This document shows positions 1 through 64,000 of a stretch of DNA of 64,000 bases, piece after piece; positions within the stretch are counted from its first letter, which is position 1, and each line of letters starts with the position of its first letter. The stretch lies in contig CAZSYD010000002.1 of assembly GCA_964611355.1 (NCBI GenBank), positions 10,409-74,408 of the forward strand, read 5' to 3'. The notes beneath the pieces were generated by a model, which was given only the letters and a program-made list of their open reading frames with translations, made no database searches and was not told where the DNA came from. Source of the DNA: an uncultured Ignavibacteriales bacterium. Its GTDB lineage: Bacteria > Zixibacteria > MSB-5A5 > GN15 > JAAZOE01. A program made the translations under genes and the position numbers.

Positions 1-2
1 TC

Positions 3-797
3 AGCCTGCAGACAGTCATAGTTGCAGGTACGGGTGAGGTTCATGGCGACGTTATGGCCAGGAATATTCGCCGGGAGGGCGGCGGTCGGATACTGGGTCG
101 GCGGCAGGAGATTCCCGTCCCGGAAATCGGGCGCATTAAAATCCCGCGATATATCAGCATAACGCCCGGTCTCGTCTCGCTGCTTATAACCGGCTTTGTG
201 GTATTTCTTTGCGTTATCATAATTGCCATTATCCCGGATAATATGAAACGCATTGTCGGCAAGGTCCGGAATGAAATCATAAAGTCATTTTTCTGGGGTC
301 TCCTGGTCTGGTTCTCGATTTTGCCGGTGTTTGTTCTCCTGCTGATTACCATTATCGGAATACCGGTAGCGCTTTTGGCATACCCTTTGATTATCGTTGC
401 TGCGCTGGTGCTGGCTTATGCAGCCGTAGCGGTTGGTCTCGGTGAAAGCTTATGCCCTCTTTTCGGTTGGCAGGATAGGTCAATCTATATCAAAGGCATT
501 TGCGGAGTTATTGCTCTTGAGGCTTGCCGCAATCTCTGGATATTCTGTAGCTTTATCGGCGCCGATCTTCTTGGTGATTTCCTCCTTCCTATATTTATAG
601 TCGTCTATGGCCTGGCCATGACCATTGGCATCGGTGCGGTGGTCTCAACAAGGTTCGGAATAAGGCCGAAAAAGCCAAAAGAACCGGGCGTTGAACCGGC
701 TCAGCAGCTACCGCCTGCTCCGCTAGTGAGTCCTCCTCCTCCGCCTACTCCGCCCCCGCCGCCCTCGCCGCCGGATTCAAAAAATGCAACCGAATAG
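3..797 (+). CDS. 5'-truncated membrane protein with bactofilin-like (polymer-forming cytoskeletal) beta-helix repeats, several TM helices and a Pro-rich C-tail
   Basis: Frame is open from position 3 (SLQTVIVAGTGEVHGDVMARNIRREGGGRILG, bactofilin-like repeat), so the true start is upstream of the window; about 5 hydrophobic segments follow; ends PPPPPTPPPPPSPP. Confidence 0.7.
   Translation, partial: SLQTVIVAGTGEVHGDVMARNIRREGGGRILGRRQEIPVPEIGRIKIPRYISITPGLVSLLITGFVVFLCVIIIAIIPDNMKRIVGKVRNEIIKSFFWGLLVWFSILPVFVLLLITIIGIPVALLAYPLIIVAALVLAYAAVAVGLGESLCPLFGWQDRSIYIKGICGVIALEACRNLWIFCSFIGADLLGDFLLPIFIVVYGLAMTIGIGAVVSTRFGIRPKKPKEPGVEPAQQLPPAPLVSPPPPPTPPPPPSPPDSKNATE
732..773 (+). repeat. Low-complexity CCN codon run encoding poly-proline
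   Basis: cct cct cct ccg cct act ccg ccc ccg ccg ccc tcg ccg ccg read directly. Confidence 0.9.
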
Positions 798-845
798 CCG
801 CCGGTTCCGTCAAATAAGATAAACCTTCAAATCGACAGGTGGAAC

Positions 846-1709
846 ATGGGACGGATTTCTATAAGCGTCGTCGCTGTCCTTCTGACTCTTTTTCTATGTA
901 CCTTTGCTTTTGCGCGGGATATGCAAAGGCTCGAAGAAAACATCCCCGATGACAGCGAAGTGAAAAAGATATATCTGGAGGCCAATATCGATCTGGCCCG
1001 GTTGCAGGTATATTCGCATGAGGGCGGCGGTATTCTATCGGGAGATGTCAGGTACGACGCCGATAAATTTGACGTTGACATTGAATACGAAAAATCAGGC
1101 GGCAGCGCCGATATTCAGCTTTTCTCCGAACAAAGGCGAAGAAGGCTGAATCTGGACACTGATGAAAATGATTGGAAAGTATCGCTTTCGCGTGATTACA
1201 TCTGGGATATTGATCTGGATATCGGTTTTACCGAGTGCACGATTGATCTTTCCGGACTTCCCCTGGAGCGTCTCGGGATTGATGTCGGGGCTTCGGAGTG
1301 TGAAATTGAGTTTAATCGGCCGAATCGCGAATCGTTAAAGAAACTTGATATTGATGCCGGAGCCGGAGAAGTCCGCATTCATGGGCTGGGATATGCCAAC
1401 TTCGAGGAATTCAAATTCGACGGCGGCGCGGGGGATTTCGTTTTTAACTTTGAAGGTCAGAAGAGCGGGTTCCGCAGGGCCAGGATCGATATCGGCGTCG
1501 GAGAAGTACGGCTTGAGATTCCGAAAAATCTGCCCGTGAGAATTGAAACCGGCGACAGCTGGTTAAGTTCAATAAATATCCGCGGAGAACGTTTGATTGA
1601 GGTTGATGACGACGTCTATGAAACCAAAGATTTCGGAGACGCCGAATATGGTCTGGAGATCGATCTTGACGTCGGTATAGGCGAGGCGGATATCACCTGG
1701 GTTAGGTGA
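846..1709 (+). CDS. Exported toast-rack / DUF2154 (LiaF-like) beta-solenoid protein
   Basis: N-terminal signal peptide (AFA-R); repeated xIDxGAGE/DxGVGE motifs typical of DUF2154/toast-rack proteins. Confidence 0.65.
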   Translation: MGRISISVVAVLLTLFLCTFAFARDMQRLEENIPDDSEVKKIYLEANIDLARLQVYSHEGGGILSGDVRYDADKFDVDIEYEKSGGSADIQLFSEQRRRRLNLDTDENDWKVSLSRDYIWDIDLDIGFTECTIDLSGLPLERLGIDVGASECEIEFNRPNRESLKKLDIDAGAGEVRIHGLGYANFEEFKFDGGAGDFVFNFEGQKSGFRRARIDIGVGEVRLEIPKNLPVRIETGDSWLSSINIRGERLIEVDDDVYETKDFGDAEYGLEIDLDVGIGEADITWVR

Positions 1710-1926
1710 GAATTTACCTTAATCGATATACAGATCGCAAACGCGGCGGACAGGAAAGATAGAGATTACTGCAGGCGGCGAGAAAAGGCTTGACTTTTGG
1801 CTGCCAATTTGGAAAATTGTCGTTTTGGGAAGAGCGGTGGTATTATGGAAACTTTATTTCCGATGGGGATTTTAGAACACGATTCTGATAAAGAGACGAA
1901 TAATTTCCAAGATATGGGGAGAACGA

Positions 1927-2262
1927 ATGAAGCTTAATCATCGCGAAGAAAACGACGTCGTGGTTATTGAACCCAAAGGGAAAATTATGGGTGGTCCGGA
2001 ATCGACCGAACTGCATGACCTGTTGCACGATATGATTGACAGGAGTAAGTTGAAAGTGGTCATTGATCTCAGCAAGGTTGACTGGATGAATTCCACCGGG
2101 CTGGGGCTTCTGATCTCCGGCCTGACGACTTTGCGGAAGGCCGGCGGCGAACTGAGACTGGCCAAGGTGACCGAAAAGATTCAGTCGCTTCTGACAATAA
2201 CCAAGCTGGTTACGGTTTTCAAAGTGTACGATTCGGTTGAAGAAGCGATTAACTCTTTTTAG
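1927..2262 (+). CDS. rsbV: STAS-domain anti-sigma factor antagonist (RsbV/SpoIIAA family)
   Basis: VIDLSKVDWMNSTGLGLL with the phosphoacceptor Ser; 111 aa; GGGGAG RBS. Confidence 0.93.
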   Translation: MKLNHREENDVVVIEPKGKIMGGPESTELHDLLHDMIDRSKLKVVIDLSKVDWMNSTGLGLLISGLTTLRKAGGELRLAKVTEKIQSLLTITKLVTVFKVYDSVEEAINSF

Positions 2263-2286
2263 GTTATGATACTCAGATAAGCTTAC

Positions 2287-2317
2287 GGCAGGTTGCGTTG
2301 CGGCCTGCCTTTTTTTT
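2287..2317 (+). terminator. Intrinsic terminator between rsbV and rsbW
   Basis: GGCAGGTTGC-GTT-GCGGCCTGCC stem (10 bp including two G-U) followed by 8 T. Confidence 0.75.
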
Positions 2318-2327
2318 GAGCGACGTT

Positions 2328-2750
2328 ATGAGCAATCCAACTTACCTGCCTGATGGCATTATCATTTCCTCATCCACTATTTATCTGGCTGATGTCAACC
2401 GTTACGTGGAGGAGAAGCTTTCTCAGGCGGGCATTGACGAATCTATTATAATCGACCTGGCCATATCCGTTTCCGAACTGGTCAACAATGCCATCGTTCA
2501 TGGTAACGGGGCCGATGCGTCAAAAGAGGTGGAGATTCGTTTTTCCATCACCGATACGGAGATAAAATTTTCCGTTCAGGATCAGGGCAAAGGATTCGAC
2601 TTGAACGAATTGCCGGATCCGATTGACGACGACAATCTGTTATGCGAGGTCGGGCGGGGATTGTTTATCGTCAGGAATTTTGTCGATGATGTGAACGTTT
2701 TACGCCTTCCCTCGGGCGGCACCCGGGTGGAGATCGTGAAAAACCTGTAG
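2328..2750 (+). CDS. rsbW: Anti-sigma factor / Ser kinase, HATPase_c_2 (RsbW family)
   Basis: SELVNNAIVHGN (N box), DQGKGFD (G1), GRGLFIV (G2); ATG 2328 preferred over TTG 2298, which lies inside the terminator. Confidence 0.9.
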   Translation: MSNPTYLPDGIIISSSTIYLADVNRYVEEKLSQAGIDESIIIDLAISVSELVNNAIVHGNGADASKEVEIRFSITDTEIKFSVQDQGKGFDLNELPDPIDDDNLLCEVGRGLFIVRNFVDDVNVLRLPSGGTRVEIVKNL

Positions 2751-2770
2751 TCCATAGCGGCCAATCCAAA

Positions 2771-5017
2771 ATGGATACGCAAAGCCTCATATTTACGATT
2801 ATTTATTTTGCCCTCGGAGCCGGGCTGATTTTCCTGTCGGTGCTGATCATCCGTGATTCGGTGCGGGTCAGGCTCAATCGTGTAACGGCGGCGATGTTGT
2901 TTCTGGCCGGGCTGGGGCCGGTTTTTACCGCTCTGGGTTCGGTGGTTTCCCCTTATCAAGCGGCGGCGCCGCTGAAGGAATCATATCTTTATAATTTATT
3001 CTACGTCTGGGAACTGTTTTTCCCCGTTCTTCTCTATTTTTCGTGGGTTTTCCCCAGGGATCGTCTGATCGGGAAGAAGATCAGGTGGCGGCTGCTTATT
3101 TTCGTACCCCATATTTTTCATATAATTCTTGTAGTCTTTTTCTATGACACCGAGCGTATCCTGGAATTTCTGACCGTCCAGCCCGGGGAAAGCGGGTTGA
3201 TTAACACTATCCTGGAACCGGTCACCTCGCTTTTGAAATGGCTGATGATCCCGCTCGGGCTTGTGTTGTCGTCGCATAAAAAGTTTTTCTCCCTGATAAA
3301 CCTGGCTTATGTCGCCCTGGCGCTTACTTATCTGTACAGGGGTATGAAGGCGGTCGAAATTCCCCGGCTGAAAAAACAGGTCAGGATACTGATTCTGGGC
3401 ATACATATATCGCTGGGGCTTTATATTTTTACCTTTATCCTGCCCGATCTGATCGGCCTTAGACTTTCCGAAACCCTTACTTCGCTTCTGACGGTTGCGG
3501 CCCTGGCGATAGGAGGCGGTTCGGTTGCCTGGGCGATTATCGGGTACCAGTTCCTCGATATCCGTCTTATTGTCCGCCAGTCCTTGGTTTATACCATCTC
3601 GTCCGCCCTGCTGGTCGGGGCTTACCTTATTGTTATTACCCGGTTGTCCGGCGTACTGGAGTCATTTCTCGGGGAACAGATGCCGCTTTTGAATATCGCC
3701 TTTATTATTATAGCTCTTATTCTCTTTCAGCCGATCAACAACTACGTTGACAATTTCATAAAGGGCATGTTTATCCGCGACCGGTCCGATTACCGCAACA
3801 TAATGGAAAGACTTTCGTCGCGAATTGTAAATATCCTTGATCGAACCAATCTGTTCCGCCTTGTGGAGGAAACGTTAAAAGGAAGCATGCTGGTTGGAGG
3901 AGTGAGTTTCGGCATTTATGATGACGCTCGACAGGCGTATCTGTATTTCCCCACGAGCGATGCCGATCCGGTCAGGCTCAGCAATACCGACCCGATGCTG
4001 GGAGCGATTGGACAGCTAAGCGTGCCAACCTTTTATGATCGGATTGAAGCCTGGCGCCGCGGTTCCACGCTGGCTACGATTCTGGGGGTCAACAACATTC
4101 ACGTAATCGTGCCCCTGCGGGCCAGGGAGCATTTGCTTGGGTTTATTGCCCTTACAAACAAGATATCCGGTTTCAAATTCAGCTTCGAAGATATGACTCT
4201 TCTTTCAACACTGGGAAATCAAATGGTGGTGGCGTTGACCAATGTAAGACTCTACCTGGAATCGCTCGAAAAAGAGCTCCTTGAAGAAGAGATGAAACTG
4301 GCCCGCCGGATTCAACTGGATTTGCTTCCCAAAAGGCCTCCCCGTGGAAAGGGGTTTTCGGTTGTCGCCCATAGCCAGCCGTCACGCACGGTAGGGGGCG
4401 ATTTTTATGATTTCGTTCCGACCAACAAGGCCGACGGGATAGCTATGGTTATCGCCGACGTCTCCGGCAAGGGGATGCCGGCGGCGCTCCTGGCGGCGCA
4501 GATCCAGGCGGTCCTGCGCACCGAAATATGCAACTGCAGGCTGGTATCCGAAACCATAACAAGTGTCAACAATATCATTGCCGGCTTGTCGTCGTCCTCC
4601 GGCAAGTACGCCACGCTTTTCTACGGCGAGTTCAATCCTGATACCAGCGAGTTTGAGTTCTCCAATGCCGGGCATAATTATCCCGTTCTGGTGCGCTCCG
4701 ACGGCAGTCACGAATTCCTCGAAACCGGCGGGCTGATAATCGGCGCTTTTGAGGGAAATCTTTACGAGTCGCATAAAGTAAAACTCGGCCCCGATGATCT
4801 GGTGTTTTGTTATACCGACGGCCTTTCGGAAGTGTGCGACGAGAAAGAAAATGAATTTGGCGAAGATCGAATCCTTGAGTATCTTAAGCAGAATCGTCAC
4901 CTTGCCCCGGATGAAATTAAAGACGGGATTTTGCGGCAGGTAAACAAGTTCTCTGCGTCCAGAACTCAGGAGGACGATACTACGCTGGTTATTCTAAAAA
5001 TTAACGGTCAGGCATGA
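2771..5017 (+). CDS. Membrane-bound PP2C/SpoIIE phosphatase (RsbU-like): multi-TM sensor, GAF-like domain, PP2C
   Basis: About 9-10 TM helices, central GAF-like region, PP2C motifs GGDFYD, IADVSGKG, NAGH, YTDGL, DDTT. Confidence 0.9.
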   Translation: MDTQSLIFTIIYFALGAGLIFLSVLIIRDSVRVRLNRVTAAMLFLAGLGPVFTALGSVVSPYQAAAPLKESYLYNLFYVWELFFPVLLYFSWVFPRDRLIGKKIRWRLLIFVPHIFHIILVVFFYDTERILEFLTVQPGESGLINTILEPVTSLLKWLMIPLGLVLSSHKKFFSLINLAYVALALTYLYRGMKAVEIPRLKKQVRILILGIHISLGLYIFTFILPDLIGLRLSETLTSLLTVAALAIGGGSVAWAIIGYQFLDIRLIVRQSLVYTISSALLVGAYLIVITRLSGVLESFLGEQMPLLNIAFIIIALILFQPINNYVDNFIKGMFIRDRSDYRNIMERLSSRIVNILDRTNLFRLVEETLKGSMLVGGVSFGIYDDARQAYLYFPTSDADPVRLSNTDPMLGAIGQLSVPTFYDRIEAWRRGSTLATILGVNNIHVIVPLRAREHLLGFIALTNKISGFKFSFEDMTLLSTLGNQMVVALTNVRLYLESLEKELLEEEMKLARRIQLDLLPKRPPRGKGFSVVAHSQPSRTVGGDFYDFVPTNKADGIAMVIADVSGKGMPAALLAAQIQAVLRTEICNCRLVSETITSVNNIIAGLSSSSGKYATLFYGEFNPDTSEFEFSNAGHNYPVLVRSDGSHEFLETGGLIIGAFEGNLYESHKVKLGPDDLVFCYTDGLSEVCDEKENEFGEDRILEYLKQNRHLAPDEIKDGILRQVNKFSASRTQEDDTTLVILKINGQA

Positions 5018-5018
5018 T

Positions 5019-5585
5019 ATGAAAGATGAAGATCTTATTTACTTAATCAGCGGAAAAAAGGTTACCGGAATTGATGATTATAAGGGATACCGGTTCTGCC
5101 CCCGGTGTGGGGCGGAGTTGGTGATATCGGAAGTCGAAGATAAAACCCGACCGCATTGCCCGTCGTGCGGCTTTATATATTATCAGAATCCGACTCCCGC
5201 CGCCGGCGCGATGATCGTCAAGGACGATAAAATTCTGCTGGTTAAGCGTTCGATTGATCCGGGTAAAGGCGACTGGTGTATTCCGGCGGGGTTTTGCGAA
5301 TGGACCGAGCATCCCCAGCAGACCGCCGTGCGCGAAATAAGGGAAGAGACGGGACTCGACATCAGGATAGACGGTATGTTTGACATCTTTATGGGGATGG
5401 ATGATCCCCGGACGCATGCCGTTTTGATTTTATACCTTGCCCGGATTCTCGGTGGGGAGTTGACTCCCGGTGACGACGCCGCTGACGCCCGCTACTTTGA
5501 TTTCGATGAGATTCCATCCGATATCGCCTTTCAGGCGCATCGTGACGCCCTGGCTCTTTACCGAAAGCGGTACCTCAACCGGTAA
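5019..5585 (+). CDS. Zn-ribbon NUDIX hydrolase (ADP-ribose pyrophosphatase-like)
   Basis: CPRC...CPSC zinc ribbon and Nudix box GFCEWTEHPQQTAVREIREETGL. Confidence 0.9.
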   Translation: MKDEDLIYLISGKKVTGIDDYKGYRFCPRCGAELVISEVEDKTRPHCPSCGFIYYQNPTPAAGAMIVKDDKILLVKRSIDPGKGDWCIPAGFCEWTEHPQQTAVREIREETGLDIRIDGMFDIFMGMDDPRTHAVLILYLARILGGELTPGDDAADARYFDFDEIPSDIAFQAHRDALALYRKRYLNR

Positions 5586-5590
5586 GCGCT

Positions 5591-7060
5591 ATGCTGCTTC
5601 GAACCAGGATATTTCGCCAGCTTGTTGCCCTTGCCCTTATTCCTTCATGTATAATCGCACTGGCGGCGTGTTTCCTCCTATTTCGGGCGGTCGATCAAAC
5701 GAGCCGATGGGTGTCGGCTTCGTCTCCGGACAGGACCATAAATTCCCTGCGGATTGTTGAAACGCGGCTGCAGGAAACGGCGCAGGAAATCCTTGCGGCG
5801 ATTGACCCGGATGATTTGAATAGTACCGATTCGATTTTTGATTGGTTTATTGTTATAAGAAATGGCGAAATTATCATTTCAGAGGTTTATGTTGACCTGC
5901 CGCCCGGAATGGATTCCATCATAAGCCATAGCCTGAAAAAAGCCGGTCCGATACGAGAAATCACCGGCCAAAATATCGCTATCGGGTCATCGGTATTCAA
6001 AAACGGTCGCCTGATCGCGGGCGGGTTTGTTTTAGATCGTGAATATTTGAGTGGTTTTGAAGCGGCTTCGGCCAGCCTGAGTGAGAACCGGGGTTACGGA
6101 AATATTCTTCCGGCCTTTTTGCTTTTTATTGTTGTCGCCGGTGCGTCTGTCTTAATAGTCGTAATTATCGTTGCGTACTTTCTTTCGCGTCGTCTTTCGG
6201 CGTCGATTACCACCCCACTGGAAAAACTGGCGGGATTTTCGAATACCGTTGCCGAAGGAAAGAGACCCGATAGAATCGCCGTAACCGGCACCGATGAGGT
6301 TATCGCGCTGGCGGAAACCTTGAACCGTATGACGGACGATTTAGAACAAAGCCGTCGGCGTTTGATGGCGGCCGAACGGGTGGCGGCCTGGCAGGAGTTC
6401 GCCCGGCGGATGGCTCATGAACTGAAAAACCCGTTGACGCCGATTTCAGTTTCGCTTTACCGCATCAAAAAGAAGCTCGAAGATCGCGGCGATTACGATA
6501 AGTACGCAGAACCGATAGAGGCGATTACCGCTGAAGTGTCGCATCTTGAAAGGCTGGCAGGTGATTATGCGTCGCTGGCCAAACTGCCTGAGCCGAAATT
6601 CGCGGCGTTCGAATTCAACGGTTTGGTCCGCGAGGTTGTCGAGCTTTTTGCCGCCCAGCTTGAAGAATATCGCCTGGAAAATAAAATAGAAGGCGGCGCG
6701 GTTGAGATTAAAGGCGATCCGGATCGTTTGCGCGAGGTGATGGTTAATTTGCTCAAAAATGCCGTTGAGTTTGCTCCCGGCGGCGGCCGGATTGCAATTA
6801 CCGCCGGTCACGAGGAAAACCGGGTATTTTTCTCGGTAGCAAACGACAATAAGGATACCGGCGTGAGCGAGGATAATCTCCGGGCGGCGAAGATGCCGTA
6901 TTTTACCACCCGCGAAGGCGGAGGCGGTCTGGGTTTGGCGATTTCCGAGAAGATTATTATTGATCACGGTGGCAGTCTGACTTTACGTTTGAGAGATGGG
7001 ATGACGGAAGCAAGATTTGAAATTCCTGACGGACAATCGGCACGGGAAATCAGCCAATGA
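5591..7060 (+). CDS. HAMP sensor histidine kinase (NtrY-like)
   Basis: Two TMs, HAMP, H box AWQEFARRMAHELKNPLTPI (NtrY-like), N box NLLKNA, G2 GLGLAI. Confidence 0.88.
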   Translation: MLLRTRIFRQLVALALIPSCIIALAACFLLFRAVDQTSRWVSASSPDRTINSLRIVETRLQETAQEILAAIDPDDLNSTDSIFDWFIVIRNGEIIISEVYVDLPPGMDSIISHSLKKAGPIREITGQNIAIGSSVFKNGRLIAGGFVLDREYLSGFEAASASLSENRGYGNILPAFLLFIVVAGASVLIVVIIVAYFLSRRLSASITTPLEKLAGFSNTVAEGKRPDRIAVTGTDEVIALAETLNRMTDDLEQSRRRLMAAERVAAWQEFARRMAHELKNPLTPISVSLYRIKKKLEDRGDYDKYAEPIEAITAEVSHLERLAGDYASLAKLPEPKFAAFEFNGLVREVVELFAAQLEEYRLENKIEGGAVEIKGDPDRLREVMVNLLKNAVEFAPGGGRIAITAGHEENRVFFSVANDNKDTGVSEDNLRAAKMPYFTTREGGGGLGLAISEKIIIDHGGSLTLRLRDGMTEARFEIPDGQSAREISQ

Positions 7061-8391
7061 TACTTATAATCGACGATGAAAAATATATCCGTTCCTCGCT
7101 ATCGGGTCTTCTTGATGATGAAGGATATAAAACGGCCGCCGTGGAATCAGCCGAAAAGGGTGAAAAGCTTCTGCAATCGCAGGATGTCGAATTGATTCTA
7201 CTTGATATTCAGATGCCGGGCAAGGACGGTCTCACCTTTCTCGAAGATAATAAATCACGCTTGCAGGGTATTCCCGTAATCATAATATCCGGCCGGGGGG
7301 ATATCCCCACGGCGGTATCGGCCATTAAGCTTGGCGCTTACGATTATATCGAAAAGCCGTTAAATCCGGAACGCGTATTGTTGACGATAACGCAGGCTCT
7401 TCGATTGTCGCGATCGCTTGAAGCCGAAAAAAAACTGGTCGGCCATATTCTCGACCGTTATCGGATAATCGGTCGATCGCAGGCGGTCACCCGGTTGGAG
7501 CAAATGATTACCAAAGCGGCGGCGACCGATGCGACTGTCCTGATCACCGGCGAAAACGGTACCGGCAAGGAGCTGGTAGCCTGTCATATCCATTATCGGT
7601 CGAATCGCAGGGCTGAACCGATGGTGGTTGTCAATTGTCCCGCCATTGCCGAACAGTTGTTCGAATCGGAACTGTTCGGTTATGTCAAAGGCGCCTTTAC
7701 CGGCGCCGGTACGGATCGGACCGGCCGATTCGAAAAAGCTCACGGCGGAACGCTGTTTCTCGACGAGATTGGCGAATTGCCGCTCTCTCTGCAGCCGAAA
7801 CTCCTGAGGGTTCTGGAAACCGGCCAATTCGAGAAGGTTGGGTCGGATGAAACCATCTCCGTCGATTGCCGCCTGATTGCCGCCACCAATCGGAATCTGA
7901 AAGAGATGATCGAAAAATCCAAATTCCGAGAGGATTTGTTTTATCGCCTTAACGTGGTGACCATAAACGTTCCTCCGCTTGGTTCCCGCCCTGATGACAT
8001 TCCTTTGCTGGTCGATCATTTTTTGGGGCGGATGAACGTTGAAAACGAGTATGCTTTCTCATCGGAGGCAATCGGCGCGATGGCTTCTTATGATTGGCCG
8101 GGGAATATCCGCCAGTTGAAAAACTTCATCCAGCAGATCGTTTTTAACTGCGAACCTGGAACGGTTGGAGTCGATGATGTTTCGCGAGTTTATTATAATC
8201 AGCACGGTATTGAATCATATCCGGCAGGCCGGAGCGAAAGCGGGCTGGCCGCTGCCGTGCGCCAGTTTGAAACCGGCTATCTTTCGAGATTATATCAAAA
8301 ACATAATGGCAATATATCGGCCATGGCGCGGGAGTTGAATATGGACCGCGGTAATCTCTCGAAAAAGCTGAGGCAACTCAAGATCGTGTAG
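7057..8391 (+). CDS. Sigma54-dependent response regulator (NtrX/NtrC-like)
   Basis: REC (LLDIQMP), Walker A GENGTGKE, GAFTGA loop, FLDEIG, C-terminal HTH; overlaps the kinase stop (ATGA). Confidence 0.92.
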   Translation: MILIIDDEKYIRSSLSGLLDDEGYKTAAVESAEKGEKLLQSQDVELILLDIQMPGKDGLTFLEDNKSRLQGIPVIIISGRGDIPTAVSAIKLGAYDYIEKPLNPERVLLTITQALRLSRSLEAEKKLVGHILDRYRIIGRSQAVTRLEQMITKAAATDATVLITGENGTGKELVACHIHYRSNRRAEPMVVVNCPAIAEQLFESELFGYVKGAFTGAGTDRTGRFEKAHGGTLFLDEIGELPLSLQPKLLRVLETGQFEKVGSDETISVDCRLIAATNRNLKEMIEKSKFREDLFYRLNVVTINVPPLGSRPDDIPLLVDHFLGRMNVENEYAFSSEAIGAMASYDWPGNIRQLKNFIQQIVFNCEPGTVGVDDVSRVYYNQHGIESYPAGRSESGLAAAVRQFETGYLSRLYQKHNGNISAMARELNMDRGNLSKKLRQLKIV

Positions 8392-8486
8392 ATTTTACCT
8401 GCCCCTTCGGTCGCATGGTGTGTAATAATAACTCGTTTCCGTAACCGATATTTTTATAACGTCAAAAAATTCAGACAGTTATAATT

Positions 8487-8503
8487 TCGGCACGACGTTT
8501 GAT
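8487..8503 (+). promoter_or_regulatory. Possible sigma54 -24/-12 promoter (variant)
   Basis: TCGGCACGACGTTTGAT versus consensus YTGGCACGRNNNTTGCW; correct GG-N10 spacing but GA instead of GC at -12. Confidence 0.35.
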
Positions 8504-8532
8504 TGTCTTCCGGGCAAAAAGAGGAGGAGAAG

Positions 8533-10290
8533 ATGAAACCGGCCAGGCAAATATTTCCAATACTGGTTGCCTTGTTCATGTTTACAACCGTCAGTGGTGC
8601 GGAAGGTCAATATAAAAAGTATGAACCGGATAAAAAAGAAGACAGGATACTGGCGAAGCTTGAACTGGGCGAACGGCAGTGGACGATTACGTTTTATGAT
8701 GAAGTCGGCAAAGGTCATGAATCTACTTATTTGATTTCGCAGGTAAATCGCAGCGAAGGGGCCATAACGCTGGGCGACGAAGTTACAATGAATGACGATG
8801 GCATCAAAGGGCCCGGTTTTTCCATTGATTTCAAGGATATAGATGAAATAAGAATAGACGCTGACCCCGACCGGTATGATGCGGCGTTTTATTTCATGGC
8901 GGCGGATTCGGAGCGAAAAAGACCCCGCTTCCGCCAAAAACGAGACCTTATCTTTTTCTTGAATTCAATTACCGTGGAAGAAGATGAATTCGTTCGCGGT
9001 TCGGTAGTAAGCCTTTTCGGCGACATAGACGTGTACGGCGAAGTCAATCGTGATGTGGTAACCGTCTTTGGCGATATACATGCCGGTAAAGAAGCGGTGA
9101 TCCGCGGCGACGTGGTATCGGTCAACGGCTCGGTGAAGCTTGCCTCGGGATCGTCGGTTTACGGTGCGGTCAGGTCATCCAAAGGGGAATATTCAACTCG
9201 CCGGCACCGTGCCCGCCGGTGGAAAAAGCTGGAAAACGAAATCTGCATAGCCGGTGATCTTTATTATAATCGTGTGGACGGACTCGCCCTTCTGGCAGGT
9301 TTCAAATACGACGACCCCGATTCGATTCTCCCTTCGTTCGAGACCCTTGGCGGTTACGCCTTCTCATCCGATCGCTGGCGATATAAACTGGTTTTGGCGC
9401 AGACGGTACTTCGCGGGCCGATGCCGGTTCAGATAGGGGGAAAAGTCTATCGCCTTTTGAAATCAGATGATGATCGGATCATTGGTGATTGGGAAAACAC
9501 GATTTTTGCCCTCCTCGTTAACGAGGACTGGAAGGATTTCTACGAGGCCGAAGGGGGCTACGGATTTGTCCGCCTCGGCTTTTTGCGCTGGAATCGGCTG
9601 GAGGTCGGATACCTGTCGGAAACGCAGAACTGGCTTGATGCACATCCCCAATTATGGTCACTGTTCGGCGCCAAGCAATTCAGGGGAAATTTCTCTTCGG
9701 TTCCTTATGATACTCTGGCGGTCATGAGATCTGATTTTGATGACAAGCTCATCGCCAGCCTCAATGCCAAATTTACTTTTGATTCGCGCGACGACGAAAA
9801 ACATCCGCGCCGGGGATGGTACGGTTATGCCGCCTACGAATATTCGCCGGACAAGTGGAAAGGCGATTTTGACTTCGAACGTTTTGAAGTGATTCTGAAA
9901 CGGTACCAGCCGATTCAACGATATCTATCGATACGGTTGATGGCTGCCTATGGCCGGGCTAAAGGTAACAATGTTCCTCTTAACCGGCAGTTTTTCCTTG
10001 GAGGGCTGGGCACGCTTCACGGTTATCGACACAAAGAATTTCGGGGCAACGAATACATGCTGGTCAGCGGTGAGTACGGTTTCCGCATTCCGCGATCGGA
10101 TATCAGCCCTTTTTTGCGATATGACGGAGGCAAGATCGCGCCCAATCGCCTGTCCGGTGAAAACAGTTGGTGCGGTGCCATTAGTATCGGTATCTGCTTT
10201 GAAGAAAACCTGAAGCTGTTTATTTCCCGGCGTCTTGATCGCGAAGATGAAGATCCGATCTTCTACGCTCGTTTTTCGGCACCAATTTAG
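8533..10290 (+). CDS. Omp85/BamA-TamA-family outer membrane barrel with N-terminal bactofilin-like beta-helix, no POTRA evident
   Basis: GAGGAGG RBS before ATG 8533; signal peptide; GSVV/GDID/GEV/GDV repeats; C-terminal FFLGGLGTLHGY surface-antigen motif. Confidence 0.72.
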   Translation: MKPARQIFPILVALFMFTTVSGAEGQYKKYEPDKKEDRILAKLELGERQWTITFYDEVGKGHESTYLISQVNRSEGAITLGDEVTMNDDGIKGPGFSIDFKDIDEIRIDADPDRYDAAFYFMAADSERKRPRFRQKRDLIFFLNSITVEEDEFVRGSVVSLFGDIDVYGEVNRDVVTVFGDIHAGKEAVIRGDVVSVNGSVKLASGSSVYGAVRSSKGEYSTRRHRARRWKKLENEICIAGDLYYNRVDGLALLAGFKYDDPDSILPSFETLGGYAFSSDRWRYKLVLAQTVLRGPMPVQIGGKVYRLLKSDDDRIIGDWENTIFALLVNEDWKDFYEAEGGYGFVRLGFLRWNRLEVGYLSETQNWLDAHPQLWSLFGAKQFRGNFSSVPYDTLAVMRSDFDDKLIASLNAKFTFDSRDDEKHPRRGWYGYAAYEYSPDKWKGDFDFERFEVILKRYQPIQRYLSIRLMAAYGRAKGNNVPLNRQFFLGGLGTLHGYRHKEFRGNEYMLVSGEYGFRIPRSDISPFLRYDGGKIAPNRLSGENSWCGAISIGICFEENLKLFISRRLDREDEDPIFYARFSAPI

Positions 10291-10294
10291 CGAG

Positions 10295-10981
10295 ATGAAA
10301 ACGGGGGACAGGTTGCGAATCGGCGGGGTTAGACAGCTGTTGATCGGGCTGCTTGGTTTGAGTATTTTCTCCCCGGCGACGCCCGTTATAGCCAAACAGG
10401 TTGAGTTTGACTACGATATTTTTGTAGTTGAGGATACTCTTGTTTTCTGGCTCGATATAACTCCGGCATTAACCCAAAGGAAAATGGAAGATCTTCTTTC
10501 CGGCCTTGATATCCATATCGGGATAGATATAAGGCTGGAAAGGCCCCGCCGGTTTCTTCCGGCAAGGACGCTTGTCAAAAAGCGGGCCGCTCTTTTGATA
10601 TCTCACCCGCTAACCGAAGATGTCTACTATTTGAAAACAGCCAATCCTGATGTTATTAAACATAAATTCGAGAGCCAGCTTCAACTGTCCGATTTCCTGG
10701 CCGATTCCCTGGTTTTCAAAATAGCCCCTGTTTCGGATATTGGGGGTGACGGCCGTCCTCGCCTGCGGCTTAACATTACCTGTAAATCGTTTACATTCAA
10801 GACTATGCTCGGTCGACCGGGAGGGCGGGACAAAGATTTACTGCCGGCAGACAGCAGCAATACCGAATTTTTTGAGGATATTTTTTCTGTTTTTTTCAGA
10901 CTAATCGGCTTCGGGGAGGAATCTTATCGAGTAATTTCTCCGCTTTTCGATCCCGCCGATCTGCCCCGCGATAAACGGTAA
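10295..10981 (+). CDS. Exported protein, DUF4390-like
   Basis: Hydrophobic N-terminal signal; KMEDLLSGLDIHIGIDIRLER...PLTEDVY resembles DUF4390, which often accompanies ntrY/ntrX; ATG 10295 avoids overlap with the upstream gene. Confidence 0.45.
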   Translation: MKTGDRLRIGGVRQLLIGLLGLSIFSPATPVIAKQVEFDYDIFVVEDTLVFWLDITPALTQRKMEDLLSGLDIHIGIDIRLERPRRFLPARTLVKKRAALLISHPLTEDVYYLKTANPDVIKHKFESQLQLSDFLADSLVFKIAPVSDIGGDGRPRLRLNITCKSFTFKTMLGRPGGRDKDLLPADSSNTEFFEDIFSVFFRLIGFGEESYRVISPLFDPADLPRDKR

Positions 10982-11051
10982 AGCCTAATTGTTTTCCACC
11001 TAACTGCCGATAATTAAGATAGTTATAAATACCTGCCGGGGTGAAGTACAT

Positions 11052-12824
11052 ATGGCCAAGCCGACAGATCGGGAAATAGAAAAGGAAAAAGGGTTTATCT
11101 CAGAAAGCCCGGATTTCGATGACAATCAGTCAACCGACCGCGTCGAAGTTGGCAATGTTCTGGCCGAAATGGAAAAGACGCTCAACGATATCGTGAGCGA
11201 AAACCCTCGCATTTCCACTCAATCAGACAGCAGCTTGGTTCGACTCGATGATCTTAAGGCGATTCTGGAGATATCGCTGGCCATCAATTCCACTCCGGCG
11301 CTTGAAGAAATCCTGCAGGTAGTGATGCTGAAGGCCGTGGAACTGCTGTCGGCCGAGCGCGGTTTTATTATGCTCCTCGATAAAGAGGGTAATCTCCAGT
11401 TTAAATCGGCCCATAAAATCCGCCGCGAAGAAACCACCCAAGAGTATTTCAAAATTTCCTATTCCATTGCCAACCGGGTGGCCCAAACAGGCAAGTCGGT
11501 TTACACCTCCGATGCGCAGGAAGATAAGCGTTACGCAAGGCAGCAATCGGTTGTGGAGTTGAACCTGCGTTCGATCATGTGCGTGCCGCTAAAGATCAAA
11601 AAACGCGTAATCGGTGTTATTTATCTGGATAATTCATCGCAGGCCAAGCTGTTTCTGAAGTCCGACCTGTATCTTTTTGAGCATTTCGCCCAGCAGGCGG
11701 CCATGGCCATCCATAAGGCTCAATTATACAACAATCTCAACCGCCTGAAGAAGTACAACGAGGACATTATCGCTCAGTCACCGGTCGGCATCATTGTTAT
11801 TGACCCCGAATATAATCTGATAACCATCAATGAGGGCGGCCTGGCCATCTTCCAAGTAAATAGGTCGGATATTGATCTGAGGGAGGATTCGGAAAAGAGA
11901 AGCCGCTTTTTCGATTTGATTCCTCACGATGATGGGGCGGCGTGGCAAAAAATGATTGAGGTAGTCCTGACCGGAATCGAGAATTACCAGGAAGATCGTT
12001 ATTTCCACCATACCGGCTTTGAAGAAAAAGTCCTTTCAATAAAGATATCCTCGATAGACAGCCTGCCGGGGAATAAAACCGGGGCCATTCTGGTTATCGA
12101 GGACATAACCGAGAAGGTTGTTCTGGAAAAGTACGTGATCCTCTCGGAGAAAATGGTCGCCAAGGGCGAGATGGCCGCCTCAATCGGGCACGAGTTGAAT
12201 AATTATCTGACTATCATATCGACCAATGCCGAATTGATACAGTTAAATCTTGAGCGCAATAAAATGGACAAAGTCATCCAGAACAGCCGCCAGGTGATCG
12301 ACAATGTCGCCAGGGTAAAAAGATTTACCGACGGGTTGATGGACTACTCCAAGCTGGAAACTGAAATGGTCAGCTATGATGTTCGGCGTCTTGTGGAAAA
12401 CCTGGTGTTTTCAATCAAGTCACAGCCCAAGTTCAAAGAGGTGCGGATAAAGACGTCATATTCGGCTGATCTGCCCGAGATAAGCATCGACGTGGGTCAG
12501 ATACAGCAGGTTCTTCTAAACCTGCTTAATAATGCCGTTGATGCCATGGAGGATGCCGTTAAACCGGAGATAAAAATCTCCTGCCGGTTCGATAAAAAAA
12601 GAGACATGATGGTGCTCCGCGTAGCCGACAAAGGTCACGGCATGTCGGAGGAGGTGCAGAACAAGCTGTTTCAAGCTCATTTTACCACCAAACCGCATGG
12701 GCACGGGCTGGGACTGGTCAATTCGCATAAGATTATTGTAAGCCACGGTGGCGAGATTCAAGTCGAGTCAACAGAGGGTAAAGGGACTGCGTTCAGCATC
12801 TTCCTGCCCCGTAACCGGAAATAG
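11052..12824 (+). CDS. Cytoplasmic GAF-PAS histidine kinase
   Basis: GAF (LEISLAINST...SIMCVPL...GVIYLDN), PAS, H box IGHELNN, NLLNNA, DKGHG, GHGLGL; no TM. Confidence 0.9.
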   Translation: MAKPTDREIEKEKGFISESPDFDDNQSTDRVEVGNVLAEMEKTLNDIVSENPRISTQSDSSLVRLDDLKAILEISLAINSTPALEEILQVVMLKAVELLSAERGFIMLLDKEGNLQFKSAHKIRREETTQEYFKISYSIANRVAQTGKSVYTSDAQEDKRYARQQSVVELNLRSIMCVPLKIKKRVIGVIYLDNSSQAKLFLKSDLYLFEHFAQQAAMAIHKAQLYNNLNRLKKYNEDIIAQSPVGIIVIDPEYNLITINEGGLAIFQVNRSDIDLREDSEKRSRFFDLIPHDDGAAWQKMIEVVLTGIENYQEDRYFHHTGFEEKVLSIKISSIDSLPGNKTGAILVIEDITEKVVLEKYVILSEKMVAKGEMAASIGHELNNYLTIISTNAELIQLNLERNKMDKVIQNSRQVIDNVARVKRFTDGLMDYSKLETEMVSYDVRRLVENLVFSIKSQPKFKEVRIKTSYSADLPEISIDVGQIQQVLLNLLNNAVDAMEDAVKPEIKISCRFDKKRDMMVLRVADKGHGMSEEVQNKLFQAHFTTKPHGHGLGLVNSHKIIVSHGGEIQVESTEGKGTAFSIFLPRNRK

Positions 12825-12834
12825 ATTTGGCTAA

Positions 12835-15800
12835 GTGATGGGTACGGCGAGCGACGTTTTTCCAAAAGGGTACACCATCATAAAAAAAATCGGCGAGGGC
12901 GGCACGTCTGAAGTTTTTCTCGCCGGAGCAGACGGTCATTCACGGCCGGTGGCCGTTAAACTTTTTTCCGATTTTTCCGCCTTTGATCTGGTTGAACGCG
13001 AACTGGAGATTGCCGGCCGTATAAAGTTTCCCGGTATTGTTCGGGTTCATCGATCCGGCCGGACGACAGACGGCAGGTATTTCGTCCAGACTGAATATTG
13101 TCCCGGGCCGACATTGGATAATCTGGCCGGCAGGATATCAGAGGATAAACTTCTGTCGATTCTTTCTGCGGTTTCAGCTTCCTTAAATGTCCTGCACCAG
13201 GCCGGGTACACTCATAATGATATCAAGCCGGCCAATATATTTTCTCCGACGGGATTTGATAATGATGATTTCCCCGTAAATCGGCTCTATTATTTAAAGC
13301 TTGGCGATTTTTCTCTTGCCCGGCGCTGCGACCGTGATGACACGGCTTCGGTCACCGGCACCGTCGGATATATGTCCCCGGAGATGATTCTTAAGAAAAA
13401 GATTGCGCCCGCTTCGGATCTTTTTTCACTTGGCGTCACGGGCTATTACCTTGCTTGCGGGAAGCCGCCTTTTGCCGCCGATACCGACGATCCGTTGGAA
13501 ATCAACGCCCGGATTACCGAAGGAGAACGTCCTTGTTTGTGCGGACCGACAGCTTCATTCTCGGAAGATACGACGAAATTGATTAAATCACTTTTGGAGA
13601 TCGATCCAGACAGTCGGCCGTCTTCCGCATTTGAACTGCTGGAATTACTTGCCAAAGCAGGCTCACCCTATCCCTTCAGAAAAGCAATCAGGCCTCGGCA
13701 TCTTTTGTGGGGATGGCGAAAAATTGATTCGACAACCTTAACCGATCTTTTTGGTAATAGCAGTTTTTCGCCGGGTCATCTGGATTTTATTCAAAGAGTG
13801 ACTTCGTATGACCCTGCGCACGTGCGCATTCTGCTGGAATGCAATTTCGAGGCCGGAAATTTCGCTCGTCTGGATGGCTGCTGGGGATGGAAAAACGAGT
13901 CGGCCGATTCGATAGAATGGTCGCGCAGGCAAATGCGATTCAGTCTTCGCCATTTACGCGGAAGGCCGGTTTCTCTAAAACATCTGGCTCTGGCCCTGGC
14001 GATAGTCGGCAGCGGGGCTGAGGTTGAAAGGGTCGCCGATGTGCTTTCGGCTGATAAGAAACGTCTTCTCGATCAATGGTATTCAATTCCCGAAGGAAGA
14101 CAGGCGGCTCTTCTGTATTCGCTTGACTCTGTAATGGCTGCGTCCACGAGAAAAATACTCTCCCGCCGATTAATTCGGATATATGAAAAATCTGAAAGCC
14201 GCAGGGATTTGGTCGGGAAGCTTATGTTCAACGTGGGAAGATATGCTGACGCCGTTCAATACCTGACCGCGGCGGCCGAGGATTATATTGCCGGTAACCG
14301 GCACGATGATTCATTTCCTCTTTTGGATATTGCGTTAGACGCGGCCGGGAAACTTGATGATCCGGCTTTACGGGCTGATGTCCTTATACTGAAAGCTCGA
14401 TTGCTTAAGGACCTGGGCCGGTTGCAACCGGCTGAATATTACTATAATGAAGTTATAGGCCTGGCGCGGCAGAACGACTTGAAAGAAGTTTCGGCCAGAG
14501 CCCATAAAGATATCGGCGATATTTACAAGGCAAAATCCGATTACAACGCCGGAATTGAAGCTCTCAACCACGCCCTTGAATTATACCGTGACTTGAACGA
14601 CCAGTTGGAATTGTCGCATACGCTTAATAATCTCGGCAATATACACTGGGTGGCAGGCCAACTGGACCAGGCTCTTAGACATTACCATGAAGCGCTTAAT
14701 ATCCAGACCGAATTGAAATCAGACAGGGATATCGCTTCCAGTTTAAACAATATCGGTTCGATATGTATTATGCAGGGCCGATACAACGAAGGCGTCTCGT
14801 TTCTTGACCGGTCGCTGGTAATTAAGGAGGAACTGGGCGACAAAAGGGAACTGGCCCGCACCTGGAATAACCTGGGCGTGGCACAATTTTTGGCCGGTCA
14901 TATTGATCAGGCCATAAATGCCTATATCAGGTCTCTTGAGTATAATCGCGAAATTGAAGATCGGCATGAACAACTTCTAAATATCGAGAACCTGGCCGAG
15001 GTAATGATTCAGGCCGGACGCCTGAAGAAGGCGCTGGAGTATCTTAAAGAAGGCACGAAATTGGCTGAAGAGGAGGATGCCGATTTCCATAAGAGCGATC
15101 TAAGGCGGCTTACCGGTCAGCTCCTGAGGCGGATGGGATACTATGATGATGCTGAAGCGAAATTGAACCGGGCATTTGAGATCGCCAAGAAGACGGACAA
15201 TAAGGGACTCCGGCTGGTCTGCACCCAAAATATTGCGCGACTGTACTTCGCCATTGGCGAAACCTCAACGGCGAAGGAGTATATATTAATGGCCGTAAGG
15301 CTGGCCGAAAGCCTGGGTGATAAAAACGCCTTGTTTCACCTGTCCCTCATGCAATTCGAGATTTCCGGTGACGTAAAACTCCGTGAGAAGGCTGAAGAAT
15401 TCGCGAAGGATTTAAGTTCCAACCGAGAAACGGCTCTATTGAATCTTACCTTACTCGAGCAAAATAATAAACGGAACACGAACAAAGATTCTGATAAATA
15501 CCTGACAGGTGCGGGAAGGTTTTTCAATGATGGAATCGAAGATATCGACCGGGCGCGGTTTGGCCTGGCGGTTGGTAAATATCATTTCCTCATAAAAGAG
15601 GAGGAAAAGGCGGTTAGGCAACTTGAGAAATCGCTGAAACTGGCCGTCAATTCGGGTTTACTTCTGGAGCAGTGGCAAATATCGTCTCTTCTTTCCGAGA
15701 TAACTTTTGCGGGCGGCGATTTCGAAACCTCATTTGACTATGCTCAGCAAACCCTGGATGTTTTGAAAAAAATCTCGGCGAAAGTGAAAGATTCGCAAAG

Positions 15801-15909
15801 GCTGGGCAGGTTTTATAATGATGAAAGGATTATCGAACTTCTGGGCCGGGTCAAATCGCTCCAGTCGGTTCTGGGACATAAAAGAGGGGCTGCCGCAGAC
15901 AGCCCCTGA
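12835..15909 (+). CDS. Hanks-type Ser/Thr kinase fused to a long TPR array
   Basis: GEGGTSEV, VAVK, HNDIKPAN, DFS (for DFG), GTVGYMSPE; repeated LNNLG/LNNIG/WNNLG TPRs from about aa 500 onward. Confidence 0.88.
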   Translation: MMGTASDVFPKGYTIIKKIGEGGTSEVFLAGADGHSRPVAVKLFSDFSAFDLVERELEIAGRIKFPGIVRVHRSGRTTDGRYFVQTEYCPGPTLDNLAGRISEDKLLSILSAVSASLNVLHQAGYTHNDIKPANIFSPTGFDNDDFPVNRLYYLKLGDFSLARRCDRDDTASVTGTVGYMSPEMILKKKIAPASDLFSLGVTGYYLACGKPPFAADTDDPLEINARITEGERPCLCGPTASFSEDTTKLIKSLLEIDPDSRPSSAFELLELLAKAGSPYPFRKAIRPRHLLWGWRKIDSTTLTDLFGNSSFSPGHLDFIQRVTSYDPAHVRILLECNFEAGNFARLDGCWGWKNESADSIEWSRRQMRFSLRHLRGRPVSLKHLALALAIVGSGAEVERVADVLSADKKRLLDQWYSIPEGRQAALLYSLDSVMAASTRKILSRRLIRIYEKSESRRDLVGKLMFNVGRYADAVQYLTAAAEDYIAGNRHDDSFPLLDIALDAAGKLDDPALRADVLILKARLLKDLGRLQPAEYYYNEVIGLARQNDLKEVSARAHKDIGDIYKAKSDYNAGIEALNHALELYRDLNDQLELSHTLNNLGNIHWVAGQLDQALRHYHEALNIQTELKSDRDIASSLNNIGSICIMQGRYNEGVSFLDRSLVIKEELGDKRELARTWNNLGVAQFLAGHIDQAINAYIRSLEYNREIEDRHEQLLNIENLAEVMIQAGRLKKALEYLKEGTKLAEEEDADFHKSDLRRLTGQLLRRMGYYDDAEAKLNRAFEIAKKTDNKGLRLVCTQNIARLYFAIGETSTAKEYILMAVRLAESLGDKNALFHLSLMQFEISGDVKLREKAEEFAKDLSSNRETALLNLTLLEQNNKRNTNKDSDKYLTGAGRFFNDGIEDIDRARFGLAVGKYHFLIKEEEKAVRQLEKSLKLAVNSGLLLEQWQISSLLSEITFAGGDFETSFDYAQQTLDVLKKISAKVKDSQRLGRFYNDERIIELLGRVKSLQSVLGHKRGAAADSP
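15880..15907 (-). terminator. Intrinsic terminator for the minus-strand small-peptide transcript
   Basis: Minus strand AGGGGCTGTC-TGC-GGCAGCCCCT then CTTTT; overlaps the last codons of the kinase-TPR gene. Confidence 0.7.
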
Positions 15910-15954
15910 TTCGACCAACTGGATTACGATCGGGGTGTTACCCCTGTCCGTAGA

Positions 15955-16032
15955 TTATTGACCACCCAGACTGATATTAGCCGGGGCAACCTTCTCTTCC
16001 AGTTCTTCGATGAGCAGATCATAATCCCTCAT
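15955..16032 (-). CDS. Unannotated 25-aa peptide MRDYDLLIEELEEKVAPANISLGGQ; candidate RiPP-like precursor (leader ...EELEEKVAP, putative core ANISLGGQ)
   Basis: Translated by hand; AAGGAGG RBS (16046-16040) 7 nt before ATG; upstream sigma70 promoter; downstream terminator; adjacent RRE-M50 peptidase gene; below the ORF-track length cutoff. Confidence 0.8.
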   Translation of the reverse strand: MRDYDLLIEELEEKVAPANISLGGQ

Positions 16033-16062
16033 TCGAGTGCCTCCTTAGTTAGGGTCGAATAC

Positions 16063-16088
16063 TCCCGGTCATATGATGATGGCCGGGA
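16063..16088 (-). promoter_or_regulatory. 5'-UTR stem-loop of the small-peptide transcript
   Basis: TCCCGGTCAT-ATGATG-ATGGCCGGGA inverted repeat (10 bp, one imperfect pair). Confidence 0.55.
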
Positions 16089-16182
16089 ATTTCTATGTAT
16101 AAAGCTTTTACTTCGCCCGTTACTTGCCGGATCAGAGTGCCGGTTTTTAAGCAGTTGAATAAATTACTACTACTCAACCTGA

Positions 16183-16210
16183 ACTATAATCAAAAATCCT
16201 GATATGTCAA
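16183..16210 (-). promoter_or_regulatory. Sigma70-type promoter driving the small peptide
   Basis: Minus strand TTGACA-N16-TATAGT, about 150 nt upstream of the ATG. Confidence 0.7.
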
Positions 16211-16267
16211 GCGATTTCGGTATTTTATTGCGTTATTCAAATGCGATGATTAATAGAAGCCCAGGTT

Positions 16268-18592
16268 TTACCACCAGGACCAGAATTCCACTCGGATGTA
16301 AGATTTTATTCGTTCGGTCAGGATTGTAAAAAGCGATGCCCGGCCGCACGATATCTTGGCATAGCCGCTCATGCCGTCTTTGAGCTGCCTTTCTTTGTTG
16401 TCGATGGTGGCGTAAACTTCGAATCGGGCGCGGGAGTCGCCATAGTACTTCTCGTCGGCGGAATACGAAATATGGGTGACGCGGCCTCGGAAAAGATCAT
16501 TCGGATAAGTGCGGACTTTCAGTTTGATATCAGCTTCCGTTTCGATTAATTCGAGGTAATTGTCCGTAACCGGTATGGCCGTTTCCACCCGGGACATGTC
16601 GGCCACTTTAAATAAGAGGTTATTGCGATTAAGGGCAACCAGAATGCCGTCAATGGGGGATGTGATTGCCTGTGCCGCCTCCTGCGTCACCAAATAGTTG
16701 ATATTGGCTTTTTGCGCGGTGATTCTGGATTGGAGGATGGAAATTTCCTCGCGTTTGGGAGGCGACTTCAAAAGCCGGAGCCGCGCTTTGGCTTCCTTTA
16801 ATTTCGAACGGGCCAGATTCAGGCTCCACTGTGACTGTTCCAATTCCTGCTCGGAGATCAGCTTTTTCTCGAATAATGAGAGATTACGCTCTATCTCGCG
16901 TTGCAGTTGCTCGACATTAATAGCCGCGGCATTTACTTCTGACTGAGCTTTATCGGTTTCCTCCGGTTTGGGCGGCGACTGGGCCAGCGCCAGTTCGCCT
17001 TTGAGTCTTTCCAACTCCGACCGGGCCGCCGAAAGCGACGATGACACCTGGTTGGAAGCGATGGCCGTCAGCGTATCTCCCTTGCGAATAACGTCCCCTT
17101 CCCTGACCAGCGGCGTCAGCCGTAATACGGCAAGGTCTCCGGTGAAAAGCTGGATATGTTCGGTGTTGAACCGACGTTTATGGCCGCCTTCACGAAGGTT
17201 GAGTTCAAGAAGTCCCTGCTGCGACAGCAGGGTGATGGTGTATTCCGAGATCGGCCGAACAACGACGGCGCCGCCCGCCTGGCGGGGAAAAGGAATAATA
17301 AACAGCAGCAGAATCAGTGCGATAACAACGATTCCGCCGACAATCAGGTTGCGCGGTCTGGATATGAGCGCCTTCATCACTTCACGACTAATAAAAAACT
17401 TGATCGTTCGAGCAATCGGGTTCTTGAAAATAACGGTCAGAACCAGCAAAAACAAGATAAATCCCGCGCCGCCCAGATTGTCAACCAGGAAGCGGTAAAC
17501 AATGGCGGCGATATAAACAATCAACAGGATGCTGTATATACCGGCCAGGATGGTGTAGGAAATGAAAATGCGCCTTTCGCGGCGAGTGACACCGGGTTGT
17601 TGTGACGGCACGCCAATCAGTCTTTTTATCCTGTGTTTTATGAAACCGAAAGAGCGGCTGCGCAGGTTGGGGATATTCAGCATTTCGGAGAGGAGGTAGT
17701 ACCCGTCAAGCTTTATCAGTGGATTGACGTTGAAAAGCAGCATGATAAAACATACGTTGGCGATCAGCCAGAACACCTGGTTAATGGTAGTGCCGACAAC
17801 GGTCACACGCCACCCGAAAACGGCGGCGGCAAAGATTACCATCTGGAAAAACAAGCCGGCCCAGATAACGGCAAGCCGGGATGATTTACGCCTGAACAGC
17901 CAGGAGTCGGATAAGTTGGAATAAAAACAGAGCTGGAAATAAAGAAGCAGAAACCCCATTTCGTACACCTGGCCTCCGAAATACTTGCAGGTGAGAGCAT
18001 GGGCGAATTCATGAATAAAAATTATAAAGGCCAGAGATGCGATGATAACGATAATTGAGCCGACGTTAAACAACTCGCCGGGCGAAAAGCGGAAACCGTC
18101 GAAGTTTGCCGAATAGGTCAAAAAGCCGGCCAGGACAAAGATCATCATCAAGGTTACCGCCCAGGGCTGAAAGAGAAAACGGCTCGGCGGCAGCATTACA
18201 TTTAGCAAACGGTCGGGGTTGAATGCTTTGAGCTTGACAAACAGAATTCTTGAGAAGAGTGATTTTTTATGGCGACCTTTATACCGGCCCGATGAAATCT
18301 CGTATTCGGCTTTCGAGCCTTCGAAAAAGTAAAGCGAATTGACTTTGGCGGCGAATTTCTCGACCGCTTCGATCGAGATGTTTAGACTGAAATTTTCTCT
18401 AACATTTTTAGTGATGGCATTAAAATCGTTTTGGCCGTTGAACTGCCGGATAAGAAAATATTCCACCTCGCGGACTCTGAAATATCGTCGGGTGATGGGG
18501 TCTTTCAGGACGAAATATTTTTCCCCGTCGATGTCCTGCTCGGAAACGACCAGGTCTTCTCTGAGTTTTAGCGGCTTATCCCCGAAGGCCAT
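16268..18592 (-). CDS. PqqD/RRE-like domain, M50 (site-2) intramembrane zinc peptidase and HlyD-type membrane fusion protein in one polypeptide
   Basis: N-terminal LKLREDLVV...YFVLKDPITRRYFRV...EYFLIRQFNG (RRE-like); HEFAH and NVNPLIKLDG M50 motifs; biotinyl-lipoyl-like halves flanking a coiled-coil hairpin; ATG 18592 preferred over TTG 18694. Confidence 0.82.
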   Translation of the reverse strand: MAFGDKPLKLREDLVVSEQDIDGEKYFVLKDPITRRYFRVREVEYFLIRQFNGQNDFNAITKNVRENFSLNISIEAVEKFAAKVNSLYFFEGSKAEYEISSGRYKGRHKKSLFSRILFVKLKAFNPDRLLNVMLPPSRFLFQPWAVTLMMIFVLAGFLTYSANFDGFRFSPGELFNVGSIIVIIASLAFIIFIHEFAHALTCKYFGGQVYEMGFLLLYFQLCFYSNLSDSWLFRRKSSRLAVIWAGLFFQMVIFAAAVFGWRVTVVGTTINQVFWLIANVCFIMLLFNVNPLIKLDGYYLLSEMLNIPNLRSRSFGFIKHRIKRLIGVPSQQPGVTRRERRIFISYTILAGIYSILLIVYIAAIVYRFLVDNLGGAGFILFLLVLTVIFKNPIARTIKFFISREVMKALISRPRNLIVGGIVVIALILLLFIIPFPRQAGGAVVVRPISEYTITLLSQQGLLELNLREGGHKRRFNTEHIQLFTGDLAVLRLTPLVREGDVIRKGDTLTAIASNQVSSSLSAARSELERLKGELALAQSPPKPEETDKAQSEVNAAAINVEQLQREIERNLSLFEKKLISEQELEQSQWSLNLARSKLKEAKARLRLLKSPPKREEISILQSRITAQKANINYLVTQEAAQAITSPIDGILVALNRNNLLFKVADMSRVETAIPVTDNYLELIETEADIKLKVRTYPNDLFRGRVTHISYSADEKYYGDSRARFEVYATIDNKERQLKDGMSGYAKISCGRASLFTILTERIKSYIRVEFWSWW

Positions 18593-18729
18593 GCCGTAAT
18601 GTAAAATAATCGTCACAACGAGCAAACAGGAATTATCAGGTTCTTTTGCGACAGCCTCTGCTGCTTTTTGCTTGAATTGGAAAAGCGAAAACAATTTATT
18701 TTATTGTTTGGAGACTATGGCTTTTTCTG

Positions 18730-19752
18730 ATGATAGACAAGCTGATAAAAAATCCGCGTTACCTTGATTGCCCCGGAGTTTCCATTGATTTTGGCGAGGA
18801 AAAGTGGGGGGTATTGTTATTTAATATGGGAGGGCCGGAAAAGGCCGGGGATGCCGGTTTATTTTTATACAATCTCTTTTCCGACCCCAACCTGATCAAG
18901 TTGCCGTTTTTGAACGCGCTGCAAAAGCCGCTGGCTAAACTCATGGCCGTCCGTAAAGCCCCGAAGGTAGTCAGGCAATACCGGGCGATCGGCGGTAGCT
19001 CGCCGTTGTTAAAATGGACGCGGCTGGCGGCGTCCGGCATTAAAAGGGAACTGTCCAAACAGTATCCTCATGTGGAAGCGTTTGTCGGGATGCGGTATTT
19101 CGAACCGTATATTTTGGACGAACTGGATGCCGCCGTTGACGAAGGGTGCCGGCATGTAATTCTAATGTCCATGTATCCGCAGTACTGCCGGGCCACCACC
19201 GGAACGGCGTTGGTTAAGGCGGCCGAGTGGCTTGAGGACACCGATGCGGATATTTCGTTGTCGCTTATTGGCCAGTGGCATAACCGCCCTGAATATATTA
19301 ATCTTCTGCGCGGAAGAATTGAATCCGCCCTGGAAAAAGTTGACCGGACAAGGGCTAAAATCGTTTTTTCCGCGTATTCCATACCTCAAAAGCTGGTTGA
19401 TACCGGCGATCCATACTTTCGGCAGGTAAAGGAAACGGTTACACTGGCCGGTGAAGGGTACGACTGTATTTTGACTTTTCGGCGGCGGAACGGGCCGGTC
19501 AGATGGATCGGGCCTGATACTGATGCCACCGTAAGGCGTCTGGCGCGCGAAGGCGTAACCGATGTGGTGGTAGTGCCGATCAGTTTTGTTTTCGATCATG
19601 TCGAAATATTATATGGAATAGATATCCGGTTGCGTGAAGCCGCTCTGAAGGCCGGAATAAAAAGGTTTATCAGGACCGAATCGCTGAATGACGATCCTCG
19701 TTTTATCGAGTTTCTGGCCGACTTGATTGAAGAAAAAATAGCCGCGCGATAG
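18730..19752 (+). CDS. hemH: Ferrochelatase homologue with substituted active-site residues
   Basis: GVLLFNMGGP, YRAIGGSSPL, GMRYFEPY, YPQY, WIGP and DHVE motifs; but FSAYSIP replaces FSAHSLP. Confidence 0.8.
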   Translation: MIDKLIKNPRYLDCPGVSIDFGEEKWGVLLFNMGGPEKAGDAGLFLYNLFSDPNLIKLPFLNALQKPLAKLMAVRKAPKVVRQYRAIGGSSPLLKWTRLAASGIKRELSKQYPHVEAFVGMRYFEPYILDELDAAVDEGCRHVILMSMYPQYCRATTGTALVKAAEWLEDTDADISLSLIGQWHNRPEYINLLRGRIESALEKVDRTRAKIVFSAYSIPQKLVDTGDPYFRQVKETVTLAGEGYDCILTFRRRNGPVRWIGPDTDATVRRLAREGVTDVVVVPISFVFDHVEILYGIDIRLREAALKAGIKRFIRTESLNDDPRFIEFLADLIEEKIAAR

Positions 19753-19990
19753 TCGGATAAGGCTGAAAAGATTCGCCGTTATCATCGACGGCATTTCCGG
19801 ATTACTTTCGCTTTAGTCAATAAAAGATCGGATACAGTCAAAGCTGCCGTGCAGGCCTTATTTAGCAAAGCCGACAGACTCTGTGGAAACATCCCCGGAA
19901 TTATTCCTAAGCCTTGATAGAACAGAAACATCGGCCTTTGCGTTTTGAGTATTGATACTATATATTTTCTCTACGACGGAGGATTATCAA

Positions 19991-22423
19991 ATGTCTGATC
20001 TGAAAAGCAAGCTGGCCATAAGTCCGGATAAATTGCAGTACCATTTTGACGAAAATCATCTGCGCGGATTATCCTTTGATATGATCGAACCCTGCTCCGA
20101 AATAATCGGTCAGGATCGGGCCATGGCGGCGGTGGAACAAGGCTTGGATATAAAATCAAAAGGATACAACATTTTTGTTACCGGTCATCCAGGCACCGGC
20201 CGGACGACGGCTGTCAGGCTGCTTCTTGAATCCATTCGGGAAAAAGAAACACCGGCTTTGAAGGATATCTGCTTTGTTAATAATTTCAAAATGCCGGAAT
20301 GTCCCAGCGTGCTCTATCTGTCGGCAGGGGACGGCAGGAAGTTCAAAAAGGCGATATCTTATTTGATTGATTCGCTGGTGACCGTTATTCCCAAGATATT
20401 TTCCGGAGAGAATTACAGGGAAAAACGAAGCCGGATAATGGGCGAGTTCGAGTCCCGGCAAAAGAATCTGTTTAAGGAGTTCGAAAAGAAAATCAAGGAA
20501 AAGGGATTTGAGCTGGTGCAGTTGCAGATCGGTCCGGCGGTTCGTCCCGATTTGCAGCCGGTCATTAATGGCGCGGCGGTATCATTTCCGGAATTGGGAA
20601 AGGCCGTAAAAGAGAAAAAATTTAAGGCGGAAGATCTGGAACGTCTGAAAAGCGAATACGAGCTTTTGCAGAAGGAATTGCAGGGAATGTCGGAACAGAG
20701 CAAAAAGATTTCCGGTGATCTTGAGGAGGAATTGGGCAGGCTCAATACTTCCCTGGTGGTGCCGCTTATCAATGATAAAATTGATACCTTGAAGAAGGTT
20801 TACGACGATACGAAAATTCAGAGTTATCTGGACGAGTTAAATGAAATTTTGATAGACATGCTGGAGATTTTTCAGCCCGGCGGCGACCAGCCATCCGATC
20901 AGTCCGAGCCGCGCAAAATACGCGACTTCTTCAAACAGTTTACGGTCAACCTGCTTGTTGATAATTCCGAGCAGGAAACCCGCCCGATAGTGGTGGAAGA
21001 TTTTCCCGCATACAAGAACCTGTTCGGTTCCGTCGAGAGGGTGTTCGATCCGGCTACCGGCTGGCATTCGAATTTTACCCGTATCCGCGGCGGTTCCATA
21101 TTGAAGGCCAATGGCGGATATCTCGTTTTGCACGCGCTCGATCTGTTTCAGGATCCTCATGTCTGGCCGACGCTGAAGCGCGTCCTTCGAACCGGTCATT
21201 TAGCCATTTCCAATATCGATGCTTTTAATTTTGGCGGCAGCGGTCTCAGGCCGGAAACCATCGATCTTGACGTCAAGGTGATCCTGATTGGCGAAAGCCG
21301 GATGTATGACGTTCTCTATCATGCCGACGAAGATTTTAAAAAGATATTTAAAATCAAGGCGGAGTTTGACAATGTAATGGAAAATGACGCCACCGGCGTC
21401 GCCCGATACACGGAATTTATCAAGAAGGTGGTCAGCGACGAAAAAGCCCTTCCGTTTGATAAATCCGGCCTGGGGGCAGTAATGGCTCAGGGAGTCAGGC
21501 TGGCGGGACGTAGGGACCGATTGTCAACCCGTTTTACGCAGATTGCCGATCTGATCCGGGAATCGGCCTGGCTGGCGAAGAAAAACGGCAGGAAGAAAAT
21601 TGACCGGGGAACGGTGAAGCAGGCGATCCGGATGCAGAGGGAACGGGTAAATCTCGCTGAAATAAAAGTACAGGAAATGTACGAACGCGACATTTTCCTG
21701 ATTGATGTTACCGGCTGGAAAGTGGGACAGATCAACGGTCTGTCGGTTTATGATCTTGGCGATTATTCCTTTGGTCGGCCGACCCGGATTACCGCTTCGC
21801 TTTCGCCCGGCGCGGACGGTGTGATAAACATTGAGCGGGAAGCGGCCATGTCGGGTCGGATACACGACAAGGGAGTGCTGATTCTTTCCGGGTTTATGCG
21901 CCATCGTTTCGGTCGAAAACGTCCGCTGGTTTTTACGGCGTCGTTGTGCTTTGAACAGTCGTATGGCGGTGTGGACGGTGATTCGGCATCGTCAACGGAA
22001 GTATTTGCCCTGTTGTCGGCCCTCTCCGGTCGGCCGATCAACCAGGCCTTGGCGATGACAGGATCGGTAAATCAGAAAGGCGAGATTCAGCCGATTGGCG
22101 GCGTCAATGAAAAGATTGAGGGATTCTTTGACGTTTGTATGATCGACGGTCTTACCGGCGATCAGGGAGTTATTATCCCGGTGCAGAACGTGCCCGACCT
22201 GATGCTCAAGGATGAAGTTGTAAAGGCCGTTGAAGCGGATGAGTTTCATATCTACGCTATAGATCACGTGGATGAAGGTATTGAGTTGCTCACCGGTATA
22301 CCGGCCGGAGATATGGACGATGAGGGAAATTTCCCCGAAGGCAGCATCAATTTCATGGCTGCCGGGAGACTGGATGAGTTGGCTGAAACCTGGCGGCGGT
22401 ATTTAAGCATAAACAGGCGGTAA
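19991..22423 (+). CDS. LonC/YcbZ-type Lon-like protease (AAA_32 plus S16 protease domain)
   Basis: IIGQDRA, GHPGTGRTT, central coiled-coil insertion, catalytic GGVDGDSAS and GGVNEK; GGAGG RBS before ATG 19991. Confidence 0.9.
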   Translation: MSDLKSKLAISPDKLQYHFDENHLRGLSFDMIEPCSEIIGQDRAMAAVEQGLDIKSKGYNIFVTGHPGTGRTTAVRLLLESIREKETPALKDICFVNNFKMPECPSVLYLSAGDGRKFKKAISYLIDSLVTVIPKIFSGENYREKRSRIMGEFESRQKNLFKEFEKKIKEKGFELVQLQIGPAVRPDLQPVINGAAVSFPELGKAVKEKKFKAEDLERLKSEYELLQKELQGMSEQSKKISGDLEEELGRLNTSLVVPLINDKIDTLKKVYDDTKIQSYLDELNEILIDMLEIFQPGGDQPSDQSEPRKIRDFFKQFTVNLLVDNSEQETRPIVVEDFPAYKNLFGSVERVFDPATGWHSNFTRIRGGSILKANGGYLVLHALDLFQDPHVWPTLKRVLRTGHLAISNIDAFNFGGSGLRPETIDLDVKVILIGESRMYDVLYHADEDFKKIFKIKAEFDNVMENDATGVARYTEFIKKVVSDEKALPFDKSGLGAVMAQGVRLAGRRDRLSTRFTQIADLIRESAWLAKKNGRKKIDRGTVKQAIRMQRERVNLAEIKVQEMYERDIFLIDVTGWKVGQINGLSVYDLGDYSFGRPTRITASLSPGADGVINIEREAAMSGRIHDKGVLILSGFMRHRFGRKRPLVFTASLCFEQSYGGVDGDSASSTEVFALLSALSGRPINQALAMTGSVNQKGEIQPIGGVNEKIEGFFDVCMIDGLTGDQGVIIPVQNVPDLMLKDEVVKAVEADEFHIYAIDHVDEGIELLTGIPAGDMDDEGNFPEGSINFMAAGRLDELAETWRRYLSINRR

Positions 22424-22590
22424 CGGGTAATTATGACGTTGATATGGAAAGGCCCATCATCAACCCTCAGGAACAGGTTTAAATTCGATTTGCATCGATT
22501 ATATTCGATCTTTTGGTGAACTCAGCGCCGCATCAATATATTTTATATAATGCACCAATAAAAATATATTGCATAATACGTTTTTTTATG

Positions 22591-22618
22591 TTGACAATGT
22601 TGAAGAAAAGATTAATTT
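22591..22618 (+). promoter_or_regulatory. Probable sigma70 promoter of the basic protein gene
   Basis: Perfect TTGACA at 22591 with TAATTT 16 nt downstream, in a very AT-rich tract. Confidence 0.45.
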
Positions 22619-22654
22619 CTTAAAAAGAAATGAATGTGTGTACCATTAACCGAG

Positions 22655-22683
22655 AATCGTCGCACGATAATAAAGCGACGATT
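22655..22683 (+). promoter_or_regulatory. 5'-UTR hairpin
   Basis: AATCGTCGC-N11-GCGACGATT perfect 9-bp inverted repeat just upstream of the RBS. Confidence 0.55.
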
Positions 22684-22706
22684 GAGATAGTATGGAGGAT
22701 AGTTCT

Positions 22707-23012
22707 GTGAGAAGAACCGTGAAGAGAAAAGCTGCTCCAAGGAAAGCAGCGCGCAAGACCGTCAGGAAGGTCAGACGCACCCGTAAGGGTGCCAAGCTAT
22801 GGACTGCGGCGGAAGTGAAGATGCTCCGGAAAATGTACAAGGGCACTTCGGCACCCGATATCGCCAAGCAACTGAAACGCACCGTTAGTTCGGTGCGATC
22901 CAAAGCGGTTGCTCTTTCTCTGAAGAAAGCGGCCGTGAAAAGGAAAGCGGCTCCTAAGAGGAAAACAGCAGCCAAAAAGAAAATAGTCAGGAGAAAAGTG
23001 CGTCGCAGGTAA
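22707..23012 (+). CDS. Small very basic protein: Myb/SANT-like helical core flanked by histone-H1-like K/R/A tails
   Basis: KLWTAAEVKMLRKMY...IAKQLKRTVSSVRSKA core; KAAP/AARK repeats; GGAGG 8 nt before GTG 22707 (ATG 22692 is the alternative start). Confidence 0.8.
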   Translation: MRRTVKRKAAPRKAARKTVRKVRRTRKGAKLWTAAEVKMLRKMYKGTSAPDIAKQLKRTVSSVRSKAVALSLKKAAVKRKAAPKRKTAAKKKIVRRKVRRR

Positions 23013-23044
23013 ATCTGCTGATCGAACACAGACATTGAAACCTG

Positions 23045-23072
23045 AAAAAGCCCGCCGTGCAGCGGGCTTTTT
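23045..23072. terminator. Bidirectional intrinsic terminator
   Basis: AAAAAGCCCGC-CGTGCA-GCGGGCTTTTT between convergent genes. Confidence 0.9.
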
Positions 23073-23121
23073 GGGGTTATTGATGTTAATTTCTGACGGA
23101 GAGTTTTCGGTTTGGTCGATG

Positions 23122-26100
23122 TTAGAAGTCGGCTCCCAGCGAGAAAGAGTGCTTGGCGTGCGGCTCGACTGAATTGAAATCTGTGCGCCAGGCCAGATCA
23201 TACCGCAAAATCAAGAATCCCAGGTTGGCGCGGGCTCCAAAACCGAAACCCGATTTGATGTCCACCAGCCGGGGGCCTCCTTTGGAAGTCGCTCCCTTGA
23301 AAGCGTCGTCGTCGCTCCAGGCCGCACCCATATCAAGGAAGAGGGTGCCGGTGATGCGGCTCAGGCCAAGACGGAGGGGATAACGCATCAGGAAATAATC
23401 GATAAAAGGAAAACGGACCTCCATATTGGTTACTGCGTATCGAGTGCCGACCAGTTCATAGTAATCATATCCTCGCAGGGGCGTTATAACGGCGGAGAAG
23501 TATAGATTTTCAACTTCGTAAACGTCGGCGGCCACCGAAACGCTTCCGATTTTGTTGGTGCTGCCTCCCAGGAAGTAATTCTTCGGATTTGATCCTCGGC
23601 TTATTCCGCCCGAAAGCCTGAAGGCGAAACCAAATGGCCGGGCAAACGGGAAATACTGCCGGTAATCAAGCTCGCCTGCATAATAATCCACCGATTGGGA
23701 TCCAAAGATGGGAGTAGCGCCTTCTATACTTAATTTGTATCGGCGGCCGTTGACCGGTCCGGTAATGCCCCAGAGGACGGTGTCATTAATCCAGCTAAGC
23801 GCGCCGGTTGTTACCCTCACATTCCGGCCCTCGAGGAACGGGTCGTCGTAGTATTTGCGGTCGATGAAAGTGGTGGTGGTGTTGAGTTCAATGCGGCTGT
23901 ATTTCGAACGAGGCCAGGCCAAGCCGGCCATAATGCCGTAAAAGCGATCCGAGAAAAGATCGTTTTTGGAATCAATGTAATAGTTTTTGGTGTGAAACAG
24001 GCCGACGCCGAGATCAACCTTTAGTTTATTGTAGAGATAGAAAAACTGCAGGTTTGATTGATCAATGGTGTTGATGAGGTCGGTGACGACGTATATCTGG
24101 TGGTCTCCGACGTAATCGGAAAAAACGAATAATGTCTGGCCGCGGAAACCAAAGAAAGAATCATACTGCAGCCCGCCTGAAATATAGTCGGGCGTAAATC
24201 TGGTTTTGTATGGTTTTACTTTATATTCACCGTTGGAGAGCTTGTTATCGAGTGAATCGGTCAGCAGACTGTCGATCGGCATTTCTTCTGCGGCCGAGTA
24301 AGGCGCTTCGCCCTCGGCGGTAAGCTCGCCTGTGGGCGCAAAGATAGATTCCTCGAGGGGAGCGTTGTAAACGTACCGGTCCTCGTCTTCTTCATCCGGT
24401 TTTTCCGTTTCCTTTTCAGGTTCCTTTTCCTCAGATGCTTCTTCAGAGACGGCTGATGAATCCCCCGCTAAATCCTTTTCGGCCTCGGGTTCAATTGTCT
24501 CATCGGTTTTCTCATCCTCTGCTTTATCACCCTCACCAGCGTCAAGGCCGTTCCAATCGCTATGAACCCCGGCCGGCGATACGGGAAAGTCAGGATCGTA
24601 CATGGGCGGTGTCTCCAATGTTGCGCCGTTATCGGTTGCCGTTAGAAGTCGGGTGTCATCACTTTGGCGGGCCCAGTCCGCTTCATTATCATATTTGCCC
24701 ATCACGAAGTCGGTAGGCGGCAGAACGCCGTTTTTGCCTTTGACTTCGATATCCTTGATAACGAAGATATCATAGCCGCCCTTGAAGAACGTGGAATAGG
24801 CGATATTACAGCCGTCCGACGACCAGGTTGGAGACTTGGCGTTGGATAAAGCGTTCGTTATAGCCATGACTCGAGCCGAGTCAACGTAGTAGATGTAGAT
24901 ATTATCGGTACCGTTGCGGTTGGAGACGAAGGCGATGCGTTCTCCGTCCGGGGAAACGGCAGGTTCCGTGTTTTGACCGGCTCCTGCAAGCAGCGGTGTG
25001 ATCTTCCCTGATTCGAGGTCCATAATCTGGAGATTGTAGCGGCCGTAGTCGAGCATGGTGGTATCGATCGGCTGATGATTATCGGGATGCGGGCGATCCG
25101 AGGAAAAGATTATGCGCCGGTTGTCGGGAAACCAGGCCACGTCAATATCATCGTACCGGTCGCCGGTTAGTTGTATGAGTGAGTCAGTCTCGAAATCGAT
25201 CATAAACAGGTCGCGGGCCGGGCCGGAAAGAGCGGTAAAGACAACGTCCTTGCCGTCCGGCGACCAGGCGGGCGAGATTATTGATTTCAGACCGAATTTT
25301 TTACGCAGATAGATTTTCCTGTTTTTCAATTTCAGAAAATTGAGCGCATCTTCACCTTTCGATTTGGAAACAAACACCAGATTTTCGCCGTTGGGCGAAA
25401 ACGATATGCCCGAAGTGTACCAACGCAGTGATTCGAGGTCGGCCGAACGTTCTCCCTTAACCAGCCGCGTAATCTTTTTCCCGTCGATGGCTGATATCAG
25501 ATGGATTTCGGAATAACCGCTTACGTCGGTAAATATGGCCAGCATCTGGCCCTTTGGGGAAAAGACCGGCTTTTCATTAAAATTCGATCCGTCTTTTGTA
25601 TGATCGGTTAACTGACTGGCGAAGTCTTTTGGTTCTTCACGCATAGAAATATCGGGCCAGTACCGTTTTCTCATCTCCTTGGCGAATTTCTCATAAAGGT
25701 CTTCGCTGTTCATCCCGATTGATGATTTCAGCGCTTTGTCAATCGTCAGCAGAGCTTTACCCTTTTTGAAGATTTCGCCGATTTTATTAACGCCGTAGTT
25801 GTCGGTTATATACTTAACCAGAGCAAATCCTTCGGTATAGGCAAGCATCCCCATATATTCCGGCGGTCGCAGATATCCGTTGATGGCGGCGTCGCGAACC
25901 ACCATGTCAGCCTGCTGTGTCCAGCCGCCATTGGAGGAATACTCGGCGTAACCTTCGGCCAGCCACAGGGGCTGACGAAAAAGACGGTTTGGGGTAAGGA
26001 CAGCCTTAAAGAATTCGCCATAGATAAGATCATAGATAACTGCGTGGGTCAGCTCATGGTGCAGAAGATGCCGGAAATCCTCGTACGATCCCATAAAATG

Positions 26101-26466
26101 AACGACTATTCGTTTTTTGAACGCTTCGGTGAAGCCTTGAGTTCCTTCGCTTGGCTCCTCATTGATGATATTTGTCTGCTGGAAATCGTTGTGCGAATTG
26201 TAAATGAAAACCGGAATGCGGCTTTTGGAAAAATATTTTAGCTGATCGGTAATGATTTCATAAGCATGCTCCAATTTCCGGGCGGCGAACCCGGCCAGCT
26301 CGTATTCCCCATCGTAGAAATAAATATCGAAATGTTCCGTTTGAATATATTCCCAGTCGAAACCCCGGTACTGGACTTTGTTCTTTCCGAAATATGTTTC
26401 CTGCGCCCCTGTCGGAGAAAAGCCATAAAGTAATATCAGGCCCAGGAGGAGGGCTGTCTTTTTCAT
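23122..26466 (-). CDS. Exported zinc-peptidase (MA-like) domain, PD40/TolB-like beta-propeller, acidic linker and Omp85 barrel
   Basis: Signal peptide; HHELTH...WLAEGYAEY; repeated PxFSPxG/PAWSPDG; E/D-rich linker; YFLGG...PLRGY; C-terminal F. Confidence 0.82.
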   Translation of the reverse strand: MKKTALLLGLILLYGFSPTGAQETYFGKNKVQYRGFDWEYIQTEHFDIYFYDGEYELAGFAARKLEHAYEIITDQLKYFSKSRIPVFIYNSHNDFQQTNIINEEPSEGTQGFTEAFKKRIVVHFMGSYEDFRHLLHHELTHAVIYDLIYGEFFKAVLTPNRLFRQPLWLAEGYAEYSSNGGWTQQADMVVRDAAINGYLRPPEYMGMLAYTEGFALVKYITDNYGVNKIGEIFKKGKALLTIDKALKSSIGMNSEDLYEKFAKEMRKRYWPDISMREEPKDFASQLTDHTKDGSNFNEKPVFSPKGQMLAIFTDVSGYSEIHLISAIDGKKITRLVKGERSADLESLRWYTSGISFSPNGENLVFVSKSKGEDALNFLKLKNRKIYLRKKFGLKSIISPAWSPDGKDVVFTALSGPARDLFMIDFETDSLIQLTGDRYDDIDVAWFPDNRRIIFSSDRPHPDNHQPIDTTMLDYGRYNLQIMDLESGKITPLLAGAGQNTEPAVSPDGERIAFVSNRNGTDNIYIYYVDSARVMAITNALSNAKSPTWSSDGCNIAYSTFFKGGYDIFVIKDIEVKGKNGVLPPTDFVMGKYDNEADWARQSDDTRLLTATDNGATLETPPMYDPDFPVSPAGVHSDWNGLDAGEGDKAEDEKTDETIEPEAEKDLAGDSSAVSEEASEEKEPEKETEKPDEEDEDRYVYNAPLEESIFAPTGELTAEGEAPYSAAEEMPIDSLLTDSLDNKLSNGEYKVKPYKTRFTPDYISGGLQYDSFFGFRGQTLFVFSDYVGDHQIYVVTDLINTIDQSNLQFFYLYNKLKVDLGVGLFHTKNYYIDSKNDLFSDRFYGIMAGLAWPRSKYSRIELNTTTTFIDRKYYDDPFLEGRNVRVTTGALSWINDTVLWGITGPVNGRRYKLSIEGATPIFGSQSVDYYAGELDYRQYFPFARPFGFAFRLSGGISRGSNPKNYFLGGSTNKIGSVSVAADVYEVENLYFSAVITPLRGYDYYELVGTRYAVTNMEVRFPFIDYFLMRYPLRLGLSRITGTLFLDMGAAWSDDDAFKGATSKGGPRLVDIKSGFGFGARANLGFLILRYDLAWRTDFNSVEPHAKHSFSLGADF

Positions 26467-26485
26467 ATCATCAATCCTTTCGGAA

Positions 26486-27745
26486 TTATGCGGCTGTCCT
26501 TATTATATCGGCTCCCAGGGCGCGTAACTTTTCCTCCAGGCGATAATACCCGCGGTCAATATGGTAAACCCGCAAAACCTCGGTTTTGCCTGACGCCGCC
26601 AGTCCGGCGATGACCAGACCGGCTCCGGCGCGGATATCCGAAGCCATGACCACGGCGCCGTTTAACCGTTTGACGCCGTTAATGGTTGCTTCTCCCGCGG
26701 TTACGGAAATATCGGCGCCCAGGCGGCGTAACTCCATCACGTGCGAGAAACGGTCTTCGAAGATCGTTTCCCTGATTCTGCTGATGCCGTCTCCCACGGT
26801 CAGGACGGCCATCAGGCACGCCTGAAGGTCGGTGGGAAAACCGGGGAAGGGATAAGTGACCGCATCGACCGGTTTGATTTTTTTGGGCCCGCGAAGCCTG
26901 ATTCCGGCGGCCGATGTTTTGATCGTTGCTCCGGCTTCCGCCATTTTATTTAACACCATTTCGAGATGCGAGGTTTCCGCGCCGACGATTTCCACGTCGC
27001 CGCCGGCCATGGCCGCTGCCAAGATTGTTCCTGTTTCAAGACGATCACCTATTACCGTATATTCAATCGCCCTGAGCTTGTCAACGCCCTCAATCGTCAT
27101 TACCGGATTGCCGGCGCCGGAGATTTTTGCTCCAGCCTTGATTAGGAAATTGGCCAGATCGACCACCTCGGGATCGCAGGCCGCGTTGATGATCTTTGTG
27201 GTGCCTTTGGCCAAAACGGCGCCGTACATCAGGTTCTCGGTGCCGGTATGGCTGGGCCGGTCAAAATAAACGTTGTTGCCTTTAAGTTTCTTGCAACGGG
27301 CGGTGATATATCCTTTCCTTTCGGAAACTTCCGCGCCCAGAGCTTCAAACCCCTTGATATGATAATTGACCGGCCGCGGTCCCAGTGAACAGCCACCCGG
27401 AAGCGATATTACCGCCTCGCCCAAGCGGTGCAGAATCGGGCCAAGGACCAGAAACGAAGCCCGCATCCGACTCATCAGTTCGTACGGCGCGGTGTTTTCG
27501 GTTAGAGTGGCGGCGTTTACTGCCATAGTCCTTGCATTACGGTCAAGTTCCACTCTGGCCCCAAGATGTTCAATCATGGCATTGATGGTATCAATATCGC
27601 GCAGGGGAGGGATGTTATGCAAAATCGTTTCGCCTCTGGGAATCATCAGTGATGCGGCGATAATGGGCAAAGCGGCGTTTTTGGCTCCTTCTACCGTGAT
27701 TTTCCCGGAGAGAGGTTTTCTCCCGCGAATTACAAACTTGTCCAT
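26486..27745 (-). CDS. murA: UDP-N-acetylglucosamine 1-carboxyvinyltransferase
   Basis: GAKNAALP, MRASFLVLGP, LPGGCSLGPRP (catalytic Cys), PFPGFPTDLQ, FEDRF, DIRAGA, HIDRGY. Confidence 0.97.
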   Translation of the reverse strand: MDKFVIRGRKPLSGKITVEGAKNAALPIIAASLMIPRGETILHNIPPLRDIDTINAMIEHLGARVELDRNARTMAVNAATLTENTAPYELMSRMRASFLVLGPILHRLGEAVISLPGGCSLGPRPVNYHIKGFEALGAEVSERKGYITARCKKLKGNNVYFDRPSHTGTENLMYGAVLAKGTTKIINAACDPEVVDLANFLIKAGAKISGAGNPVMTIEGVDKLRAIEYTVIGDRLETGTILAAAMAGGDVEIVGAETSHLEMVLNKMAEAGATIKTSAAGIRLRGPKKIKPVDAVTYPFPGFPTDLQACLMAVLTVGDGISRIRETIFEDRFSHVMELRRLGADISVTAGEATINGVKRLNGAVVMASDIRAGAGLVIAGLAASGKTEVLRVYHIDRGYYRLEEKLRALGADIIRTAA

Positions 27746-27793
27746 GTTACTCCCGTAGTCTTATACAGACGGGACGCCTGTTGGTTGAAGGTT

Positions 27794-28339
27794 TCAATTT
27801 TTCCGGCGCAGGGGAATTATATGCTCCTTCAGACTTTCCCTGACGCGCAGTAAAAATTCAATTACTTCCGGTTTTTGATAATCGGGATAAGTCCATTTCA
27901 GGGCCGTAAAGGTTTTATTTTCAAAAAGCAAGGAAACTTCGCCGAAGATGCCGTTTCCAAGGTAAATCCGATGCGCGAAATCCTTTGTCGAGGCCAGGAT
28001 CAGATTGGCCAGTCCTACCAGCCCGGGATCTATATTGATCGTCCGTCCGCCGGAGTTATTGAGAAATCTTTTCTCGAGCTTAATAGTCGTTAATTTGATA
28101 TTCTTTAACCTGTCCGGCGGAACCGGATCGCCAAAGGAAACGAAACCTCGTTTGAGACCCTCTCCCATTTCGTTTTTGTAATATTCCGTATGAGAAAAGT
28201 CAAACATCTCCGATTCGAATTGAACTTTTCCGAACTTTTTCTCCATCAGTCCGAGGACCGCGGTATAGGCGTCGAGGCGGCTGAAAATAAATCCCGATAT
28301 TAACATCGATTGTTCAATAGAAATCAGCTTATCCATCAT
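27794..28339 (-). CDS. DUF4416 family protein
   Basis: FDFSHTEYYKNEMG, RTINIDPG, LILASTKDFAHRIYLGNGIFGEV, WTYPDY. Confidence 0.85.
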   Translation of the reverse strand: MMDKLISIEQSMLISGFIFSRLDAYTAVLGLMEKKFGKVQFESEMFDFSHTEYYKNEMGEGLKRGFVSFGDPVPPDRLKNIKLTTIKLEKRFLNNSGGRTINIDPGLVGLANLILASTKDFAHRIYLGNGIFGEVSLLFENKTFTALKWTYPDYQKPEVIEFLLRVRESLKEHIIPLRRKN

Positions 28340-29045
28340 TCTTTATTTCCTTTTCCCGGATGGGCCATCGGGCCATCGGGGCAGGGGGGCAGGGGGGGCA
28401 GCTATTCAGGCAGAGCCCGCAAATCTGGTAGCCATAGTTGTTTTCCCGGGAGAAACGGATTACCTGATTACGGCATTTTTCGAGATCAAATTGTTCGGCG
28501 GTGTCGCCAATAGCCTCAGCCGGGCATCTTTCCATGCAGGCCTGACAGCGGCCGCAATCGGCGTCAACCATTTTATGCGGTTCGAGTTCCAAATCGGTCA
28601 AAAGTGTCGTCAGCCTTAAACGACTGCCGAAGCGGACGTTTATAAGCAGGTTGTTTTTGCCCCGCCAGCCGAGACCGGCCTTGTAGGCGATTTCCCGATG
28701 ATTAACATGGCCGATCATCGGGTAACGACTTACAACCATAGAGGCCGGAATGGCCATAGCGCAATAATCGGTTTGCGATATCTTTTGCGCGAGCCGGCAG
28801 GCGATATTATCAAGCTGCGTGTTGGTCATCCTGTAATGGAATTTGTATATTTCATTGGGGCGATCAATAATACTGTCCATGACGACTTTCGGAAGAGCGA
28901 CTCCGATCGATACGGCAAAAGGCAGGTGGCGGGCCGTGTCCCGAATCTCAGGGTGGAAACGTTCGACCAGATCATCGACCCGGCAGAAACCGACAATTGA
29001 TGCCCCCAGTTCACGGGCCGTCTTTTTCAATTCTTTTCCAGTCAT
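28329..29045 (-). CDS. Epoxyqueuosine-reductase/reductive-dehalogenase-like 2x[4Fe-4S] protein
   Basis: HREIAYKAGLGWRGKNNLLI...FGSRLRLTTLLTD; CGRCQACMERCP and CGLCLNSCP; start ATG 29045 or TTG 29057. Confidence 0.8.
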   Translation of the reverse strand: MTGKELKKTARELGASIVGFCRVDDLVERFHPEIRDTARHLPFAVSIGVALPKVVMDSIIDRPNEIYKFHYRMTNTQLDNIACRLAQKISQTDYCAMAIPASMVVSRYPMIGHVNHREIAYKAGLGWRGKNNLLINVRFGSRLRLTTLLTDLELEPHKMVDADCGRCQACMERCPAEAIGDTAEQFDLEKCRNQVIRFSRENNYGYQICGLCLNSCPPCPPAPMARWPIREKEIKNDG

Positions 29046-29264
29046 TACGCTGTACAAATCATATTAGATACGCCTGTCGACAAAGTCAACTAAAAGGGAA
29101 AACGCTCCCGATAAGTCGCGTTTTTCTCATATACATAGTCAAATGTTATAATATCAATTCGGAAAATATTGGACAAACCGGGAAGAAATCCGTCTTTAGG
29201 TTGTAATCCCCTCAGAAGACAATTTAGTCATTTCCTTCAGGCCTTTAAGTTAAGGAGGTGGATT

Positions 29265-31301
29265 ATGATTTTCCGTAATTATCTGCCCCACATTATCCTC
29301 GCCTCAATCCTTATGCTGGTACCGCTGTTTATTGCCGCCGGACCCGTCGGCAGAATAGGCGGGATCATCACCGACGCTCAAACCGGCGACCCATTAACGG
29401 GCGCATCAATTCAAATTCAAGGCGCGACTATGGGGGCCAAAACCGATTCGGAGGGCAAGTTTATTATCCTTTCCGTTCTGCCGGGGAAGTATGATTTGCG
29501 CATAACCTTGCCCGGTTACGAGCCGGTTATAGTCCGAGAAATCGAGGTTACGGCCGGTAATACGACTGAAGTAGATATTCAGTTGAAACCGTCCGTCATT
29601 GAAACCGGCAGGGTAACTGTCGTTAAAGGTACCCGCAATGGAATCGACATTAACATGACCGGTACGGTATTGATTAAAACCCAAAAGGAGGTTAAAGTCG
29701 CCCCGGTAGCCAGTCTTGCCGATTTGCTCTCGCGCGAAACCGGTATCACAAAGGACTCGGAGGGCGAATTACATGTTCGCGGAGGCCGTGCCGGGTCTGT
29801 ATACCTGTCCGATAGAGTTGATTATTCGGGCGGGCATTCTTGCGGCAAAAAACGAAAACCATGTCTAATCCCTCCTCCTTATTATCCATACGGCGGTTTT
29901 TCCAACGTCAATGACGAACCGTTCGACGCCATGTTTTTCAAGAACTACGGTGTCAATCCGTTTGTCGATACCGAGGACGATCATCTTTCCACTTTTGCCG
30001 CCGACGTTGACGACGCTTCCTTTATTTTGGCTCGCTCGTATATGGAAAGGGGTTACCTGCCGCCGGAGGATGCCGTCCGGGTGGAGGAGTTTATTAACCA
30101 TTTTGACTACGAATATGAAGCGCCCCGACGAGTTCCGTTTGAAGTGTATCTTGAGGGCGCTCCGTCCCGGTTCGGCCGGAACTGTCGGATGCTTCGAATC
30201 GGCATTAAAGGGAAAGAAATAGACCCGCAATATCGCGTGCCGGCCAACCTGGTTTTCCTTGTCGATGTGTCCGGTTCGATGGCGCGGGAAAATCGGTTGG
30301 AGCTTGTAAAAGAAGCCCTGAGGTACCTGGTCGATCAGCTTGACCGCCGCGATCGGGTAGGGATTGTGACTTATGATACGCAGGCCCGCGAAGTGATGCC
30401 GCCGACGTCGATTCGTTCCCGGAGAGATATTTATCGCTCCATCGACAGACTTAGACCGAGAGGCTCGACCAATCTTGAACACGGCCTCCAACTTGCCTAT
30501 CGGATGGCGGAGCGATATTTCGAGGAAGGACGCATTAATCGAATAATCCTTTGTTCCGACGGGGTGGCCAACGTCGGCGTTACCGGAGCCGATGAACTTC
30601 TTCGCCGAATCAAGCGATTCGCGGAGAGGGGAATAACCCTTACCGCGGTGGGTGTCGGTATGGGCAATCATAACGATGCTCTGCTGGAACAACTGGGGGA
30701 TAAGGGTAACGGCCATTATGCCTATGTTGATGACATCAAGGAAGCGAAGCGGATTTTTGTCGAAAACCTGACCGGCATGCTTCAGGTGATTGCGCGCGAC
30801 GTTAAAATTCAGGTCGATTTTAATCCCCGTGTGGTTCGCAGTTATCGTCTGCTCGGATACGAAAATCGCGACGTGGCGGATCATAAGTTTCGTGACGACC
30901 GTGAGGATGGCGGCGAAATCGGCGCCGGTCATGAGGTAACCGCTTTATATGAAATTAAATTCCATAAACAACGACCTTCCGGGAGATTAGGCGTTGTTTC
31001 TATCCGGTATAAGGATCCCGACGGGCTAGAAGTGGACGAAATCAGACAACCGATTGACACCCGTATCTTCAAGAGCCGCTTTCAACAAAGTTCTCCCCGG
31101 TTCCGGCTGGCGGCGGCAGCGGCCGAGTTTGCCGAAATTCTCAGGAAATCATACTGGGCCGGTGGATCGTCACTTTGCGACGTCTATGAGGTTGCCCGGC
31201 AGGTTTCCTGCGAACGGCCTTCAACTGAAGTAACCGAACTGATGGAATTGATCAGGAAGGCCGAACGTTTTCAGGATGAATTAGCCGAAAAAGAATGGTA
31301 G
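29265..31301 (+). CDS. Exported CarboxypepD_reg-like and plug-like N-terminus fused to YfbK-type VWA/DUF3520 domains
   Basis: AAGGAGG RBS; GRIGGIITDAQTGDPLTGASI; STFAADVDDAS; MIDAS DVSGS; GSTN; LCSDG; LLGYENR. Confidence 0.85.
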   Translation: MIFRNYLPHIILASILMLVPLFIAAGPVGRIGGIITDAQTGDPLTGASIQIQGATMGAKTDSEGKFIILSVLPGKYDLRITLPGYEPVIVREIEVTAGNTTEVDIQLKPSVIETGRVTVVKGTRNGIDINMTGTVLIKTQKEVKVAPVASLADLLSRETGITKDSEGELHVRGGRAGSVYLSDRVDYSGGHSCGKKRKPCLIPPPYYPYGGFSNVNDEPFDAMFFKNYGVNPFVDTEDDHLSTFAADVDDASFILARSYMERGYLPPEDAVRVEEFINHFDYEYEAPRRVPFEVYLEGAPSRFGRNCRMLRIGIKGKEIDPQYRVPANLVFLVDVSGSMARENRLELVKEALRYLVDQLDRRDRVGIVTYDTQAREVMPPTSIRSRRDIYRSIDRLRPRGSTNLEHGLQLAYRMAERYFEEGRINRIILCSDGVANVGVTGADELLRRIKRFAERGITLTAVGVGMGNHNDALLEQLGDKGNGHYAYVDDIKEAKRIFVENLTGMLQVIARDVKIQVDFNPRVVRSYRLLGYENRDVADHKFRDDREDGGEIGAGHEVTALYEIKFHKQRPSGRLGVVSIRYKDPDGLEVDEIRQPIDTRIFKSRFQQSSPRFRLAAAAAEFAEILRKSYWAGGSSLCDVYEVARQVSCERPSTEVTELMELIRKAERFQDELAEKEW

Positions 31302-31343
31302 GGTTTGCTTTCGATACGATTTCTTTCTCGATTGTTTCACACT

Positions 31344-31375
31344 AAGGGGCGGTTCAGGCCGCCCCCTTATATATT
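31344..31375 (+). terminator. Probable intrinsic terminator
   Basis: GGGGCGG-TTCAGG-CCGCCCC followed by CTTATATATT. Confidence 0.6.
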
Positions 31376-31576
31376 GGTTTTTGACCAAAAATGTCCCGAC
31401 GCCGTTTTATCGTCTTGTATAATTTCGGGAATAATATATATTGATTGTACGGTCTGTCATCGCCCAATTACAAAGCTGTATGGTTGGCCCAAGGGTTGTT
31501 TATGTGCTGGACGCCTTTATATCGTGGTGTGCGGGGTGAAATAAGAATTAGATAAAGCTTTCAAGAATTTTTCAAA

Positions 31577-33964
31577 ATGAATCTTATCCGTCGATCTGTG
31601 CCGTTTATACTATGCGCTTCTGTGCTGTTATCGGTTGAAATTGCCCTCGCCGGTAAAGACGGACGAGATTCTATAGCACTTATACGGGCCGACAGCCGCC
31701 TTGACGTGGCCGATTTCTATGTGGTTGATTTAGACGGCGATGGACTGGATGATTTTATCGAGTTGTTTGCCGATCAGCGCACTTATATGGCCCGGTCTTT
31801 TGTTCGTGAACGGCTTCTCGGCCCGGCTATGTATCAGGCCAATTTCGATTATCCGATAAGCTCGATTACTCCTGTTGACATAGATACTTTACCCGGTACT
31901 GAAGTGGCCGTTGTTCTTCGAGATAATGAAGGAGACAGCCTCTGGGTTTGCATTGTTTCCGGTTCAGACAAAAGAAATGTCCTCTGCAAAACAGAAGCAG
32001 TCCACGGGAAAAATATCAGCGATGGGGAAAGCCACAGGAATCCCCGGTGGGATGGCTCGGTTTGGAAATGCTATTTTGCCGACCTTGAAGGCGACGGAAC
32101 AATGGAAATAATTATTCCTTTTACGGTCGGATTTGGTCTTTATCCACGCGGCATTTATGTTTATCGATACCCTTCCGGAAAACTGTTCTGGAAATTCCGT
32201 CTGGCCGGAAATCCGCTTGCCCTTTCCTTTGCCGATGCCGATGGTGACGGTAATCTGGAAATATTTCTAAGAACGTGGGCATGTCACAATGGCGCCAGGT
32301 ATGAAGACAGGATGGATACGGCCGCATATGCCTTCGCCGTCGATCATCTCGGAAACGAACTTTGGCGAACAAATCTGGGCGACAGATTTGATTTTCCGAC
32401 AAGCAATCTTCATGTTTGTGATTGCGATAACGATGATACTCTGGAGATATATTATACCGTTTTGGTTGCTTCGGAAGGATATGACCGGCAGATTCAGCTT
32501 TTGCAGAAACATCGTGCCGGGGACAACCTGTTTTTGAAACAACGTTCATTTGATGCCGATCATCGCTATCGGGGAATCTATTCGGCTGACTTGGACGGCG
32601 ACGGCAGGGAAGAGTTGATTATCGATGATCGCCCCACGATTTTAGCGTCGGGTGATTTGTCGAGTTTGAAGGAAGCCGGGTTCAAGATGAACGGAATCGG
32701 GCTGATAGAGGATATCGATGGCGACGGGGATAACGGCTTGGAAATAGTCCTACGTAAGAGAGATTCTCTTTATATACTCGATAACGAGCTTAATCTTCTG
32801 GCCGCCTATCAGGCCGAATATGGCGGGCATATTACCGAGGTCAAACATTTCCGCACACCGTTTGGAAAAAATTATCTCGGATTGATTGTCAGCACCCGGG
32901 GCACTGGGATGCCCAACTCGGTTCTGTATCTGATGGAGATAACACGTCCGATCAGGGTATCGCATTTGACCGGCTTGATTTACGCTTATCGGTTGTTCTG
33001 GCCGTCGGTAGTTGTTGCTTTCGTCCTTGGGTTGCCTGTGGGGGCGATATTATATAGAGTTTTCAAATCTTCCAAAAGGCGTCGTATTTCCAAAAAATCG
33101 GCGCCTTACGAAAATCTTATGACATCTCTGGCAACCTTTAATCACGGCCAGATGGCCGGCAAAAACCTGAATAGATTATCTTTTCTATTTGGGAATCTTC
33201 CTGACAATCCCGACAAACTGGAAGAGTTCAAGCCGAATATTGAAGCGGCCATAAAAGCGTATCAATCCTTTACATCTGTTCAACTGAGTGATATTGCAAA
33301 ACACGCCGGAACGTTAAAGCAATTGCGTCCGATTATGAGCCATTTGGTTAAACAGGTGGAAAGTCTTAACCAATTGTTTGAGAGAGTATCGGTAAGGGAA
33401 TTGACGGCTGACAACGGTAACCGTTTCAGGTCTTTGATCCCAGAGGGCGCAGCCGGATTAAAAGATTCAATCAATCAGATTGAACGGGTTGTCCAGTCTC
33501 ATTTCACGGCAGACCCGGTCAGGGTAATTCCGGATGTTCTTTCCGCGGTCGCCGGTCGGTTACAAGCGCAGAAGATCGGTATCGCTTACACATCAATAAC
33601 GCAGGATATCAGAAAACCCGTTTTCTTTTCCAAAGCTGAGCTTGCAGCGGTCATAGAAGAACTAATCAGCAATGCCTGTACTGCCATGGCTGACGCCGAG
33701 ACGAAAAAGTTGTCGATGCGGGTGGATTATTCCGAGGGCGAGGTGGTCGTTGCTTTTTCGGATACCGGTTACGGCATTCGGGTTGATGATCCGGAAAAGT
33801 TGTTCAGCCGCGATTACAGCACCAAAGATGGGGATGGGGGGTACGGCCTGTTCAATGCCCGGCAGAAGGTGGAACGATTTGGCGGACATATTACCATCAG
33901 AAACAATAATGACGGCCCGGGCGCAACGGTAAAACTTATCCTGAAGACGGCAAGCGGTGACTGA
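31577..33964 (+). CDS. Sensor histidine kinase with extracellular FG-GAP/VCBS repeat propeller
   Basis: Signal peptide; DLDGDG/DADGDG/DIDGDG repeats; one TM (WPSVVVAFVLGLPVGAILY); ELISNA, DTGYG, GGYGL; atypical H box TFNHG. Confidence 0.82.
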   Translation: MNLIRRSVPFILCASVLLSVEIALAGKDGRDSIALIRADSRLDVADFYVVDLDGDGLDDFIELFADQRTYMARSFVRERLLGPAMYQANFDYPISSITPVDIDTLPGTEVAVVLRDNEGDSLWVCIVSGSDKRNVLCKTEAVHGKNISDGESHRNPRWDGSVWKCYFADLEGDGTMEIIIPFTVGFGLYPRGIYVYRYPSGKLFWKFRLAGNPLALSFADADGDGNLEIFLRTWACHNGARYEDRMDTAAYAFAVDHLGNELWRTNLGDRFDFPTSNLHVCDCDNDDTLEIYYTVLVASEGYDRQIQLLQKHRAGDNLFLKQRSFDADHRYRGIYSADLDGDGREELIIDDRPTILASGDLSSLKEAGFKMNGIGLIEDIDGDGDNGLEIVLRKRDSLYILDNELNLLAAYQAEYGGHITEVKHFRTPFGKNYLGLIVSTRGTGMPNSVLYLMEITRPIRVSHLTGLIYAYRLFWPSVVVAFVLGLPVGAILYRVFKSSKRRRISKKSAPYENLMTSLATFNHGQMAGKNLNRLSFLFGNLPDNPDKLEEFKPNIEAAIKAYQSFTSVQLSDIAKHAGTLKQLRPIMSHLVKQVESLNQLFERVSVRELTADNGNRFRSLIPEGAAGLKDSINQIERVVQSHFTADPVRVIPDVLSAVAGRLQAQKIGIAYTSITQDIRKPVFFSKAELAAVIEELISNACTAMADAETKKLSMRVDYSEGEVVVAFSDTGYGIRVDDPEKLFSRDYSTKDGDGGYGLFNARQKVERFGGHITIRNNNDGPGATVKLILKTASGD

Positions 33965-35309
33965 GGCGATCCTAAATGTTCTCCTGGTGGATGACGATCC
34001 GGAGTTTGTCGGTGACTTCAAAAGCCTCCTTCCCTCAAATATGCGATGCGAAAGCGTAACCGGCGTGGAACAAGCCCGCGCCTGCCTGAAGGCAAATGAG
34101 GTCGACGTTGTTTTTCTTGATATTGATCTTGGTTCCGGAGGAAACGGGCTTAAGTTTCTGAAACAGTTGAAGTCGAAATTTCCCTACCTGCCGGTTGTTA
34201 TGATTACCGCGGATCGCAAAGTTGATTCCGTGGTAAAGGCGATCCGTTTGGGAGCATCCGATTATGTCGGGAAAAGCCCCGATTTGAATACGTTGAAACT
34301 TTCGGTCGATCGGGCTATTTCTGAAAATCGTCTGCAACAGCGGTGCGATTTGCTGGAATCGGAACTGGACGAAATGATCGGCGACCTGATCGGGGAAAGC
34401 CAGGCCATGTTGAAGATCAAGCGCGAGATGAAACGACTGGCCGAGGTATCCTCGAGCGTTTTAATTACCGGCTATAGCGGGACCGGCAAGGAACTGGTCG
34501 CGCGAGGTATACATCGCCTTTCTCCCCGGCGGAATCAGCCGTTTGTCGCCGTCAACTGCGCTGCTCTGTCCCGGGAGTTGATCGAGAGCGAACTGTTCGG
34601 TCATGAAAAGGGAGCTTTTACCGGAGCGCTGGAGCGTCGCCTGGGAAAATTCGAACTGGTCGGGTCGGGTACGCTGTTTCTTGATGAAATCACCGAGATA
34701 CCCCTCGAAGTACAGGCCAAGTTTTTGCGTGTGCTGCAGGAGTGTGAATTCGAACGGGTAGGCGGCAGCCGGATGATACAATTTGAGGGGCGAATTCTGG
34801 CTTCGTCAAATCGTGATATTGATAAGGCGGTCGCCAATGGAAAGCTGCGTCAGGACCTGCTTTATCGTCTGGATGTTACCCGGATCCATCTGCCGCCGTT
34901 GTCTGAGAGGAAAGACGATATCCCGTTGCTGGTTGACTATTTTGTCCACCTCAAGGCAAAAGAGATGAAAAAGAAAGTCTCTTCCGCCAGCGATGAAGCA
35001 TTGCGTCTTTTGTGCTCCTGCAACTGGCCCGGCAACGTGCGTGAGCTGGCCAACCGTATTGAAAACGCCATGGTTCACGCCGACAATAGGATTCTGGGAA
35101 TGCCCGATTTCAGGCGGCTGATAATGAACGAGGGATTTTCGGACGGATATGAAGAAGCCAAAAAGCGGTGCCTGGCTGAATTTCAACGAAATTATATCTC
35201 CGTTTTATTAAAGAAAAACGGCGGAAATGTTACAAAAACCGCTAAAGAGATGGGCGTCACCCGGCAGGGTTTGGCAAAGATGATGAACGGTTGCGGCTTG
35301 TCGCAATAA
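33957..35309 (+). CDS. Sigma54-dependent response regulator (NtrC family)
   Basis: REC FLDIDL; GYSGTGKE; GAFTGA; FLDEI; HTH GGNVTKTAKEMGV. Confidence 0.92.
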   Translation: MTEAILNVLLVDDDPEFVGDFKSLLPSNMRCESVTGVEQARACLKANEVDVVFLDIDLGSGGNGLKFLKQLKSKFPYLPVVMITADRKVDSVVKAIRLGASDYVGKSPDLNTLKLSVDRAISENRLQQRCDLLESELDEMIGDLIGESQAMLKIKREMKRLAEVSSSVLITGYSGTGKELVARGIHRLSPRRNQPFVAVNCAALSRELIESELFGHEKGAFTGALERRLGKFELVGSGTLFLDEITEIPLEVQAKFLRVLQECEFERVGGSRMIQFEGRILASSNRDIDKAVANGKLRQDLLYRLDVTRIHLPPLSERKDDIPLLVDYFVHLKAKEMKKKVSSASDEALRLLCSCNWPGNVRELANRIENAMVHADNRILGMPDFRRLIMNEGFSDGYEEAKKRCLAEFQRNYISVLLKKNGGNVTKTAKEMGVTRQGLAKMMNGCGLSQ

Positions 35310-35614
35310 AATCGGGCTTGCCGCCTGAACAATACCTTCATAAAAAACCCCGGCCTGAGTTTTTCTATTGATTCCCCGAAAACCGATGTGATAGGGAGAA
35401 CCATAAAATTTATGGCGGCAACCGCAGTTTACATTACAATCGCAACGGTGATATTTACTTAGCTGTCAAGCCGCTGACGGTATCAACTCGAGTTTACGCT
35501 TCCGCTTCAAGAGACAAAAGAAAGGCCGACAACATTCGGCCTTTAGATTTTCGTAACCCTATACAATCTAATCGAATGTGTGTGAATCGTCAACTTTCGC
35601 ACAACACCGAAATA

Positions 35615-35631
35615 ACGGCAGGCGGTTTGCT
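35615..35631 (+). promoter_or_regulatory. Candidate sigma54 promoter upstream of the stand-alone receiver gene
   Basis: ACGGCAGGCGGTTTGCT: GG(35617-18)-N10-GC(35629-30), about 40 nt before the start codon. Confidence 0.5.
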
Positions 35632-35670
35632 TTACATATGCGTGTGATATGAAAGGTTGCAATACGGGGT

Positions 35671-36150
35671 GTGATGGAAAATTGGAGAAAAAAACCAAGG
35701 GTATTGATAATCGACGATGACGATGATTTCGTCTCCGATATGACGATCATGCTTTCGTCGGAGTTTGAAATAACATCCGCAGGCAGCACATTGGAAGCGC
35801 GGGATCGCTGGGTGAAATATCCGCCAAAATGCGTTCTGCTCGATCTGCATCTTCCCCGGCATTTCGGCGATGACCCGCAAACGGAGGGTTTATCGTTTAT
35901 TGATAATATCAATAACGATCCGGCCATGCGATCTGCCGTGGGTGTTCCCGTTATTGCGGTTACTTCCCGGGCCGATTCGGCTCCTGCCGGGAGGGTGCTG
36001 GAATTGGGAATTGCCGCCGTTTATCAGAAACCGCCGGATTTGAAACGATTAAAGACGGCAATCTGGCACTTAATCGCCGGCAGAGAGGAAACCTTTTCCG
36101 GGCCGGCCAATGTATGGCCGCCAGTTGATGATTCAGAGGTAACAGACTGA
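35671..36150 (+). CDS. Single-domain response regulator (CheY-like)
   Basis: VLIIDDD, LLDLHLP (phosphoacceptor D), VIAVTS, YQKPP. Confidence 0.85.
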   Translation: MMENWRKKPRVLIIDDDDDFVSDMTIMLSSEFEITSAGSTLEARDRWVKYPPKCVLLDLHLPRHFGDDPQTEGLSFIDNINNDPAMRSAVGVPVIAVTSRADSAPAGRVLELGIAAVYQKPPDLKRLKTAIWHLIAGREETFSGPANVWPPVDDSEVTD

Positions 36151-36263
36151 ATCTACTGGAAAGCATAATAACAAAGTTAATAAGCCGCTCGGCAGGGTAA
36201 CAGGTATTTGCCGATCCAAGCCTTAGATCCCAAGGGGGGAGGCTAGGGATTAAGAGGGCGAAA

Positions 36264-36305
36264 AGGCCGGTGGAGTACGTGCTCGCTTCACCGGCTTGAT
36301 TTTTT
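36264..36305 (+). terminator. Intrinsic terminator (possibly bidirectional)
   Basis: GCCGGTGGAG-N10-CTTCACCGGC then TTGATTTTTT; AAAA on the other side. Confidence 0.7.
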
Positions 36306-36486
36306 AAATGCAAGACTCACATACTGAATAATTCCAATAAAGACCGTTGGTAAGGTTGCCCGATCGGCAAAAACAAAGTAGATTTAACAAATTGGAAAAG
36401 ATTGGAAACAGAAAGCGGACGATTTTCGTCTATTCACATATTGATATTAATATAGCGCCACTATATAAAGGTATTCAGGAGGAATT

Positions 36487-39400
36487 ATGAAGAGATTTCG
36501 ATGCCTTGCCATTGCCGTTTTACTAATAGCGGGCAGCATCTCTGCGGCTGAGGAAGGCCGGTTGCTGCGATTTCCCAATGTGCATAAGGATAAGATCGCT
36601 TTTGTCTATGCCGGCGATATTTATATCGCTCCCCGAACCGGAGGACAGGCGATGCGTCTAACCAGTCACGAAGGTCTGGAACTTTTTCCCCGTTTTTCGC
36701 CTGATGGAAAGACGATCGCCTTTACCGGTCAGTATGACGGTGATTTCTCGGTGTATGTTATGTCGGTCGAGGGAGGCGAGCCAAAACGGCTGACCTACCA
36801 TCCGGCCATAAAAAGAACTTCTGATAGAATGGGGCCGGAGAATATCGTTATGGGTTGGCATCCCGACGGCAAATCGATACTCTTTCGGTCACGGAAAGAG
36901 CCTCAGGACGTCTGGGACGGCCGCGCCTATCTGGTCAGCCCGGATGGGGGATTACCGGAACCGCTGCCGATGAAAGTGGCCGGGTTAACCAGTTTCTCGC
37001 CTGATGCCAAAAAGGTGGCCTATTGTCCGATCTTTAGAGATTTCCGTACATGGAAGCGGTACAAGGGCGGCATGGCTCAGGATATTTGGATTTTCGATCT
37101 GGAAAGCCATAAAGCCGAAAAAATGACGGACTGGGTGGGGACGGATAATGTTCCGATGTGGTACCGGGATAGAATCTATTTCAATTCCGATCGGACGGGA
37201 ACGCTGAACCTGTTCTGTTATGATACTAATACGGGTCAGACCCGCCAGGTAACCGAATTTACCGAGTACGACGTCCGCTGGCCCAGCCTCGGTCCTGACG
37301 GCATCGCTTTTGAAAACGGCGGCTATGTTTACGTCCTTGATTTGCCTTCCGAAGAGCATCATAAGGTTTCGGTTCAATTGGCCTCCGATCGTCACGCAGT
37401 AAGAACGGAGTTCATCAAGCTGTCGGATCAAATCCACGAATACGAAATTTCTCCCGATGGAAAACGAGCCGTGTTTTCTGCGCGAGGGGAAGTTATCACT
37501 GTTCCGGCAAAGGAAGGAAACACTCGTAATTTGACGAACAGTTCCGGATCTCATGACAAGCTTCCGGCCTGGTCGCCTGACGGCAAATGGATTGCGTATA
37601 TCTCTGATGAAACGGGTGAAGATGAACTGTACCTGGTATCGCAGGACGGTTCGGAGCGGGTCAGACTCACTACTGACGGAAATTGCCGCCGTTTCGGTAT
37701 GAAATGGTCTCCGAACGGGAAGAAACTGGCGTTTTCCGACAAGAACCTGAAGCTTTACTTCATCGATATTGATAAGAAGGAAACGGTTCAAATTGACAAA
37801 TCCGATTATACGGAATTGCACGATTTCTCATGGTCGCCCGACAGCAGATATCTGGCCTATTCGAAAAGACTGGCTAATGGCATACATGCGTTGTTCGTTT
37901 ACTTCTTTGATGACGGCCAAATCCGTCAGATTACTCCCGGTTATGTCAACGATTTCTCGCCGGTCTTTGATCCGGACGGCAAATATCTCTATTTCCTGTC
38001 CGAACGGAATTTCAACCCGATTCTCAGCCGGTATGATTTCGAGTTCGTCAATAACGCCATCACCAACTTGTATCTGGTAATCCTTTCGGCCGACGAAAAA
38101 TCGCCCTTCGCCCCGAAAAGCGACGAGGTAGAAATAGCGGAAACCGGTAAGCCCGGGAAAGGCGAAAAGAAAGGTAAAGAAGGCGATTCGGAAAAGGATA
38201 ATGACGACGACAAAGTGGTTGAGGTCAAAATCGACTTTGATGGTATTTATGATCGTCAGATGGCTTTTGACCTTCCGGCCGGCAATTATGGCGAGCTTTC
38301 CGCGATATCCGGGGCTGTCTTTTATGCTTCCCGGCCGATGTGGGGCCTGCGGGGCACGGTTGGCAAAGACAAAACGACGCTTCATAAATATGATCTTGAA
38401 GAAGAAAAGGATCACGAATTCGCCTCCGATGTCTCAGGGTACGTTCTGGCGGCCAATAGCGAGAAAATGCTGGTTGAGCGGAAATCGAATTATCACATCA
38501 TCCCCGTTTCCGGGGAGTCGGCCAAATTCGAAGACAACCACCTTGATCTTTCCCATATGAAGATGAAACTTGATCACCGCGCGGAATACGTTCAGATATT
38601 TAACGAGGCCTGGCGGTTGCACCGTGATTTCTTCTACGACGAAAACATGCACGGGGTTGACTGGGAAAAGATGCGGGAGCGTTACCGGGTACTGCTGCCG
38701 TATGCGGCCCACCGTTTTGATCTGACTTACGTTATCGGCGAGATGGCAGGCGAACTGTGCTGCTCGCACACATACGTCGGCGGCGGCGAAAGGCCGAAGA
38801 TCCCGTCAAGCGGGGTCGGGCTGCTGGGCGTTGATTTTGATATCGATAACGAGCATAACCGTATCAAAATCGCCCGCATTCTGAAAGGCGAAAACTGGGA
38901 CGAAGACCTGCGTTCGCCGCTTATGGAACCGGACATTGACGTAAAGGAAGGTGATTACCTGCTGGCTATCGACGGCAAAGAGATTACCGCCGACGTCAAT
39001 CCTTATTCTCTGACCGAGAACTGCGTTGACAGGCTGGTTACTTTAACCGTTAACGACAGGCCGACTATGAAGGGAGCCCGCGAAATGACGGTAAAGCCGC
39101 TGGCCGACGAAAGCGGTCTCCGTTATTACAACTGGGTGGAGGACAACCGGGCTTTTGTCGATTCGGTTTCGGGCGGAAAGATCGGGTATATCCATATTCC
39201 GGATATGGGCGGTTACGGTTTGGTGCGTTTTATCGAAATGTTTTATCACCAGATGCACAAGGAAGGGCTGATTGTCGATGTGCGTTACAATGGCGGCGGC
39301 TTTGTTTCGCATATGGTTCTGGACAGATTACGGGAAAACCTCACCGGGGTCAGTATTTCCCGAAACACTGCGCCGCGCCCACTACCCGGCGACGCCGTTA

Positions 39401-39777
39401 GTGCGCATATGATAACCCTGCACAACGAATATTCCTGCTCCGATGGCGACATTTTCCCTTACTATTTCCGCTTTTACGGCCTGGGGCCGTTGATGGGCAA
39501 GCGGACCTGGGGCGGCGTGGTCGGTATAAATAGATTTAATCGGCTGACAGACGGCGGATATATCACCGTGCCGGGATACACGCAATACAGCTTGGAAAGC
39601 AAATGGGTCATGGAAAATCATGGCGTCGATCCGGACATCGAGGTGGATAACCCGCCGGATCGAATGGCGGATGGGTATGACGACCAGTTGATCAGCGCTG
39701 TGGCATACATGATGAAAAAGATTGAAGAAGAGCCGAGGAAGCTTCCTCCTTATCCCGGCCCGCCGGAAAAACGGTAG
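36487..39777 (+). CDS. Tricorn-like S41 protease, exported
   Basis: AGGAGG RBS; signal peptide; PD40 propellers; PDZ; YIHIPDMG, DVRYNGGG, YSCSDGD (catalytic Ser), GKRTWGG, GVDPDIEV. Confidence 0.93.
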   Translation: MKRFRCLAIAVLLIAGSISAAEEGRLLRFPNVHKDKIAFVYAGDIYIAPRTGGQAMRLTSHEGLELFPRFSPDGKTIAFTGQYDGDFSVYVMSVEGGEPKRLTYHPAIKRTSDRMGPENIVMGWHPDGKSILFRSRKEPQDVWDGRAYLVSPDGGLPEPLPMKVAGLTSFSPDAKKVAYCPIFRDFRTWKRYKGGMAQDIWIFDLESHKAEKMTDWVGTDNVPMWYRDRIYFNSDRTGTLNLFCYDTNTGQTRQVTEFTEYDVRWPSLGPDGIAFENGGYVYVLDLPSEEHHKVSVQLASDRHAVRTEFIKLSDQIHEYEISPDGKRAVFSARGEVITVPAKEGNTRNLTNSSGSHDKLPAWSPDGKWIAYISDETGEDELYLVSQDGSERVRLTTDGNCRRFGMKWSPNGKKLAFSDKNLKLYFIDIDKKETVQIDKSDYTELHDFSWSPDSRYLAYSKRLANGIHALFVYFFDDGQIRQITPGYVNDFSPVFDPDGKYLYFLSERNFNPILSRYDFEFVNNAITNLYLVILSADEKSPFAPKSDEVEIAETGKPGKGEKKGKEGDSEKDNDDDKVVEVKIDFDGIYDRQMAFDLPAGNYGELSAISGAVFYASRPMWGLRGTVGKDKTTLHKYDLEEEKDHEFASDVSGYVLAANSEKMLVERKSNYHIIPVSGESAKFEDNHLDLSHMKMKLDHRAEYVQIFNEAWRLHRDFFYDENMHGVDWEKMRERYRVLLPYAAHRFDLTYVIGEMAGELCCSHTYVGGGERPKIPSSGVGLLGVDFDIDNEHNRIKIARILKGENWDEDLRSPLMEPDIDVKEGDYLLAIDGKEITADVNPYSLTENCVDRLVTLTVNDRPTMKGAREMTVKPLADESGLRYYNWVEDNRAFVDSVSGGKIGYIHIPDMGGYGLVRFIEMFYHQMHKEGLIVDVRYNGGGFVSHMVLDRLRENLTGVSISRNTAPRPLPGDAVSAHMITLHNEYSCSDGDIFPYYFRFYGLGPLMGKRTWGGVVGINRFNRLTDGGYITVPGYTQYSLESKWVMENHGVDPDIEVDNPPDRMADGYDDQLISAVAYMMKKIEEEPRKLPPYPGPPEKR

Positions 39778-39856
39778 AGTCGGCAGAATAATAGACTGCC
39801 GGATTGCTTCAGTCGTGACAGCGACTTCGCAATAAGGTTGGTTATTGTATACAGAA

Positions 39857-39890
39857 AAGCCCTGAGGTTTGACCCTTGGGGCTTCTTATT
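39857..39890. terminator. Terminator between the convergent tricorn genes
   Basis: AAGCCCTGAGG-TTTGAC-CCTTGGGGCTT flanked by A-rich and T-rich tracts. Confidence 0.6.
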
Positions 39891-39912
39891 TGTCTGTTGC
39901 CGTATATGGTTG

Positions 39913-42900
39913 CTACTTTAACTCCTTCATCAATTCTTCAACTGCCCTGACCAATTGCGGGTCGCGGCCGTTTATGAAATCGTCGGGAAGATTTTCGACA
40001 AAAATATCCGGATAGCGCGGTTTAATATCGGTATCTTCCATTTCAAGAGTGAACGCTCCCCACGAAGGCCGTCGAATGCGAGTGCCGTCAATCAGCGCAT
40101 AAGACGAAGTCCCGATCACCGCTCCTGCCGTCGGCTCGCCGATGATTTTCCCCAGTTTTAATTTTCGGAATCCTTCGGCAAATATCTCCGAATTTGAAGC
40201 CGAATAATTGTTGATCAGAAGCGCCATCGGTTTCTCCAGCGCCTTGGATCGCATTTTATTCTCCGAAGTAACCGGGGAATCACGGAAATTGCGCAGGAAA
40301 TACGGCGTCCTGACCAGAATTCCCAGAAGATGCACAGCGATGTAACCGCCGCCGTTGTCGCGGACGTCGATTATAAGAGCTTCTTTCGGTTCGGCGATAG
40401 AGATCAGTTCTTCTTTGAAAGCTTCCAGTCTTTTGGTCGACATGGCGGGAATATGAATGTAAGCCATACGCCCGCCGGAGAGCGAATCGACCAGATGGCG
40501 CTTCTTTTCCACCCTGTCCTTATAGACCTCGCCAGTTATCGATGTCACCGGCTTAAGAGTAAACTCCCGGCCTTTCTTGTCCGGTTTATCGCTTATGGCT
40601 AAAATCAGGCGTTTGTCTGCGGTTCCGGCCAATATTTTGAAAATGTTGTCATTTGGCGAAAGCTGTTTGTCGTTGACGGCCGTTATGTATTGTCCCGGTT
40701 TTATTCCGGCCAGATCAGCCGTGGATTTGCCGACGATATCGGCGATCAGGAAACGTCCGTCGCGCTCAAGCGTCCGATAATCGAACATGATGCCTGTCTC
40801 GCCGGTTTGCACGTTTTGATTCGGCTCTTCCGGGCGGGGATAGATATTGAGATGCGAAGCGCGCAGCTCGCCTATCATTTCCTTGATTAAGTTCCTGAAT
40901 TCCGGTTCCGTTCGAACGTGATCGAGGACAGGTTCATATTTGTCGCGAGCGCCCGCCCAGTCGGCCCCGTGAAAAGCGCTGTCGTAGAAATAGGTATTGA
41001 GCATTTGCCACGATTCGTTGAATTTCTGGCGGTTCAGTTTCGGGACATCAATCTCCAGCGATGCGGTAAATGATAAGGCGGTCGTGTTACCGGTCTCAAT
41101 TTCTGTCCGTTTTATTTTACCTTCTTCGAGATAAAGGACTTCCTTTGAATCTTTGGTAATGGTCAGGTATTTCTTATCCACGCCGCTTTTGGTGATTTGC
41201 TTCAGTTCCGGTTCGTCCTTGATATTGACCGACCAAATTTCCGACTTTTCAAGAACGGAAGAAATAAACAGGTATTTGGCGCCATCCGGCGTCAGCGCCG
41301 GATACACGCTTGACGCTGATAATTCATAGGCTTTTCCAAGGCGCTCTTCGATGCGGTCAAAATCAATTTTTGTTATCGGCGGCTTTTCCTTTTCAGCCTT
41401 GTCGTCCTTTTTGGGAGATTGCTCTTTTTCTTCCGGTTCTTCTATAAACAGGCTGTCAAAAGAAGCTTCAAAGAATTCCGGCGGCTTATGAATCAGGTCG
41501 ATTTTCCAGGTATTGTAATTATCGTTGAAGGTTGAGGTGAAATAAACCGTTTTTCCGTCTTCCGAAAAGCGCGGGCGATAGTTCCATTCGGCGAACCTGG
41601 AAAGGTTTTGAGACTTGCCGTCGAGAGATACCGCATAAATATCGGTTTCATAAGTCGGCCCGGCCATGGTGAAAGCGAGCCATCTGGAGTCGGGCGACCA
41701 GTCGTATTCAATTGTCGGTTCGACTCCGAGGTCGAAAAACATGCCGCCGGTCCATTCCACTTCTTTGTTTGCGCCAAGATCAAGTCTGATAATTTTATCC
41801 AGTCCGCGGTAAAACACAAGGTAGTTGCCGTCCGGCGAAACAAGCGGCTTGACTTCGTTTTCGGGCGAATCGGTCAGGCGGGATTCTTCTCTCGCGGTAA
41901 CGTCGACGGAGTATATGTCATAGTTGCCGTTGCGGTCGGAGCTGTAGTATAAGGTTTTTGAATCGCTGCCCCAGACCGGCGTCTGTTCGCGCGCCGAAGT
42001 AAAGGTTACCCGGATGCCTTCTTTCGGCTCTTTGGCCGGGATGACAAAAATCTCACCGTGAATCACGGCCGCAATTTTCTTTTCGTCAGGCGAAAGAGAG
42101 TACCACTCTACCTTACCCTTGAACGTTTTTTTCTCACTCAGATTTTTGCGCTCGTCGGTTTGAATCTGAATATCCACCCGGCGCGGCCGGCCGTCGGCAG
42201 GATCCATAATCCAGATATGAAAACCCTGTTCAAAAACCAGCATAGTTCCCTGCGGATTGGAGTTCAGCCACTGCGCTCCGTCGCCGGTAAAATCGGTTAG
42301 CTGTATGGTTTCCCCGCCGTCAATCGGTATCTTCCAGACCTGGGCCCATTCACCCCGGCAGGAGACAAAATAAATTTCGCGCCTTTCTTCGTTTAGAATC
42401 GGCCAAACGTCGTGACCGGAAAAATCGGTCAGCCGTCGCGAAGTAAACGTCTCCTGCGATCTGTCCTGTAAAAAAATGTCTGTGTTACGCGAGGCCTTAA
42501 GATCGCGACGCCACCAGCGGGACAATCCTGAACCGTTATTGAATAACAGGCAGCGTCCATCGGTTGATATTTTGCCGTTGTATTCCTGTTCATATGGATA
42601 ACCGGTCAACCTGATCGGTGTGCCACCATCAATGGAGACCTTGAAAATATCCCGCCAGCCTTCACGACTGGATGTAAAGAGAATGCTGTCGCTTTGGGGG
42701 AACCACCCGGTTCCGATATCCCGTCCCGAATGAAAAGTGAGCTGTCTGGATGTACCGCCCCCGGACGGTATGACGTAAATATCGTAATTGTTGTATCTGT
42801 AGGATGAGAACAGAATCATACGGCCGTCAGGCGAAAACTGGGGGCGGATGTCTTCGGCTTCATGAACGGTTAAACGCAGGGCTTCGCCGCCCTCCGACGG

Positions 42901-43059
42901 AACCGTCCAGATATCGCCCCGATAAGTAAAGGCGATAGTTTTGCCGTCAGGCGAGAGAGCCGGGTAGCGGGCGTACAGGATATTGTCGGATAAAGCCGCA
43001 TTCGTAATAAATGCCGAAAAAAGAATTATTATTCCGATGAGATAAACGTTTTTTCCCAA
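39913..43059 (-). CDS. Second tricorn-like S41 protease, exported
   Basis: ARYPALSPDG propeller repeats; YIHIPAM, DVRDNGGG, YSASNSE, GEPTAG; likely start TTG 43059 after GGAG, giving a clean signal peptide. Confidence 0.9.
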   Translation of the reverse strand: MGKNVYLIGIIILFSAFITNAALSDNILYARYPALSPDGKTIAFTYRGDIWTVPSEGGEALRLTVHEAEDIRPQFSPDGRMILFSSYRYNNYDIYVIPSGGGTSRQLTFHSGRDIGTGWFPQSDSILFTSSREGWRDIFKVSIDGGTPIRLTGYPYEQEYNGKISTDGRCLLFNNGSGLSRWWRRDLKASRNTDIFLQDRSQETFTSRRLTDFSGHDVWPILNEERREIYFVSCRGEWAQVWKIPIDGGETIQLTDFTGDGAQWLNSNPQGTMLVFEQGFHIWIMDPADGRPRRVDIQIQTDERKNLSEKKTFKGKVEWYSLSPDEKKIAAVIHGEIFVIPAKEPKEGIRVTFTSAREQTPVWGSDSKTLYYSSDRNGNYDIYSVDVTAREESRLTDSPENEVKPLVSPDGNYLVFYRGLDKIIRLDLGANKEVEWTGGMFFDLGVEPTIEYDWSPDSRWLAFTMAGPTYETDIYAVSLDGKSQNLSRFAEWNYRPRFSEDGKTVYFTSTFNDNYNTWKIDLIHKPPEFFEASFDSLFIEEPEEKEQSPKKDDKAEKEKPPITKIDFDRIEERLGKAYELSASSVYPALTPDGAKYLFISSVLEKSEIWSVNIKDEPELKQITKSGVDKKYLTITKDSKEVLYLEEGKIKRTEIETGNTTALSFTASLEIDVPKLNRQKFNESWQMLNTYFYDSAFHGADWAGARDKYEPVLDHVRTEPEFRNLIKEMIGELRASHLNIYPRPEEPNQNVQTGETGIMFDYRTLERDGRFLIADIVGKSTADLAGIKPGQYITAVNDKQLSPNDNIFKILAGTADKRLILAISDKPDKKGREFTLKPVTSITGEVYKDRVEKKRHLVDSLSGGRMAYIHIPAMSTKRLEAFKEELISIAEPKEALIIDVRDNGGGYIAVHLLGILVRTPYFLRNFRDSPVTSENKMRSKALEKPMALLINNYSASNSEIFAEGFRKLKLGKIIGEPTAGAVIGTSSYALIDGTRIRRPSWGAFTLEMEDTDIKPRYPDIFVENLPDDFINGRDPQLVRAVEELMKELK

Positions 43060-43293
43060 GGTATACACTCCGAGGTTAAAGATCGATTCTTGTCGGTATA
43101 TATTATGTCTCAGGAAGTTTCTGTCAACCCCGGTATTAGCCAAAACGCAGTAGAACCGGAGTTTCCGCGAGGTAAATAGCATGTCTTTCGTATTGAGATT
43201 CACGAAAGCAGTCCCTGCAAATTGCCTTCTTGCCGATCAAGAGGGGAATAGTTTGCTGTTGCTCTCCGATTTTGGCTGACGTATATTTTTGAT

Positions 43294-45039
43294 GTGAGCG
43301 AAAAGAATATCGGCAGCTACAGGATTCTGAAAAAAATCGGCTCCGGCGGCATGGCGACCGTTTATCTGGCCGTCCACCGGGATGTTCCCAATCTGAGAGT
43401 GGTGGTGAAACTTCTCAGCGATCCGGGAATGGTGGAAAGGTTCCGGCAGGAAGCGGACAAATTAGCCCTGCTTGACGGCCACACCAATATCTGCCAGATA
43501 AAGCATTTTTTTAATCATGGCGACGATTTCGCCATTGCCATGGAATATATCGACGGCGTTACCCTTGATGATTTAATCAAAAAGCAGGGGAAGCTGTCGA
43601 TAAACGAGTCGATCCGGATAATCATCGAGGTGTTAGACACGCTCCAGTTTGCCCACGAACGCGGCATTTGTCATCGTGATATCAAGCCAAGCAACTTGAT
43701 GATCGACAAGCAGAGCCGGGTTAAGATTATCGACTTCGGGATAGCCAAGGCCGAAGGTGATCCAAACCTGACGGTGGCTGGCAGTTCCTGCGGCACGCCG
43801 ACCTATATGCCCCCGGAACAGTTTAACCCGACGGAGACAACCGATTATACCTTGGCCGATATCTATGCAGTCGGGACAACTCTTTATTACCTGACGACTG
43901 GAGAACTCCCGTTCAAAGGTGATAATGCCTTTGCCCTCAGGGACGCCAAGCTTTTCTCCGATCCGGTAAGGCCGCGCCGACTCAACAAGGAAATTTCCAA
44001 AGAGCTGGAAGATATAATCCTGAAGGCGCTGGAAAAAAACCCGCAGGACAGGTTTACCACTGCCGAGCAAATGCGCGGAGCGCTCGAAAACCTTCGTAGG
44101 GCGGATAAGCCGGTCGCAGCCGGTTCCGTTGATACTGCCGATACCGATGTTCTAAAACCGGCTCGGAAGAAACGTCCCATTTTCAGGCGTATTCCGATAA
44201 TTGCCGCTCTGGTTGTCGCAGGGGTTGCGGTTGTCTATATGGTTTTTCTCAGGGGCGGGCCGGGAAGGCCGACCCCGCCAAAATTATATGCGCCCCAGGC
44301 CGGGGTAACTGTGGAGACCTGGACGCCAAACCTGCGATGGGAAACAAGCGCGGGCGAGGGAGGCGTTTACGAACTGCATTATGCCTCCGACCCGGAATTC
44401 TCAAATCCCAGGACGATTGCCGGTCTTACCATTGGGGAATTCACCTGGACTAATCCGTTGCCGGAAGGGAAGTATTTCTGGCGAGTGAAGGCCATCAATG
44501 CGGACGGTAAAAAAAGCGATTTCTCGGAAATCTACTCTTTTTTGATTAGCATTGCCGAATCGGCAATTCCCCGGGGAGATATGGAATTGACGGTTTCTCC
44601 TTCAGGAGATATTTATATCGACGATGAACTTCGCGGCCGAGATAAAAATAACCTCCGGCTGACTCTTGATACCGGTACATATATTATCCGCGTGGAAAAT
44701 CGAGGAAGCGTGCAGAAGGCGATAGTCGATACGATATATCTGGCGGAAAATGCAAGAATCAGTCGCAATTTCAGATTCAGCTTTCCTTCGCAAAAACCGG
44801 ATAAGCCAGCACAGGTTTTTGGGCGGCTCGGTGTCGGTTCCAGGCCGGTCAACGGTGCCGTGATTTATATTGACGGTCAGCGTCAGGAGCATCGCACCCC
44901 GTATTCATTCAAGCTGAAGTCCGGGCAATACATCGTAGCGGCGACTCTTGAGCTTGGCGGAAACATGCTGACCATGACTGATACCGTTAATGTTTCCGGC
45001 GGCAGCGATGAAAAACTTGTTTTTAATTTCCAAAAGTAG
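43294..45039 (+). CDS. Membrane Ser/Thr kinase with extracytoplasmic FN3-like and PEGA-like domains
   Basis: GSGGMATV, HRDIKPSN, DFG, GTPTYMPPE; TM IPIIAALVVAGVAVVYMVFL; GKYFWRVKA; AVIYIDG...TPY PEGA-like motif. Confidence 0.88.
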   Translation: MSEKNIGSYRILKKIGSGGMATVYLAVHRDVPNLRVVVKLLSDPGMVERFRQEADKLALLDGHTNICQIKHFFNHGDDFAIAMEYIDGVTLDDLIKKQGKLSINESIRIIIEVLDTLQFAHERGICHRDIKPSNLMIDKQSRVKIIDFGIAKAEGDPNLTVAGSSCGTPTYMPPEQFNPTETTDYTLADIYAVGTTLYYLTTGELPFKGDNAFALRDAKLFSDPVRPRRLNKEISKELEDIILKALEKNPQDRFTTAEQMRGALENLRRADKPVAAGSVDTADTDVLKPARKKRPIFRRIPIIAALVVAGVAVVYMVFLRGGPGRPTPPKLYAPQAGVTVETWTPNLRWETSAGEGGVYELHYASDPEFSNPRTIAGLTIGEFTWTNPLPEGKYFWRVKAINADGKKSDFSEIYSFLISIAESAIPRGDMELTVSPSGDIYIDDELRGRDKNNLRLTLDTGTYIIRVENRGSVQKAIVDTIYLAENARISRNFRFSFPSQKPDKPAQVFGRLGVGSRPVNGAVIYIDGQRQEHRTPYSFKLKSGQYIVAATLELGGNMLTMTDTVNVSGGSDEKLVFNFQK

Positions 45040-45108
45040 TTGTATTTTTCATTATATATATGCCCGCTTTGCGGGAAAGATAACATTTTAATCGCGAAAG
45101 GAGTTGCC

Positions 45109-46161
45109 ATGAATACACACAGACTTTTCCAATTTGTAATCGCAGCCGTCGGCGCCGTTTGTCTGATGTCTATCCTGTTTGTCGCCCCGGTCTGCGCTCA
45201 GGGCGAGTCCCCGGTGGCAGAAAAGCTGGGTCAGGCGCTCAAGTTTTACGGCGATCTGGAGTTCGACAAGGGTCTGGAGACGGCCGGACAGCTTCTGAAT
45301 CAGGAAAATCTTAACATTCGTGACAGCATGGCGATTTATTCGGTCATGAGTATGCTGGTTTACGGCAAGGGAGAAGAGTATATAGTTAAATCTTATACAT
45401 ACCTTGAAAAGATGGCTGCGCTCGGTCCGTGCACTATTCAACTTCCATACGATTTCTGGCCGCAACAATTGCGCGACCAGTGGTATAAAATCGTTCAGGC
45501 CAAAGGATCGCTGGTCTGTCCCGAAGAAGGCGATCAGAAAATCAAGACAATCGCCATAATGGAATTCGATAACTATTCGGTCGGCAAATACCAGGAGGAA
45601 CTTGGCTTTATTACCAGGGGCCTGGCCGACTTCTTTGAATCCGATTTTTCCAAACTCAGCTCTCTCAAGGTGGTGGAACGGGACAAGGTGGATTACGTCC
45701 TGAAAGAAATCGAGTTGAGCAAATCAGGTATGGTGGAGAAATCAACCGCCATCCGGGTCGGTAAGCTGCTGGGCGCTCAGATCATGGTATTCGGGAACGT
45801 TACTCAGCTCGACGACCGGCACGCCAAAATGCTGGTCAAAGCCGTCAAAGTGGAAACGTCGGAGATAGTCGCGTCCGTCGAAAAAGAAGGCAAGCCGGAT
45901 TACTTCAAGATGGAAAAAGAACTGGTCAAAGAGCTGGCCGAAAAACTTGACCTTACGCTCGACAAAGAAACCGTCAGCCTCATCGACGAAAGCGGAACCG
46001 AATCGCTTGATGCCGCCACGCTTTATTCCAGGGGCCTCTGCCACATGGATAAGTACGACTACAAGAAAGCCTACGAATTCTTCAAGATGGCCTACGAAAA
46101 GGATGACACTTTCGCCGAAGCGAAAAGGAAAATGGATATTTATCGTCCGCTGGCATCGTAA
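45109..46161 (+). CDS. Exported TPR plus CsgG/FlgO-like domain protein
   Basis: AAGGAG RBS before ATG 45109; signal peptide; IAIMEFDN...LKVVERDKVDYVLKE...VGKLLGAQIMVFG. Confidence 0.72.
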   Translation: MNTHRLFQFVIAAVGAVCLMSILFVAPVCAQGESPVAEKLGQALKFYGDLEFDKGLETAGQLLNQENLNIRDSMAIYSVMSMLVYGKGEEYIVKSYTYLEKMAALGPCTIQLPYDFWPQQLRDQWYKIVQAKGSLVCPEEGDQKIKTIAIMEFDNYSVGKYQEELGFITRGLADFFESDFSKLSSLKVVERDKVDYVLKEIELSKSGMVEKSTAIRVGKLLGAQIMVFGNVTQLDDRHAKMLVKAVKVETSEIVASVEKEGKPDYFKMEKELVKELAEKLDLTLDKETVSLIDESGTESLDAATLYSRGLCHMDKYDYKKAYEFFKMAYEKDDTFAEAKRKMDIYRPLAS

Positions 46162-46197
46162 TGACCGGCGTACGATTTGGTTATGTAAGAGGAAGTA

Positions 46198-47511
46198 ATG
46201 CTTAGAAAATTAATCCTGATCGTTGCGGTTTTGACTGCAGGTTGCTCACAAAGCCTCTATATGCAGGGCAGGAAGCTTTCCGATGAGGGCAGGTACGACA
46301 GGGCGATAGAAGTCTTTTATGATGCAATCAAGGCCAATCCCCAAAGCGGCGGCGCCTGGCGGGAACTGGGCGTGGCCTTTTATAAAAAGGGCGATCTGGA
46401 AAAGGCCGAAGAAGCACTCAAGCAGGCCGCAGGCATTAAGCCCGACGCGCGGACCAACCTTTATATCGGGCTGACTTACGAAAAGCAGAATGAGTATCGA
46501 CCGGCAATAGACGCCTACCGAGCCGCCCTGAGTCTTAAACCGCGCGGGAAAACCAACAATCTGATTCGAGCCCACCTGGATGGGTTGATCTCGAAAAAGA
46601 TCAAGCAGGAGGTCGATCTGGCCCTGAGCAATGAAGGGGAAATAGACGTTGATGCTATTCCCGAAAACACGGTGGCCGTGGTCGATTTTGATGATACCCA
46701 TCTGTCGCCGGAGCTGGCGCCGATAAGCAGGGGGCTTGCGGAATTTACATCCTATGATCTATCGAAGGTAAATTCGCTGCGTGTTATCGAAAGGCTGAAA
46801 ATAAGCGAAATACTGAGCGAACTTCAATTAAGCTCTTCGCAGTTTGCCGATCGGTCGGTTGCTCCACGTGTGGGGAGGCTTTTGGGCAGCAGGAAAATCA
46901 TCACCGGTACGGTTCTGGGTATCGGCGGCGATGCCATCCGGCTCGACGGTGCGGTGGTGAACACCAAAGACAGTTCGGCGGAACTGACCGACCCTGTCGA
47001 AGGCGCTTTGCAGGGAATATTCAAGGTACAGAAGGATTTTGTATTTGGGGTTATCGACAGCCTGGGTATCACTCTTACCGCGCAGGAACGGAACGCCATT
47101 GAGGAAATCCCGACCGAATCGTACCTGGCTTTTCTGGCTTACTGCCGCGGTCTGGACTACAAGGGCCGGGGAATGCTAAAGGAAGCGCATCGCGAATTCA
47201 ATAATGCCGCCGGGATTGACGGTAATTTTCATGAAGCCAATGTTCAAGCCAAAGAGATTTCGCACATGTCGGGGGCCGAATTTGAACGCAGCGCTTCTCC
47301 CGAACAGTTCGAAACGACGGTTTTGGACGAGTCCGATCAGGAAATGTGGTCGGACGGCCTTGACCGAATACATACAGCCGCATTGAACAGCTCCGGTTTC
47401 ATGTATAATATGGACCTGTACAATTGGCGAAGCAGTCTGACCGACGCGCCGCCGCAATTGGACAGCGACCGGGGAAGGGTCATAATCAGAGGTAATCTTG
47501 ATGTTGATTAA
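46198..47511 (+). CDS. Lipoprotein with TPRs and CsgG/FlgO-like domain
   Basis: Lipobox LTAGC; TPRs; VAVVDFDD...LRVIERLKISEILSE...VGRLLGSRKIITG. Confidence 0.75.
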   Translation: MLRKLILIVAVLTAGCSQSLYMQGRKLSDEGRYDRAIEVFYDAIKANPQSGGAWRELGVAFYKKGDLEKAEEALKQAAGIKPDARTNLYIGLTYEKQNEYRPAIDAYRAALSLKPRGKTNNLIRAHLDGLISKKIKQEVDLALSNEGEIDVDAIPENTVAVVDFDDTHLSPELAPISRGLAEFTSYDLSKVNSLRVIERLKISEILSELQLSSSQFADRSVAPRVGRLLGSRKIITGTVLGIGGDAIRLDGAVVNTKDSSAELTDPVEGALQGIFKVQKDFVFGVIDSLGITLTAQERNAIEEIPTESYLAFLAYCRGLDYKGRGMLKEAHREFNNAAGIDGNFHEANVQAKEISHMSGAEFERSASPEQFETTVLDESDQEMWSDGLDRIHTAALNSSGFMYNMDLYNWRSSLTDAPPQLDSDRGRVIIRGNLDVD

Positions 47512-48619
47512 TGGATTTATCAAAGTCGCAGGGATGGCTGGAGTTGTGGTCGCAGTTTCCTGTGTGGCCGCCTTTGGTCAGATAATCTATGGTCAGCCGC
47601 CGTCGGGCAACGCAGGATTTGTTTACAGCCACTGGAGCATCAGCGACACTATTGAGGTCAATCAAATAATGGTCCCGATCAACGGCTTTATTCCTCTGCA
47701 GGACAACCTTGAACTGCGTTTTTCCGCCGCCAGCGCCTCGAATAAACTGGAATACGGCGGGGAAGACCTAGAGCTTTCAGGATTGGGTGACCTGCGTCTC
47801 CAAATGAATCAGTCTCTGGCCGATGACAGGTTTCTTTTAAGCCTCGGACTTAATTTGCCGACCGGCAAGAAAAAGCTGAGCTTTAATGAAGAATGGGTGG
47901 TGTTGAAGGTGCTCTCTTTGGACTACCTCGACTTTCCCGTGCGGCGTCTCGGCGAAGGTTTTGGTCTTAACATCATGGCCGGCGGAGCGGAAATGCTGGG
48001 GTCGATGCGTGTCGGCGGGGCGCTTATGTACCAATATAACGGTACCTATGAGCCTTATGAAACCGGTGATGAGTATAACCCCGGCAATCAGTTCAGCGTT
48101 ATTTCCGGCGTCGATCAGACGGGCGACGGGTATATGCTTACCGCCAATGCCGTCTATTCGGTTTACACTACCGATAAATTGGAAGACAGGAAAATATTTT
48201 GCCAGAGTCCCATGTTTAGTCTTCTCCTGGGTGGTATTTTCGATAACAAAACTTATCAGATCGGCGCCGATATCGGATTGCTGCTTCGGGGGCGTAATGC
48301 TCGCTATGACAGCACGCAAGCCAAAATAGAACAACTAAAAGCTTACGGAAATGAGTTTTTAATTGCCGGTCGGTTCTCATGGATACCGAATAAAAACTGG
48401 CGTATGACGCCTTCGGTGGAGTTAAGAATCATTGGTGAGAATGAGTATAAGCTTGAAGGCGCCAACGTCTTTGGCCTTGGAGGCGAAATCGTCAGGAATA
48501 TCGGCGAGGGCGTTGATATTGGTGTCGCCCTCAAGTACTTCACCGGCAGCTCCGACGGCGGCGATATCGACCTCAGCGGTTATCAACTGTCGGCCAGTCT
48601 TATGACTGCCTTTAAGTGA
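47498..48619 (+). CDS. Putative outer-membrane beta-barrel protein
   Basis: Signal peptide, alternating amphipathic beta-strands, LNLPTGK motif, terminal ...LMTAFK. Confidence 0.6.
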   Translation: MMLINGFIKVAGMAGVVVAVSCVAAFGQIIYGQPPSGNAGFVYSHWSISDTIEVNQIMVPINGFIPLQDNLELRFSAASASNKLEYGGEDLELSGLGDLRLQMNQSLADDRFLLSLGLNLPTGKKKLSFNEEWVVLKVLSLDYLDFPVRRLGEGFGLNIMAGGAEMLGSMRVGGALMYQYNGTYEPYETGDEYNPGNQFSVISGVDQTGDGYMLTANAVYSVYTTDKLEDRKIFCQSPMFSLLLGGIFDNKTYQIGADIGLLLRGRNARYDSTQAKIEQLKAYGNEFLIAGRFSWIPNKNWRMTPSVELRIIGENEYKLEGANVFGLGGEIVRNIGEGVDIGVALKYFTGSSDGGDIDLSGYQLSASLMTAFK

Positions 48620-48630
48620 GAGTGAATACT

Positions 48631-49506
48631 ATGCGAAATAAAACCCTGAATAAAACGTTAGCAATTGTATTTGGCGTCTTTGTTGCGGTCTGTTTGGCTG
48701 CCGGTTGTTCGGAGAAGATCGTCAGCATACAGGAAAAGGGCGTCGAAGTATCAATGTGCGCCAAATTGTCAACGCCTGCAATGGCGCAGTATATAGACCA
48801 TTTTCAGGTTATGGTCATGGCGCGGGATTTTATCCCGCCGATTATCGAGCCGCTTGAGTTCATTGACGGTTACCTGAGAGGCGAGGTTATTGTTCCCGCC
48901 GGCAGAGAAAGGATTTTTGTTGTCCAGGCTTTTGATAAAGAAGACAATATGCTCTATTCCGGAATAACCGTTGCCGACGTACTACCGGGTAAAACAGTGG
49001 AATTGTCGATCGACCTTTATCCGATCGCGCCCATGCTGTATATCACGCCGCATTATCAAAGAGTTGAAATGGATAGCTCTTTTACCGTCGGCATAATGAT
49101 AAACATGGTTCCAGAGCTCAGCAGCATTTCGTTCTATGTTTCCAGCAATGATGCACCGATCTATATTCAGTCAGTCACGGAGGGAACGGATATCGATACC
49201 GCCAATAGCCGGTTATCGGAGGAGCATGACGATTTATCGGCCTATGTAGATATTAGCTGGTATAATCAGCCGATTGGGAGTCTGACGGACGTGGCAGGCA
49301 ATGCTCATCTGGCAACCATTGATTTCGGATCTTATTATGATTGGGCTTACGATACCGCTACCGCTGTCCTGGATTTGCAAATCCATTCCATGATAAGCAC
49401 TGACGGCGATACTATCTACATTTCCGGCGGTATTATTTCAACCCAATCTGTATTTACAGATAGAGGTGTGATAGAATTGTTCTATGAGCCTGGCGGTGCC
49501 AAGTGA
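48631..49506 (+). CDS. Lipoprotein with Ig/cohesin-like domains
   Basis: Lipobox LAAGC; beta-rich; SSFTVGIMI...LATIDF cohesin-like segment. Confidence 0.55.
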   Translation: MRNKTLNKTLAIVFGVFVAVCLAAGCSEKIVSIQEKGVEVSMCAKLSTPAMAQYIDHFQVMVMARDFIPPIIEPLEFIDGYLRGEVIVPAGRERIFVVQAFDKEDNMLYSGITVADVLPGKTVELSIDLYPIAPMLYITPHYQRVEMDSSFTVGIMINMVPELSSISFYVSSNDAPIYIQSVTEGTDIDTANSRLSEEHDDLSAYVDISWYNQPIGSLTDVAGNAHLATIDFGSYYDWAYDTATAVLDLQIHSMISTDGDTIYISGGIISTQSVFTDRGVIELFYEPGGAK

Positions 49507-49540
49507 AATGCGCTGATAATAAATAGTGTCATTCGCTTCA

Positions 49541-49575
49541 AAAAAAAGGTGACCCGGCCCCAGTCACCTTTTTTT
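49541..49575. terminator. Bidirectional intrinsic terminator at the 3' end of the T6SS locus
   Basis: AAAAAAAGGTGAC-CCGGCCCCA-GTCACCTTTTTTT. Confidence 0.92.
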
Positions 49576-49597
49576 AAATGCTTTATAAGATAGTCCC

Positions 49598-50128
49598 TTA
49601 TTCGCCTTCAAGAATAAGCGTCTCGGCCACCGTTGCGGTATAGATTTCGTTTGTTGCGATTTCCCCCTGGCCGCCTTTTATAAACAACCCGAAGATGAAA
49701 AGATAAGAAAGAGTCTTTTTGCTTTTGCCTTTGTTTTCCACGTCGCCGGTGAGCTTTATCTTTGATTCGTCAGGGGGCTGGTAACTGCCCTTTGTTTCCA
49801 ACTCAACGAATTCAACCTTGATATATCCCGGCTTGCCCGCCTTTTTGGCCTTTTCGGCTTCCGCAACTCGGGCGGTTCCCTGCGCTCCTTCTTCGACAAT
49901 CGTTTTGCTGCCGATCATGATCGGTTCGGCCAGCGTGATAAGCAGCGGAATATCTTTGGCCAGTTCGCCGGAAGATATTTTCATCCCGGGGGCGAATTTG
50001 ACTTTGACTTTTGTCCCTCGAGGAAGCTGAATGGTTGCGGCCTGGAGGGAAACGGCGCATACAAGAGATATCAAAACGAAGTATATTGCAATCCGAGTAA
50101 GATATTTTTCCGATATTTTAAGACTCAT
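49598..50128 (-). CDS. Exported VirB10/TrbI-like beta-domain protein, last gene of the T6SS operon
   Basis: Signal peptide (SLQA-A); LPRGTKVKV...ISSGE...ITLAEPIMIGSKTIVEEGAQGTARV...KKAGKPGYIKVEFVEL pattern; hydrophobic segment LSYLFIFGLFI; GGAG RBS. Confidence 0.5.
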   Translation of the reverse strand: MSLKISEKYLTRIAIYFVLISLVCAVSLQAATIQLPRGTKVKVKFAPGMKISSGELAKDIPLLITLAEPIMIGSKTIVEEGAQGTARVAEAEKAKKAGKPGYIKVEFVELETKGSYQPPDESKIKLTGDVENKGKSKKTLSYLFIFGLFIKGGQGEIATNEIYTATVAETLILEGE

Positions 50129-50163
50129 GGTTTGCTCCTTGTCTTTTTTATAAATCTCTGTCC

Positions 50164-52368
50164 CTATTCTTTCAACTTCGGAAGCTGATCCACAAGCGGA
50201 GGGATAAACCTGATGTTGACCTTTTTGCCGATATTATCGAATGATACGGTTCCATCCATATCAAAAAGAGAATACTTGCCCCGCAGAATTGTCTTGTCGC
50301 TCGATTCCCGGCCCCAAGTTTCCGCCTGCATGAGGGTATCAATGGCAATATGGATAATATCGCTGACTTTCCACTTAAGTTTATATTCGAAGCCGGCCAG
50401 TATCTGCGACTCTTCCTGCCAGCCGGGGTCTTTTCCTTTTTCGGCTACTTCAATGTGAAGATGGCCGTCGCTGGGGATACTTTCCACCTTGTAATTGAAC
50501 GTTTTCTTCTTGTCCCACTTTTTGGCCTGCGAAAGGTACTTGTCGATCATCTGAATGCTTTTCTTGTCGACGCCCGGATCGAGGCTTTTTCTGATTTTTT
50601 TCAGTTCCGCGACGGCATCGCCCAGACGGTAAGACGGGGAATCATTGCCGTTTATTTGATCGATCAGGTCGTCAAGCTCCACGGCGGCCTTTTTGGCCAC
50701 TTCCTTTTTAACCTTTTTGATTTTCCTTTCCGAGAGAGCGTCCCCCAGAAGAATTTCTTCCCTGGACAATGTCTGGCTGTAAAGGCTCTTGTCGGTGCGA
50801 ACCTGTTCCTGAATGGTTTTCCAGATGGTCGTATCGGAAGGGCTGGCGACCGCCCTGGTAAACATATCCCAGTAGGCCAGGGCGCGCCCGCTGCGCGTGA
50901 ATAAAATCGAGGTTTCGTCCCCCTTATGGTAATTATCAAGTGTGGCCACAAGCCTTTCGTGTTCGCTGGTGAGGATCACGGTGCTGTCACTCGGATTCAA
51001 CCTGGGCCAGAGAGTAATGTCTTTGACGATTGTCGCAAACCGGGCGATATGTTCGTTAAGGTATTTGATCGCTTCCCTCTCGTTATATCCCATATACCCT
51101 TCGCGAATTCGCTGGGCGGGTCCCTGAAAAGGCTCAAAAAACCATTTAACCGTGTAGGCGCGCTCATAGTTGCGATAAGCCCTGATAATCCTGCCGCGTT
51201 CCTTGTCGGAGGCGCTGTACATATTGCCGCCGTAAGCGGTAAGTATTTCGTTTTCGATTCTCTGCGGTTTGGGATAGAGGAGCTTGAAGTGGTATAAGTT
51301 GGGAAGTGAAAAAAGCACAATCCAAATCAGGCTGATAAGCGCGGCGTATTTGGCCACGGTTCTGAAGCGCGATATTCTTTTATTGCGACCGATGGCGTTG
51401 AGCAGCCAGTAAAACGGTTCCTTGACGCCGACCGGCTGTATTTTATCCGGCGGGACGTAGAGGGAACGGCCGACGTCGGTTCCTATTTTTTCCGGAGTTA
51501 CGCCGGTGGCGGAAACGAAGAAAATCTGCAGATCGAGCGTCCGGCCAAGAATCACCCGCAGGAAGTCCTTAAGCTTTACCAGAACATTTCTGACCGAGCC
51601 GGCCCAGGCGGAATCGGAAGCGATCAGATTACTTTCCAGAACCTTTTCGAGGAAGAATTCAAAATCTTCGGAGACGAGATATTCGTCTTCCGGTTTGATC
51701 AGGACAACGTCTTTGTCATCGGAAAAGCCGGGCAGAATATCGGCCTTGGTTATCACCAGTCCTATCGGAATCGGCAGGCGGGAATCAAGCGGGGCCAGCC
51801 GTTCGACCATGTTGACAAAAGAGGCCACGTGCGATTGGCTTTCCAGTTCGGCGCCCATGATCTTGGGATCGTAGAAGAAGAGCAGTCCGTCGCAGCCCGA
51901 CATAAAGTCGTCCACCTGGTCGGCCTGCTCGCTCTGTTCCGAGATCGAAACGGTTTTGCCGTTATAGTCATAAGAAACAACGGAGAACTTTCTTCTGCGA
52001 TCAACGATGGCATTGAAAAGAAGAAGTTTTCCGGTTACGGTCGGGTTGGGAAACTTCTTTTCCCCTCGAAGATCGACAACCGTCCCGGCATCAACGGCGG
52101 TTCCCAGTCCCCAAATGGCGCGGTAGTTCGACAGGAATTCGCCGGCGGTGGTATTGTCGATGACCGATATCTGGAGATTTTTGGAAATTTTGCATTCTTC
52201 GTTTAAGACGGTAAAATAAACCGTCTTGCCGGAGTTGGCATCGCCATATATACCGATGCGGATGCCTGACGGCCAGATGGTTTCAGGTGCAGCGCCTTTT
52301 TTCCCTTTTCGTTTGGCGGCTGCCTTGGAGCCTTTTTTGAATATCTTTATCAGCTTGCTTATTTTCAT
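50164..52368 (-). CDS. TRAFAC-like P-loop GTPase domain, single TM and large periplasmic domain (TssM-like topology)
   Basis: G1 GDANSGKT, G3 DYNG, G4 TKAD, G5 VSAT; TM YAALISLIWIVLFSL at about aa 340; about 370-aa C-terminal domain. Confidence 0.7.
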   Translation of the reverse strand: MKISKLIKIFKKGSKAAAKRKGKKGAAPETIWPSGIRIGIYGDANSGKTVYFTVLNEECKISKNLQISVIDNTTAGEFLSNYRAIWGLGTAVDAGTVVDLRGEKKFPNPTVTGKLLLFNAIVDRRRKFSVVSYDYNGKTVSISEQSEQADQVDDFMSGCDGLLFFYDPKIMGAELESQSHVASFVNMVERLAPLDSRLPIPIGLVITKADILPGFSDDKDVVLIKPEDEYLVSEDFEFFLEKVLESNLIASDSAWAGSVRNVLVKLKDFLRVILGRTLDLQIFFVSATGVTPEKIGTDVGRSLYVPPDKIQPVGVKEPFYWLLNAIGRNKRISRFRTVAKYAALISLIWIVLFSLPNLYHFKLLYPKPQRIENEILTAYGGNMYSASDKERGRIIRAYRNYERAYTVKWFFEPFQGPAQRIREGYMGYNEREAIKYLNEHIARFATIVKDITLWPRLNPSDSTVILTSEHERLVATLDNYHKGDETSILFTRSGRALAYWDMFTRAVASPSDTTIWKTIQEQVRTDKSLYSQTLSREEILLGDALSERKIKKVKKEVAKKAAVELDDLIDQINGNDSPSYRLGDAVAELKKIRKSLDPGVDKKSIQMIDKYLSQAKKWDKKKTFNYKVESIPSDGHLHIEVAEKGKDPGWQEESQILAGFEYKLKWKVSDIIHIAIDTLMQAETWGRESSDKTILRGKYSLFDMDGTVSFDNIGKKVNIRFIPPLVDQLPKLKE

Positions 52369-52382
52369 GATAATGCCGTCAT

Positions 52383-53306
52383 TTATCTGCCTGCGCCGCC
52401 TTGGACGGTTGTGGCCTTCTGCCTGAACTCATCCAGCTTATTATTCGAATAATCCGCCCATTTCAAGGGAACATATACGGCCAGAAAGATAAAAATCAAA
52501 ATTATCGCGCCGTAGAATATATAGGCTCCCGCACGCTGGGTCATAACCAGCCGGAAATAGCGGAAACTCTTGAAGGTTCCCTTAATCCGGCTCCATACGT
52601 CAACCAGCGAACTTTTGAGTTTTGCCCAGAAGCTGGTCTTGCGCAGGTAGTTCCACTGAGTCAGGTATTGGCGATGAAGCCTGTTTTTGACGCTAAGTTT
52701 ACGGAAGGCGTCCACACGGAGAAGGTGAAATTCAAGACTGCTCCTGTCGTCGGCAAGGTCTGTGCCAAGAATCATTCTGCGTCGAAGTAGTTCCAGAAAC
52801 TTGTACGGATCGCTTTTGGCGGCGAAATCCTCCGGAGTAATATCGTCCCGGATGCTTCTGCCGAATTTATTGTAATAGCGGGCGATTTCCTGTAATAGAA
52901 AAGCATTGAGCTGAAAGTTGTTGTTTAGGCTTCCTCCCTTGAAAAGCATCGGCAACAGATGAGTTTCAAAAAAGGGAATATCCTGTTTTACCGGCCGTAA
53001 GTCACGGCAATGGAGATAAGCCTTGTTGGATTGCCCGTCGATATCGGCTTCCGATTCAAAAAAGGTAATCAGTATCTGGATAACTACCTGACGGAAGTCC
53101 GACGAGGTTAACGGAGTTTTCTTGATCTTGTCCAGAAAAACCCGATCAACGTTTACAGCTTCATCACGCTGTCGCGACAGGGCTTTAAACATGGTATAAA
53201 GACCGCCATAAGTCTGCAGAAATGCCTCGGTATCAAACTCGGTGTATCTCGTTTCAAAAGTACCGAAATACCTGAAAAGGTCCTCTATATATGATCTTAT
53301 ATCCAT
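52383..53306 (-). CDS. Hypothetical helical protein with C-terminal TM anchor (TssL-like topology)
   Basis: About 255-aa soluble region, TM YIFYGAIILIFIFLAVYVPL and short tail; lies immediately after tssK. Confidence 0.6.
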   Translation of the reverse strand: MDIRSYIEDLFRYFGTFETRYTEFDTEAFLQTYGGLYTMFKALSRQRDEAVNVDRVFLDKIKKTPLTSSDFRQVVIQILITFFESEADIDGQSNKAYLHCRDLRPVKQDIPFFETHLLPMLFKGGSLNNNFQLNAFLLQEIARYYNKFGRSIRDDITPEDFAAKSDPYKFLELLRRRMILGTDLADDRSSLEFHLLRVDAFRKLSVKNRLHRQYLTQWNYLRKTSFWAKLKSSLVDVWSRIKGTFKSFRYFRLVMTQRAGAYIFYGAIILIFIFLAVYVPLKWADYSNNKLDEFRQKATTVQGGAGR

Positions 53307-53329
53307 TTTCTAAGTCAATCCCGGCTGCC

Positions 53330-54778
53330 TTAGATACTATAAATTATCAAATCCATCTTGCCCAGATTGGCGAATTTTTCGGGATCGTGAGCGCCCCGGA
53401 AAATAAGCGTTATCTGGTTTACCGACGAGCATTCCAGCATATCCCTCGGGTGCAGAGCCACCTTGTTTCCGAAGGCCGTGGTGTCGACGTCGATGGGATC
53501 GGTTTCGCCAAGTCCGCGGGCTTCGTTTAATCCCAGACGCACCTGCATGTTCCGCCATTCGGCGTCGTCAAAAAGATTCTTGGACATCAGGGTTACAAGG
53601 TCTGATATCGGTCGCGGCTTGGATATTTTAATCATGAGATAACAGAGTTCACCCACCCGTTCCAACCGGCTGGCGGCATAAGTCAGGTGGCGATAAGTGC
53701 GGCCGGCGTAGGTCATCGTCTCGGTGGCCACGGCCTGCTCGCCGAGTTCTTCCCGTTTGGTGCGGGCCAGGAAAGTCATGATGCCTTGCAACTTTTCGAG
53801 AATGTCATCGATCATGCGGACTTGTCCGCCCAAATCCTGATGGTTGTACTCGGACAGAACGAAGCCGTCAACTTCAGAGAGAAATTGACCTATATCGGCG
53901 CCAAGTTCTTTGGTAAAGAACTTTTCGTTCAAATAGTCTTTCAGGCCGGGATGGAGGTTAAACAGGGATGAGACCACTCTAAATAGTCTCTTGAAGTAGA
54001 TCACCAGCCTGACGGGGTGCCCGGCATTCGATCCGACTACGAATTCATCGAGAGTGGAGGCCAGATGATAAACCAGGAGATGAACAGTTTCCCTGAACGC
54101 CACCTGCAGGCTGGTGCCGGCTCCGGCCAGGCCGCCTGAAACTGAAATCGCCATAAAGGCGCGTGTCGAAAGCGACAGCGTATTTTCCAGCCGATTCCTG
54201 AATTCGAATGCCTTTTCCGAGAGCCTTTCATCCGCATTAATCGACAGGCATGGCGGAAAGTACCCGGGGGAGATGCTTACCTCGCTGCCGCTGATGGTTA
54301 GCTCGGCTATCTGAATATAGCCCCCCTCCGGCATATTCGGCCGCTTGCCGAGATGCACCGAATAGCTGTTCGTAAGATACGGCGTCCGGGGCAGGTCTTC
54401 GCTCGGATCCGGATCGCCCACCTGTTTTTTGGCGGCCGGATCAACGGCAATGAAAACCGGCACAGTTGTCTCGCTGACTTCCATCTCGCCTCGGATGATA
54501 TCACTGCCTGATCCGTTTATCTCGATATAGCTGCCGTCGGGAGTAAGCGCCTGGCACCTGACCACCTCGACCCGCAGACGGCTGCTGGTAACTGACAGGT
54601 TCATACTTAGAGCCGGTTTGCCGGAGAGCGATTTTCTAACCAGCCCATAACGGTCACCGGCCGTAAAGGTATGCCAGCGTGCCAGAGATTCGAAGTACTT
54701 TTCCTGGTCTTGGAGATGCTGCCTGGTGATCAGCATCCCATCCTGCCAGTTTATGGAATATAACTGCAAGTCACTCAT
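53330..54778 (-). CDS. tssK: T6SS baseplate subunit TssK-like
   Basis: N-terminal INWQDGMLITRQHLQDQE motif typical of TssK; YFPPCL; operon context. Confidence 0.75.
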   Translation of the reverse strand: MSDLQLYSINWQDGMLITRQHLQDQEKYFESLARWHTFTAGDRYGLVRKSLSGKPALSMNLSVTSSRLRVEVVRCQALTPDGSYIEINGSGSDIIRGEMEVSETTVPVFIAVDPAAKKQVGDPDPSEDLPRTPYLTNSYSVHLGKRPNMPEGGYIQIAELTISGSEVSISPGYFPPCLSINADERLSEKAFEFRNRLENTLSLSTRAFMAISVSGGLAGAGTSLQVAFRETVHLLVYHLASTLDEFVVGSNAGHPVRLVIYFKRLFRVVSSLFNLHPGLKDYLNEKFFTKELGADIGQFLSEVDGFVLSEYNHQDLGGQVRMIDDILEKLQGIMTFLARTKREELGEQAVATETMTYAGRTYRHLTYAASRLERVGELCYLMIKISKPRPISDLVTLMSKNLFDDAEWRNMQVRLGLNEARGLGETDPIDVDTTAFGNKVALHPRDMLECSSVNQITLIFRGAHDPEKFANLGKMDLIIYSI

Positions 54779-54802
54779 TGTCTTGCCTCAAAAAGTATAA
54801 AG

Positions 54803-54831
54803 AAGTTATATACGTTCATCTTTAATGTCAA
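54803..54831 (-). promoter_or_regulatory. Internal sigma70-type promoter upstream of tssK
   Basis: Minus strand TTGACA-N17-TAACTT in an AT-rich 105-nt gap. Confidence 0.55.
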
Positions 54832-54883
54832 GATCAATAAAATCTTTGTTTTCAGGTTGTTTGCTATCTTTGCTCCATCGTCT

Positions 54884-55786
54884 CTAAACGCGGGTCGAAT
54901 AGCCGAGTCGGGCTCGATCCCCCAGATGCATTGTCCCTGCGTCGGTTTCGAATGTAATCCGGTAGTCCAGGTTACTCGGCATGCAGATATTCAGTACCCA
55001 CTCCACTTTTTTGCGTTTCTTCCCTCCCGGCAGGAATTCGGCGATTTCGCCGGGGGCAATGCCACTTACGATAATGCGGTACGCCGAATCATATTCAATA
55101 AAAGTTTTGCCCAGGACTGTTTCTTTACCAAGCCGGCCGGTTTTCGAACCCAGTCTATATCTTATCTCCTCCGGGATTTCAAAGTCAGACCTGATATTTT
55201 CGATTATCCTGAAGCGATACCCGAACATCCTGCTCATAATCTCAGCCGCTTTATCGGGATTCCCGGCCCACCGGTGAAAGTCAGGCAGGATGGTTGCCCA
55301 GAGAAGCGCCGCCTTGTGGTCGGAGGCGTTTTCGATTCCAAAATCGAACAGGTCGAGGAAACGTGATAACTGTTCCTTATCCGGAACGGAGAAGTTGAAT
55401 TTGAGCGTTTGGCGTCGGGCAAACGCCTCGTATTTGATTTCAGGGTTATCGAAAGGAGCCATTAGTCGGCGGGCTCGATCTTCCCACGCCGACCCCACCG
55501 ATCGGCGGCCTTCAAGCCCGTAGAAGAACTGGTACGGCAGTTTGTCCGTGGCTCCGGAACAGCCGATTTCAAGGACGATGCGGGTGTTTCGTGAAAGCGG
55601 AGTTCCCGGCGGCGGTTCCTGTTTCAGGATTTCGCCTTTGTAGTTTTCGAATTTACCGACAGGCAGCAGATCTACCTGATTGAGATCAACCCCTGTCTTA
55701 ATCAAAAGATTCAATCCGGTGGCGAAGTGGAGTTGATTCCGTCGATTGCAGAGGTCGGGCATCCGTAACTGGCCGTCGGAAATCAT
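54884..55786 (-). CDS. tssG: T6SS baseplate subunit TssG (subtype iii-like)
   Basis: GATDKLPYQFFY resembles the GxYDxLPExLFH motif; LGKETVLG; C-terminal LGYSTRV; overlaps the tssF stop (ATGA). Confidence 0.72.
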   Translation of the reverse strand: MISDGQLRMPDLCNRRNQLHFATGLNLLIKTGVDLNQVDLLPVGKFENYKGEILKQEPPPGTPLSRNTRIVLEIGCSGATDKLPYQFFYGLEGRRSVGSAWEDRARRLMAPFDNPEIKYEAFARRQTLKFNFSVPDKEQLSRFLDLFDFGIENASDHKAALLWATILPDFHRWAGNPDKAAEIMSRMFGYRFRIIENIRSDFEIPEEIRYRLGSKTGRLGKETVLGKTFIEYDSAYRIIVSGIAPGEIAEFLPGGKKRKKVEWVLNICMPSNLDYRITFETDAGTMHLGDRARLGYSTRV

Positions 55787-57447
55787 TGGTTGACAATCTC
55801 CACTTTATAGTGCGTGTTGACCTGGGAGCGGGACTTAAGAAAACTGCCCAGCCTTGCTTGCAAAAGCTTTATCTCATCGTCTGAGTAGAAATCATTATTC
55901 TTTATGGTCGTCCGGACGATAATGCAACGCCTGACGCCCCCGGAAAAACGTTCGACGCCGTTTTTACATTCGGCTTGCTTTATTCGAGGGTCGAAGGTTA
56001 ACGCCCAGCGGGATATCTCGGTGAAACTCAATGCCCGGTCGCGATTGCGGAGCCGTGCGGAAACTTCGGTCATGATCTGTTCGTCGGTTTTGGCCGGAAT
56101 GGCGCCAGCGGTTGGGATGATACTGACGGCTGATGATATCCCGGGATGGCTTTCGTACAATTCATTTATTTTGCCCGCTTCGATTCCATTGCCGTCGGTA
56201 CCTGCGGTAATAGAATAATTGATCGTTAATGAATCGGGCGGCAGTTCCAGATGCGAAGAGAAGTCAAACCAGAGAACCAGCTTGTTGTCTCTTTCCTCGA
56301 ACGAATAATATCGACCGGAAAGGTCCTGAACGGCCAGGTGAGTGGGGATATAATCACGGCCGCTTGAATCAACCACGCTGGTGACCTCCAGAACCCCGTT
56401 GATATCCTCCGGCAGCTCCACGTCTACCAACTGATTACCGCCGGTATGCTTAAAGAGAGTGAGATCGTTTTTATTGACCGCGACGAAGCAGTTGAAATAA
56501 ATCCCAAAGGGTGATTGAAGCCTCGATTTATCGCCGCCGGTAGGAAGATCCAGACGAATCCAGTAGAAGTGGCCGGTGTCCGAGGGAAATTCGATTCCAT
56601 TGGCGGCCAGTTGATCGGCCAGCTTTTCCTCGATCGGTCCCATTTCACAGGTGGATGCAAACTCCCTGGGAATGACCACGAAATTATCATTCAACGGGCG
56701 AAACAGGTCGGCTCCGGATCGCAGGCCGCCCCATTCGAGGACATTTCCGTCAACGGAAAAGATATCATCAAGAGAGGTGGTCAGACCCGGGCAGAAACCG
56801 CTGTCTTCGTAAAAACTCCCATAATGGGAACCGGGATACCACCTTGCCCAGCGCAGTTGCCTTAAGACGTCCGGAATTCCCGTTATGAAAAGCGTTGCGT
56901 CGATAAAATCAGTCGCCGAACCGGTATGATCGACGGCTATATATACCTGATACGAACTGCCGGCAGCGAAGGTTGCCCGTTGTTGTGAAGTCGAGTGAAG
57001 TTCCTCCTCCGGAACCGGTGACAGATCTATAATCTTATCGTCGGTTTTCAGGAAGATATGTTTGACCTGCGCCGCTATGAGTTTTTCCTTTTTAAGGGCG
57101 GAGAAAAAGAAAGTCTGACCGCCTTCGCGGGACTCTTTGTAAAAGAACTTGGTGTGCGGATCGACCTCCACCACCGGATCGACCGGTTCGCAGCGCATAA
57201 CGGTAAAGGCGGGCACCGGCCAGCGCATGCTTTCCGGGCATAACGAGCGAATCAGGGAAGCGGTGACAATTTCCCAGACATTGTCGATGCGCCGGTCAAT
57301 TCTTTCCAACTGATGAGCGTAAAGCTGCATCAGGATTCTGAGGATCGGATCGAGCCGGTCGGGCGAAGCCGGGACTTCCGGATTCCAAGCGCGCAACTCC
57401 CGGTGCATATCGGCAAAGATTTTTTCTCTTGATCGGGATTTTTCCAC
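55783..57447 (-). CDS. tssF: T6SS baseplate subunit TssF (subtype iii-like)
   Basis: LDPILRILMQLYAHQL...LCPESMRWPVPAFTV; NCFVAVN; LRNRDRALS. Confidence 0.8.
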   Translation of the reverse strand: MEKSRSREKIFADMHRELRAWNPEVPASPDRLDPILRILMQLYAHQLERIDRRIDNVWEIVTASLIRSLCPESMRWPVPAFTVMRCEPVDPVVEVDPHTKFFYKESREGGQTFFFSALKKEKLIAAQVKHIFLKTDDKIIDLSPVPEEELHSTSQQRATFAAGSSYQVYIAVDHTGSATDFIDATLFITGIPDVLRQLRWARWYPGSHYGSFYEDSGFCPGLTTSLDDIFSVDGNVLEWGGLRSGADLFRPLNDNFVVIPREFASTCEMGPIEEKLADQLAANGIEFPSDTGHFYWIRLDLPTGGDKSRLQSPFGIYFNCFVAVNKNDLTLFKHTGGNQLVDVELPEDINGVLEVTSVVDSSGRDYIPTHLAVQDLSGRYYSFEERDNKLVLWFDFSSHLELPPDSLTINYSITAGTDGNGIEAGKINELYESHPGISSAVSIIPTAGAIPAKTDEQIMTEVSARLRNRDRALSFTEISRWALTFDPRIKQAECKNGVERFSGGVRRCIIVRTTIKNNDFYSDDEIKLLQARLGSFLKSRSQVNTHYKVEIVNQ

Positions 57448-57478
57448 AATGGTCTATCCTGTCCGGTTCCTCAGATTA

Positions 57479-57859
57479 TCAACCCAGATGATAGGTAGCC
57501 TCAAATAATTCTTCCCTGTCTCCATCGTGGTAATTTCCGGATACCTTGATGGCTATGCCCAGGGCATGGGAGGAGACGCCGTCCAGACTTAGAAAAGATA
57601 CGGATACGTTGTAGATCCTCTTTTCATATTTGTTGATGGCGTTTCTCAGGGTGGATCTGACATCGGCCTTGTTGACCGTGTAAAGGTCAGAAAACTCCTT
57701 TTCCCAGATGGCGCATCCGTACTCGGGCTCAAACGGCATAATGCCCGGGCGGGAACTCAATATCAGACCGACCGAATATGTCAGCGATTCGTGCAGATTG
57801 GCCTTGTCGAGGTAACCATCCTTCAGTACTAACGGTAGCGCCAGATAATCCATAGGCAA
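57479..57859 (-). CDS. tssE: T6SS baseplate wedge TssE (gp25 family)
   Basis: YLALPL...ILSSRPG...FEPEYGCAIWE...AINKYEKRI gp25 signature. Confidence 0.85.
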   Translation of the reverse strand: MPMDYLALPLVLKDGYLDKANLHESLTYSVGLILSSRPGIMPFEPEYGCAIWEKEFSDLYTVNKADVRSTLRNAINKYEKRIYNVSVSFLSLDGVSSHALGIAIKVSGNYHDGDREELFEATYHLG

Positions 57860-57861
57860 GG

Positions 57862-59634
57862 CTAATTCAGTTGAATCGGGTTACCCGATACGGTAACCGT
57901 GGCTCCCTTGATATCGCACTTGGCGGAAGCCTTTGTCTCCAGGTTGGCTCCGGCCTCCGTCTGGAGATTGGTCCCGGATTTTATCTTGAACTCCTGCTGG
58001 CTTTCAAGGCTGATATTATTACCCTTGATGCTGATATCGCCTTCGCTTTCGATGCTGATAGTCGGACCGGCGGCATCCAGAACAATCCGGCTTTTATCGT
58101 CCTTAGTGATGATGCTGATTTGTTCCCCGCCGTCAGTATCGTTGAGAATAATTTTGTTGCCGCTTCGGGTCAAAAACATCTTGACGCTGTTTTTATCGTC
58201 GGCGGTATCGGCGTGCGGGGCGTTTTCCTTGTTGTACAGCGCCCCCAGGGCCACCGGCAGATCGGGACAACCCTGCTCGTATCCCACCAGAACCTCATCG
58301 CCTATTTCAGGGAGGCAAAACCATCCCCGATCCTGCCCGGCGTGGGGCGTCATCATTCGCACCCAGGGGGTTTCGTCCGACTCGTTCCAGGGGAACTGGA
58401 CCTTAATTCTCCCCAGACTTTCGGGGTCGTTGTTGTCGAGAACAACCGCCGTCTGGAGATTAGTCAGTTCTCCCCGGGCGGACCGGCTCTGGGGATAAGC
58501 GATATCCAGCGGGGTGCAGGTGAAGCTGTTATGATATGTTCCCGATTCATCAAAAGTATGCTTGACGGAACCAACCCAATAGACGCCGTTAAACTTGCCC
58601 ATCTTGCTGATTTTAACGCAATGACCGGCGGCAACGGCGGGAACGGTGGAATGACCGGTACAGGTAATCATTCGTCCCAGAGCCCGGCCTTTGTCTCTCT
58701 GAAGAATCTTATCCAGCGACTGGGCGTCGGCGACCGCTTTTGGCGAGGTGGAAAACCCGGATTTGGTAAAGACCTCTTTTGATGCGTCCTGCGATATTTT
58801 CGACAGCTTGGAAAGCGAGGCCTCCGGCGGCAGCGATTCGGTATCCTGGGAGTAAGTCTTTTTCTGTTCGTAGTTGTACGCCTGTGCGGAGAACTCGCTT
58901 GATTCCGTACCCCAGCCTATGGTAAATGAGCCCAGCGTTTCACGCCAGATGAGCTCTTCGACATCCGCTGCGCTTGCCTTTACCACTCGGAATTCTTTGC
59001 CGTCATACAGGGCAAAAAGCCCGCTTCCGCTGGCCAGACGGGCGATGAAATCAAAATCGGTTTCCCGATACTGAACGCAGAATTTCAGGCTGCCAGAGGC
59101 GGAGTCGATGGTTCCCAGCGTGATCGGGTATTGCCTGAGGATAGACCCGATGATATCGGTGGCGCTTTGGTCGTGGTAAAAAGCGTTATGCCTGGCCCCA
59201 TCCATGGCGATGGTGGGACTATGGGCCGTGATGGTGGCGACATTCAAAGCGTCAATACTGTTTTCCAGGTCAACCTTGGTGACCACGCCGATAAACTCCG
59301 ACTGGCGGGAAGCGTCAACCGTTTCGCCCTCCGGCGTTATGGTAAGCGAAAGCGATTTTCCCAGAAACGAGGTATAGGGAACCGACTCGGAAAAATCTCT
59401 TTCGGCGGCCGCCTGACCGATTTCGCGAAGGGTGATTTTTAAGACATGGTGGTCATCAATCGACTGATGGAGTTCAAGTTTCGAGATATCGTACTTGATC
59501 TCCCTGCCTTCGATGACCAGGGCGCAAACAGCGGGTATTCCGATCCGCTGCGACACTTTATCCAGTTTATCCTTCGCCCCTTCGGCTTTGATGGATCGAC
59601 CGCCCTTTGGTTTTTCACTACGCATAAGCTTCAT
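57862..59634 (-). CDS. vgrG: T6SS spike VgrG without C-terminal effector extension
   Basis: VQYRETDFDFIARLA; NNDPESLGRIKVQFPW; PEIGDEVLVGY; TRSGNKI; beta-spike repeats to the end. Confidence 0.92.
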   Translation of the reverse strand: MKLMRSEKPKGGRSIKAEGAKDKLDKVSQRIGIPAVCALVIEGREIKYDISKLELHQSIDDHHVLKITLREIGQAAAERDFSESVPYTSFLGKSLSLTITPEGETVDASRQSEFIGVVTKVDLENSIDALNVATITAHSPTIAMDGARHNAFYHDQSATDIIGSILRQYPITLGTIDSASGSLKFCVQYRETDFDFIARLASGSGLFALYDGKEFRVVKASAADVEELIWRETLGSFTIGWGTESSEFSAQAYNYEQKKTYSQDTESLPPEASLSKLSKISQDASKEVFTKSGFSTSPKAVADAQSLDKILQRDKGRALGRMITCTGHSTVPAVAAGHCVKISKMGKFNGVYWVGSVKHTFDESGTYHNSFTCTPLDIAYPQSRSARGELTNLQTAVVLDNNDPESLGRIKVQFPWNESDETPWVRMMTPHAGQDRGWFCLPEIGDEVLVGYEQGCPDLPVALGALYNKENAPHADTADDKNSVKMFLTRSGNKIILNDTDGGEQISIITKDDKSRIVLDAAGPTISIESEGDISIKGNNISLESQQEFKIKSGTNLQTEAGANLETKASAKCDIKGATVTVSGNPIQLN

Positions 59635-59651
59635 AAAGATGCATTAAACAA

Positions 59652-59680
59652 TCTGCCGGGCAGTTGCCCTGCCCGGCAGA
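59652..59680 (-). terminator. Strong stem-loop between tssD and vgrG (leaky terminator or mRNA stabiliser)
   Basis: TCTGCCGGGCAG-TTGCC-CTGCCCGGCAGA perfect 12-bp stem; only a weak U tract on the minus strand. Confidence 0.65.
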
Positions 59681-59694
59681 AATCAAACGCCTCT

Positions 59695-60099
59695 CTATTC
59701 CTCCCAGCGGTTGTCTATTTCGGCGTCAGCGATCATCAGTCGGTGGCAGGAAATCTCGAAGTATTCACAAACCTGGTCGTCTGCTTTCTCTTTAACGTGC
59801 GGGATGGTCTCCGTATACTTCGTGACAAAACCTTCCTCCCACTTGAGCTCTTTCATAGTGGCGTCGTCCGGGTTTTTAAACATAACCGAGCCGGATTTGA
59901 AGTTGGTTTTGCTGGAATCCATAGCCCAGCGAGCGATATCGACGTTTTCGTCGGATTCTCTCGTGATTTTAATCAAACCGGCGTGAGCCCGATCTGTGGG
60001 ACGACCGGTTTCGTCGTTGGCGGTGTACAACTCATAAGAAACAGCATAAACATTTTTGTAGGCTACGCCATCGACTTCAAGAATTGGTCTCCTGGCCAT
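59695..60099 (-). CDS. tssD: T6SS tube protein TssD/Hcp, Bacteroidota (subtype iii) family
   Basis: DETGRPT...GLIKIT...WAMDS...SGSVMFKN...KELKWEEGFVTKYTE pattern of PF17642-type TssD; AAGGAG RBS. Confidence 0.88.
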   Translation of the reverse strand: MARRPILEVDGVAYKNVYAVSYELYTANDETGRPTDRAHAGLIKITRESDENVDIARWAMDSSKTNFKSGSVMFKNPDDATMKELKWEEGFVTKYTETIPHVKEKADDQVCEYFEISCHRLMIADAEIDNRWEE

Positions 60100-60139
60100 G
60101 ATTGGCTCTCCTTAAGTAAAATGGTTTATATGGACTGAT

Positions 60140-61570
60140 TTACTTATCCTTAACATTAGTCTGATTGTCGTCATTCCAGGCGGTAAACTCGATATTGAAC
60201 GTCCGCGCCGGATATTTCGGATTCAGACTGACCTTGATATCGATTTCCTGCCGCTTGCGCATCTCTTCGTCGGCAAAAATATCGACCTTGTAGTCCTGCA
60301 GGATATTGTCGCCGCCGGAGATCGCTTTCATGAACTTGTCGATATCGCGGCGCATGGCGTCGACGAACTTCTGGTCGATTACCGTAAAGGTCTGCTTGTT
60401 GAGATAATTTCGCAGCGTCTTGTAAACGTAATCGTAAGTGCGGCGAATGGAATAAACGTTGAACGTCTCTTTGCTGAACAGCGTCGCCGCGCCCATCGCC
60501 ACCGCCGTGCCTTCGAAATTTACCAGCGGATTGACGCCTTTTTCGTTGATCTTGCTGGCATCCGGCTGATTGGCCTTAAAGCGAAGATATTTCGCGTCGG
60601 CAATCTTGCCGAACTTGAAACCTGCCATCGGCTGCTGCATGCCGACGGTGATATCGCCCTGATACATTTTGCCCGCTACTGCCGCCGAGGGAGGAATCCA
60701 CATATCTTCATCCTCGTACTGGTTGGCGTTGCGTGCCAGAAGGTAGTTTGAAAACAGCGAAACGTATTGCTTGTGATTATCGATACCGGCCAGGCTGGCA
60801 AAGCTGGGATCATCCAGCATATCCATAACTTCTTCGACCGATTCAAAGTCGGGAAGATCGGTCATGACATGCACCTTGTTGGGCAGGCCCAACAGCCGGG
60901 CGAAACTGTCGATATTCTCGACGCTGCCGAGATAACCCGGAACAACCGCCATCGAGAAACAGTCTTTGATACTCCATTCACGGTACAGATCGGCGATAGC
61001 CTTGGACAGTTGCTCGAACTTCTCTTTGTCGTCGGGATCGGCCAGTTCTTCGGCGCTGGCATTGACGAAATAGGCATTCACTTTTTCGTCCGGCTCCTGC
61101 TGTGCATTGGCAAAGAACTTATCAATGGCCCGGTATGTGGTTTCCATTTCGCGACTGGCCCGGTGAACCTTCTTCATGTTTTTCTCAAGGTTGGCTTCCA
61201 GTTTGGTCGCTTCCTCGGTCAGACCCTTGCGAATTCCATCGACGTTTTCGCTTTTGGCCAGGAATTCAATCCAGGCTTTGAGCCGTTGCGACAGCAGTTT
61301 GCGCTGGGCCGCAAAATCCTTCTTGGTAAGAAACTCCTTGCGCTGGAAGCTTTTTTTCGGGTCGAGCCATTCCACGCCGCGGACAAGGTCGCCGTCGGCA
61401 GATTTGAACGACGGCATCAACGCGGACAGCTTCTTGAAATCGCCGAACGATTCGCCCAGGATGGATGCAAATTCCTCGTCCGATATTTTTTCAACCACCG
61501 CCTCCTCTTTTGCTGAGGCTTCGGCGGCTTCTTCTTTTTGCGGCTGTAATTCCTTTTCCTCTTCGCCCAT
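60140..61570 (-). CDS. tssC: T6SS contractile sheath large subunit TssC (DUF5458 / subtype iii)
   Basis: LETTYR-like METTYRAIDKFF, VVPGYLGS, WIPPSAAVAGKMY, GFKFG; follows tssB. Confidence 0.85.
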   Translation of the reverse strand: MGEEEKELQPQKEEAAEASAKEEAVVEKISDEEFASILGESFGDFKKLSALMPSFKSADGDLVRGVEWLDPKKSFQRKEFLTKKDFAAQRKLLSQRLKAWIEFLAKSENVDGIRKGLTEEATKLEANLEKNMKKVHRASREMETTYRAIDKFFANAQQEPDEKVNAYFVNASAEELADPDDKEKFEQLSKAIADLYREWSIKDCFSMAVVPGYLGSVENIDSFARLLGLPNKVHVMTDLPDFESVEEVMDMLDDPSFASLAGIDNHKQYVSLFSNYLLARNANQYEDEDMWIPPSAAVAGKMYQGDITVGMQQPMAGFKFGKIADAKYLRFKANQPDASKINEKGVNPLVNFEGTAVAMGAATLFSKETFNVYSIRRTYDYVYKTLRNYLNKQTFTVIDQKFVDAMRRDIDKFMKAISGGDNILQDYKVDIFADEEMRKRQEIDIKVSLNPKYPARTFNIEFTAWNDDNQTNVKDK

Positions 61571-61586
61571 TTATATCACCTCTTTT

Positions 61587-62033
61587 CTATTCTTCTTCGC
61601 CGAGAAGATCAATGTAGTACCTGGCAAGCTTCAGCAGGGCTTCCTTCTTCTCTTTATCAGCCAGAGTCTTTTTCAGGGGGTTGTTTTTCTTGAGTTGCTT
61701 CTCCAGATCGTTGAGAATCTCCTTGCCGTAGTATATCTTCTGTAGATGGTCGTTTTTCTCGACCAGTTCCTTGCTGCTGAAATCTTTCATCGCCCTGATT
61801 TCGAATTCGCCATTAACCTGTTCGCCTTCGGTCGATTCCATCTCGACCGAAAACGAGGGTCGAAACTTCTCGAATACCTCCTTCATGTTGGTGCATTTGA
61901 CCGGCGTAACGTCCGCCTCCTCATCGCTGTTCAGCCTTGCGGCATATAGAATCTTGTTGGAGGGGAGCAGTTCCACCGGGATGGAGTCGTCGCGTTTGAT
62001 TTTTTCCGTGGCACCAAGAATAAACTTCGCCAT
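61587..62033 (-). CDS. tssB: T6SS contractile sheath small subunit TssB (subtype iii)
   Basis: LPSNKIL...EVFEKFRPS...EGEQV...MKDFS...QLKKN pattern of Bacteroidota TssB; GGAGG RBS. Confidence 0.85.
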   Translation of the reverse strand: MAKFILGATEKIKRDDSIPVELLPSNKILYAARLNSDEEADVTPVKCTNMKEVFEKFRPSFSVEMESTEGEQVNGEFEIRAMKDFSSKELVEKNDHLQKIYYGKEILNDLEKQLKKNNPLKKTLADKEKKEALLKLARYYIDLLGEEE

Positions 62034-62055
62034 CTATATCCTCCGGTTATTGAGA

Positions 62056-63153
62056 TTAATTACTTGCCTGTTTGGTGAAAACATAAGCGTCGTCTTTTAT
62101 GTCTATCAATAAATTATCGCCAGGAGATACCTCTCCTGTGATAATATCGACCGAAAGTCTATTTATAATATCCCTTTCGATGGTCCGCTGAATTGGCCGG
62201 GCGCCCAGCTCGATCGTGTAACCGTCCCGAGCCAGTTTTTTTCCGGCTTCAGGACTCAGAGTAGCCTTGATGTTTTGGTCTTTAAGCAATACGGACAATT
62301 GCTCGAATTCGAGGCGGGTAATTTTTTCCACCTGCTCTTGGGTGAATGAGTGATATATGATGATATCATTCAGGCGGTTTAGGAATTCGGGGCGGAATTT
62401 GGAAAAGAGAAAACCTCGAACCTCTTCCATGTCAATTTCCCGGCCCTCGCGATCGGCATCCAGAATCTTGTCGGCGGCATAGTTGGAAGTGAGTACCACT
62501 AAGGAGTTGGAAAAATCGACCGTGCGGCCTTGGCCGTCGGTCAAACGCCCGTCGTCAAGAAGTTGCAGCATGATATTGAAAACATCCGGGTGGGCTTTTT
62601 CCACCTCGTCGAAGAGGACGACCGAAAACGGCTTGCGGCGCACGGCTTCGGTGAGGAGGCCGCCTTCCTCGTACCCGACGTATCCCGGCGGAGCGCCGAT
62701 CATTTTGGCCACCGAATGCGATTCCATGTATTCCGACATATCCAGCCGCACCATGGCATTTTTGTCGTCAAAAAGGAATTCCGCCAGAAGCTTGGGCAGG
62801 TAAGTCTTGCCCGTTCCGGTGGGGCCTAAAAACAGGAACGATCCGACTGGCCGGTGGGCCGGTTTCAGCCCCGCACGGGCTTTGCGAATGGCGTTGGCAA
62901 TTGCCTTGATAGCCTTGTCCTGGCCGATGATCTTGGCTGAAAGAAAAGACTCCATGTTGATCAGCCGGTCTTTTTCGGCGGTCAGCATTTTGGCGACCGG
63001 TATGCCGGTACGGCGGGCGACCACGGCGCCTATATCGGCATCGTCGATCTTGTGTTCCAGGGTATCAACGACTGATTTCAGTTCATTGAAGCGATTGATC
63101 TTTTCTTTGAATTCCCGTTTGAGATCATTGAGGTTTATCGTCTTGTCATTCAT
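62056..63153 (-). CDS. tssH: ClpV/TssH C-terminal half (end of middle domain plus AAA D2)
   Basis: RTGIPV, IIGQDKA, GPTGTGKT, RLDMSEY, LFDEVEKAH, RPEFLNRL; own GGAGG RBS; ATGA overlap with the upstream half. Confidence 0.88.
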   Translation of the reverse strand: MNDKTINLNDLKREFKEKINRFNELKSVVDTLEHKIDDADIGAVVARRTGIPVAKMLTAEKDRLINMESFLSAKIIGQDKAIKAIANAIRKARAGLKPAHRPVGSFLFLGPTGTGKTYLPKLLAEFLFDDKNAMVRLDMSEYMESHSVAKMIGAPPGYVGYEEGGLLTEAVRRKPFSVVLFDEVEKAHPDVFNIMLQLLDDGRLTDGQGRTVDFSNSLVVLTSNYAADKILDADREGREIDMEEVRGFLFSKFRPEFLNRLNDIIIYHSFTQEQVEKITRLEFEQLSVLLKDQNIKATLSPEAGKKLARDGYTIELGARPIQRTIERDIINRLSVDIITGEVSPGDNLLIDIKDDAYVFTKQASN

Positions 63154-63998
63154 GCCGTTTTTCCTCCGGTAGCCTCAAGGCGATAACCCCAGTACCCCTG
63201 CAGTATATCCAGATGGCGCGAAAATTCATCATAGGCGGTTTGCAGTTGTTGGAAATCCTGATGCTCTTTTTCAGGGTCTTTTCCCCGGCACGCTTTAACC
63301 AGTTCCTCGACGTGCGAAATCTGTTTTTCCAGTTCGGGAATAAGGCTTTTGGCAAATTCTTCCTTGACGCCGAATTCCGACCCGGCTTCATCGATTATAT
63401 CCAGAGCCACGTCGGGGAGGTTTCTTTCGCTGAGATACCTCTGGGCGAATTTGACAGAGCCGGTCAGGGCTTCCGGCGTATAGGTGATCTTGTGATGCTC
63501 TTCGTATTTGGCGATGACGCCTTTGACAATGCGGACGGCGTTTTCATAGTTGGGTTCTTCGACCTTGATTTTTTCGAACCGCCTTTCCAGCGCCTTGTCT
63601 TTTTCGAGATGCTTGGTGTATTCTTCTTCGGTGGTGGCGCCCATCAGGCGAACCTGGCCCCGCGCCAGCGGCGGCTTCAACAGGTTGGCGGCGTCATTTC
63701 CGCCGGCGGAGCCGACAATCGTGTGAACTTCGTCTACGAACAGGATAATCTTTCCCGCTGATTTGATGACTTCGCTGATGAGGCTTTTAAATCTTTCTTC
63801 GAATTCGCCTTTATATTTGGCCCCGGCCACCATTGCGCCCATATCCACTTCCATAACCTTAACGTCCAGGAGCGCTTTGGGTACCTGGCCGTCCACGACC
63901 GCCTGCGCGAATCCTTCCACAATGGCGGTTTTGCCGACGCCGGGCCCGCCCAGCAAAACCGGGCTGTTTTTCCGACGGCGCAGAAGAATCTGAATCGC
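63150..63998 (-). CDS. tssH: ClpV/TssH N-terminal half (AAA D1), 5'-truncated by the window edge
   Basis: [57 protein letters not shown]; frame open to the window end; stops at TGA 63152-63150. Confidence 0.88.
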
Positions 63999-64000
63999 CT

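Follow-up and report, generated by a model that had tools for sequence, protein, structure and literature searches.

Two minus-strand genes in the window (the whole 64-kb stretch of DNA that was analysed, from a Zixibacteria-like genome) more likely than not form a module for the maturation and export of a peptide, related to daptide systems without daptide chemistry, that is coupled to a kinase operon and makes a secreted signal peptide. In the proposed mechanism, a 25-residue precursor would be expressed from its own sigma-70-type promoter and its acidic leader bound by the cytoplasmic RRE of a 774-aa membrane protein. The M50 site-2 protease of this protein would cut after Ala-Pro, freeing the unmodified octapeptide ANISLGGQ to the periplasm, and the fused HlyD-type adaptor would probably hand it on to an outer-membrane channel. 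Within one large lineage of Zixibacteria, the module appears to be coupled to an operon ending in a GAF-PAS histidine kinase and a Hanks kinase-TPR; this coupling would be at least physical and transcriptional, and possibly biochemical too. The product most likely serves as a short, secreted signal of the autocrine or cell-to-cell kind that is linked to the kinase network.

All of the parts named in an earlier note on this DNA were located where it had placed them, and the four genes are real. On the plus strand, domain profiles identify a GAF-PAS-HisKA-HATPase kinase gene (11052-12824) and a Pkinase+TPR gene (kinase-TPR; 12835-15909), the histidine kinase gene coming first and a gap of 10 nt separating the two. 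On the minus strand lie the gene for a 25-aa precursor peptide (15955-16032), a conserved ORF with a coding-type codon pattern, and that for a 774-aa HExxH protease/HlyD fusion (16268-18592), assigned from its domains and orthologue lengths. The peptide gene is convergent with the kinase-TPR gene, 46 nt from its stop codon. The earlier description of plus-strand sensor genes facing minus-strand peptide and exporter genes across a shared hairpin was correct, coordinates included. So was its recognition of a precursor with a processing/export gene: the peptide is conserved and coding, and a dedicated recognition, cleavage and export protein is present.

Precursor peptide and RRE-protease-adaptor

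The product of the peptide ORF (25 aa; 15955-16032, minus strand), a gene with no prior annotation, is MRDYDLLIEELEEKVAPANISLGGQ. Its strong ribosome-binding site (Shine-Dalgarno sequence AAGGAGG, 16040-16046, minus strand) lies 7 nt upstream, and AGGAGG(T) is kept upstream of the ORF in nearly all loci. An equivalent ORF with a ribosome-binding site occupies the equivalent position in 64 of 85 sources and, over 57 loci, entropy is 1.66 bits at the third codon position compared to 0.81 at the first and 0.61 at the second. Because of this placement, ribosome-binding site and codon-position entropy, the ORF is not a chance one.

The peptide is made up of the leader MRDYDLLIEELEEKVAP and a predicted 8-residue core, ANISLGGQ. 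The leader, its most conserved part, includes the acidic motif ELEEKVAP (...IEELEEKVAP), and the family consensus is [IV]ExLEx[KR][IV]AP (64/85 sources). Among relatives that are 91% identical, the leader is unchanged and the core differs at 2 of 8 residues. In daptides, the precursor carries an ELExMEAP leader; the RRE of an RRE-site-2 protease fusion recognises it, and cleavage follows ELExxxxx. As ELEEKVAP matches this leader and daptides are cut after the motif, the predicted mature product of the window peptide is the 8-mer ANISLGGQ, cut after Ala-Pro.

The locus is similar to those of daptides (MpaA/MpaP, DapA/DapP) in having a short precursor with an N-terminal ELE...AP leader and an RRE at the N-terminus of an intramembrane HExxH protease, which in daptides cuts after the eight-residue ELExxxxx. 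It differs in several respects. First, the window peptide has neither the C-terminal Thr that is amine-converted in daptides nor an aliphatic-rich core: it ends in Gln, and Thr-ending cores are found in 0 of 47 kinase-linked loci. Second, the protease carries a C-terminal HlyD-type adaptor and is linked to kinases. Third, the host belongs to a diderm candidate phylum. No DapB, DapC, DapD or methyltransferase was found among Pfam-annotated window ORFs (at least 150-200 aa) or in orthologous loci; the daptide tailoring set of DUF-RRE, alcohol-dehydrogenase-like decarboxylase, aminotransferase and methyltransferase is missing from both. The earlier note does not mention the daptide connection of the leader and of the RRE-protease.

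The protease/HlyD ORF is open to a TTG at 18694; the ATG at 18592 is preferred as start because orthologues are 773-774 aa in length. Its regions (minus strand, approximate boundaries) are an RRE (18290-18592; AF2 model), a segment of some seven membrane helices that contains HEFAH and NxNPLIKLDGYY (17285-18178; hydrophobicity and motifs) and a periplasmic adaptor with an alpha-hairpin (16271-17284; HlyD/MacA matches). In the AF2 model (pLDDT 80.5), residues 1-106 match the fold of RREs holding a bound leader, with TbiB1 and lasso B1 with bound leader as best PDB matches (prob 1.0, TM 0.67-0.71). HEFAH (residues 228-232) and NVNPLIKLDGYY (322-333) do not vary among 22 sequences, HExxH and LDG are intact, and the HExxH and NxxPxxxLDG motifs and roughly seven hydrophobic segments are those of an M50 site-2 protease. 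Pfam matches in family members are to Peptidase_M50 (22/22), HlyD (22/22) and PqqD (12/22); the C-terminal part resembles MacA, and precomputed annotation includes an HH_YBHG hairpin match. Based on its sequence and predicted model, the protein encoded at 16268-18592 is an active-motif M50 protease with an RRE and a HlyD/MacA-type adaptor.

The best NCBIfam match of this protein is to the daptide_HExxH intramembrane metalloprotease (NF041824; 3e-56), at 191.2 bits, below the 300-bit cut-off. The epipeptide match is weak (3e-10, 40 bits vs a cut-off of 225). In the YydH/EpeP/LiaK epipeptide system, too, an M50 protease is thought to cleave and export a small peptide, but the window locus lacks the radical-SAM epimerase and ABC transporter and its leader is different. 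The C-terminal 340 residues match the barrel-sandwich and alpha-hairpin architecture of MacA, EmrA and HlyD, and the barrel-sandwich, beta-barrel and alpha-hairpin domains of the HlyD/MFP family are present; unlike these adaptors of tripartite exporters, this one is fused to a protease rather than paired with a separate ABC, MFS or RND pump. A partner pump or outer-membrane factor was found neither in the window nor among conserved neighbours, none being encoded near the locus, and no oligopeptide importer (Opp), inner-membrane pump or TolC-like channel was seen among the annotated ORFs of the window. Export by the double-glycine leader/PCAT route was rejected, as there is no C39 or ABC gene and the GG sits near the C-terminus (1 residue from it in most peptides) rather than at the leader/core boundary.

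Linkage of the module to the kinase operon

The protease gene lies next to the histidine kinase and kinase-TPR genes in 47 of 72 informative sources, over protease identities from 71% down to 33%. In these 47 sources, 314-1012 nt separate the protease gene from a convergent kinase-TPR gene. The upstream flank of the protease gene is variable (at least 8 gene families). Three kinase-anchored look-ups and locus L085 have the identical layout. The earlier note had proposed such a neighbourhood comparison, and it bore out the adjacency: the two halves adjoin in the 47 sources (33-71% protease identity) and in every kinase-anchored look-up. The outcome that the note had named as evidence against a link, independent occurrence of the halves with no conserved adjacency, was not the one obtained, as the linkage is kept in these sources. 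In Acidobacteriota, Verrucomicrobiota and Gemmatimonadota, however, the peptide/protease pair stands alone and its neighbours are not conserved. The sources that show the adjacency all seem to fall into a single lineage of phylum rank, and their counts are therefore not independent events. The protease gene is apart from the kinase block in L027 and in L032, L042 and L043.

Each of the 47 kinase-linked loci has exactly one peptide gene. A core of the type ...S.GG[Q/E] is present in 42 of these, with a near-invariant Ser (42/47; pattern xxΦSΦGGQ), and cores are strongly conserved over deep lineages (for example, IGLSQGGQ recurs). In loci without kinase-TPR, the core type switches and the genes multiply, or the peptide is missing, with one exception. 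Three kinase-less genomes have 4-7 tandem peptide genes with S[RK][WY]Gxx cores; the exception is L027, where a GGQ-type peptide is kept and the kinase block is absent within 10 kb. Core type tracks the presence of kinase-TPR.

A sigma-70-like promoter, TTGACA-16-TATAGT (11/12), is predicted at 16183-16210 (minus strand) and would give a separate peptide transcript with a 5' UTR of approximately 140 nt. Of 46 kinase-linked loci, 21 have the pattern TTGAC[AT]-16..18-TAnnnT; among them are the window and the nine loci nearest to it (L001-L009). A search for a sigma-54 motif found none. The shared hairpin (15884-15908, minus strand), with a 10-bp GC-rich stem and T-rich tail, is terminator-like for the peptide gene; it overlaps the kinase-TPR stop codon and is embedded in the last codons of that gene. 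Downstream of the peptide stop codon, 40/43 loci have an equivalent terminator-like hairpin, vs 54/1720 shuffles. A hairpin in the peptide 5' UTR (16063-16088) has a T-rich tail when read on the plus strand, which makes it a candidate terminator for the kinase operon; it is situated past the entire peptide ORF and antisense to it. This hairpin was found in 12/12 UTRs tested (z -1.0 to -3.7) and, in strict terminator form, in 11/46 loci vs 18/1840 shuffles. With the peptide terminator inside kinase codons and the putative kinase terminator past the peptide ORF, the convergent transcripts should overlap in antisense, a prediction drawn purely from the hairpins. Convergent orientation rules out co-transcription of the peptide and kinase genes.

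The embedded terminator alone could lock the adjacency, which leads to a different and rather unlikely explanation: a self-contained secretion module (for an antimicrobial, a surface-active peptide or another product) would lie beside an unrelated regulatory operon, and the two would have stayed together because the peptide terminator sits within the end of the kinase coding sequence and any break would damage one gene. The overlap of the hairpin with the kinase ORF in 33 of the 40 loci fits this explanation, as do the presence of the two-gene module by itself, without common neighbours, in other phyla, the four loci in which the protease gene is separate from the kinase block, and the failure to find a sigma-54 promoter that would tie the module to the regulator of the block; the relatives that have been characterised (daptides, epipeptides) are also antimicrobial or membrane-active. 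Such passive retention is, however, at odds with a junction that persists as protease identity falls from 71% to 33% and through many rearrangements on the opposite side, and with the coincidence of kinase-TPR loss with core-type change and gene multiplication. An unmodified Gly/Ser-rich octapeptide without an immunity gene is also unlikely to be antimicrobial.

Kinases and possible read-out of the peptide

Kinase-TPR (plus strand) is composed of a Hanks-type Ser/Thr kinase domain (approximately 12835-13690; profile match), a helical middle domain (13648-14244; predicted model pLDDT 93) for which a PDB fold search gave no match, and an LGN/KLC-like TPR superhelix (approximately 14215-15909; TPR_12 and other TPR families). 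The catalytic residues show no variation among 18 orthologues: the Gly-rich loop (G20/G22/G23), the VAIK Lys (K42), the alphaC Glu (E56), the catalytic Asp/Asn (D129, N134), the DFG Asp (D158-F159) and APE (P182-E183). The kinase has the hallmarks of the Hanks type and is non-RD (HND) with DFS. In PDB sequence searches the TPR region matched LGN/Pins, KLC, OGT and AfsR, and no RRNPP protein at E<=1e-3. By its resemblance to LGN/KLC repeats, the superhelix is possibly of the peptide-binding type and may bind re-imported peptide or precursor, tuning kinase output. PADLOC searches for anti-phage systems gave generic kinase-domain matches only, and none for the protease-adaptor, Omp85 or DUF4390-like proteins.

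Co-variation of the core with the TPR region, another check proposed in the earlier note, gave a signal that is present but weak (partial Mantel r=0.25, p=0.017; seven tests), uncorrected for multiple tests and phylogeny, and equally present for the protease membrane domain. Core and TPR distances were correlated at r=0.26 (p=0.004). In an improbable variant of the signalling role, the TPR would sense the uncleaved precursor or freed leader inside the cell and so report the state of production or export, and the exported core would have a separate signalling role or none. Sensor and precursor do share a compartment, no importer was found in the window and the leader is the best-conserved part of the peptide. 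The leader-TPR covariation vanishes, however, with the histidine kinase as phylogeny proxy (partial r=0.02), and it is core type, not the leader, that shifts when kinase-TPR is absent.

Kinase-TPR could instead be a tailoring enzyme, its TPR holding the precursor while the kinase phosphorylates the core Ser before cleavage and export. Class III/IV lanthipeptide synthetases offer a likeness for such a phosphopeptide, as they have kinase domains that phosphorylate. The core Ser in 42 of 47 kinase-linked loci, the intact catalytic residues of a kinase that is cytoplasmic like the precursor, and NCBIfam matches, though weak ones, to the kinase domains of LanL/LanKC and to the RiPP TPR protein HaaT are compatible with this role. 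Against it, these matches reflect generic kinase/TPR likeness far under curated cut-offs, a lyase or cyclase domain is missing, and the fold of the middle domain is not a known one. In addition, the kinase-TPR gene belongs to a regulatory operon on the opposite strand, where its translation is coupled to that of a histidine kinase, and kinase-less lineages still process Ser-containing cores. We consider a tailoring function to have a low probability.

In RRNPP systems (Rap-Phr, PrgX/cCF10, Rgg/SHP), the signal is a small linear peptide processed by the M50 protease Eep, and what the TPR of Rap proteins controls is a phosphorelay enzyme instead of a DNA-binding domain. The window locus is comparable in that an M50-family membrane protease is predicted to free an unmodified linear peptide from the C-terminal end of a short precursor, and in that a cytoplasmic TPR protein is encoded beside the peptide gene. 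In contrast, its TPR has no sequence relation to Rap, NprR, PlcR, PrgX or Rgg, the effector is a Hanks kinase, the leader is of the RRE type rather than a Sec/lipoprotein signal, and the cell is diderm, has a HlyD adaptor and shows no Opp among the annotated ORFs of the window. Because both kinases are cytoplasmic, an RRNPP-like reading needs a re-import route. On pCF10, prgQ and prgX undergo convergent overlapping transcription. Peptide and putative receptor genes also face each other here, with predicted antisense overlap, but they meet at their 3' ends rather than from close face-to-face promoters, the components are non-homologous and the overlap at this locus is a matter of hairpins only.

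The peptide-signalling circuit that the earlier note had read from this locus is plausible and partly supported. Its quorum-sensing-like character fits the precursor, the exporter, the kept adjacency and the core type that tracks kinase-TPR, but the core is conserved and shows no pherotype diversification. Read-out without an AgrC or RRNPP factor agrees with two cytoplasmic kinases and a TPR unrelated to RRNPP, but no re-import route was seen in the window. A complete diderm peptide-pheromone circuit, with the octapeptide, a Hanks kinase-TPR receptor unrelated to RRNPP, a histidine kinase/sigma-54 network and a prgQ/prgX-like antisense switch, is an unlikely extension of the favoured secreted-signal reading. 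If true, a daptide-type leader and an RRE-protease-adaptor would make a pheromone read by a Rap-like but unrelated receptor in a diderm candidate phylum.

Two-component quorum sensing, with the histidine kinase detecting extracellular peptide like AgrC or ComD, is contradicted by topology and very improbable. The histidine kinase gene is always paired with the kinase-TPR gene in neighbourhood look-ups, and a histidine kinase does remain adjacent where kinase-TPR is missing (L018, L029 and L031). However, the 590-aa kinase has no hydrophobic segment or extracytoplasmic domain, which also led us to reject Agr/Com-type sensing by a polytopic kinase; as kinase-TPR has no membrane helix either, direct sensing of the outside by either kinase is excluded. 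Nor does the GAF-PAS kinase have an adjacent cognate regulator: the sigma-54 response regulator (7057-8391) pairs with a HAMP histidine kinase (5591-7060). These two plus-strand genes, like the others upstream, were identified by profile matches, and together with those for a GAF-SpoIIE/PP2C phosphatase (2771-5017), a NUDIX protein (5019-5585), an Omp85-family protein (8503-10290) and a DUF4390-like protein (10235-10981) they form a co-directional block (2771-10981) that is syntenic with the kinase genes in orthologous loci.

The peptide gene and its protease-adaptor

Ribosomal peptide signalling has been well worked out in Firmicutes but is barely documented in diderms, and to our knowledge nothing is known of cell-cell communication in uncultured Zixibacteria. 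The region at 11052-18592 of the window is a concrete candidate: it offers a defined 8-residue peptide, one protein predicted to handle its binding, cleavage and export, and a kinase-TPR that is soluble. The best homologues of its proteins come from Zixibacteria metagenome-assembled genomes, and a diderm cell fits the Omp85-family and type VI secretion genes of the window. Four genes were found tail-to-tail, in agreement with the layout described in the earlier note (sensor genes on the + strand meeting peptide and exporter genes on the - strand). On the + strand, a 590 aa GAF-PAS-HisKA-HATPase histidine kinase gene (the GAF-PAS kinase, 11052-12824) is followed after 10 nt by a gene for a 1024 aa protein with an N-terminal protein kinase domain and a long TPR region (kinase-TPR, 12835-15909). 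The protease-adaptor ORF on the - strand is 808 aa in length (16268-18694), but the length of the orthologues (773-774 aa) agrees with a start at the ATG at 18592 chosen in the earlier note. Approximately 235 nt downstream of its stop codon, a peptide ORF of 25 codons (MRDYDLLIEELEEKVAPANISLGGQ) runs from 16032 to 15955 on the - strand, with AAGGAGG 7 nt upstream of its ATG and a preceding promoter-like site (TTGACA-16-TATAGT, 16210-16183, - strand).

The peptide ORF and its ribosome-binding site recur in the protease-kinase gap of four orthologous loci. In a motif and HMM search of 84 other loci and the window, the ORF was found in 64 of 85 sources. Over 57 single-copy loci, nucleotide entropy is 0.81 bits at the first codon position, 0.61 at the second and 1.66 at the third, as expected of a gene that is translated and subject to purifying selection. 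The ORF matches no Pfam or NCBIfam model; its longer relatives are labelled "hypothetical protein" in public collections, where the window peptide has no gene call. Two alternative small genes, ORFs of 42 aa (16049-16177, - strand) and 66 aa (15958-16158, + strand), were dropped because neither is conserved in the orthologous gaps.

The protease-adaptor consists of three parts. First, residues 1-100 of the 774 aa form are an RRE domain: 12 of the 22 family members are hit by the Pfam PqqD model (best E-value: 8.8e-7), and the AlphaFold2 model (pLDDT 80.5) has three strands followed by three helices. In the PDB, this model is most similar to TbiB1 and B1, recognition proteins for lasso peptides whose crystal structures include their leader peptides (probability 1.0, target TM 0.67-0.71); CteB and SkfB come next, each through its RRE domain. 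Second, an M50 site-2 protease has approximately seven hydrophobic segments with the motifs HEFAH and NVNPLIKLDGYY, both invariant in 22 sequences, and Peptidase_M50 matches 22/22 family members. Third, there is a periplasmic adaptor of the HlyD/MacA type with an alpha-hairpin. Fusion to such an adaptor suits a cell with two membranes. The large ORFs annotated in the window include no oligopeptide importer, inner-membrane pump or TolC-like gene.

Comparison with daptides and distribution of the module

The best NCBIfam match of the protease-adaptor is "daptide biosynthesis intramembrane metalloprotease" (3e-56; 191 bits, below the 300-bit cut-off). The daptide paper described an intramembrane site-2 protease with RRE domains at its N-terminus, and a later daptide paper reported cleavage immediately after an ELExxxxx motif, whatever the P1 and P1' residues. 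The leader/protease pair of the window is homologous in kind: the peptide reads …IE-ELEEKVAP-ANISLGGQ and, by analogy, would be cut after Ala-Pro to leave ANISLGGQ. A double-glycine leader reading was ruled out, as the GG adjoins the C-terminus and a C39 peptidase is absent. Unlike daptides, the window peptide has no C-terminal Thr, and neither the window nor the orthologous loci contain a DUF-RRE protein, dehydrogenase-like decarboxylase, aminotransferase or methyltransferase. The locus is thus a leader/RRE-protease module and not a daptide cluster. As no tailoring enzyme was detected nearby, we expect the product to carry no modification. We consider it very probable that the module recognises, cleaves and exports a peptide, releasing a short and probably unmodified C-terminal product.

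This two-gene module is also carried by metagenome-assembled genomes labelled Acidobacteriota, Verrucomicrobiota, Gemmatimonadota, Aminicenantes and Limnocylindrales, often with several precursor genes whose cores are 25-50 residues long and rich in G, N, P and S; no neighbouring genes are conserved there. In eight such loci (L071, L075, L076, L077, L079, L080, L082 and L083), the same leader is found on long cores with recurring motifs, among them …GNEVSNGSKPQP… and GYEGQPGNQG repeats. Precursor genes in these eight loci adjoin the protease-adaptor gene, under Acidobacteriota, Verrucomicrobiota, Gemmatimonadota and Limnocylindrales labels. The daptide-type leader/RRE-protease pair is far wider than the daptide class, extending to Zixibacteria, Acidobacteriota, Verrucomicrobiota, Gemmatimonadota and others, and in diderms its RRE-protease carries a fused periplasmic adaptor. 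We take this as a sign of a family of small secreted peptides that has not been annotated, with precursors that are "hypothetical" or missed in public annotation. The architecture varies on known kinds, and we found no earlier description of it in the searchable literature; the paper on TMcin concerns something unrelated.

Conservation of the junction with the kinase genes

Adjacency was surveyed with the protease-adaptor gene as anchor in 84 loci and the window. In 47 sources, including the window, kinase-TPR lies convergent 314-1012 nt beyond the protease-adaptor gene, followed by the GAF-PAS kinase, a DUF4390-like gene, an Omp85-family gene and usually a sigma-54 regulator. Each of the 47 has exactly one peptide gene, and protease identity to the window falls from 71% to 33% across them. 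The upstream flank of the protease-adaptor gene is not conserved (at least eight families, 13 of them singletons, in 38 loci with an upstream ORF). The kinase is absent from 25 sources having at least 3.5 kb of downstream sequence, and 13 further sources are too short to tell. Full-length kinase-TPR orthologues were found only in Zixibacteria/FCB-group records. When contigs were looked up from the kinase side, the protease-adaptor gene was convergent beside kinase-TPR in 3/3; the same neighbour is present in a 90%-identical relative and in the one metagenome orthologue. A kinase-anchored metagenome scan with degenerate patterns returned mostly generic kinases and only two orthologues (L085 and L086), and is not an independent test of adjacency. 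Since protease- and kinase-anchored searches give the same junction, the kinase half and the peptide half are not independent within this lineage. Separate occurrence of the halves, which the earlier note had named as the outcome that would speak against its proposal, is therefore not the pattern found there.

In a neighbour-joining tree of the protease, kinase-less Zixibacteria loci fall inside the kinase-bearing clade and represent at least three separate events. Three genomes (L018, L029 and L031) have the histidine kinase block without kinase-TPR. Their precursor genes, 4-7 in tandem, encode hexapeptide cores of the type S[RK][WY]Gxx and are flanked by the protease-adaptor gene on one side and the histidine kinase on the other (L018:12473-13569, L029:12459-13499 and L031:12447-14156). 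These precursors share one common leader, each gene having its own ribosome-binding site (cores include SRWGTD, SKYGVD and SRYGAE). A second group (L032, L042 and L043) has neither peptide nor kinase block nearby. Core type thus goes with kinase-TPR; the third event, L027, is the sole exception, having a GGQ-type peptide with no kinase block within 10 kb. L032, L042, L043 and several of L047-L068 are Zixibacteria protease-adaptor paralogues or orthologues for which no ELE…AP precursor could be detected within 10 kb; a gene for a secreted TPR protein (391 aa) follows some of them instead.

Among the 47 kinase-linked loci, 42 have the core x(x)ΦSΦG[GD][QERN], at times with a W/F/G-rich tail. Between the window and a relative 91% identical in DNA, the 17-residue leader is identical and the core differs at 2/8 positions (ANISLGGQ and ANFSMGGQ). 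The core is strikingly conserved across deep lineages, so there is no sign of a pherotype radiation. Covariation of the core with the TPR region, put forward in the earlier note as a check, was examined in an exploratory Mantel test of 27 loci, with partial correlations on histidine kinase distance. Core distance correlates with TPR distance (r = 0.26, p = 0.004; partial r = 0.25, partial p = 0.017) but similarly with the protease membrane domain (r = 0.24, p = 0.002; partial r = 0.21, partial p = 0.03), p values being uncorrected for seven comparisons and for phylogeny in a test that is lenient with related sequences. Partial correlations with the RRE, adaptor and kinase middle-domain distances were not significant in the same loci. 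A core-TPR correlation is thus present, but it is weak, shared with the protease and suggestive at most.

The shared hairpin reported in the earlier note was located at the junction. A stem at 15884-15908 overlaps the last codons and stop codon of kinase-TPR, and its T-rich tail on the - strand marks it as a predicted terminator for peptide transcription. In 40/43 loci (3% of shuffles), a T-tailed stem of 9 bp or more occurs within 110 nt past the peptide stop codon, and it overlaps the kinase ORF in 33 of the 40. A second hairpin in the peptide 5' UTR (16063-16088) has a T-rich tail when read on the + strand, and the kinase operon may therefore end only there, past an antisense run through the whole peptide ORF. 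Hairpins of this type fold in 12/12 UTRs of the wider clade of the window (z from -1.0 to -3.7, single-sequence folds), and the strict terminator form is found in 11/46 loci compared with 1% of shuffles. RNAalifold gave no consensus structure for the 12 UTRs, in which MAFFT left the hairpins out of register, and Rfam contains no known RNA family matching the intergenic region. The convergent transcripts are predicted to overlap, which would provide a direct regulatory link without protein-peptide contact. This recalls prgQ and prgX of pCF10, whose transcripts are convergent and overlapping. Sequence upstream of the genes for the peptide, protease, Omp85 protein, histidine kinase and Ser/Thr kinase gave no sigma-54 promoter, and so nothing indicates that the sigma-54 regulator of the block drives the module. 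In close relatives (L001, L002, L005, L006, L008 and L009), the peptide mRNA leader has near its 5' end a short conserved element, …CACACGGATGTG…, which forms a small hairpin; the UTR of the window shows no evident copy.

Based on the deep conservation of one junction, the change of core type upon loss of kinase-TPR and the interlocked terminators, we somewhat favour a functional coupling of the module to the kinase operon. A rival explanation is frozen synteny: a terminator embedded in the end of kinase-TPR is a purely structural reason for the junction to resist disruption.

Candidate sensor proteins and neighbouring genes

Neither the GAF-PAS kinase nor kinase-TPR has a hydrophobic segment, which excludes AgrC-type sensing of an outside signal by either protein. 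Intracellular sensing of the precursor or leader is an alternative to sensing of the released peptide. In sequence, the TPR region most resembles LGN/Pins/GPSM2, kinesin light chain and consensus TPRs, all of them superhelices with extended peptides as ligands, and a sequence search gave no match to RRNPP receptors. That kinase-TPR is the receptor of the candidate peptide is a tentative reading, and we regard it as rather unlikely; frozen synteny is a rival to this reading too. All catalytic residues of kinase-TPR are kept in 18 orthologues; in another rival explanation, the kinase is a tailoring enzyme acting on the conserved Ser of the core. Its middle domain (200 residues, 13648-14244, + strand) is modelled from fragments of database proteins as helices with a beta-hairpin (pLDDT 93), has no PDB fold match (best E-value: 1) and may be an undescribed domain.

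Farther upstream and in the same direction, the block encodes a GAF-SpoIIE/PP2C phosphatase, a NUDIX protein, a HAMP histidine kinase with a sigma-54 regulator, an Omp85-family protein and a DUF4390-like protein. A defence-system reading of the locus was rejected. At 2298-5017 (+ strand), the gene immediately before that of the GAF-SpoIIE phosphatase encodes an RsbW/SpoIIAB-like HATPase_c_2 kinase, which suggests that a partner-switching module heads the conserved block. Elsewhere on the + strand, a histidine kinase with FG-GAP repeats is followed by a second sigma-54 response regulator (31577-35309), and a second Ser/Thr kinase (581 aa) by a CsgG-like lipoprotein and a TPR protein (43294-47511), with kinase and TPR split over separate genes. 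The type VI secretion region (54884-63956, - strand) includes at least four neighbouring ORFs without a Pfam match, together with genes for TssG (54884-55786), a VgrG-like protein (57862-59634), TssC (60140-61570) and a ClpV-like AAA+ protein (62056-63956). Two tricorn-like proteases of 1096 aa (PD40 propeller, tricorn C1/PDZ and S41) are encoded convergently at 36487-39777 (+ strand) and 39913-43203 (- strand).

Follow-up and report, generated by a model that had tools for sequence, protein, structure and literature searches.

The 25-codon open reading frame (ORF) located at 16032..15955 is, on the evidence of its conservation among related genomes, a real and conserved gene and not a chance ORF. 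The encoded peptide would be a precursor that is cut in a leader-guided manner after Pro17 by the adjacent fusion protein, with release of ANISLGGQ, probably coupled to export; we attribute a probability of about 0.6 to this reading. The precursor family to which the peptide is assigned by comparison of homologous loci is large, widespread and unnamed, and it occurs in many uncultured bacteria.

Organization of the peptide gene and its expression cassette

In the window, i.e. the whole stretch of 64,000 nucleotides that was analysed, the promoter, hairpins, ribosome-binding site (RBS), ORF and terminator listed in the preliminary description were all found again on the minus strand and at the same positions (Table 1). 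The stem of the terminator counts 10 bp with 7 GC pairs and is followed by CUUUUAU, and this terminator overlaps the final codons of the convergent kinase gene. The predicted transcript of 299 nt folds with a z-score of -3.1 versus shuffled sequences; the robust hairpins of the folded molecule are those at 16088..16063 and 15944..15932 and the terminator. For the long 5' UTR, no credible match with a known riboswitch or sRNA was obtained in Rfam, whether the whole window was searched at the gathering threshold or the locus at E ≤ 10. Promoter and terminator scans restricted to the window were just about 2-fold above shuffles, so that the reality of the gene had to be decided by cross-genome conservation. 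The exact 25-mer of the window is absent among about 15 billion predicted proteins, which fits the earlier claim that gene callers miss this gene. A palindrome, TCACA-CGGA-TGTGA, is observed just 3' of the -10 box in five related loci (L001, L002, L003, L004 and L007), at the place where the window carries its GTTGA...TCAAC hairpin.

Table 1. Coordinates of the peptide gene, its expression signals and the two flanking genes in the window.
Feature	Coordinates	Strand	Remarks
Peptide ORF, 25 codons	16032..15955	-	ATG...TAA; translation MRDYDLLIEELEEKVAPANISLGGQ*
Leader region, codons 1-17	15982..16032	-	MRDYDLLIEELEEKVAP
Core region, codons 18-25	15958..15981	-	ANISLGGQ
Stop codon TAA of the peptide ORF	15957..15955	-	
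Shine-Dalgarno sequence AAGGAGG	16046..16040	-	7 nt spacing to the ATG
Sigma-70-type promoter	16210..16183	-	TTGACA-16 nt-TATAGT; 11/12 matches; -35 box 16210..16205, -10 box 16188..16183
Hairpin at the predicted 5' end of the transcript	about 16178..16154	-	GTTGA-N15-TCAAC
GC-rich hairpin of the 5' UTR	16088..16063	-	~17 nt 5' of the RBS
Small hairpin of the 3' UTR	15944..15932	-	GGGGT-AAC-ACCCC; no conservation in relatives (close-locus alignment)
Intrinsic terminator	15907..15878	-	GGGGCUGUCUGCGGCAGCCCC + U-run; stem + U-run 15907..15885
Ser/Thr kinase-TPR gene, 1024 aa	12835..15909	+	convergent with the peptide gene; no hydrophobic segment
Partner gene, 774 aa	18592..16268	-	5' of the peptide gene, same strand

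Conservation and coding signature

Loci for comparison were retrieved from species-representative genomes via the protease alone, and the best 80 of 498 confirmed relatives were used. Screening for leader ORFs with a profile of 15 leader residues gave 99 hits, distributed over the window and 58 of 82 loci (these include the best 80 of the 498 relatives). In the same 58 loci, the ORF, the RBS and the leader motif are conserved beside homologues of the M50 gene, as the preliminary description had anticipated for a genuine gene. Two orthologue contigs, at 72% and 66% identity, encode VKDYKLLIEELEEKVAPANMSMGGQ and MKDYDLLIEVLEEKVAPIGLSTGGRLWGP, respectively, at the equivalent place, and both loci possess an RBS and a TTGACA box. 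The start codon is ATG in 89 of the 99 leader ORFs and a Shine-Dalgarno-like motif precedes 89 of the 99.

The coding test was carried out on the last 14 leader codons of 52 distinct DNA sequences of the Zixibacteria type. The entropy at codon positions 1, 2 and 3 was 0.71, 0.42 and 1.48, respectively, and the pN/pS ratio of the leader reached 0.29 in frame, versus 1.1 and 3.0 when the frame was shifted. Upstream of 27 of the 53 Zixibacteria-type copies, at a steady distance, lies a promoter with 10 or more of the 12 positions matched, a score that 1.8% of random 260-nt windows reach in the control. When eight close loci were aligned, the intergenic DNA proved divergent whereas the -35 box (kept in 7 of the 8), the pre-RBS hairpin at 16088..16063, the RBS and the ORF are retained; compensatory changes are seen in the hairpin, and the amino-acid sequence of the peptide is kept while its DNA wobbles. 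The terminator of the window gene is also present in locus L001 and each of the tandem copies of locus L022 possesses its own. On these alignments, the stand-alone cassette (promoter, RBS, ORF and terminator) that had been proposed from the window is a conserved feature.

Leader and core of the peptide family

The leader follows the pattern Y-x-L-x-Φ-E-x-L-E-x-[RK]-[IV]-A-P, the logo positions being Y(-14), L(-12), Φ(-10), E(-9), L(-7), E(-6), [RK](-4), [IV](-3), A(-2) and P(-1). All 99 ORFs carry L(-7) and E(-6), 98% carry P(-1), and the conservation stops precisely at this proline. The leader of the window peptide ends with E(-8)L(-7)E(-6)E K V A(-2)P(-1), for a family consensus of E(-9)xL(-7)E(-6)x[RK][IV]A P. 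In Zixibacteria, the core counts 6-17 residues with the consensus Φ-G-Φ-S-x-G-G-Q, at times followed by a Gly/Trp-rich tail, and the gene is usually present in single copy, 150-700 nt 3' of the protease gene; one lineage harbours 4-7 tandem copies with cores such as SRYGAE. The family extends to Acidobacteriota, Gemmatimonadota, Verrucomicrobiota and a Burkholderiales MAG. In the MAGs outside Zixibacteria, 1-7 leader ORFs per locus scored above threshold, mostly 5' of the protease gene and on its strand, and the cores are of 30-50 residues. Five core types, all Gly/Asn/Pro-rich, recur across phyla and occur together as sets, with GNPGNNNPPLNNTNNPGNEGTGGQVSTGG, GTGGYDGQPGNQ..SGSANPEGSANPE and DSVNGVPGESNGNPGNEVSNG as examples (loci L060, L062, L068, L070, L072-L075 and L078; also L091, L096, L103, L133 and L196). 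This recurrence suggests conserved, as yet unnamed functions. A conserved leader and a variable core had been expected: the leader is indeed conserved, and the core varies between phyla but is fairly constant within Zixibacteria.

No Pfam or NCBIfam family was found for eight representative peptides at E ≤ 10, the database copies of family peptides carry the name "hypothetical protein", and no account of this peptide family was found in the literature searched. It was also observed that the recurring cross-phylum cores are far more conserved than is usual for bacteriocin cores. A second class of peptides, of about 50 aa, possesses the leader LTxEQKxQVxxxTGKDAxALELSVEELEERIAP followed by just 3-13 residues and ends in ...ELSVEELEERIAP, with a weak match of 13 bits to the NHLP-clan model NF038399 (loci L086, L087, L104, L145, L148, L157, L168, L180, L188 and L197).

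The adjacent RRE-M50-adaptor fusion protein

The longest ORF of the partner gene begins with a TTG at 18694 and codes for 808 aa, and the homologues align from the ATG at 18592. As these homologues count 769-774 aa, the ATG is the likelier start, and the 34 extra codons upstream of it are probably untranslated. The preliminary description had pointed to an M50 gene beside the peptide gene; it does encode a protease, yet one that forms part of a three-domain fusion, with a PqqD-like RRE (residues ~10-90), the M50 site-2 protease (motifs HEFAH at 194-198 and NPLIKLDG at 290-297) and a HlyD/MacA-like periplasmic adaptor (residues ~435-774). The protein scores 191 bits (E 3e-56) against the NCBIfam model NF041824 (daptide_HExxH, daptide biosynthesis intramembrane metalloprotease), in an alignment that spans profile positions 11-364 of 379 (354 positions). 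The equivalog cut-off of this model is 300 bits; by its profile score the partner is thus a homologue of the daptide protease and not an equivalog. With NF058609 (the YydH/LiaK model), it obtained 40 bits for a cut-off of 225.

The C-terminus matches Pfam HlyD_D23 and HlyD_3 and NCBIfam RND_mfp (E 4e-20). In the AlphaFold2 model (mean pLDDT 80.6), an N-terminal domain of three strands and three helices (residues 15-86) is followed by a helical membrane core and then by a beta-rich C-terminal domain with long helical hairpins, for which Foldseek retrieved MacA, EmrA and AcrA at E ~1e-13. The barrel-sandwich and alpha-hairpin fold typical of adaptors is thus found after a membrane anchor. From the seven hydrophobic segments, a cytoplasmic N-terminal domain and a periplasmic adaptor would be expected. 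Pfam PqqD, the usual RiPP recognition element (RRE), is above threshold on the N-termini of two homologues (P0060, 33 bits; P0087, 26.5 bits). The N-terminus of the window protein itself falls below this threshold, so that it is assigned an RRE from homology and from the model: PqqD matches of homologues, the three-strand/three-helix N-terminal fold and an NF041824 alignment that starts from profile position 11. Among the names given to homologues are "PqqD-family chaperone" (one protein, NCBI) and "putative peptide zinc metalloprotease protein" (JGI). The locus therefore combines the attributes of an RRE-dependent precursor, namely a short ORF, a conserved leader, a more variable core and a PqqD-like RRE in the neighbour.

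Coupling of the peptide to the fusion protein

When all neighbouring ORFs were clustered, the fusion gene was the sole gene that co-occurs universally with leader ORFs. In a reverse test, metagenome contigs were scanned with a degenerate DNA pattern for Φ-E-x-L-E-x-R-I-A-P, which yielded at least 120 loci. Among the matches listed, the motif stands near the start of a small ORF in 59 loci, 21 of which possess the fusion gene, most of these small-ORF contigs being just 1-3 kb long. Among the same matches, it occupies the N-terminus of a large protein in 24 loci (fusion gene in 0/24) and lies inside a protein or occurs by chance in 37 others (1/37), which gives 1/61 for these two kinds pooled. 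The protease-first search and this motif-first test show that the coupling is specific and holds in both directions.

No leader ORF was detected within 4 kb in 24 of the 82 homologue loci (including the best 80 of 498), and a relaxed motif search revealed no variant leader in the homologue loci devoid of a leader match. These loci include an M50-HlyD clade at 32-36% identity (L044-L055; also L026, L035 and L036), in which the M50-HlyD gene is followed instead by a thioredoxin-like gene of 139 aa and a TPR gene of about 390 aa.

The large proteins found in the scan, of about 500-2,200 aa, carry the motif (typically IEPLESRIAPA) in their first 5-30 residues, with no obvious Sec signal (loci L101, L110, L112, L114, L121, L125, L126, L136, L139, L142, L144, L174, L177, L192, L194, L195 and others). 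We take this IEPLESRIAPA-type motif to resemble the LEPR-XLL motif. A match with the latter in NCBIfam was found neither for the small peptides nor for the large IEPLESRIAPA proteins at E ≤ 10, a search in which the HMMER filters may lose very short models.

Gene surroundings

The kinase-TPR gene is syntenic with the peptide gene in 37 loci, mostly from Zixibacteria, and the gene order in these 37 is fusion gene, peptide, convergent kinase-TPR, GAF-PAS histidine kinase and DUF4390 protein. As far as gene order can tell, the kinase-TPR is a possible functional partner of the peptide; its synteny, seen mostly in one phylum, may be inherited gene order. An A-run precedes the hairpin at 16088..16063 and, on the plus strand, a T-rich tail follows it, so that A-run and hairpin together read as an intrinsic terminator of the plus strand. 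Both are kept where the kinase converges and are mostly missing from the tandem arrays without kinase. The kinase mRNA (stop codon at 15909) probably runs antisense through the entire peptide ORF and its RBS, and the kinase and peptide transcripts would then overlap by about 200 nt.

The remaining genes that were annotated in the window have housekeeping or signalling functions; a tailoring enzyme, an ABC/MFS pump or a TolC-like gene was not found among them, and none of these recurs beside the homologues in the 82 loci (best 80 of 498 included). In the 27 loci from other phyla, there is no recurring neighbour family and no enrichment in ABC transporters, and a radical SAM gene is present in 3 of the 27. 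The earlier observation that no tailoring enzyme lies nearby is thereby extended from the annotated parts of the window to these 27 loci, where no such enzyme recurs.

Several other features of the window were recorded. Signalling genes are unusually dense around the peptide locus, at 2771-15909 and 31577-35309, and include a SpoIIE-type phosphatase, a GAF-PAS kinase and two histidine kinase/sigma-54 activator pairs; the signalling genes of the window also comprise two Ser/Thr kinases (12835-15909 and 43294-45039). Two convergent paralogues of exactly 1096 aa each (36487-39777, plus strand; 39913-43203, minus strand) share 28% identity over their full length (E 4e-111) and contain repeats as in the PD40-repeat protein at 23122-26466. 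A gene for a VgrG/gpD-like baseplate hub (57862-59634, minus strand) comes after large ORFs without Pfam match (50164-57447), and the region 50164-59634 (minus strand) may be a contractile injection system or a prophage tail module.

Proposed maturation and alternative readings

In the maturation that we propose, a two-part precursor composed of a 17-residue leader, MRDYDLLIEELEEKVAP, and the 8-residue core would be expressed from its own promoter and possibly also via read-through from the upstream gene. The cytoplasmic PqqD-like domain at the N-terminus of the 774-aa protein would bind the leader; a strand addition to the RRE would be compatible with the hydrophobic residues that alternate in Y-x-L-x-Φ and with the invariant L(-7)E(-6). 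The M50 domain would cut after Pro17, as the daptide homologue is proposed to cut after ...EAP, and the short linear peptide would be passed to an envelope-spanning export via the fused MacA/EmrA-type adaptor, with inner- and outer-membrane partners that would be encoded elsewhere. Cleavage after AP with release of ANISLGGQ is plausible in view of a leader conservation that ends at Pro(-1). Leader binding, cleavage site, export and biological role are steps that we infer. The fused adaptor suggests an export of the peptide; as no pump or TolC gene was found among the annotated window genes or recurrently near the homologues, this export is a conjecture, and the mechanism is weakest where the pump and the outer-membrane partner are missing. 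Since the conserved unit comprises no modification enzyme, the product is probably unmodified. The core conserved in Zixibacteria, the single copy and the signalling neighbours favour a signal or effector over an arms-race bacteriocin and, from this genomic context, we lean towards a signal rather than a bacteriocin.

That the ORF is incidental, the conserved thing being a non-coding element (3' UTR/terminator region of the kinase gene, or antisense RNA), is hardly credible. The pre-RBS hairpin, read as a plus-strand terminator, would fit such an element, the region being then probably transcribed on both strands, and no Rfam family matches the region; against it, the codon-position entropy and the pN/pS ratio are specific to one frame, it is the amino acids that are kept under wobbling DNA, and the family also exists where no kinase converges, in tandem copies each equipped with RBS and terminator. 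Both the chance-ORF and the non-coding readings are contradicted by this coding signature. Equally little weight can be given to a daptide precursor, the C-terminus of which would be turned into an amine by DapB/C/D/M: protease homology and a similar leader end speak for it, but the required Thr is the last residue in 0 of the 99 peptides, the set of aminotransferase, alcohol dehydrogenase and methyltransferase is not nearby, and the protease is below the equivalog cut-off and bears an extra HlyD domain. Membership of the daptides was ruled out by the C-terminal residue and the missing enzymes.

Two readings that accept the gene as coding have to be weighed more carefully. The peptide could be a true RiPP precursor whose core is modified by enzymes encoded elsewhere, the adjacent protease removing the leader afterwards. 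The usual occurrence of RRE proteins in RiPP pathways, the radical SAM genes near 3 of the 27 other-phylum loci and the fact that only 64 kb of the genome are in view lend it some credit; we consider it unlikely in the face of a peptide-protease pairing that persists while all other neighbours change, of the want of any tailoring enzyme among the annotated window genes, and of the 82 loci from several phyla (best 80 of 498 included) in which no tailoring family recurs beside the pair. TPR domains commonly bind short peptides, and the peptide, cleaved or uncleaved, could instead stay in the cytoplasm as a ligand of the TPR-Ser/Thr kinase or as a substrate-like regulator occupying the protease. 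The kinase, which has no membrane segment, is convergent and syntenic in 37 loci, is absent from the lineage in which the core changed to the SRYGAE type, and its transcript probably runs antisense through the peptide gene. The pair is nevertheless found without any kinase in other phyla, the synteny can be explained as phylogenetic inertia, and a product confined to the cytoplasm would hardly call for a fused periplasmic adaptor, which renders this role rather improbable.

Significance

If the leader-guided cleavage by the fusion protein is true, the two genes would form a minimal system of peptide maturation, made of a precursor and a single protein in which recognition of the leader and its cleavage are combined with an adaptor that spans the envelope. 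The system occurs in five or more diderm phyla that are largely uncultured, and relatives of the fusion protein are encoded by no fewer than 498 stretches of the species-representative genomes. The same mechanism would carry the combination of RRE and site-2 protease known from daptides past the tailoring pathways of Gram-positive bacteria, would add a gene family too short for gene callers and would open a way into the peptide signalling or export of Zixibacteria, of which, to our knowledge, almost nothing is known.

A broader proposal, which we regard as speculative and rather unlikely, is that Φ-E-x-L-E-x-R-I-A-P is a general N-terminal targeting and processing signal read by RRE-M50-adaptor fusions. 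It would imply an unrecognised leader-dependent, Sec-independent route of maturation and export in diderm bacteria, whose cis-encoded clients would be the small Gly/Asn/Pro-rich peptides and which might also serve the large (500-2,200 aa) IEPLESRIAPA... proteins.

Comparison with known systems

Proteins bearing an RRE are usually members of RiPP pathways. Daptides were discovered via an RRE fused N-terminally to a site-2 protease; their leader motif, ELExMEAP, places Pro at -1, recognition of the leader requires L(-7) and M(-4), the RRE-dependent processing requires L(-7), MpaP is proposed to remove the leader, and the C-terminal Thr is invariant and strictly required as the modification site (bioRxiv 10.1101/2023.03.08.531785). 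The resemblance to ELExxxAP leader ends of RRE-dependent RiPPs claimed in the preliminary description holds in its daptide part, as shown by this motif and by the 191 bits of the neighbour with daptide_HExxH. Daptides (DapA/MpaA, DapP/MpaP) and the present pair have in common an RRE placed N-terminal to an M50 site-2 protease, homologous protease domains, short precursor genes that adjoin the protease gene and are often multi-copy, and the four leader positions L(-7), E(-6), A(-2) and P(-1). They differ by the C-terminal residue, Thr in daptides and Gln in the window peptide (0/99 with Thr here), and by the tailoring enzymes DapB/C/D/M and the ABC transporter genes that accompany daptides and are absent here. 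A DapB/DapC oxidative decarboxylase, a PLP aminotransferase, a methyltransferase, an alcohol dehydrogenase and ABC transporters were not found among the annotated window genes, and the daptide enzyme set is not recurrent in the 82 loci (best 80 of 498 included). In addition, the protease here bears a further HlyD/MacA-like adaptor at its C-terminus, the hosts belong to diderm phyla (Zixibacteria and others) instead of Actinomycetota or Bacillota, and the cores are Gly-rich and polar where those of daptides are aliphatic helices. Given the lack of a C-terminal Thr and of tailoring genes, the pair is a relative of the daptide protease-leader pair and not a daptide system.

The double-glycine systems (colicin V CvaABC-TolC; NHLP/Nif11, TIGR03794) are close functional analogues: they also combine a small peptide, modified or not, that has an acidic ...ELE... 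leader, a leader protease in physical linkage with the export apparatus, a HlyD-type adaptor and multi-copy precursor arrays, and the peptides of about 50 aa (...ELSVEELEERIAP) resemble the NHLP-type leader, with their weak NF038399 match. In these systems, a GG or GA motif is cleaved by a C39 cysteine peptidase carried by an ABC pump, whereas here the motif is A-P, an M50 protease with an RRE is fused to the adaptor and no pump gene is linked. Neither a C39 nor an ABC gene was found near the peptide among the annotated window genes and in the 27 other-phylum loci, and a PCAT/double-glycine bacteriocin was rejected on the basis of the AP leader end and of this neighbourhood.

M50 proteases act in other RiPP pathways, such as TglG/TmoG and EpeP, and pearlin clusters also use an M50 protease. 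EpeP is thought both to cleave and to export its own peptide; the epipeptide system (YydF/EpeX and YydH/EpeP) thus shares with the present pair a membrane M50 protease that matures a small peptide and is thought to be involved in export. It differs by its radical SAM epimerase YydG, for which the window has no adjacent radical SAM counterpart, and by another leader. Membership of this family was discarded in view of the NF058609 score (40 bits vs 225) and of the radical SAM gene not being adjacent. The C-terminal 340 residues have the fold of the adaptors MacA, EmrA and AcrA, including the long alpha-hairpin, and come after one membrane anchor, but the anchor is here the last helix of a polytopic protease and no cognate pump is adjacent.

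Follow-up and report, generated by a model that had tools for sequence, protein, structure and literature searches.

A candidate undescribed lineage of type VI secretion systems in Zixibacteria, with a T6SS-iii-related tail and a putative DO-GTPase-containing membrane module

The closest described systems are the type VI secretion systems of subtype iii (T6SS-iii) of Bacteroidota (Russell 2014; Coyne 2016; Bongiovanni 2024, PMC10781749). According to the 2024 paper on their membrane complex, T6SS-iii is restricted to Bacteroidota, and T6SS-iii loci may be split over several sites (PMC10781749). A second relevant group is the DO-GTPases of the DO-GTPase/GAP1 GTPase-centric conflict systems (Kaur, Burroughs, Iyer, Aravind 2020; PMC7159879). 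Bacterial conflict systems are the only setting in which this family has been known so far; some members are membrane-bound, with GAP1 encoded downstream, and a T6SS operon context is not reported for them (PMC7159879).

The window, that is, the whole stretch of DNA analysed, comprises 64,000 nt of contig CAZSYD010000002.1 (assembly GCA_964611355.1, positions 10,409–74,408 of the forward strand). As the initial annotation had suspected, the host is not a typical Bacteroidota: it belongs to Zixibacteria, an uncultivated lineage. The T6SS part (49598–64000) is a single tight minus-strand operon with intergenic spacing from -4 to 105 nt, in the order ClpV (two ORFs), TssB, TssC, Hcp, VgrG, TssE, TssF, TssG, TssK, followed by three unannotated genes, here called X307, X734, and X176, and a terminator (Table 1). 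All T6SS genes listed initially were found where they had been placed. ClpV is among them but, as a correction to the initial annotation, it is encoded by two ORFs, the D2 ORF overlapping the D1 ORF by ATGA. The separate D1 ORF is cut by the window end with its frame open, so the 5' part of the locus indeed lies beyond the window. Intact relatives of the D1 half are ~485 aa long, contain Clp_N and match TIGR03345 (ClpV1). Four independent contigs show the identical split, as do 50 of 61 related loci, which distinguishes this ClpV from that of T6SS-iii.

Table 1. Features of the T6SS operon and of the convergent operon in the window.
Feature	Position	Strand	Basis
ClpV/TssH N-terminal half (N domain end, AAA+ D1, lid)	63150 to beyond 64000	-	Pfam AAA, AAA_lid_9
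ClpV/TssH C-terminal half (AAA+ D2, D2-small)	62056-63153	-	Pfam AAA_2 214 bits, ClpB_D2-small
TssB, small sheath subunit	61587-62033	-	PF05591, TIGR03358; hhalign 99% vs Bacteroidota TssB
TssC, large sheath subunit, Bacteroidota-type family	60140-61570	-	PF17541 243 bits; hhalign 100% vs Bacteroidota TssC
TssD/Hcp tube protein, Bacteroidota-type family	59695-60099	-	PF17642 74.5 bits; hhalign 99%
VgrG/TssI spike	57862-59634	-	Phage_GPD, Phage_base_V, TIGR01646
TssE, gp25-like baseplate wedge	57479-57859	-	PF04965, TIGR03357; hhalign 99%
TssF baseplate subunit	55783-57447	-	weak PF05947 match; hhalign 99% vs Bacteroidota TssF
TssG baseplate subunit	54884-55786	-	PF06996 60 bits; hhalign 93%
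TssK baseplate subunit	53330-54778	-	TIGR03353 51 bits; hhalign 99% vs Bacteroidota TssK, 95-97% vs T6SS-i TssK
X307, 307 aa, tail-anchored inner-membrane protein	52383-53306	-	no Pfam or NCBIfam family
X734, 734 aa, GTPase + TM + periplasmic domain	50164-52368	-	no Pfam or NCBIfam family
X176, 176 aa, small exported protein	49598-50128	-	no Pfam or NCBIfam family
Bidirectional intrinsic terminator	49540-49576	.	A7, GGTGAC 6-bp GC stem-loop, T8
Convergent five-gene operon	43294-49506	+	Pfam, signal peptides, lipoboxes
Ser/Thr kinase with TM helix	43294-45039	+	
CsgG-like protein	45040-46161	+	
TPR + CsgG-like lipoprotein	46198-47511	+	
Beta-rich signal-peptide protein	47498-48619	+	
Cohesin-like lipoprotein	48616-49506	+	

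Like T6SS-iii, the system has ClpV and homologues of TssB, TssC, Hcp, TssE, TssF, TssG, and TssK (hhalign probability 93–100% for these seven core proteins against Bacteroidota T6SS-iii), and its TssC and Hcp fall into Pfam families defined on Bacteroidota. This bears out the T6SS-iii affinity proposed earlier for TssB to TssG, though TssC is only 27–32% identical to Bacteroidota TssC, outside the 40–75% range seen within Bacteroidota; within its own clade the identity is 67–89%. A TssC search of 72,556 plasmids returned only Bacteroidota T6SS-iii sheaths, while no significant alignment was obtained with TssC of T6SS-i, from which the tail proteins are far removed. The contractile tail (TssB/C, Hcp, VgrG), the baseplate (TssE/F/G/K) and ClpV, the recycling ATPase, are thus distantly related sisters of their Bacteroidota T6SS-iii counterparts.

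The locus and its surroundings encode neither of the two known membrane complexes, TssJLM and TssNQOPR. The products of the three distal genes have no TssJ/L/M or TssN/O/P/Q/R match in Pfam or in NCBIfam, the latter of which includes TssN, TssO, and TssR models, because PGAP names these proteins in Bacteroidota records. Their hhalign probabilities against TssN/O/Q/P/R were at most 2%, compared with 93–100% for the seven core controls; for the T6SS-i comparisons, TssK served as the positive control (95–97%). Nor did a PDB sequence search or Foldseek, run against solved structures only, match X734 or X307 to a canonical membrane-complex protein. An HMM search for all canonical components, with TssK as the positive control, found none among 4,561 neighbouring ORFs of 119 related loci, reaching 7–10 kb upstream of ClpV, and the same HMMs found no membrane-complex component among all window ORFs of at least 60 aa. 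Thus, the earlier statement that the distal genes match neither anchor set withstood every search, no canonical set turned up upstream in the related loci, and none of the three genes had a confident match to the canonical HMMs. Unlike in T6SS-iii, TssN, TssO, TssP, TssQ, TssR, and DUF5457 are absent from the locus and flanks; unlike in T6SS-i, so are TssA and TagF, here and in the flanks of related loci. As T6SS-iii loci can be scattered, canonical membrane-complex genes could still reside at unlinked sites of this genome.

In known T6SS, TssK is the link to the membrane complex. All related loci, and four of four distant ones, have the X307 gene directly after tssK; a membrane-protein gene likewise directly adjoins tssK in T6SS-iii, and membrane-protein genes follow it in T6SS-i. 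According to an AF2 model (pLDDT 84) and TM prediction, X307 is comprised of an all-alpha cytoplasmic domain of ~255 aa, a C-terminal TM helix (aa 263–281), and a periplasmic tail of ~25 aa. The TssL-like, tail-anchored topology noted initially therefore stands, but no homology to TssL/DotU is detectable: hhalign gives 0.1–0.3% against TssL and at most 0.4% against TssL, TssN, TssA, and TagF, Foldseek yields no DotU-like match, and Pfam, NCBIfam, PDB sequence and Foldseek searches with X307 were all empty. We consider X307 a candidate cytoplasmic docking subunit.

X734, in the AF2 model (pLDDT 84), has a cytoplasmic GTPase domain (~36–330), a TM helix (~335–358), a periplasmic helical domain (366–619), and a C-terminal beta-sandwich (622–721); T6SS-iii has no such GTPase-bearing membrane protein. 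The order of these domains agrees with the TssM-like topology described initially, while the number of TM helices does not, as X734 has one and TssM has three according to published descriptions. At ~370 aa, its periplasmic part reaches about half the length of that in the eight TssM compared (~730 aa in E. coli TssM). The GTPase motifs are G1 GDANSGKT (42–49), G3 DYNG (134–137), and G4 TKAD (207–210), and the best Foldseek matches are GTPases and nothing else. The N-terminal domain belongs to the DO-GTPase family (residues ~37–330 align over 231 columns, hhalign 99.8–99.9%), which sets X734 apart from the T6SS-i anchor. An exhaustive profile search of 1.84 billion representatives yielded just 162 relatives of X734, a tiny family, and none of them is TssM; ten weaker matches were checked, and all eight that had a Pfam family were DO-GTPases. 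X734 differs from described DO-GTPase systems in its T6SS operon context, in having its TM helix after the GTPase domain, with a large periplasmic domain beyond it, and in that the window contains no GAP1, FNIII, effector partner, or zinc ribbons. The Walker-B glutamate typical of DO-GTPases is kept in divergent relatives (DYxGE) and absent from X734 of the window (DYNGK). X734 is a candidate envelope-spanning core subunit.

X176 follows X734 in 41 of 45 loci. Across an alignment of 40 orthologues, the signal peptide is of the SPase-I type, the body is beta-rich, the motif LSYLFIFGLFIKGGQGE is conserved at the C terminus, and there is neither a conserved cysteine nor a lipobox. A TssJ-like lipoprotein, which has a lipobox, is thus ruled out by the type of the signal peptide and the lack of a conserved cysteine, and the label of an outer-membrane-like component, given to this gene initially, is unsupported. 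Homology to TssJ was not detected (hhalign ≤8%, in the signal-peptide region only), nor was homology to TssO/Q/P (≤1%). X176 is a candidate periplasmic subunit.

About 120 loci share this gene order; the MAGs that contain them are labelled Zixibacteria, GN15, Krumholzibacteriota, Latescibacterota, and Calditrichota, so that the hosts, unlike those of T6SS-iii, are Zixibacteria and allies; the order from ClpV to TssK, X307, and X734 is constant across 74 species-level genomes. Four highly divergent relatives of X734 that we looked up each lie within a T6SS locus that has the order TssK, X307-like, X734-like, X176-like (HMM E-values 1e-11 to 1e-40), the X176-like gene being next to or near the X734-like one in all four, on the opposite strand in locus L130. 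Every full-architecture member of the X734 family examined sat in a T6SS locus. Ser/Thr kinase, PP2C, and FHA genes accompany some distant relatives, similar to T6SS-i loci. In locus L128, as in DO-GTPase systems, a GAP1-N2 gene follows the X734-like gene, with a faint equivalent in L130.

The convergent operon is syntenic in ~26 of ~33 evaluable loci, some labelled Krumholzibacteriales, and absent beside ~7. Its homologues are located inside the T6SS locus in L128, between tssG and tssK, and in another distant T6SS locus FHA, PP2C, kinase, and CsgG-like genes adjoin. It is a candidate accessory module for an outer-membrane link or kinase-based regulation.

The explanation we prefer, with a probability of about 0.6, is a chromosomal, apparently intact T6SS of an undescribed lineage, whose membrane module is of a third kind. 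The T6SS-iii-related tail and the lack of canonical anchor genes support the undescribed subtype suggested earlier, and we found no account of such a system in the searchable literature. The earlier term "hybrid" should not imply a T6SS-i-type anchor, because the GTPase of X734 is a DO-GTPase. We infer a membrane-complex role of the three distal proteins from their topology, position, and co-occurrence. X307 and X734 would reside in the inner membrane, with the helical domain of X307 and the GTPase of X734 facing the cytoplasm and docking the baseplate via TssK, as do TssL/TssM or TssN in known systems. The helical and beta-sandwich periplasmic domain of X734 and the exported X176 would make up the conduit's periplasmic portion, and GTP binding and hydrolysis by X734 might gate assembly or firing. 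The operon encoding the CsgG-like lipoprotein, the beta-rich protein and the Ser/Thr kinase may supply the outer-membrane link or regulate firing by phosphorylation.

As a single-TM GTPase, X734 could be a regulator instead of a structural anchor. The three distal genes would then form a regulatory or assembly module, comparable in role to TagF/PpkA/Fha or MglA-type polarity GTPases, and the real membrane complex would be encoded elsewhere, e.g. in the operon of the CsgG-like lipoprotein or at unlinked sites. The intact G1, G3, and G4 motifs, the description of DO-GTPases as conflict-system regulatory switches (PMC7159879), the kinase, PP2C, FHA, and GAP1-N2 genes near distant relatives, and the synteny of the CsgG-like operon and its presence inside the L128 locus are consistent with this. 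Still, we consider it unlikely, as hydrophobic segments are confined to X307, X734, and X176 among the operon products, canonical membrane-complex genes are absent within ~10 kb in 119 loci, the CsgG-like operon may be missing while the three genes never are, and the periplasmic domain of X734 exceeds the needs of a cytoplasmic switch.

It is quite unlikely that X734 is an extremely divergent TssM/IcmF orthologue minus the first two TM helices, with X307 as the functional equivalent of TssL, making the system a true hybrid; the common ancestor would then have had a TssM-like anchor, and Bacteroidota would later have swapped in TssNQOPR. X734 does share with TssM the domain order (NTPase, TM helix, periplasmic helical domain, C-terminal beta domain), a place behind tssK and the gene of a tail-anchored protein, a similar P-loop-to-TM spacing (about 287 vs about 264 residues), and the G4 block PV..[IL]TKAD.L.GF. 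The hhalign probability against a profile of eight TssM was 41% for the clade profile, 73% when a wider one was used and 91% for a domain-trimmed one, the baselines being far lower (HRAS 7–9%, ClpV AAA domain 10%). However, the score derives from a single block of ~55 columns, and shuffling the TssM profile in blocks of 25 columns gives scores as high as that of the real one, in local and global mode alike; hence, collinearity adds nothing to the match. TssM scores just 3–7% against DO-GTPases (local mode), whereas the same X734 domain reaches 99.9% against them over 231 columns; the C-terminal domains of X734 and TssM score 15%, and the profile search and the X307 comparisons also argue against this reading. 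What X734 has in common with TssM amounts to a single short block and the architecture.

Since the known contexts of DO-GTPases are conflict systems with GAP1 partners, and a GAP1-N2 gene is found in L128, the three genes might be an independent DO-GTPase-centred conflict or defence cassette merely neighbouring the T6SS operon. This is very unlikely given their fixed order directly after tssK in the related and the far more divergent loci, the gaps of 14–35 nt between them in the window operon, the lack of GAP1 or FNIII partners in the window, the T6SS setting of all full-architecture family members examined, and the co-variation of X307 and X176 with X734 across divergent loci. Finally, TssC is weakly similar to phage, Afp, and PVC sheaths (phmmer), but it is extremely improbable that the locus encodes, instead of a T6SS anchored in the membrane, a T6SS-iv-like element or an extracellular contractile injection system, as ClpV, a two-gene sheath (TssB and TssC), TssK, and PF17642 Hcp are all present, the operon has no tape-measure, tail-fibre, or Afp16-type genes, and its nearest relatives are T6SS-iii.

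The T6SS operon is separated from the convergent operon by the terminator. A simple consensus scan did not pick it up, yet the strong terminator annotated initially at the operon end is evident from its folding energy of -27 kcal/mol (z-score -3.5), with none of 200 shuffles equally stable.

The T6SS operon that the initial annotation had placed at 49598-64000 is borne out, on the minus strand, by Pfam and NCBIfam gene matches, by three operon-distal ORFs following tssK (X307, X734 and X176; below, the trio) and by a terminator behind them. From the window end down to 49598 run 13 tightly spaced ORFs with intergenic gaps of -4 to 105 nt. Pfam and NCBIfam name ten of them, with some baseplate matches under the curated cut-offs. 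The generic T6SS features are all present: a sheath of TssB and TssC, Hcp, VgrG, TssE, TssF, TssG, TssK, and ClpV encoded by two ORFs. By contrast, hhalign and HMM searches of the locus and its flanks detected no known component of a recognised envelope-spanning membrane complex. Its usual place is taken by the trio, three uncharacterised membrane or exported proteins, to which hydrophobic segments within the operon are confined. The terminator, located between two convergent operons, has a folding z-score of -3.5; it was found by folding the intergenic region and was not reported by a simple consensus scan. Its symmetric hairpin would stop transcription in both directions. We consider it highly probable (about 0.9) that the operon represents a distinct T6SS lineage with neither canonical membrane complex in its locus. 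We regard the system, known here from sequence alone, as a new T6SS subtype and not as a new kind of machine.

Features of the window and of related loci (L-numbers; positions within each locus)
Feature	Position	Strand	Content or match
Tricorn-type protease, first paralogue	36487-39777	+	1096 aa; PD40 repeats, Tricorn_C1, PDZ, peptidase S41
Tricorn-type protease, second paralogue	39913-43203	-	1096 aa; same domains
Convergent operon	43294-49506	+	transmembrane Ser/Thr kinase; CsgG-like; TPR + CsgG-like lipoprotein; beta-rich signal-peptide protein; cohesin-like lipoprotein
Bidirectional terminator	49540-49576		A7-stem-T8
X176	49598-50128	-	176 aa; no Pfam/NCBIfam family
X734	50164-52368	-	734 aa; no Pfam/NCBIfam family
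X307	52383-53306	-	307 aa; no Pfam/NCBIfam family
TssK		-	weak match
TssG		-	Pfam/NCBIfam match
TssF		-	weak match
TssE		-	gp25 family
VgrG		-	Phage_GPD, Phage_base_V, TIGR01646
Hcp (TssD)		-	PF17642, 74.5 bits
TssC		-	PF17541, 243 bits
TssB		-	PF05591
ClpV, D2 half	62056-63153	-	Pfam/NCBIfam; ATGA overlap with D1 half
ClpV, D1 half	63150 to past window end	-	Pfam/NCBIfam
L001-L074, split ClpV genes	about 6900-9500
L125 (Runella rosea plasmid, T6SS-iii), ClpV	330-2827		two adjacent genes, 661 and 171 aa
L128, GAP1-N2-type protein	12570-15464		964 aa
L130, GAP1-N2-type protein	7731-8564		277 aa; faint match
L129, genes flanking T6SS	9987-14598		FHA-domain, PP2C phosphatase, Ser/Thr kinase, CsgG-like
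L131, genes flanking T6SS	6176-10382		FHA-domain, PP2C phosphatase, Ser/Thr kinase, CsgG-like
L003, region upstream of ClpV	2099-6785		outside window
L040, region upstream of ClpV	2180-6802		outside window
L053, region upstream of ClpV	2747-5769		outside window

Of the two known T6SS membrane complexes, which are not homologous, TssJLM belongs to Proteobacteria and TssNQOPR to Bacteroidota; the latter anchors T6SS-iii and has tssN beside tssK and tssG (PMC10781749). When the trio was compared with TssN, TssO, TssQ, TssP, TssR and DUF5457, every hhalign pairing remained at or below 2%, while controls reached 93-100%. Neither NCBIfam, which includes TssN, TssO and TssR models since PGAP uses those names, nor Pfam gave a TssN/O/P/Q/R match for the trio, and none of 85 X307-family members had a Pfam match to TssN or DotU (PF09850). 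HMMs of the canonical membrane complexes, TssA and TagF found nothing among 4,561 ORFs of 119 loci or in all window ORFs, whereas the TssK HMM, the positive control in the same 4,561-ORF scan, gave 65-85 matches; the TssA (ImpA_N) HMM, built from three sequences, had limited sensitivity. For T6SS-i, single-sequence templates lacked power, with true core homologues scoring only 2-45%, and profiles of TssJ, TssL, TssM and TssK were rebuilt from 3-8 sequences of proteobacterial plasmid loci. The TssK control then reached 95-97% by hhalign, as against 0.1-0.3% for X307 with a seven-sequence TssL profile, and at most 8%, confined to the signal peptide, for X176 with TssJ. PDB sequence searches with the X734 and X307 profiles returned nothing meaningful, and TssK by phmmer returned nothing.

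The topologies of X307 and X734 come from confident AlphaFold2 models built on 85-86 homologues (mean pLDDT 84). X307 is predicted to comprise an all-alpha cytoplasmic domain of ~255 residues, a single transmembrane helix near the C-terminus (263-281) and a short tail in the periplasm. It resembles the tail-anchored, DotU-family TssL of T6SS-i in topology, and in topology alone: Foldseek of the model against the PDB yielded only generic helical repeats (best E 0.37) and no DotU match. In the X734 model, a GTPase fold at about 36-305 (GDANSGKT at 42, DYNG at 134, TKAD at 207) is followed by a long helix with the one transmembrane segment at about 335-358, then by a helical domain at 366-619 and, at 622-721, a beta-sandwich. 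These last two domains must lie in the periplasm, given that the GTPase requires the cytoplasm and that positive charges sit N-terminal of the helix. X176 has an SPase-I-type signal peptide and neither a conserved cysteine nor a lipobox, and thus differs from the outer-membrane lipoprotein TssJ of T6SS-i; by these signals it is predicted to be exported and not a lipoprotein. Its nearly invariant C-terminal motif, LSYLFIFGLFIKGGQGE (residues about 140-157), includes a hydrophobic stretch too short for a transmembrane helix.

The trio co-occurs strictly with tssK, and no canonical anchor is encoded in or near the locus. We lean towards the trio being the T6SS membrane anchor. X307 and X734 would then form an inner-membrane platform docking TssK, the periplasmic domain of X734 and X176 would build a periplasmic conduit, and the GTPase cycle of X734 might gate assembly or firing. 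That the trio instead serves as a regulatory module and the genes for the anchor lie elsewhere seems rather unlikely to us.

Several searches place the putative cytoplasmic domain of X734 among TRAFAC GTPases of the DO-GTPase family. The GTPase domain dominates Foldseek matches of the full-length protein. When 1.84 billion representatives were searched exhaustively with the profile, only 162 matched; those ranking below the full-length family are proteins of 620-1050 aa that have the GTPase and transmembrane helix in common and carry other C-terminal domains. Among ten weaker matches checked, all eight with any Pfam family are DO-GTPases (PF19993/PF19975). Against seven Pfam-verified DO-GTPases, X734 scores 99.8-99.9% by hhalign (E 1e-30, 231 columns). 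The direct Pfam match of the window X734 is under the cut-off (18 bits), and many family members have a precomputed PF19993 match. The glutamate that follows the Walker B/G3 glycine in DO-GTPases is absent from the window X734 (DYNGK; clade consensus DYxGx), but is kept in its divergent relatives (DYxGE). The 2020 paper that described DO-GTPases places them, together with a GAP1 protein, at the centre of predicted "GTPase-centric" conflict systems and makes no mention of secretion systems (PMC7159879). Within the literature we searched, with most subscription journals outside it, we found no GTPase-based T6SS membrane component, no link between DO-GTPases and T6SS, no T6SS described in Zixibacteria or allied FCB candidate phyla, and nothing relevant on a new T6SS subtype. 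X734 would give a family so far known from predicted conflict systems alone its first cellular-machine context.

Members of the TssM/IcmF family have three transmembrane helices, a cytoplasmic NTPase and a large periplasmic domain. The architecture of X734 is like that of T6SS-i TssM, but with one transmembrane helix instead of three. In hhalign, the clade profile matches TssM at 41%, a broader profile at 73%, and a domain-trimmed one at 91% (local) or 96% (global), with a common block PV..[IL]TKAD.L.GF. Column-shuffled TssM profiles score nothing, whereas shuffling them by blocks of 25 columns leaves the score as high as that of the real profiles, also in global mode; the signal is therefore one ~55-column block around G4 and not collinear homology. 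We accordingly did not classify X734 as TssM on the 91-96% obtained after trimming, as these values rest on that one block. X734 has no match to the IcmF Pfam family, and no TssM was reported among the 162 matches of the exhaustive search. By these comparisons, the likeness appears to be one of architecture and a single motif block, and we regard true orthology with TssM as unlikely. It is similarly doubtful that the X734 family is an evolutionary bridge from DO-GTPases to the NTPase-plus-transmembrane core of TssM/IcmF. If it were, a membrane-tethered DO-GTPase would be the ancestor of the anchors of the proteobacterial T6SS and of the IcmF-containing type IVB system. The Zixibacteria-type system would then retain a T6SS anchor close to the ancestral one, and TssNQOPR of Bacteroidota would have replaced it later. 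This would decide among the three scenarios left open in 2024 for the origin of T6SS membrane complexes, the envelope anchor of a phage-like tail (PMC10781749).

All four divergent X734 relatives that we looked up (L128-L131) belong to T6SS loci with the gene order TssK, X307-like, X734-like, X176-like; HMM E-values range from 1e-26 to 1e-40 (X307) and from 1e-11 to 1e-18 (X176). The association of the trio with TssK therefore extends far outside the Zixibacteria clade. Moreover, every full-architecture X734 member examined is in a T6SS locus. That the trio is an unrelated conflict cassette is very unlikely, even though two of the divergent loci, L128 and L130, have a gene for a GAP1-N2-type protein immediately behind the X734-like one, mirroring the pairing of DO-GTPase with a downstream GAP1 gene in conflict systems. 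The window has no GAP1 gene.

The tail and baseplate were compared with T6SS-iii loci of Bacteroides, Runella, Hymenobacter and Tenacibaculum, using profiles built from Zixibacteria-type loci. By hhalign, all seven proteins (TssB, C, D, E, F, G and K) pair with the respective Bacteroidota protein at 93-100% (TssB and TssC at 99-100%, TssE/F/G/K at 93-99%), and no other pairing matches. TssC is 27-32% identical to T6SS-iii TssC, whereas Bacteroidota sequences share 40-75% with one another and those of the new clade 67-89%; with T6SS-i TssC it does not align significantly. A search of 72,556 plasmids with the window TssC retrieves only Bacteroidota sheaths, followed by phage-type sheaths. Traits shared with T6SS-iii include the Bacteroidota-type TssC family PF17541 and the Hcp family PF17642. 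These comparisons point to the tail and baseplate being a deep sister of T6SS-iii. Extracellular contractile injection systems and T6SS-iv have a single sheath gene set and a tape measure, and lack ClpV and TssK; since ClpV, a two-gene sheath and TssK are all present here, an extracellular injection system is ruled out, and the chance that the locus is one of these systems is negligible.

The window TssC matches 74 species-level genomes at 71-89% identity. The labels on the deposited MAGs are Zixibacteria/Zixiibacteriota, GN15, Krumholzibacteriota, Latescibacterota, Calditrichota and "FCB group", with some MAGs labelled Ignavibacteriales. In a 2024 study covering more than 20,000 complete genomes, T6SS-iii was confined to Bacteroidota (PMC10781749). 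The range of T6SS-iii-like weapons now takes in several uncultivated FCB-group phyla from sediments and soils, where detection models in current use would rate the system as incomplete because the membrane complex is absent. The lineage appears to be the nearest outgroup of T6SS-iii, with neither anchor set and a conserved trio of its own, so that it would offer a third solution for comparison and a means of telling which events came first. The gene order ClpV, TssB, TssC, TssD, VgrG, TssE, TssF, TssG, TssK, X307, X734 is found in every long-enough locus except L064, which has no ClpV or TssB match upstream of TssC. X176 follows X734 in 41 of the 45 loci fetched around X734, the remaining four being truncated.

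Two separate polypeptides make up ClpV (TssH): the first carries the N domain and AAA+ D1, the second AAA+ D2. In a relative, the D1 half gives a TIGR03345 match (E 5e-117), under the equivalog cut-off because the ORF is only half a protein. The split is seen on four independent contigs. Of 61 related loci, 50 have it, and the 11 with fused ClpV are mostly labelled Krumholzibacteriota or Latescibacterota. Such conserved splitting of a double-ring Clp/Hsp100 unfoldase is unusual and provides a natural experiment on double-ring AAA+ unfoldases. ClpV of the Runella rosea plasmid is also annotated as two adjacent genes, but with a different break point, which may be a frameshift.

Related loci reach 7-10 kb upstream of ClpV. 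There we found a DcrB/DUF1795-like protein of 145-152 aa and a soluble, beta-rich protein of 291-305 aa that is highly conserved, followed by large proteins that vary between loci (HExxH metalloprotease-like, phospholipase-C-like, FG-GAP). Ten related loci also encode PAAR-domain proteins, about 360-380 aa long. DcrB/DUF1795 is the family of Eag effector chaperones. The Pfam DcrB match is what makes the first of these genes a candidate Eag chaperone, as phmmer with a Pseudomonas DUF1795 protein did not match it. The region is likely devoted to effector loading, and is cargo, not anchor.

Synteny of the T6SS with the convergent operon beyond the terminator holds in about 26 of some 33 evaluable loci, Krumholzibacteriales-labelled ones among them. 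In L128, homologues of its beta-rich (E 1e-42) and TPR/CsgG-like (3e-35) proteins are encoded between tssG and tssK, inside the T6SS locus. The kinase, phosphatase and FHA genes flanking the T6SS in L129 and L131, which in L129 adjoin the trio together with a CsgG-like gene, resemble the PpkA/PppA/Fha control of proteobacterial T6SS-i, and loci of this type are present among our proteobacterial controls. The module may be an outer-membrane link, or it may provide kinase-based firing control like PpkA/PppA/Fha. The other window genes are those of an ordinary chromosome, encoding an EPSP-synthase-family (PF00275) enzyme, ferrochelatase, Lon, two-component regulators and tricorn proteases; the latter are two convergent paralogues just upstream of the kinase operon.

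Follow-up and report, generated by a model that had tools for sequence, protein, structure and literature searches.

The stretch of DNA analysed here (the window, 64,000 nucleotides) comes from an uncultured salt-marsh Zixibacterium and carries a T6SS operon whose final gene, here called orf176, encodes a small, exported protein. The genes and signals of the locus, including the two ORFs referred to below as orf734 and orf307, are the following.

43294 to 49506, plus strand: convergent operon encoding, according to Pfam, a transmembrane (TM) Ser/Thr kinase, a CsgG-like lipoprotein and a TPR plus CsgG-like lipoprotein
49540 to 49577, both directions: bidirectional intrinsic terminator made of an A-run, a GGTGAC...GTCACC stem and a T-run, read from the sequence
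49598 to 50128, minus strand: orf176, 176 aa, ATG start, the final gene of the T6SS operon
50135 to 50140, minus strand: Shine-Dalgarno sequence AAGGAG, 6 nt 5' of the orf176 ATG, read from the sequence
50164 to 52368, minus strand: orf734, of predicted TssM-like architecture, the obligate neighbour of orf176
52383 to 53306, minus strand: orf307, with a cytoplasmic domain of about 260 aa and a C-terminal TM segment (aa 263-281), directly after tssK
53330 to 63956, minus strand: T6SS core, its first part with TssK (53330-54778), TssG (54884-55786), TssF (55783-57447) and TssE (57479-57859)
Second part of the T6SS core, minus strand: VgrG (57862-59634), Hcp (59695-60099), TssC (60140-61570) and TssB (61587-62033)
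62056 to 63956 and beyond, minus strand: ClpV, split, extending past the edge of the window

The core genes ClpV, TssB, TssC, Hcp, VgrG, TssE, TssF, TssG and TssK are all supported by Pfam/NCBIfam, with Hcp matching PF17642 and TssC matching PF17541 in Pfam. Two unannotated ORFs, orf307 and orf734, lie between TssK and orf176. The same-strand series from ClpV to TssK, as well as orf307 and orf734, is located upstream of orf176, in line with the preliminary description of this DNA, which had taken orf176 for the terminal T6SS gene. The gap of 35 nt between orf734 and orf176 carries the AAGGAG sequence. Located 3' of the orf176 stop codon, the terminator reads AAAAAAAGGTGAC-TGGGGCCG-GGTCACCTTTTTTTT and is common to the T6SS operon and the convergent operon; it was recognised by direct reading of the sequence and was not in the output of a simple consensus scan.

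The orf176 gene is not a chance ORF, since it has 142 homologues of about 175 aa (E<=1e-3) and a mean column identity of 54% across 42 aligned orthologues. All organism-named homologues belong to Zixibacteria metagenome-assembled genomes (MAGs). The organism itself is uncultured and known from MAGs only, and DNA of the locus is found in metagenomes of salt-marsh and other sediments. The genome-locus set comprised 46 loci from species-representative genomes, 45 of them with upstream DNA, and in every one of these 45 loci (45/45) an orf734 homologue lies directly upstream of orf176. The genomes are mostly from Zixibacteria, with a few MAGs labelled Ignavibacteriales, Calditrichota, Krumholzibacteriota or GN15. 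The full series Hcp-VgrG-TssE-F-G-K-orf307-orf734-orf176 is present in 31 of the 32 loci that have 10 kb of upstream DNA. A reverse test was made with metagenome loci fetched by orf734, and its counts cover those with enough flanking DNA: orf176 is encoded directly downstream in 51/51 (with an 8-nt overlap in one) and orf307 directly upstream of orf734 in 55/56. Even divergent orf176 orthologues (E about 1e-28 to 1e-24) keep the same T6SS context. The gene for orf176 is locked to the T6SS: from genome to genome it strictly accompanies the T6SS core genes and keeps its place among them, as is expected of a core component. A gene not conserved with the T6SS would have spoken against the preliminary description, and the unbroken linkage in both directions is the opposite of that.

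The same observations bear on the idea that orf176 is an immunity protein or a secreted effector or adaptor. A small, exported product of the last gene in a T6SS operon would fit this idea, but effector and immunity genes vary between strains, whereas orf176 is syntenic in every locus and well conserved, and no toxin-like partner adjoins it. This reading, whose probability we consider close to negligible, was rejected on the invariant synteny.

Export of the orf176 product is predicted from its N-terminus, which has the following feature.

50039 to 50128, minus strand: predicted signal peptide, codons 1-30 of orf176, with a basic n-region, a hydrophobic core and the residues SLQA followed by AT at the putative cleavage site

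The hydrophobic core is placed at aa 13-27 or, more widely, at aa 13-31 (Kyte-Doolittle 2.29). Position -1 is Ala in 40 of the 42 orf176 orthologues, and position -3 is occupied in every one of them by A, V, L, I or S. Judged by its sequence, the N-terminus is a Sec signal of the signal-peptidase-I type, with a conserved AxA-type motif of that peptidase and a predicted cleavage, in agreement with the word "exported" in the earlier account. A lipoprotein was also considered and rejected, as the protein is without a lipobox; no conserved Cys or lipobox is present among the 42 orthologues. In the AF2 model, the barrel described below begins at aa 31, without a linker.

The AF2 model of orf176, built from the 42-sequence alignment (mean pLDDT 86.7, pTM 0.71), contains an N-terminal helix (aa 7-26) corresponding to the signal peptide, eleven beta-strands and a short helix (aa 138-143). 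When this model was compared by Foldseek with the PDB (350,542 chains), ranks 1-12 were all occupied by VirB10 homologues, with probabilities of 0.85-1.00 (>=0.99 for 11 of the 12) and E-values of 5e-3 to 5e-2. Their TMq values of 0.35-0.48 are normalised to the full 176 residues, including a signal peptide of 30, and for the mature domain the TMq of the best matches would slightly exceed 0.5. The top chains include 8rt6_A, 6x6s_AY, 8cb2_BBB, chains of 3jqo, 6x6k_AY, 2bhv and 7okn_A, and the twelve represent ComB10 and the outer-membrane core complexes of T4SS (TrwE, CagY, TraF, ComB10 and the F-plasmid inner ring). By phmmer with Agrobacterium VirB10, the chains of TrwE (8rt6), TraF (3jqo), CagY (8cb2_BBB and 6x6s/6x6k AY) and ComB10 (2bhv) are homologues of this protein. 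Unrelated small barrels, such as allene oxide cyclase and dirigent proteins, rank below the VirB10 chains and have far lower probabilities. In BFVD, a library of viral proteins, three matches have high probability, and one of them is a phage protein annotated as VirB10 (probability 0.95).

The structural scores of orf176 against VirB10 are weak (E>=5e-3, TM<0.5) and the query is a predicted model; at this level, the best explanation is that mature orf176, with about 146 aa, consists solely of a beta-barrel of the VirB10/TrbI C-terminal-domain type. The predicted barrel is the same as that of the VirB10/TrbI C-terminal domain (PF03743) represented by TraF of pKM101 (3JQO), TrwE of R388 (8RT6), CagY and ComB10 (2BHV). 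The preliminary description had likened the beta-strand pattern to this domain and had proposed a Foldseek comparison with VirB10 and TraF structures, in which an unrelated fold would have argued against the idea. The predicted fold agrees with the proposed likeness, and VirB10 homologues stand at the top of the comparison, at the weak scores given above. Some parts of VirB10 have no equivalent in orf176: VirB10 carries a cytoplasmic tail, a TM helix and a Pro-rich linker, and in orf176 a signal peptide, predicted to be cleavable, is found instead. Both proteins are periplasmic, by prediction in the case of orf176, and a hydrophobic insertion before the last two strands is common to both.

A likeness in fold is not accompanied by membership in the VirB10/TrbI family, as judged from profile comparisons. 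Searches of Pfam, NCBIfam and the PDB with the orf176 single sequence and with profiles gave nothing significant. TrbI (PF03743) was not matched by orf176 at E<=0.1, nor by any of the 42 orthologues at E<=10. The name "VirB10/TrbI-like", if meant in the family sense, does not hold, given that neither orf176 nor its 41 orthologues have such a Pfam match. When 1.84 billion cluster representatives were searched with a profile, 32 close relatives had E<1e-30; the count rose to 230 at E<1e-10 and to 3044 at E<1e-3, the last being a large uncurated family whose members carry signal peptides and measure about 170 aa. Among 77 distant members of this superfamily, the commonest Pfam match, at sub-threshold level, is TrbI (7 members, best E 1.9e-4), followed by Transposon_TraM (3 members). 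TraM is the Bacteroides counterpart of VirB10.

Direct alignment of profiles points in the same direction at low significance. By hhalign, the superfamily profile has no match to a single VirB10 sequence, and against 65 VirB10 C-terminal-domain sequences, combined in a narrow profile, it gives P=1.3e-3 and a probability of 18%, the alignment covering the N-terminal half of the barrel. Here, residues 29-90 of orf176 are paired with a VirB10 stretch beginning with ITEGTIIPCILQTAI, and an N-terminal barrel motif, xPxGTxIxxxL...S, is common to the two proteins. Under relaxed settings, the hhalign alignment is collinear over 167 columns, placing the hydrophobic block of orf176 on the antenna region and its last two strands on a VirB10 stretch of 23 residues, with low confidence past the first 57 columns and for the placement of these strands.

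The contexts of the superfamily members are informative about the origin of the barrel. A paralogue that scores similarly to divergent orthologues adjoins hydrogenase and NAD-synthase genes, while a distant one adjoins an ABC transporter, so that neither of the two stand-alone members examined is found within a secretion system. The barrel would therefore have some generic activity, and the T6SS-linked clade is one branch, specialised, of a family that is generic. The preliminary description had proposed that a T4SS part was recruited by the T6SS. This is not established, because the nearest sequence relatives of orf176 are small secreted proteins (the 3044 above) rather than T4SS proteins, and the two stand-alone members lie outside secretion systems. 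That orf176 could be part of a T4SS was considered and rejected in view of the absence of T4SS genes from the window: no T4SS family, VirB7, VirB9, VirB4 and VirB11 included, is present among the window ORFs or in the related loci. In T4SS, VirB10 is encoded together with these four proteins, whereas orf176 is found without them in a T6SS operon.

The convergent operon that faces orf176 also encodes an OMP-like protein and a variable cohesin/LRR lipoprotein. It lies downstream of orf176 in about two thirds of the loci with enough DNA and is absent from loci L019, L020, L032, L033, L045 and L050; being often but not always adjacent, its T6SS membership is uncertain. This operon has two implications. 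First, its CsgG-like and OMP-like products could supply the real outer-membrane component, which counts against orf176 as an outer-membrane subunit. Second, orf176 might be an accessory periplasmic factor, acting, for example, as an assembly chaperone or pilot of orf734, or as a sensor or regulator together with the kinase/CsgG-like operon. The terminal operon position of orf176, the stand-alone paralogues in unrelated contexts and the frequent conservation of the kinase operon next to it are in keeping with such a factor. However, the coupling to orf734 has no exception in 51/51 and 45/45 loci, the conservation of orf176 is like that of core parts (54% versus 62% mean column identity), and several loci keep orf176 without the kinase operon, and we regard an accessory role as quite improbable.

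The best-conserved part of orf176 is the insertion in its barrel.

49673 to 49714, minus strand: hydrophobic loop, codons 139-152 of orf176 (TLSYLFIFGLFIKG), flanked by Lys residues and located at the position of the VirB10 antenna

The sequence SYLFIFGLFIKG is the best-conserved 12-mer of the orf176 family (score 0.89), and the family pattern is GK(G/S)KK-x-LSYLFIFGLFI-KGG, with a hydrophobic stretch of 11-13 residues. In orf176, the stretch LSYLFIFGLFI (aa 140-150) has a Kyte-Doolittle value of 2.39 over 11 residues. The model is less confident for the loop (AF2 pLDDT about 65), which contains one helix of 6 residues. The antenna of VirB10, about 50 residues long, is amphipathic and has a helix-loop-helix structure. 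In orf176, the two helices of such an antenna are not found, and the hydrophobic loop of 11-13 residues takes their place. The antenna-like hydrophobic segment of the preliminary description is thus real, conserved and at the equivalent position, but it is a short loop and not a helix-loop-helix of the VirB10 size. With its flanking Lys residues, the loop would resemble a monotopic anchor in a single membrane leaflet, or a buried oligomer contact, rather than the lining of a channel.

These properties decide how the proposal of an outer-membrane exit is to be judged. In a pore of the VirB10 kind, about 10-16 copies of orf176 would form a ring whose loops cross the outer membrane and make a channel for the exit of Hcp and VgrG. 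The fold of orf176 matches that of the one family known to form an outer-membrane channel through an insertion borne on its barrel, the orf176 insertion is at the equivalent position and is its best-conserved part, and the T6SS operon encodes no other outer-membrane component. On the other hand, 11-13 uniformly hydrophobic residues are too short for a helix or hairpin that spans the bilayer, and the loop is not amphipathic, unlike what is expected of a channel lining and unlike the antenna of VirB10 with its roughly 50 residues. To our knowledge, the canonical T6SS (TssJLM) works without a permanent outer-membrane pore, and this was also counted against such a channel. We consider the pore unlikely, and the exit-pore function given to orf176 in the preliminary description is less compatible with its uniformly hydrophobic, 11-residue loop than a monotopic anchor would be.

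The putative partners of orf176 are the products of orf734 and orf307. The AF2 model of orf734 (pLDDT 81.5) consists of a cytoplasmic TRAFAC GTPase domain (aa ~30-310), a long TM helix (317-364) and a periplasmic part with a helical domain (366-619) and a C-terminal beta-sandwich (622-722). In a Foldseek search with the full-length model, which was dominated by the GTPase domain, only GTPases were returned (BDLP, atlastin, MglA and Ras). Sub-threshold matches to DO-GTPase2 occur in 42/42 orf734 orthologues (best 2.2e-7) and to IcmF-related_N, the NTPase domain of TssM, in 22/42 (best 1.9e-3), while the orf734 profile found no TssM among PDB sequences. The modelled domain order of orf734 resembles that of a reduced TssM, both having a P-loop NTPase, a TM region and a periplasmic part with helical and C-terminal beta domains. 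TssM/IcmF proteins, however, have three TM helices and about 750 periplasmic residues, whereas orf734 has one TM helix and about 370. The orf307 protein is tail-anchored according to its hydropathy, like TssL/DotU, and its likeness to this family is one of topology only, together with the gene order tssK-orf307-orf734; profile searches with orf307 gave no Pfam match, no link to PDB sequences and no TssL match. In the whole T6SS cluster, Pfam/NCBIfam searches found no members of the TssJ, TssL, TssM or TssN-R families.

The membrane topology of these partners is also relevant to the membrane with which orf176 associates. The loop could lie in the periplasmic leaflet of the inner membrane, with a ring of barrels forming a collar around the TM helices of orf734 and orf307. 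The Lys residues on both sides of the loop suit the phospholipid head groups of either membrane, orf176 has neither a lipid anchor nor an OMP signal that would direct it to the outer membrane, and an added ring could stabilise a channel in which orf734 and orf307 contribute one TM helix each. Such a collar would leave the periplasmic arm of orf734 (370 aa), which ends in a beta-sandwich, without the distal partner it needs, and the barrels of VirB10 lie beneath the outer membrane in all solved T4SS. The inner-membrane collar is considered improbable, and the outer membrane is tentatively taken as the site of the orf176 loop, which would suit either membrane.

Taken with the linkage data, these features indicate that orf307, orf734 and orf176 probably constitute a new T6SS membrane complex. 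With its order tssK-orf307-orf734-orf176, the locus is reminiscent of the tssJKLM block of proteobacteria (PMC10781749), and it is plausible that orf176 stands in place of TssJ, as suggested by the gene order K-(L-like)-(M-like)-X and the lack of a TssJ gene. By analogy, orf176 is similar to TssJ, the T6SS-i lipoprotein, in being small, exported and encoded with the K-L-M block, and the same role is proposed for it. The two proteins differ in several ways. TssJ has a lipobox with an acylated Cys and orf176 does not; TssJ is a transthyretin-like sandwich whereas orf176 is predicted to be a VirB10 barrel, with no Pfam/NCBIfam similarity between them; and TssJ binds the periplasmic C-terminal domain of TssM, a type of contact to which only the invariant adjacency to orf734 points in the case of orf176. 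The orf176 protein is a TssJ-type tether in its proposed role and a VirB10 barrel in its predicted look, and is a member of neither family.

On balance, we lean towards a model in which orf176 is the distal, periplasmic, TssJ-like subunit of a three-protein complex that anchors the T6SS of Zixibacteria. In this model, orf307 would be tail-anchored in the inner membrane and dock the baseplate, while orf734 would span the periplasm in the manner of TssM. After export and cleavage, copies of orf176 would assemble into an oligomer at the tip of orf734 and take over the tethering and capping role of TssJ; the orf176 loop, dipping into the outer membrane on its inner-leaflet side, would do the work of the TssJ acyl chains. 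A more far-reaching version is also conceivable, although we hold it to be doubtful: a third kind of T6SS membrane complex, made of a tail-anchored protein, a TssM-like GTPase and a ring of antenna-less VirB10 barrels serving as an outer-membrane-proximal gate, for which the fold of the T4SS outer-membrane core would have been co-opted. If this were true, the known link between T4bSS and T6SS (IcmF/DotU) would extend to the VirB10/DotG barrel.

One of the closest known systems is the T6SS-iii of Bacteroidota, in which the lineage-specific TssNQOPR complex replaces TssJLM and, as proposed here, a membrane-complex protein encoded beside tssK is the probable docking site of the baseplate (PMC10781749). 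Bongiovanni et al. (2024, PMC10781749) found T6SS-iii, among complete genomes, in Bacteroidota only. The tail and baseplate proteins of T6SS-iii belong to the same Pfam families as those encoded here, including Hcp of PF17642 and TssC of PF17541. The membrane complexes are different, as that of T6SS-iii is encoded by five genes and includes TssN with 5 TM segments, TssP with a PKD domain and the vWA lipoprotein TssR, while the present locus has three genes and none of these architectures. Likewise, orf176, orf734 and orf307 have no Pfam/NCBIfam match to TssN, O, P, Q or R, and their architectures differ from the descriptions in PMC10781749. In the literature searched, no report of a T6SS in Zixibacteria was found, and VirB10 is mentioned in connection with T6SS only as an analogy for the C-terminal helix of TssM. 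The locus probably encodes a previously undescribed three-gene T6SS membrane complex with a subunit of VirB10 fold, a function assigned from structure prediction and comparative genomics.

The anchoring of T6SS tails in the cell envelope, and their passage across it, is known for Proteobacteria (TssJLM) and, in outline only and since 2024, for Bacteroidota (TssNQOPR). The present locus pairs tail and baseplate families of the Bacteroidota type with an unrelated, minimal envelope set of three genes in another, uncultured phylum. If confirmed, the complex would be small and tractable for structural work and would bear on the long-standing question of the origins of T6SS membrane complexes. Confirmation would also offer a first way into the function of a family of over 3000 small secreted VirB10-barrel proteins, so far uncharacterised, among which tandem duplications and fusions to PEGA or DUF2846 occur.

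The T6SS core genes (53330-61570, minus strand) encode an Hcp that matches PF17642 and a TssC that matches PF17541, in a host that is a Zixibacterium. Among complete genomes surveyed in 2024, T6SS-iii was reported from Bacteroidota only (PMC10781749). ClpV is encoded by two ORFs (62056-64000, minus strand) that share an ATGA overlap at 63150-63153, the first comprising D1 and its lid and extending past the window end, and the second comprising D2 and the small domain; this arrangement reflects either a genuine split or an assembly frameshift.

The protein encoded directly upstream of the exported barrel protein orf176, orf734 (50164-52368, minus strand), is composed of a GTPase, one TM helix, a periplasmic helical domain and a beta-sandwich, a layout that resembles that of TssM. 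DO-GTPase2 matches were found in all 42 orthologues compared, and sub-threshold matches to IcmF-related_N in 22 of them; orf734 is possibly a highly divergent TssM of minimal form.

The barrel motif of orf176, together with a hydrophobic insert, recurs in more than 3000 cluster representatives (P0152-P0269 among them). These make up a superfamily of secreted proteins, each about 170 aa long, that is uncurated and covered by no Pfam family. Some of its members are tandem duplicates or fusions to PEGA or DUF2846, and both stand-alone members examined (2/2) sit outside any secretion system.

An operon convergent to the T6SS (43294-49506, plus strand) encodes five proteins:

43294-45039, plus strand, TM Ser/Thr kinase
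45040-46161, plus strand, CsgG/LpoB-like protein
46198-47511, plus strand, TPR and CsgG-like lipoprotein
47498-48619, plus strand, OMP-like protein with a signal peptide and no Pfam match
48616-49506, plus strand, variable lipoprotein of cohesin or LRR type

About two thirds of the related loci carry this operon beside the T6SS, and others lack it. It may act as a regulatory module resembling PpkA, or it may be the real outer-membrane partner of the T6SS.

Immediately adjoining the kinase operon are two convergent tricorn-type proteases of 1096 aa each (36487-39777, plus strand; 39913-43203, minus strand), both containing a PD40 propeller, Tricorn C1, PDZ and S41 domains, and a third PD40 protein, of PD40/peptidase-MA type, is encoded at 23122-26466 (minus strand). 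The window that contains the T6SS also holds two pairs of histidine kinase and sigma-54 response regulator (5591-8391 and 31577-35309, both plus strand) and a second Ser/Thr kinase-TPR protein (12835-15909), which are possible regulators.
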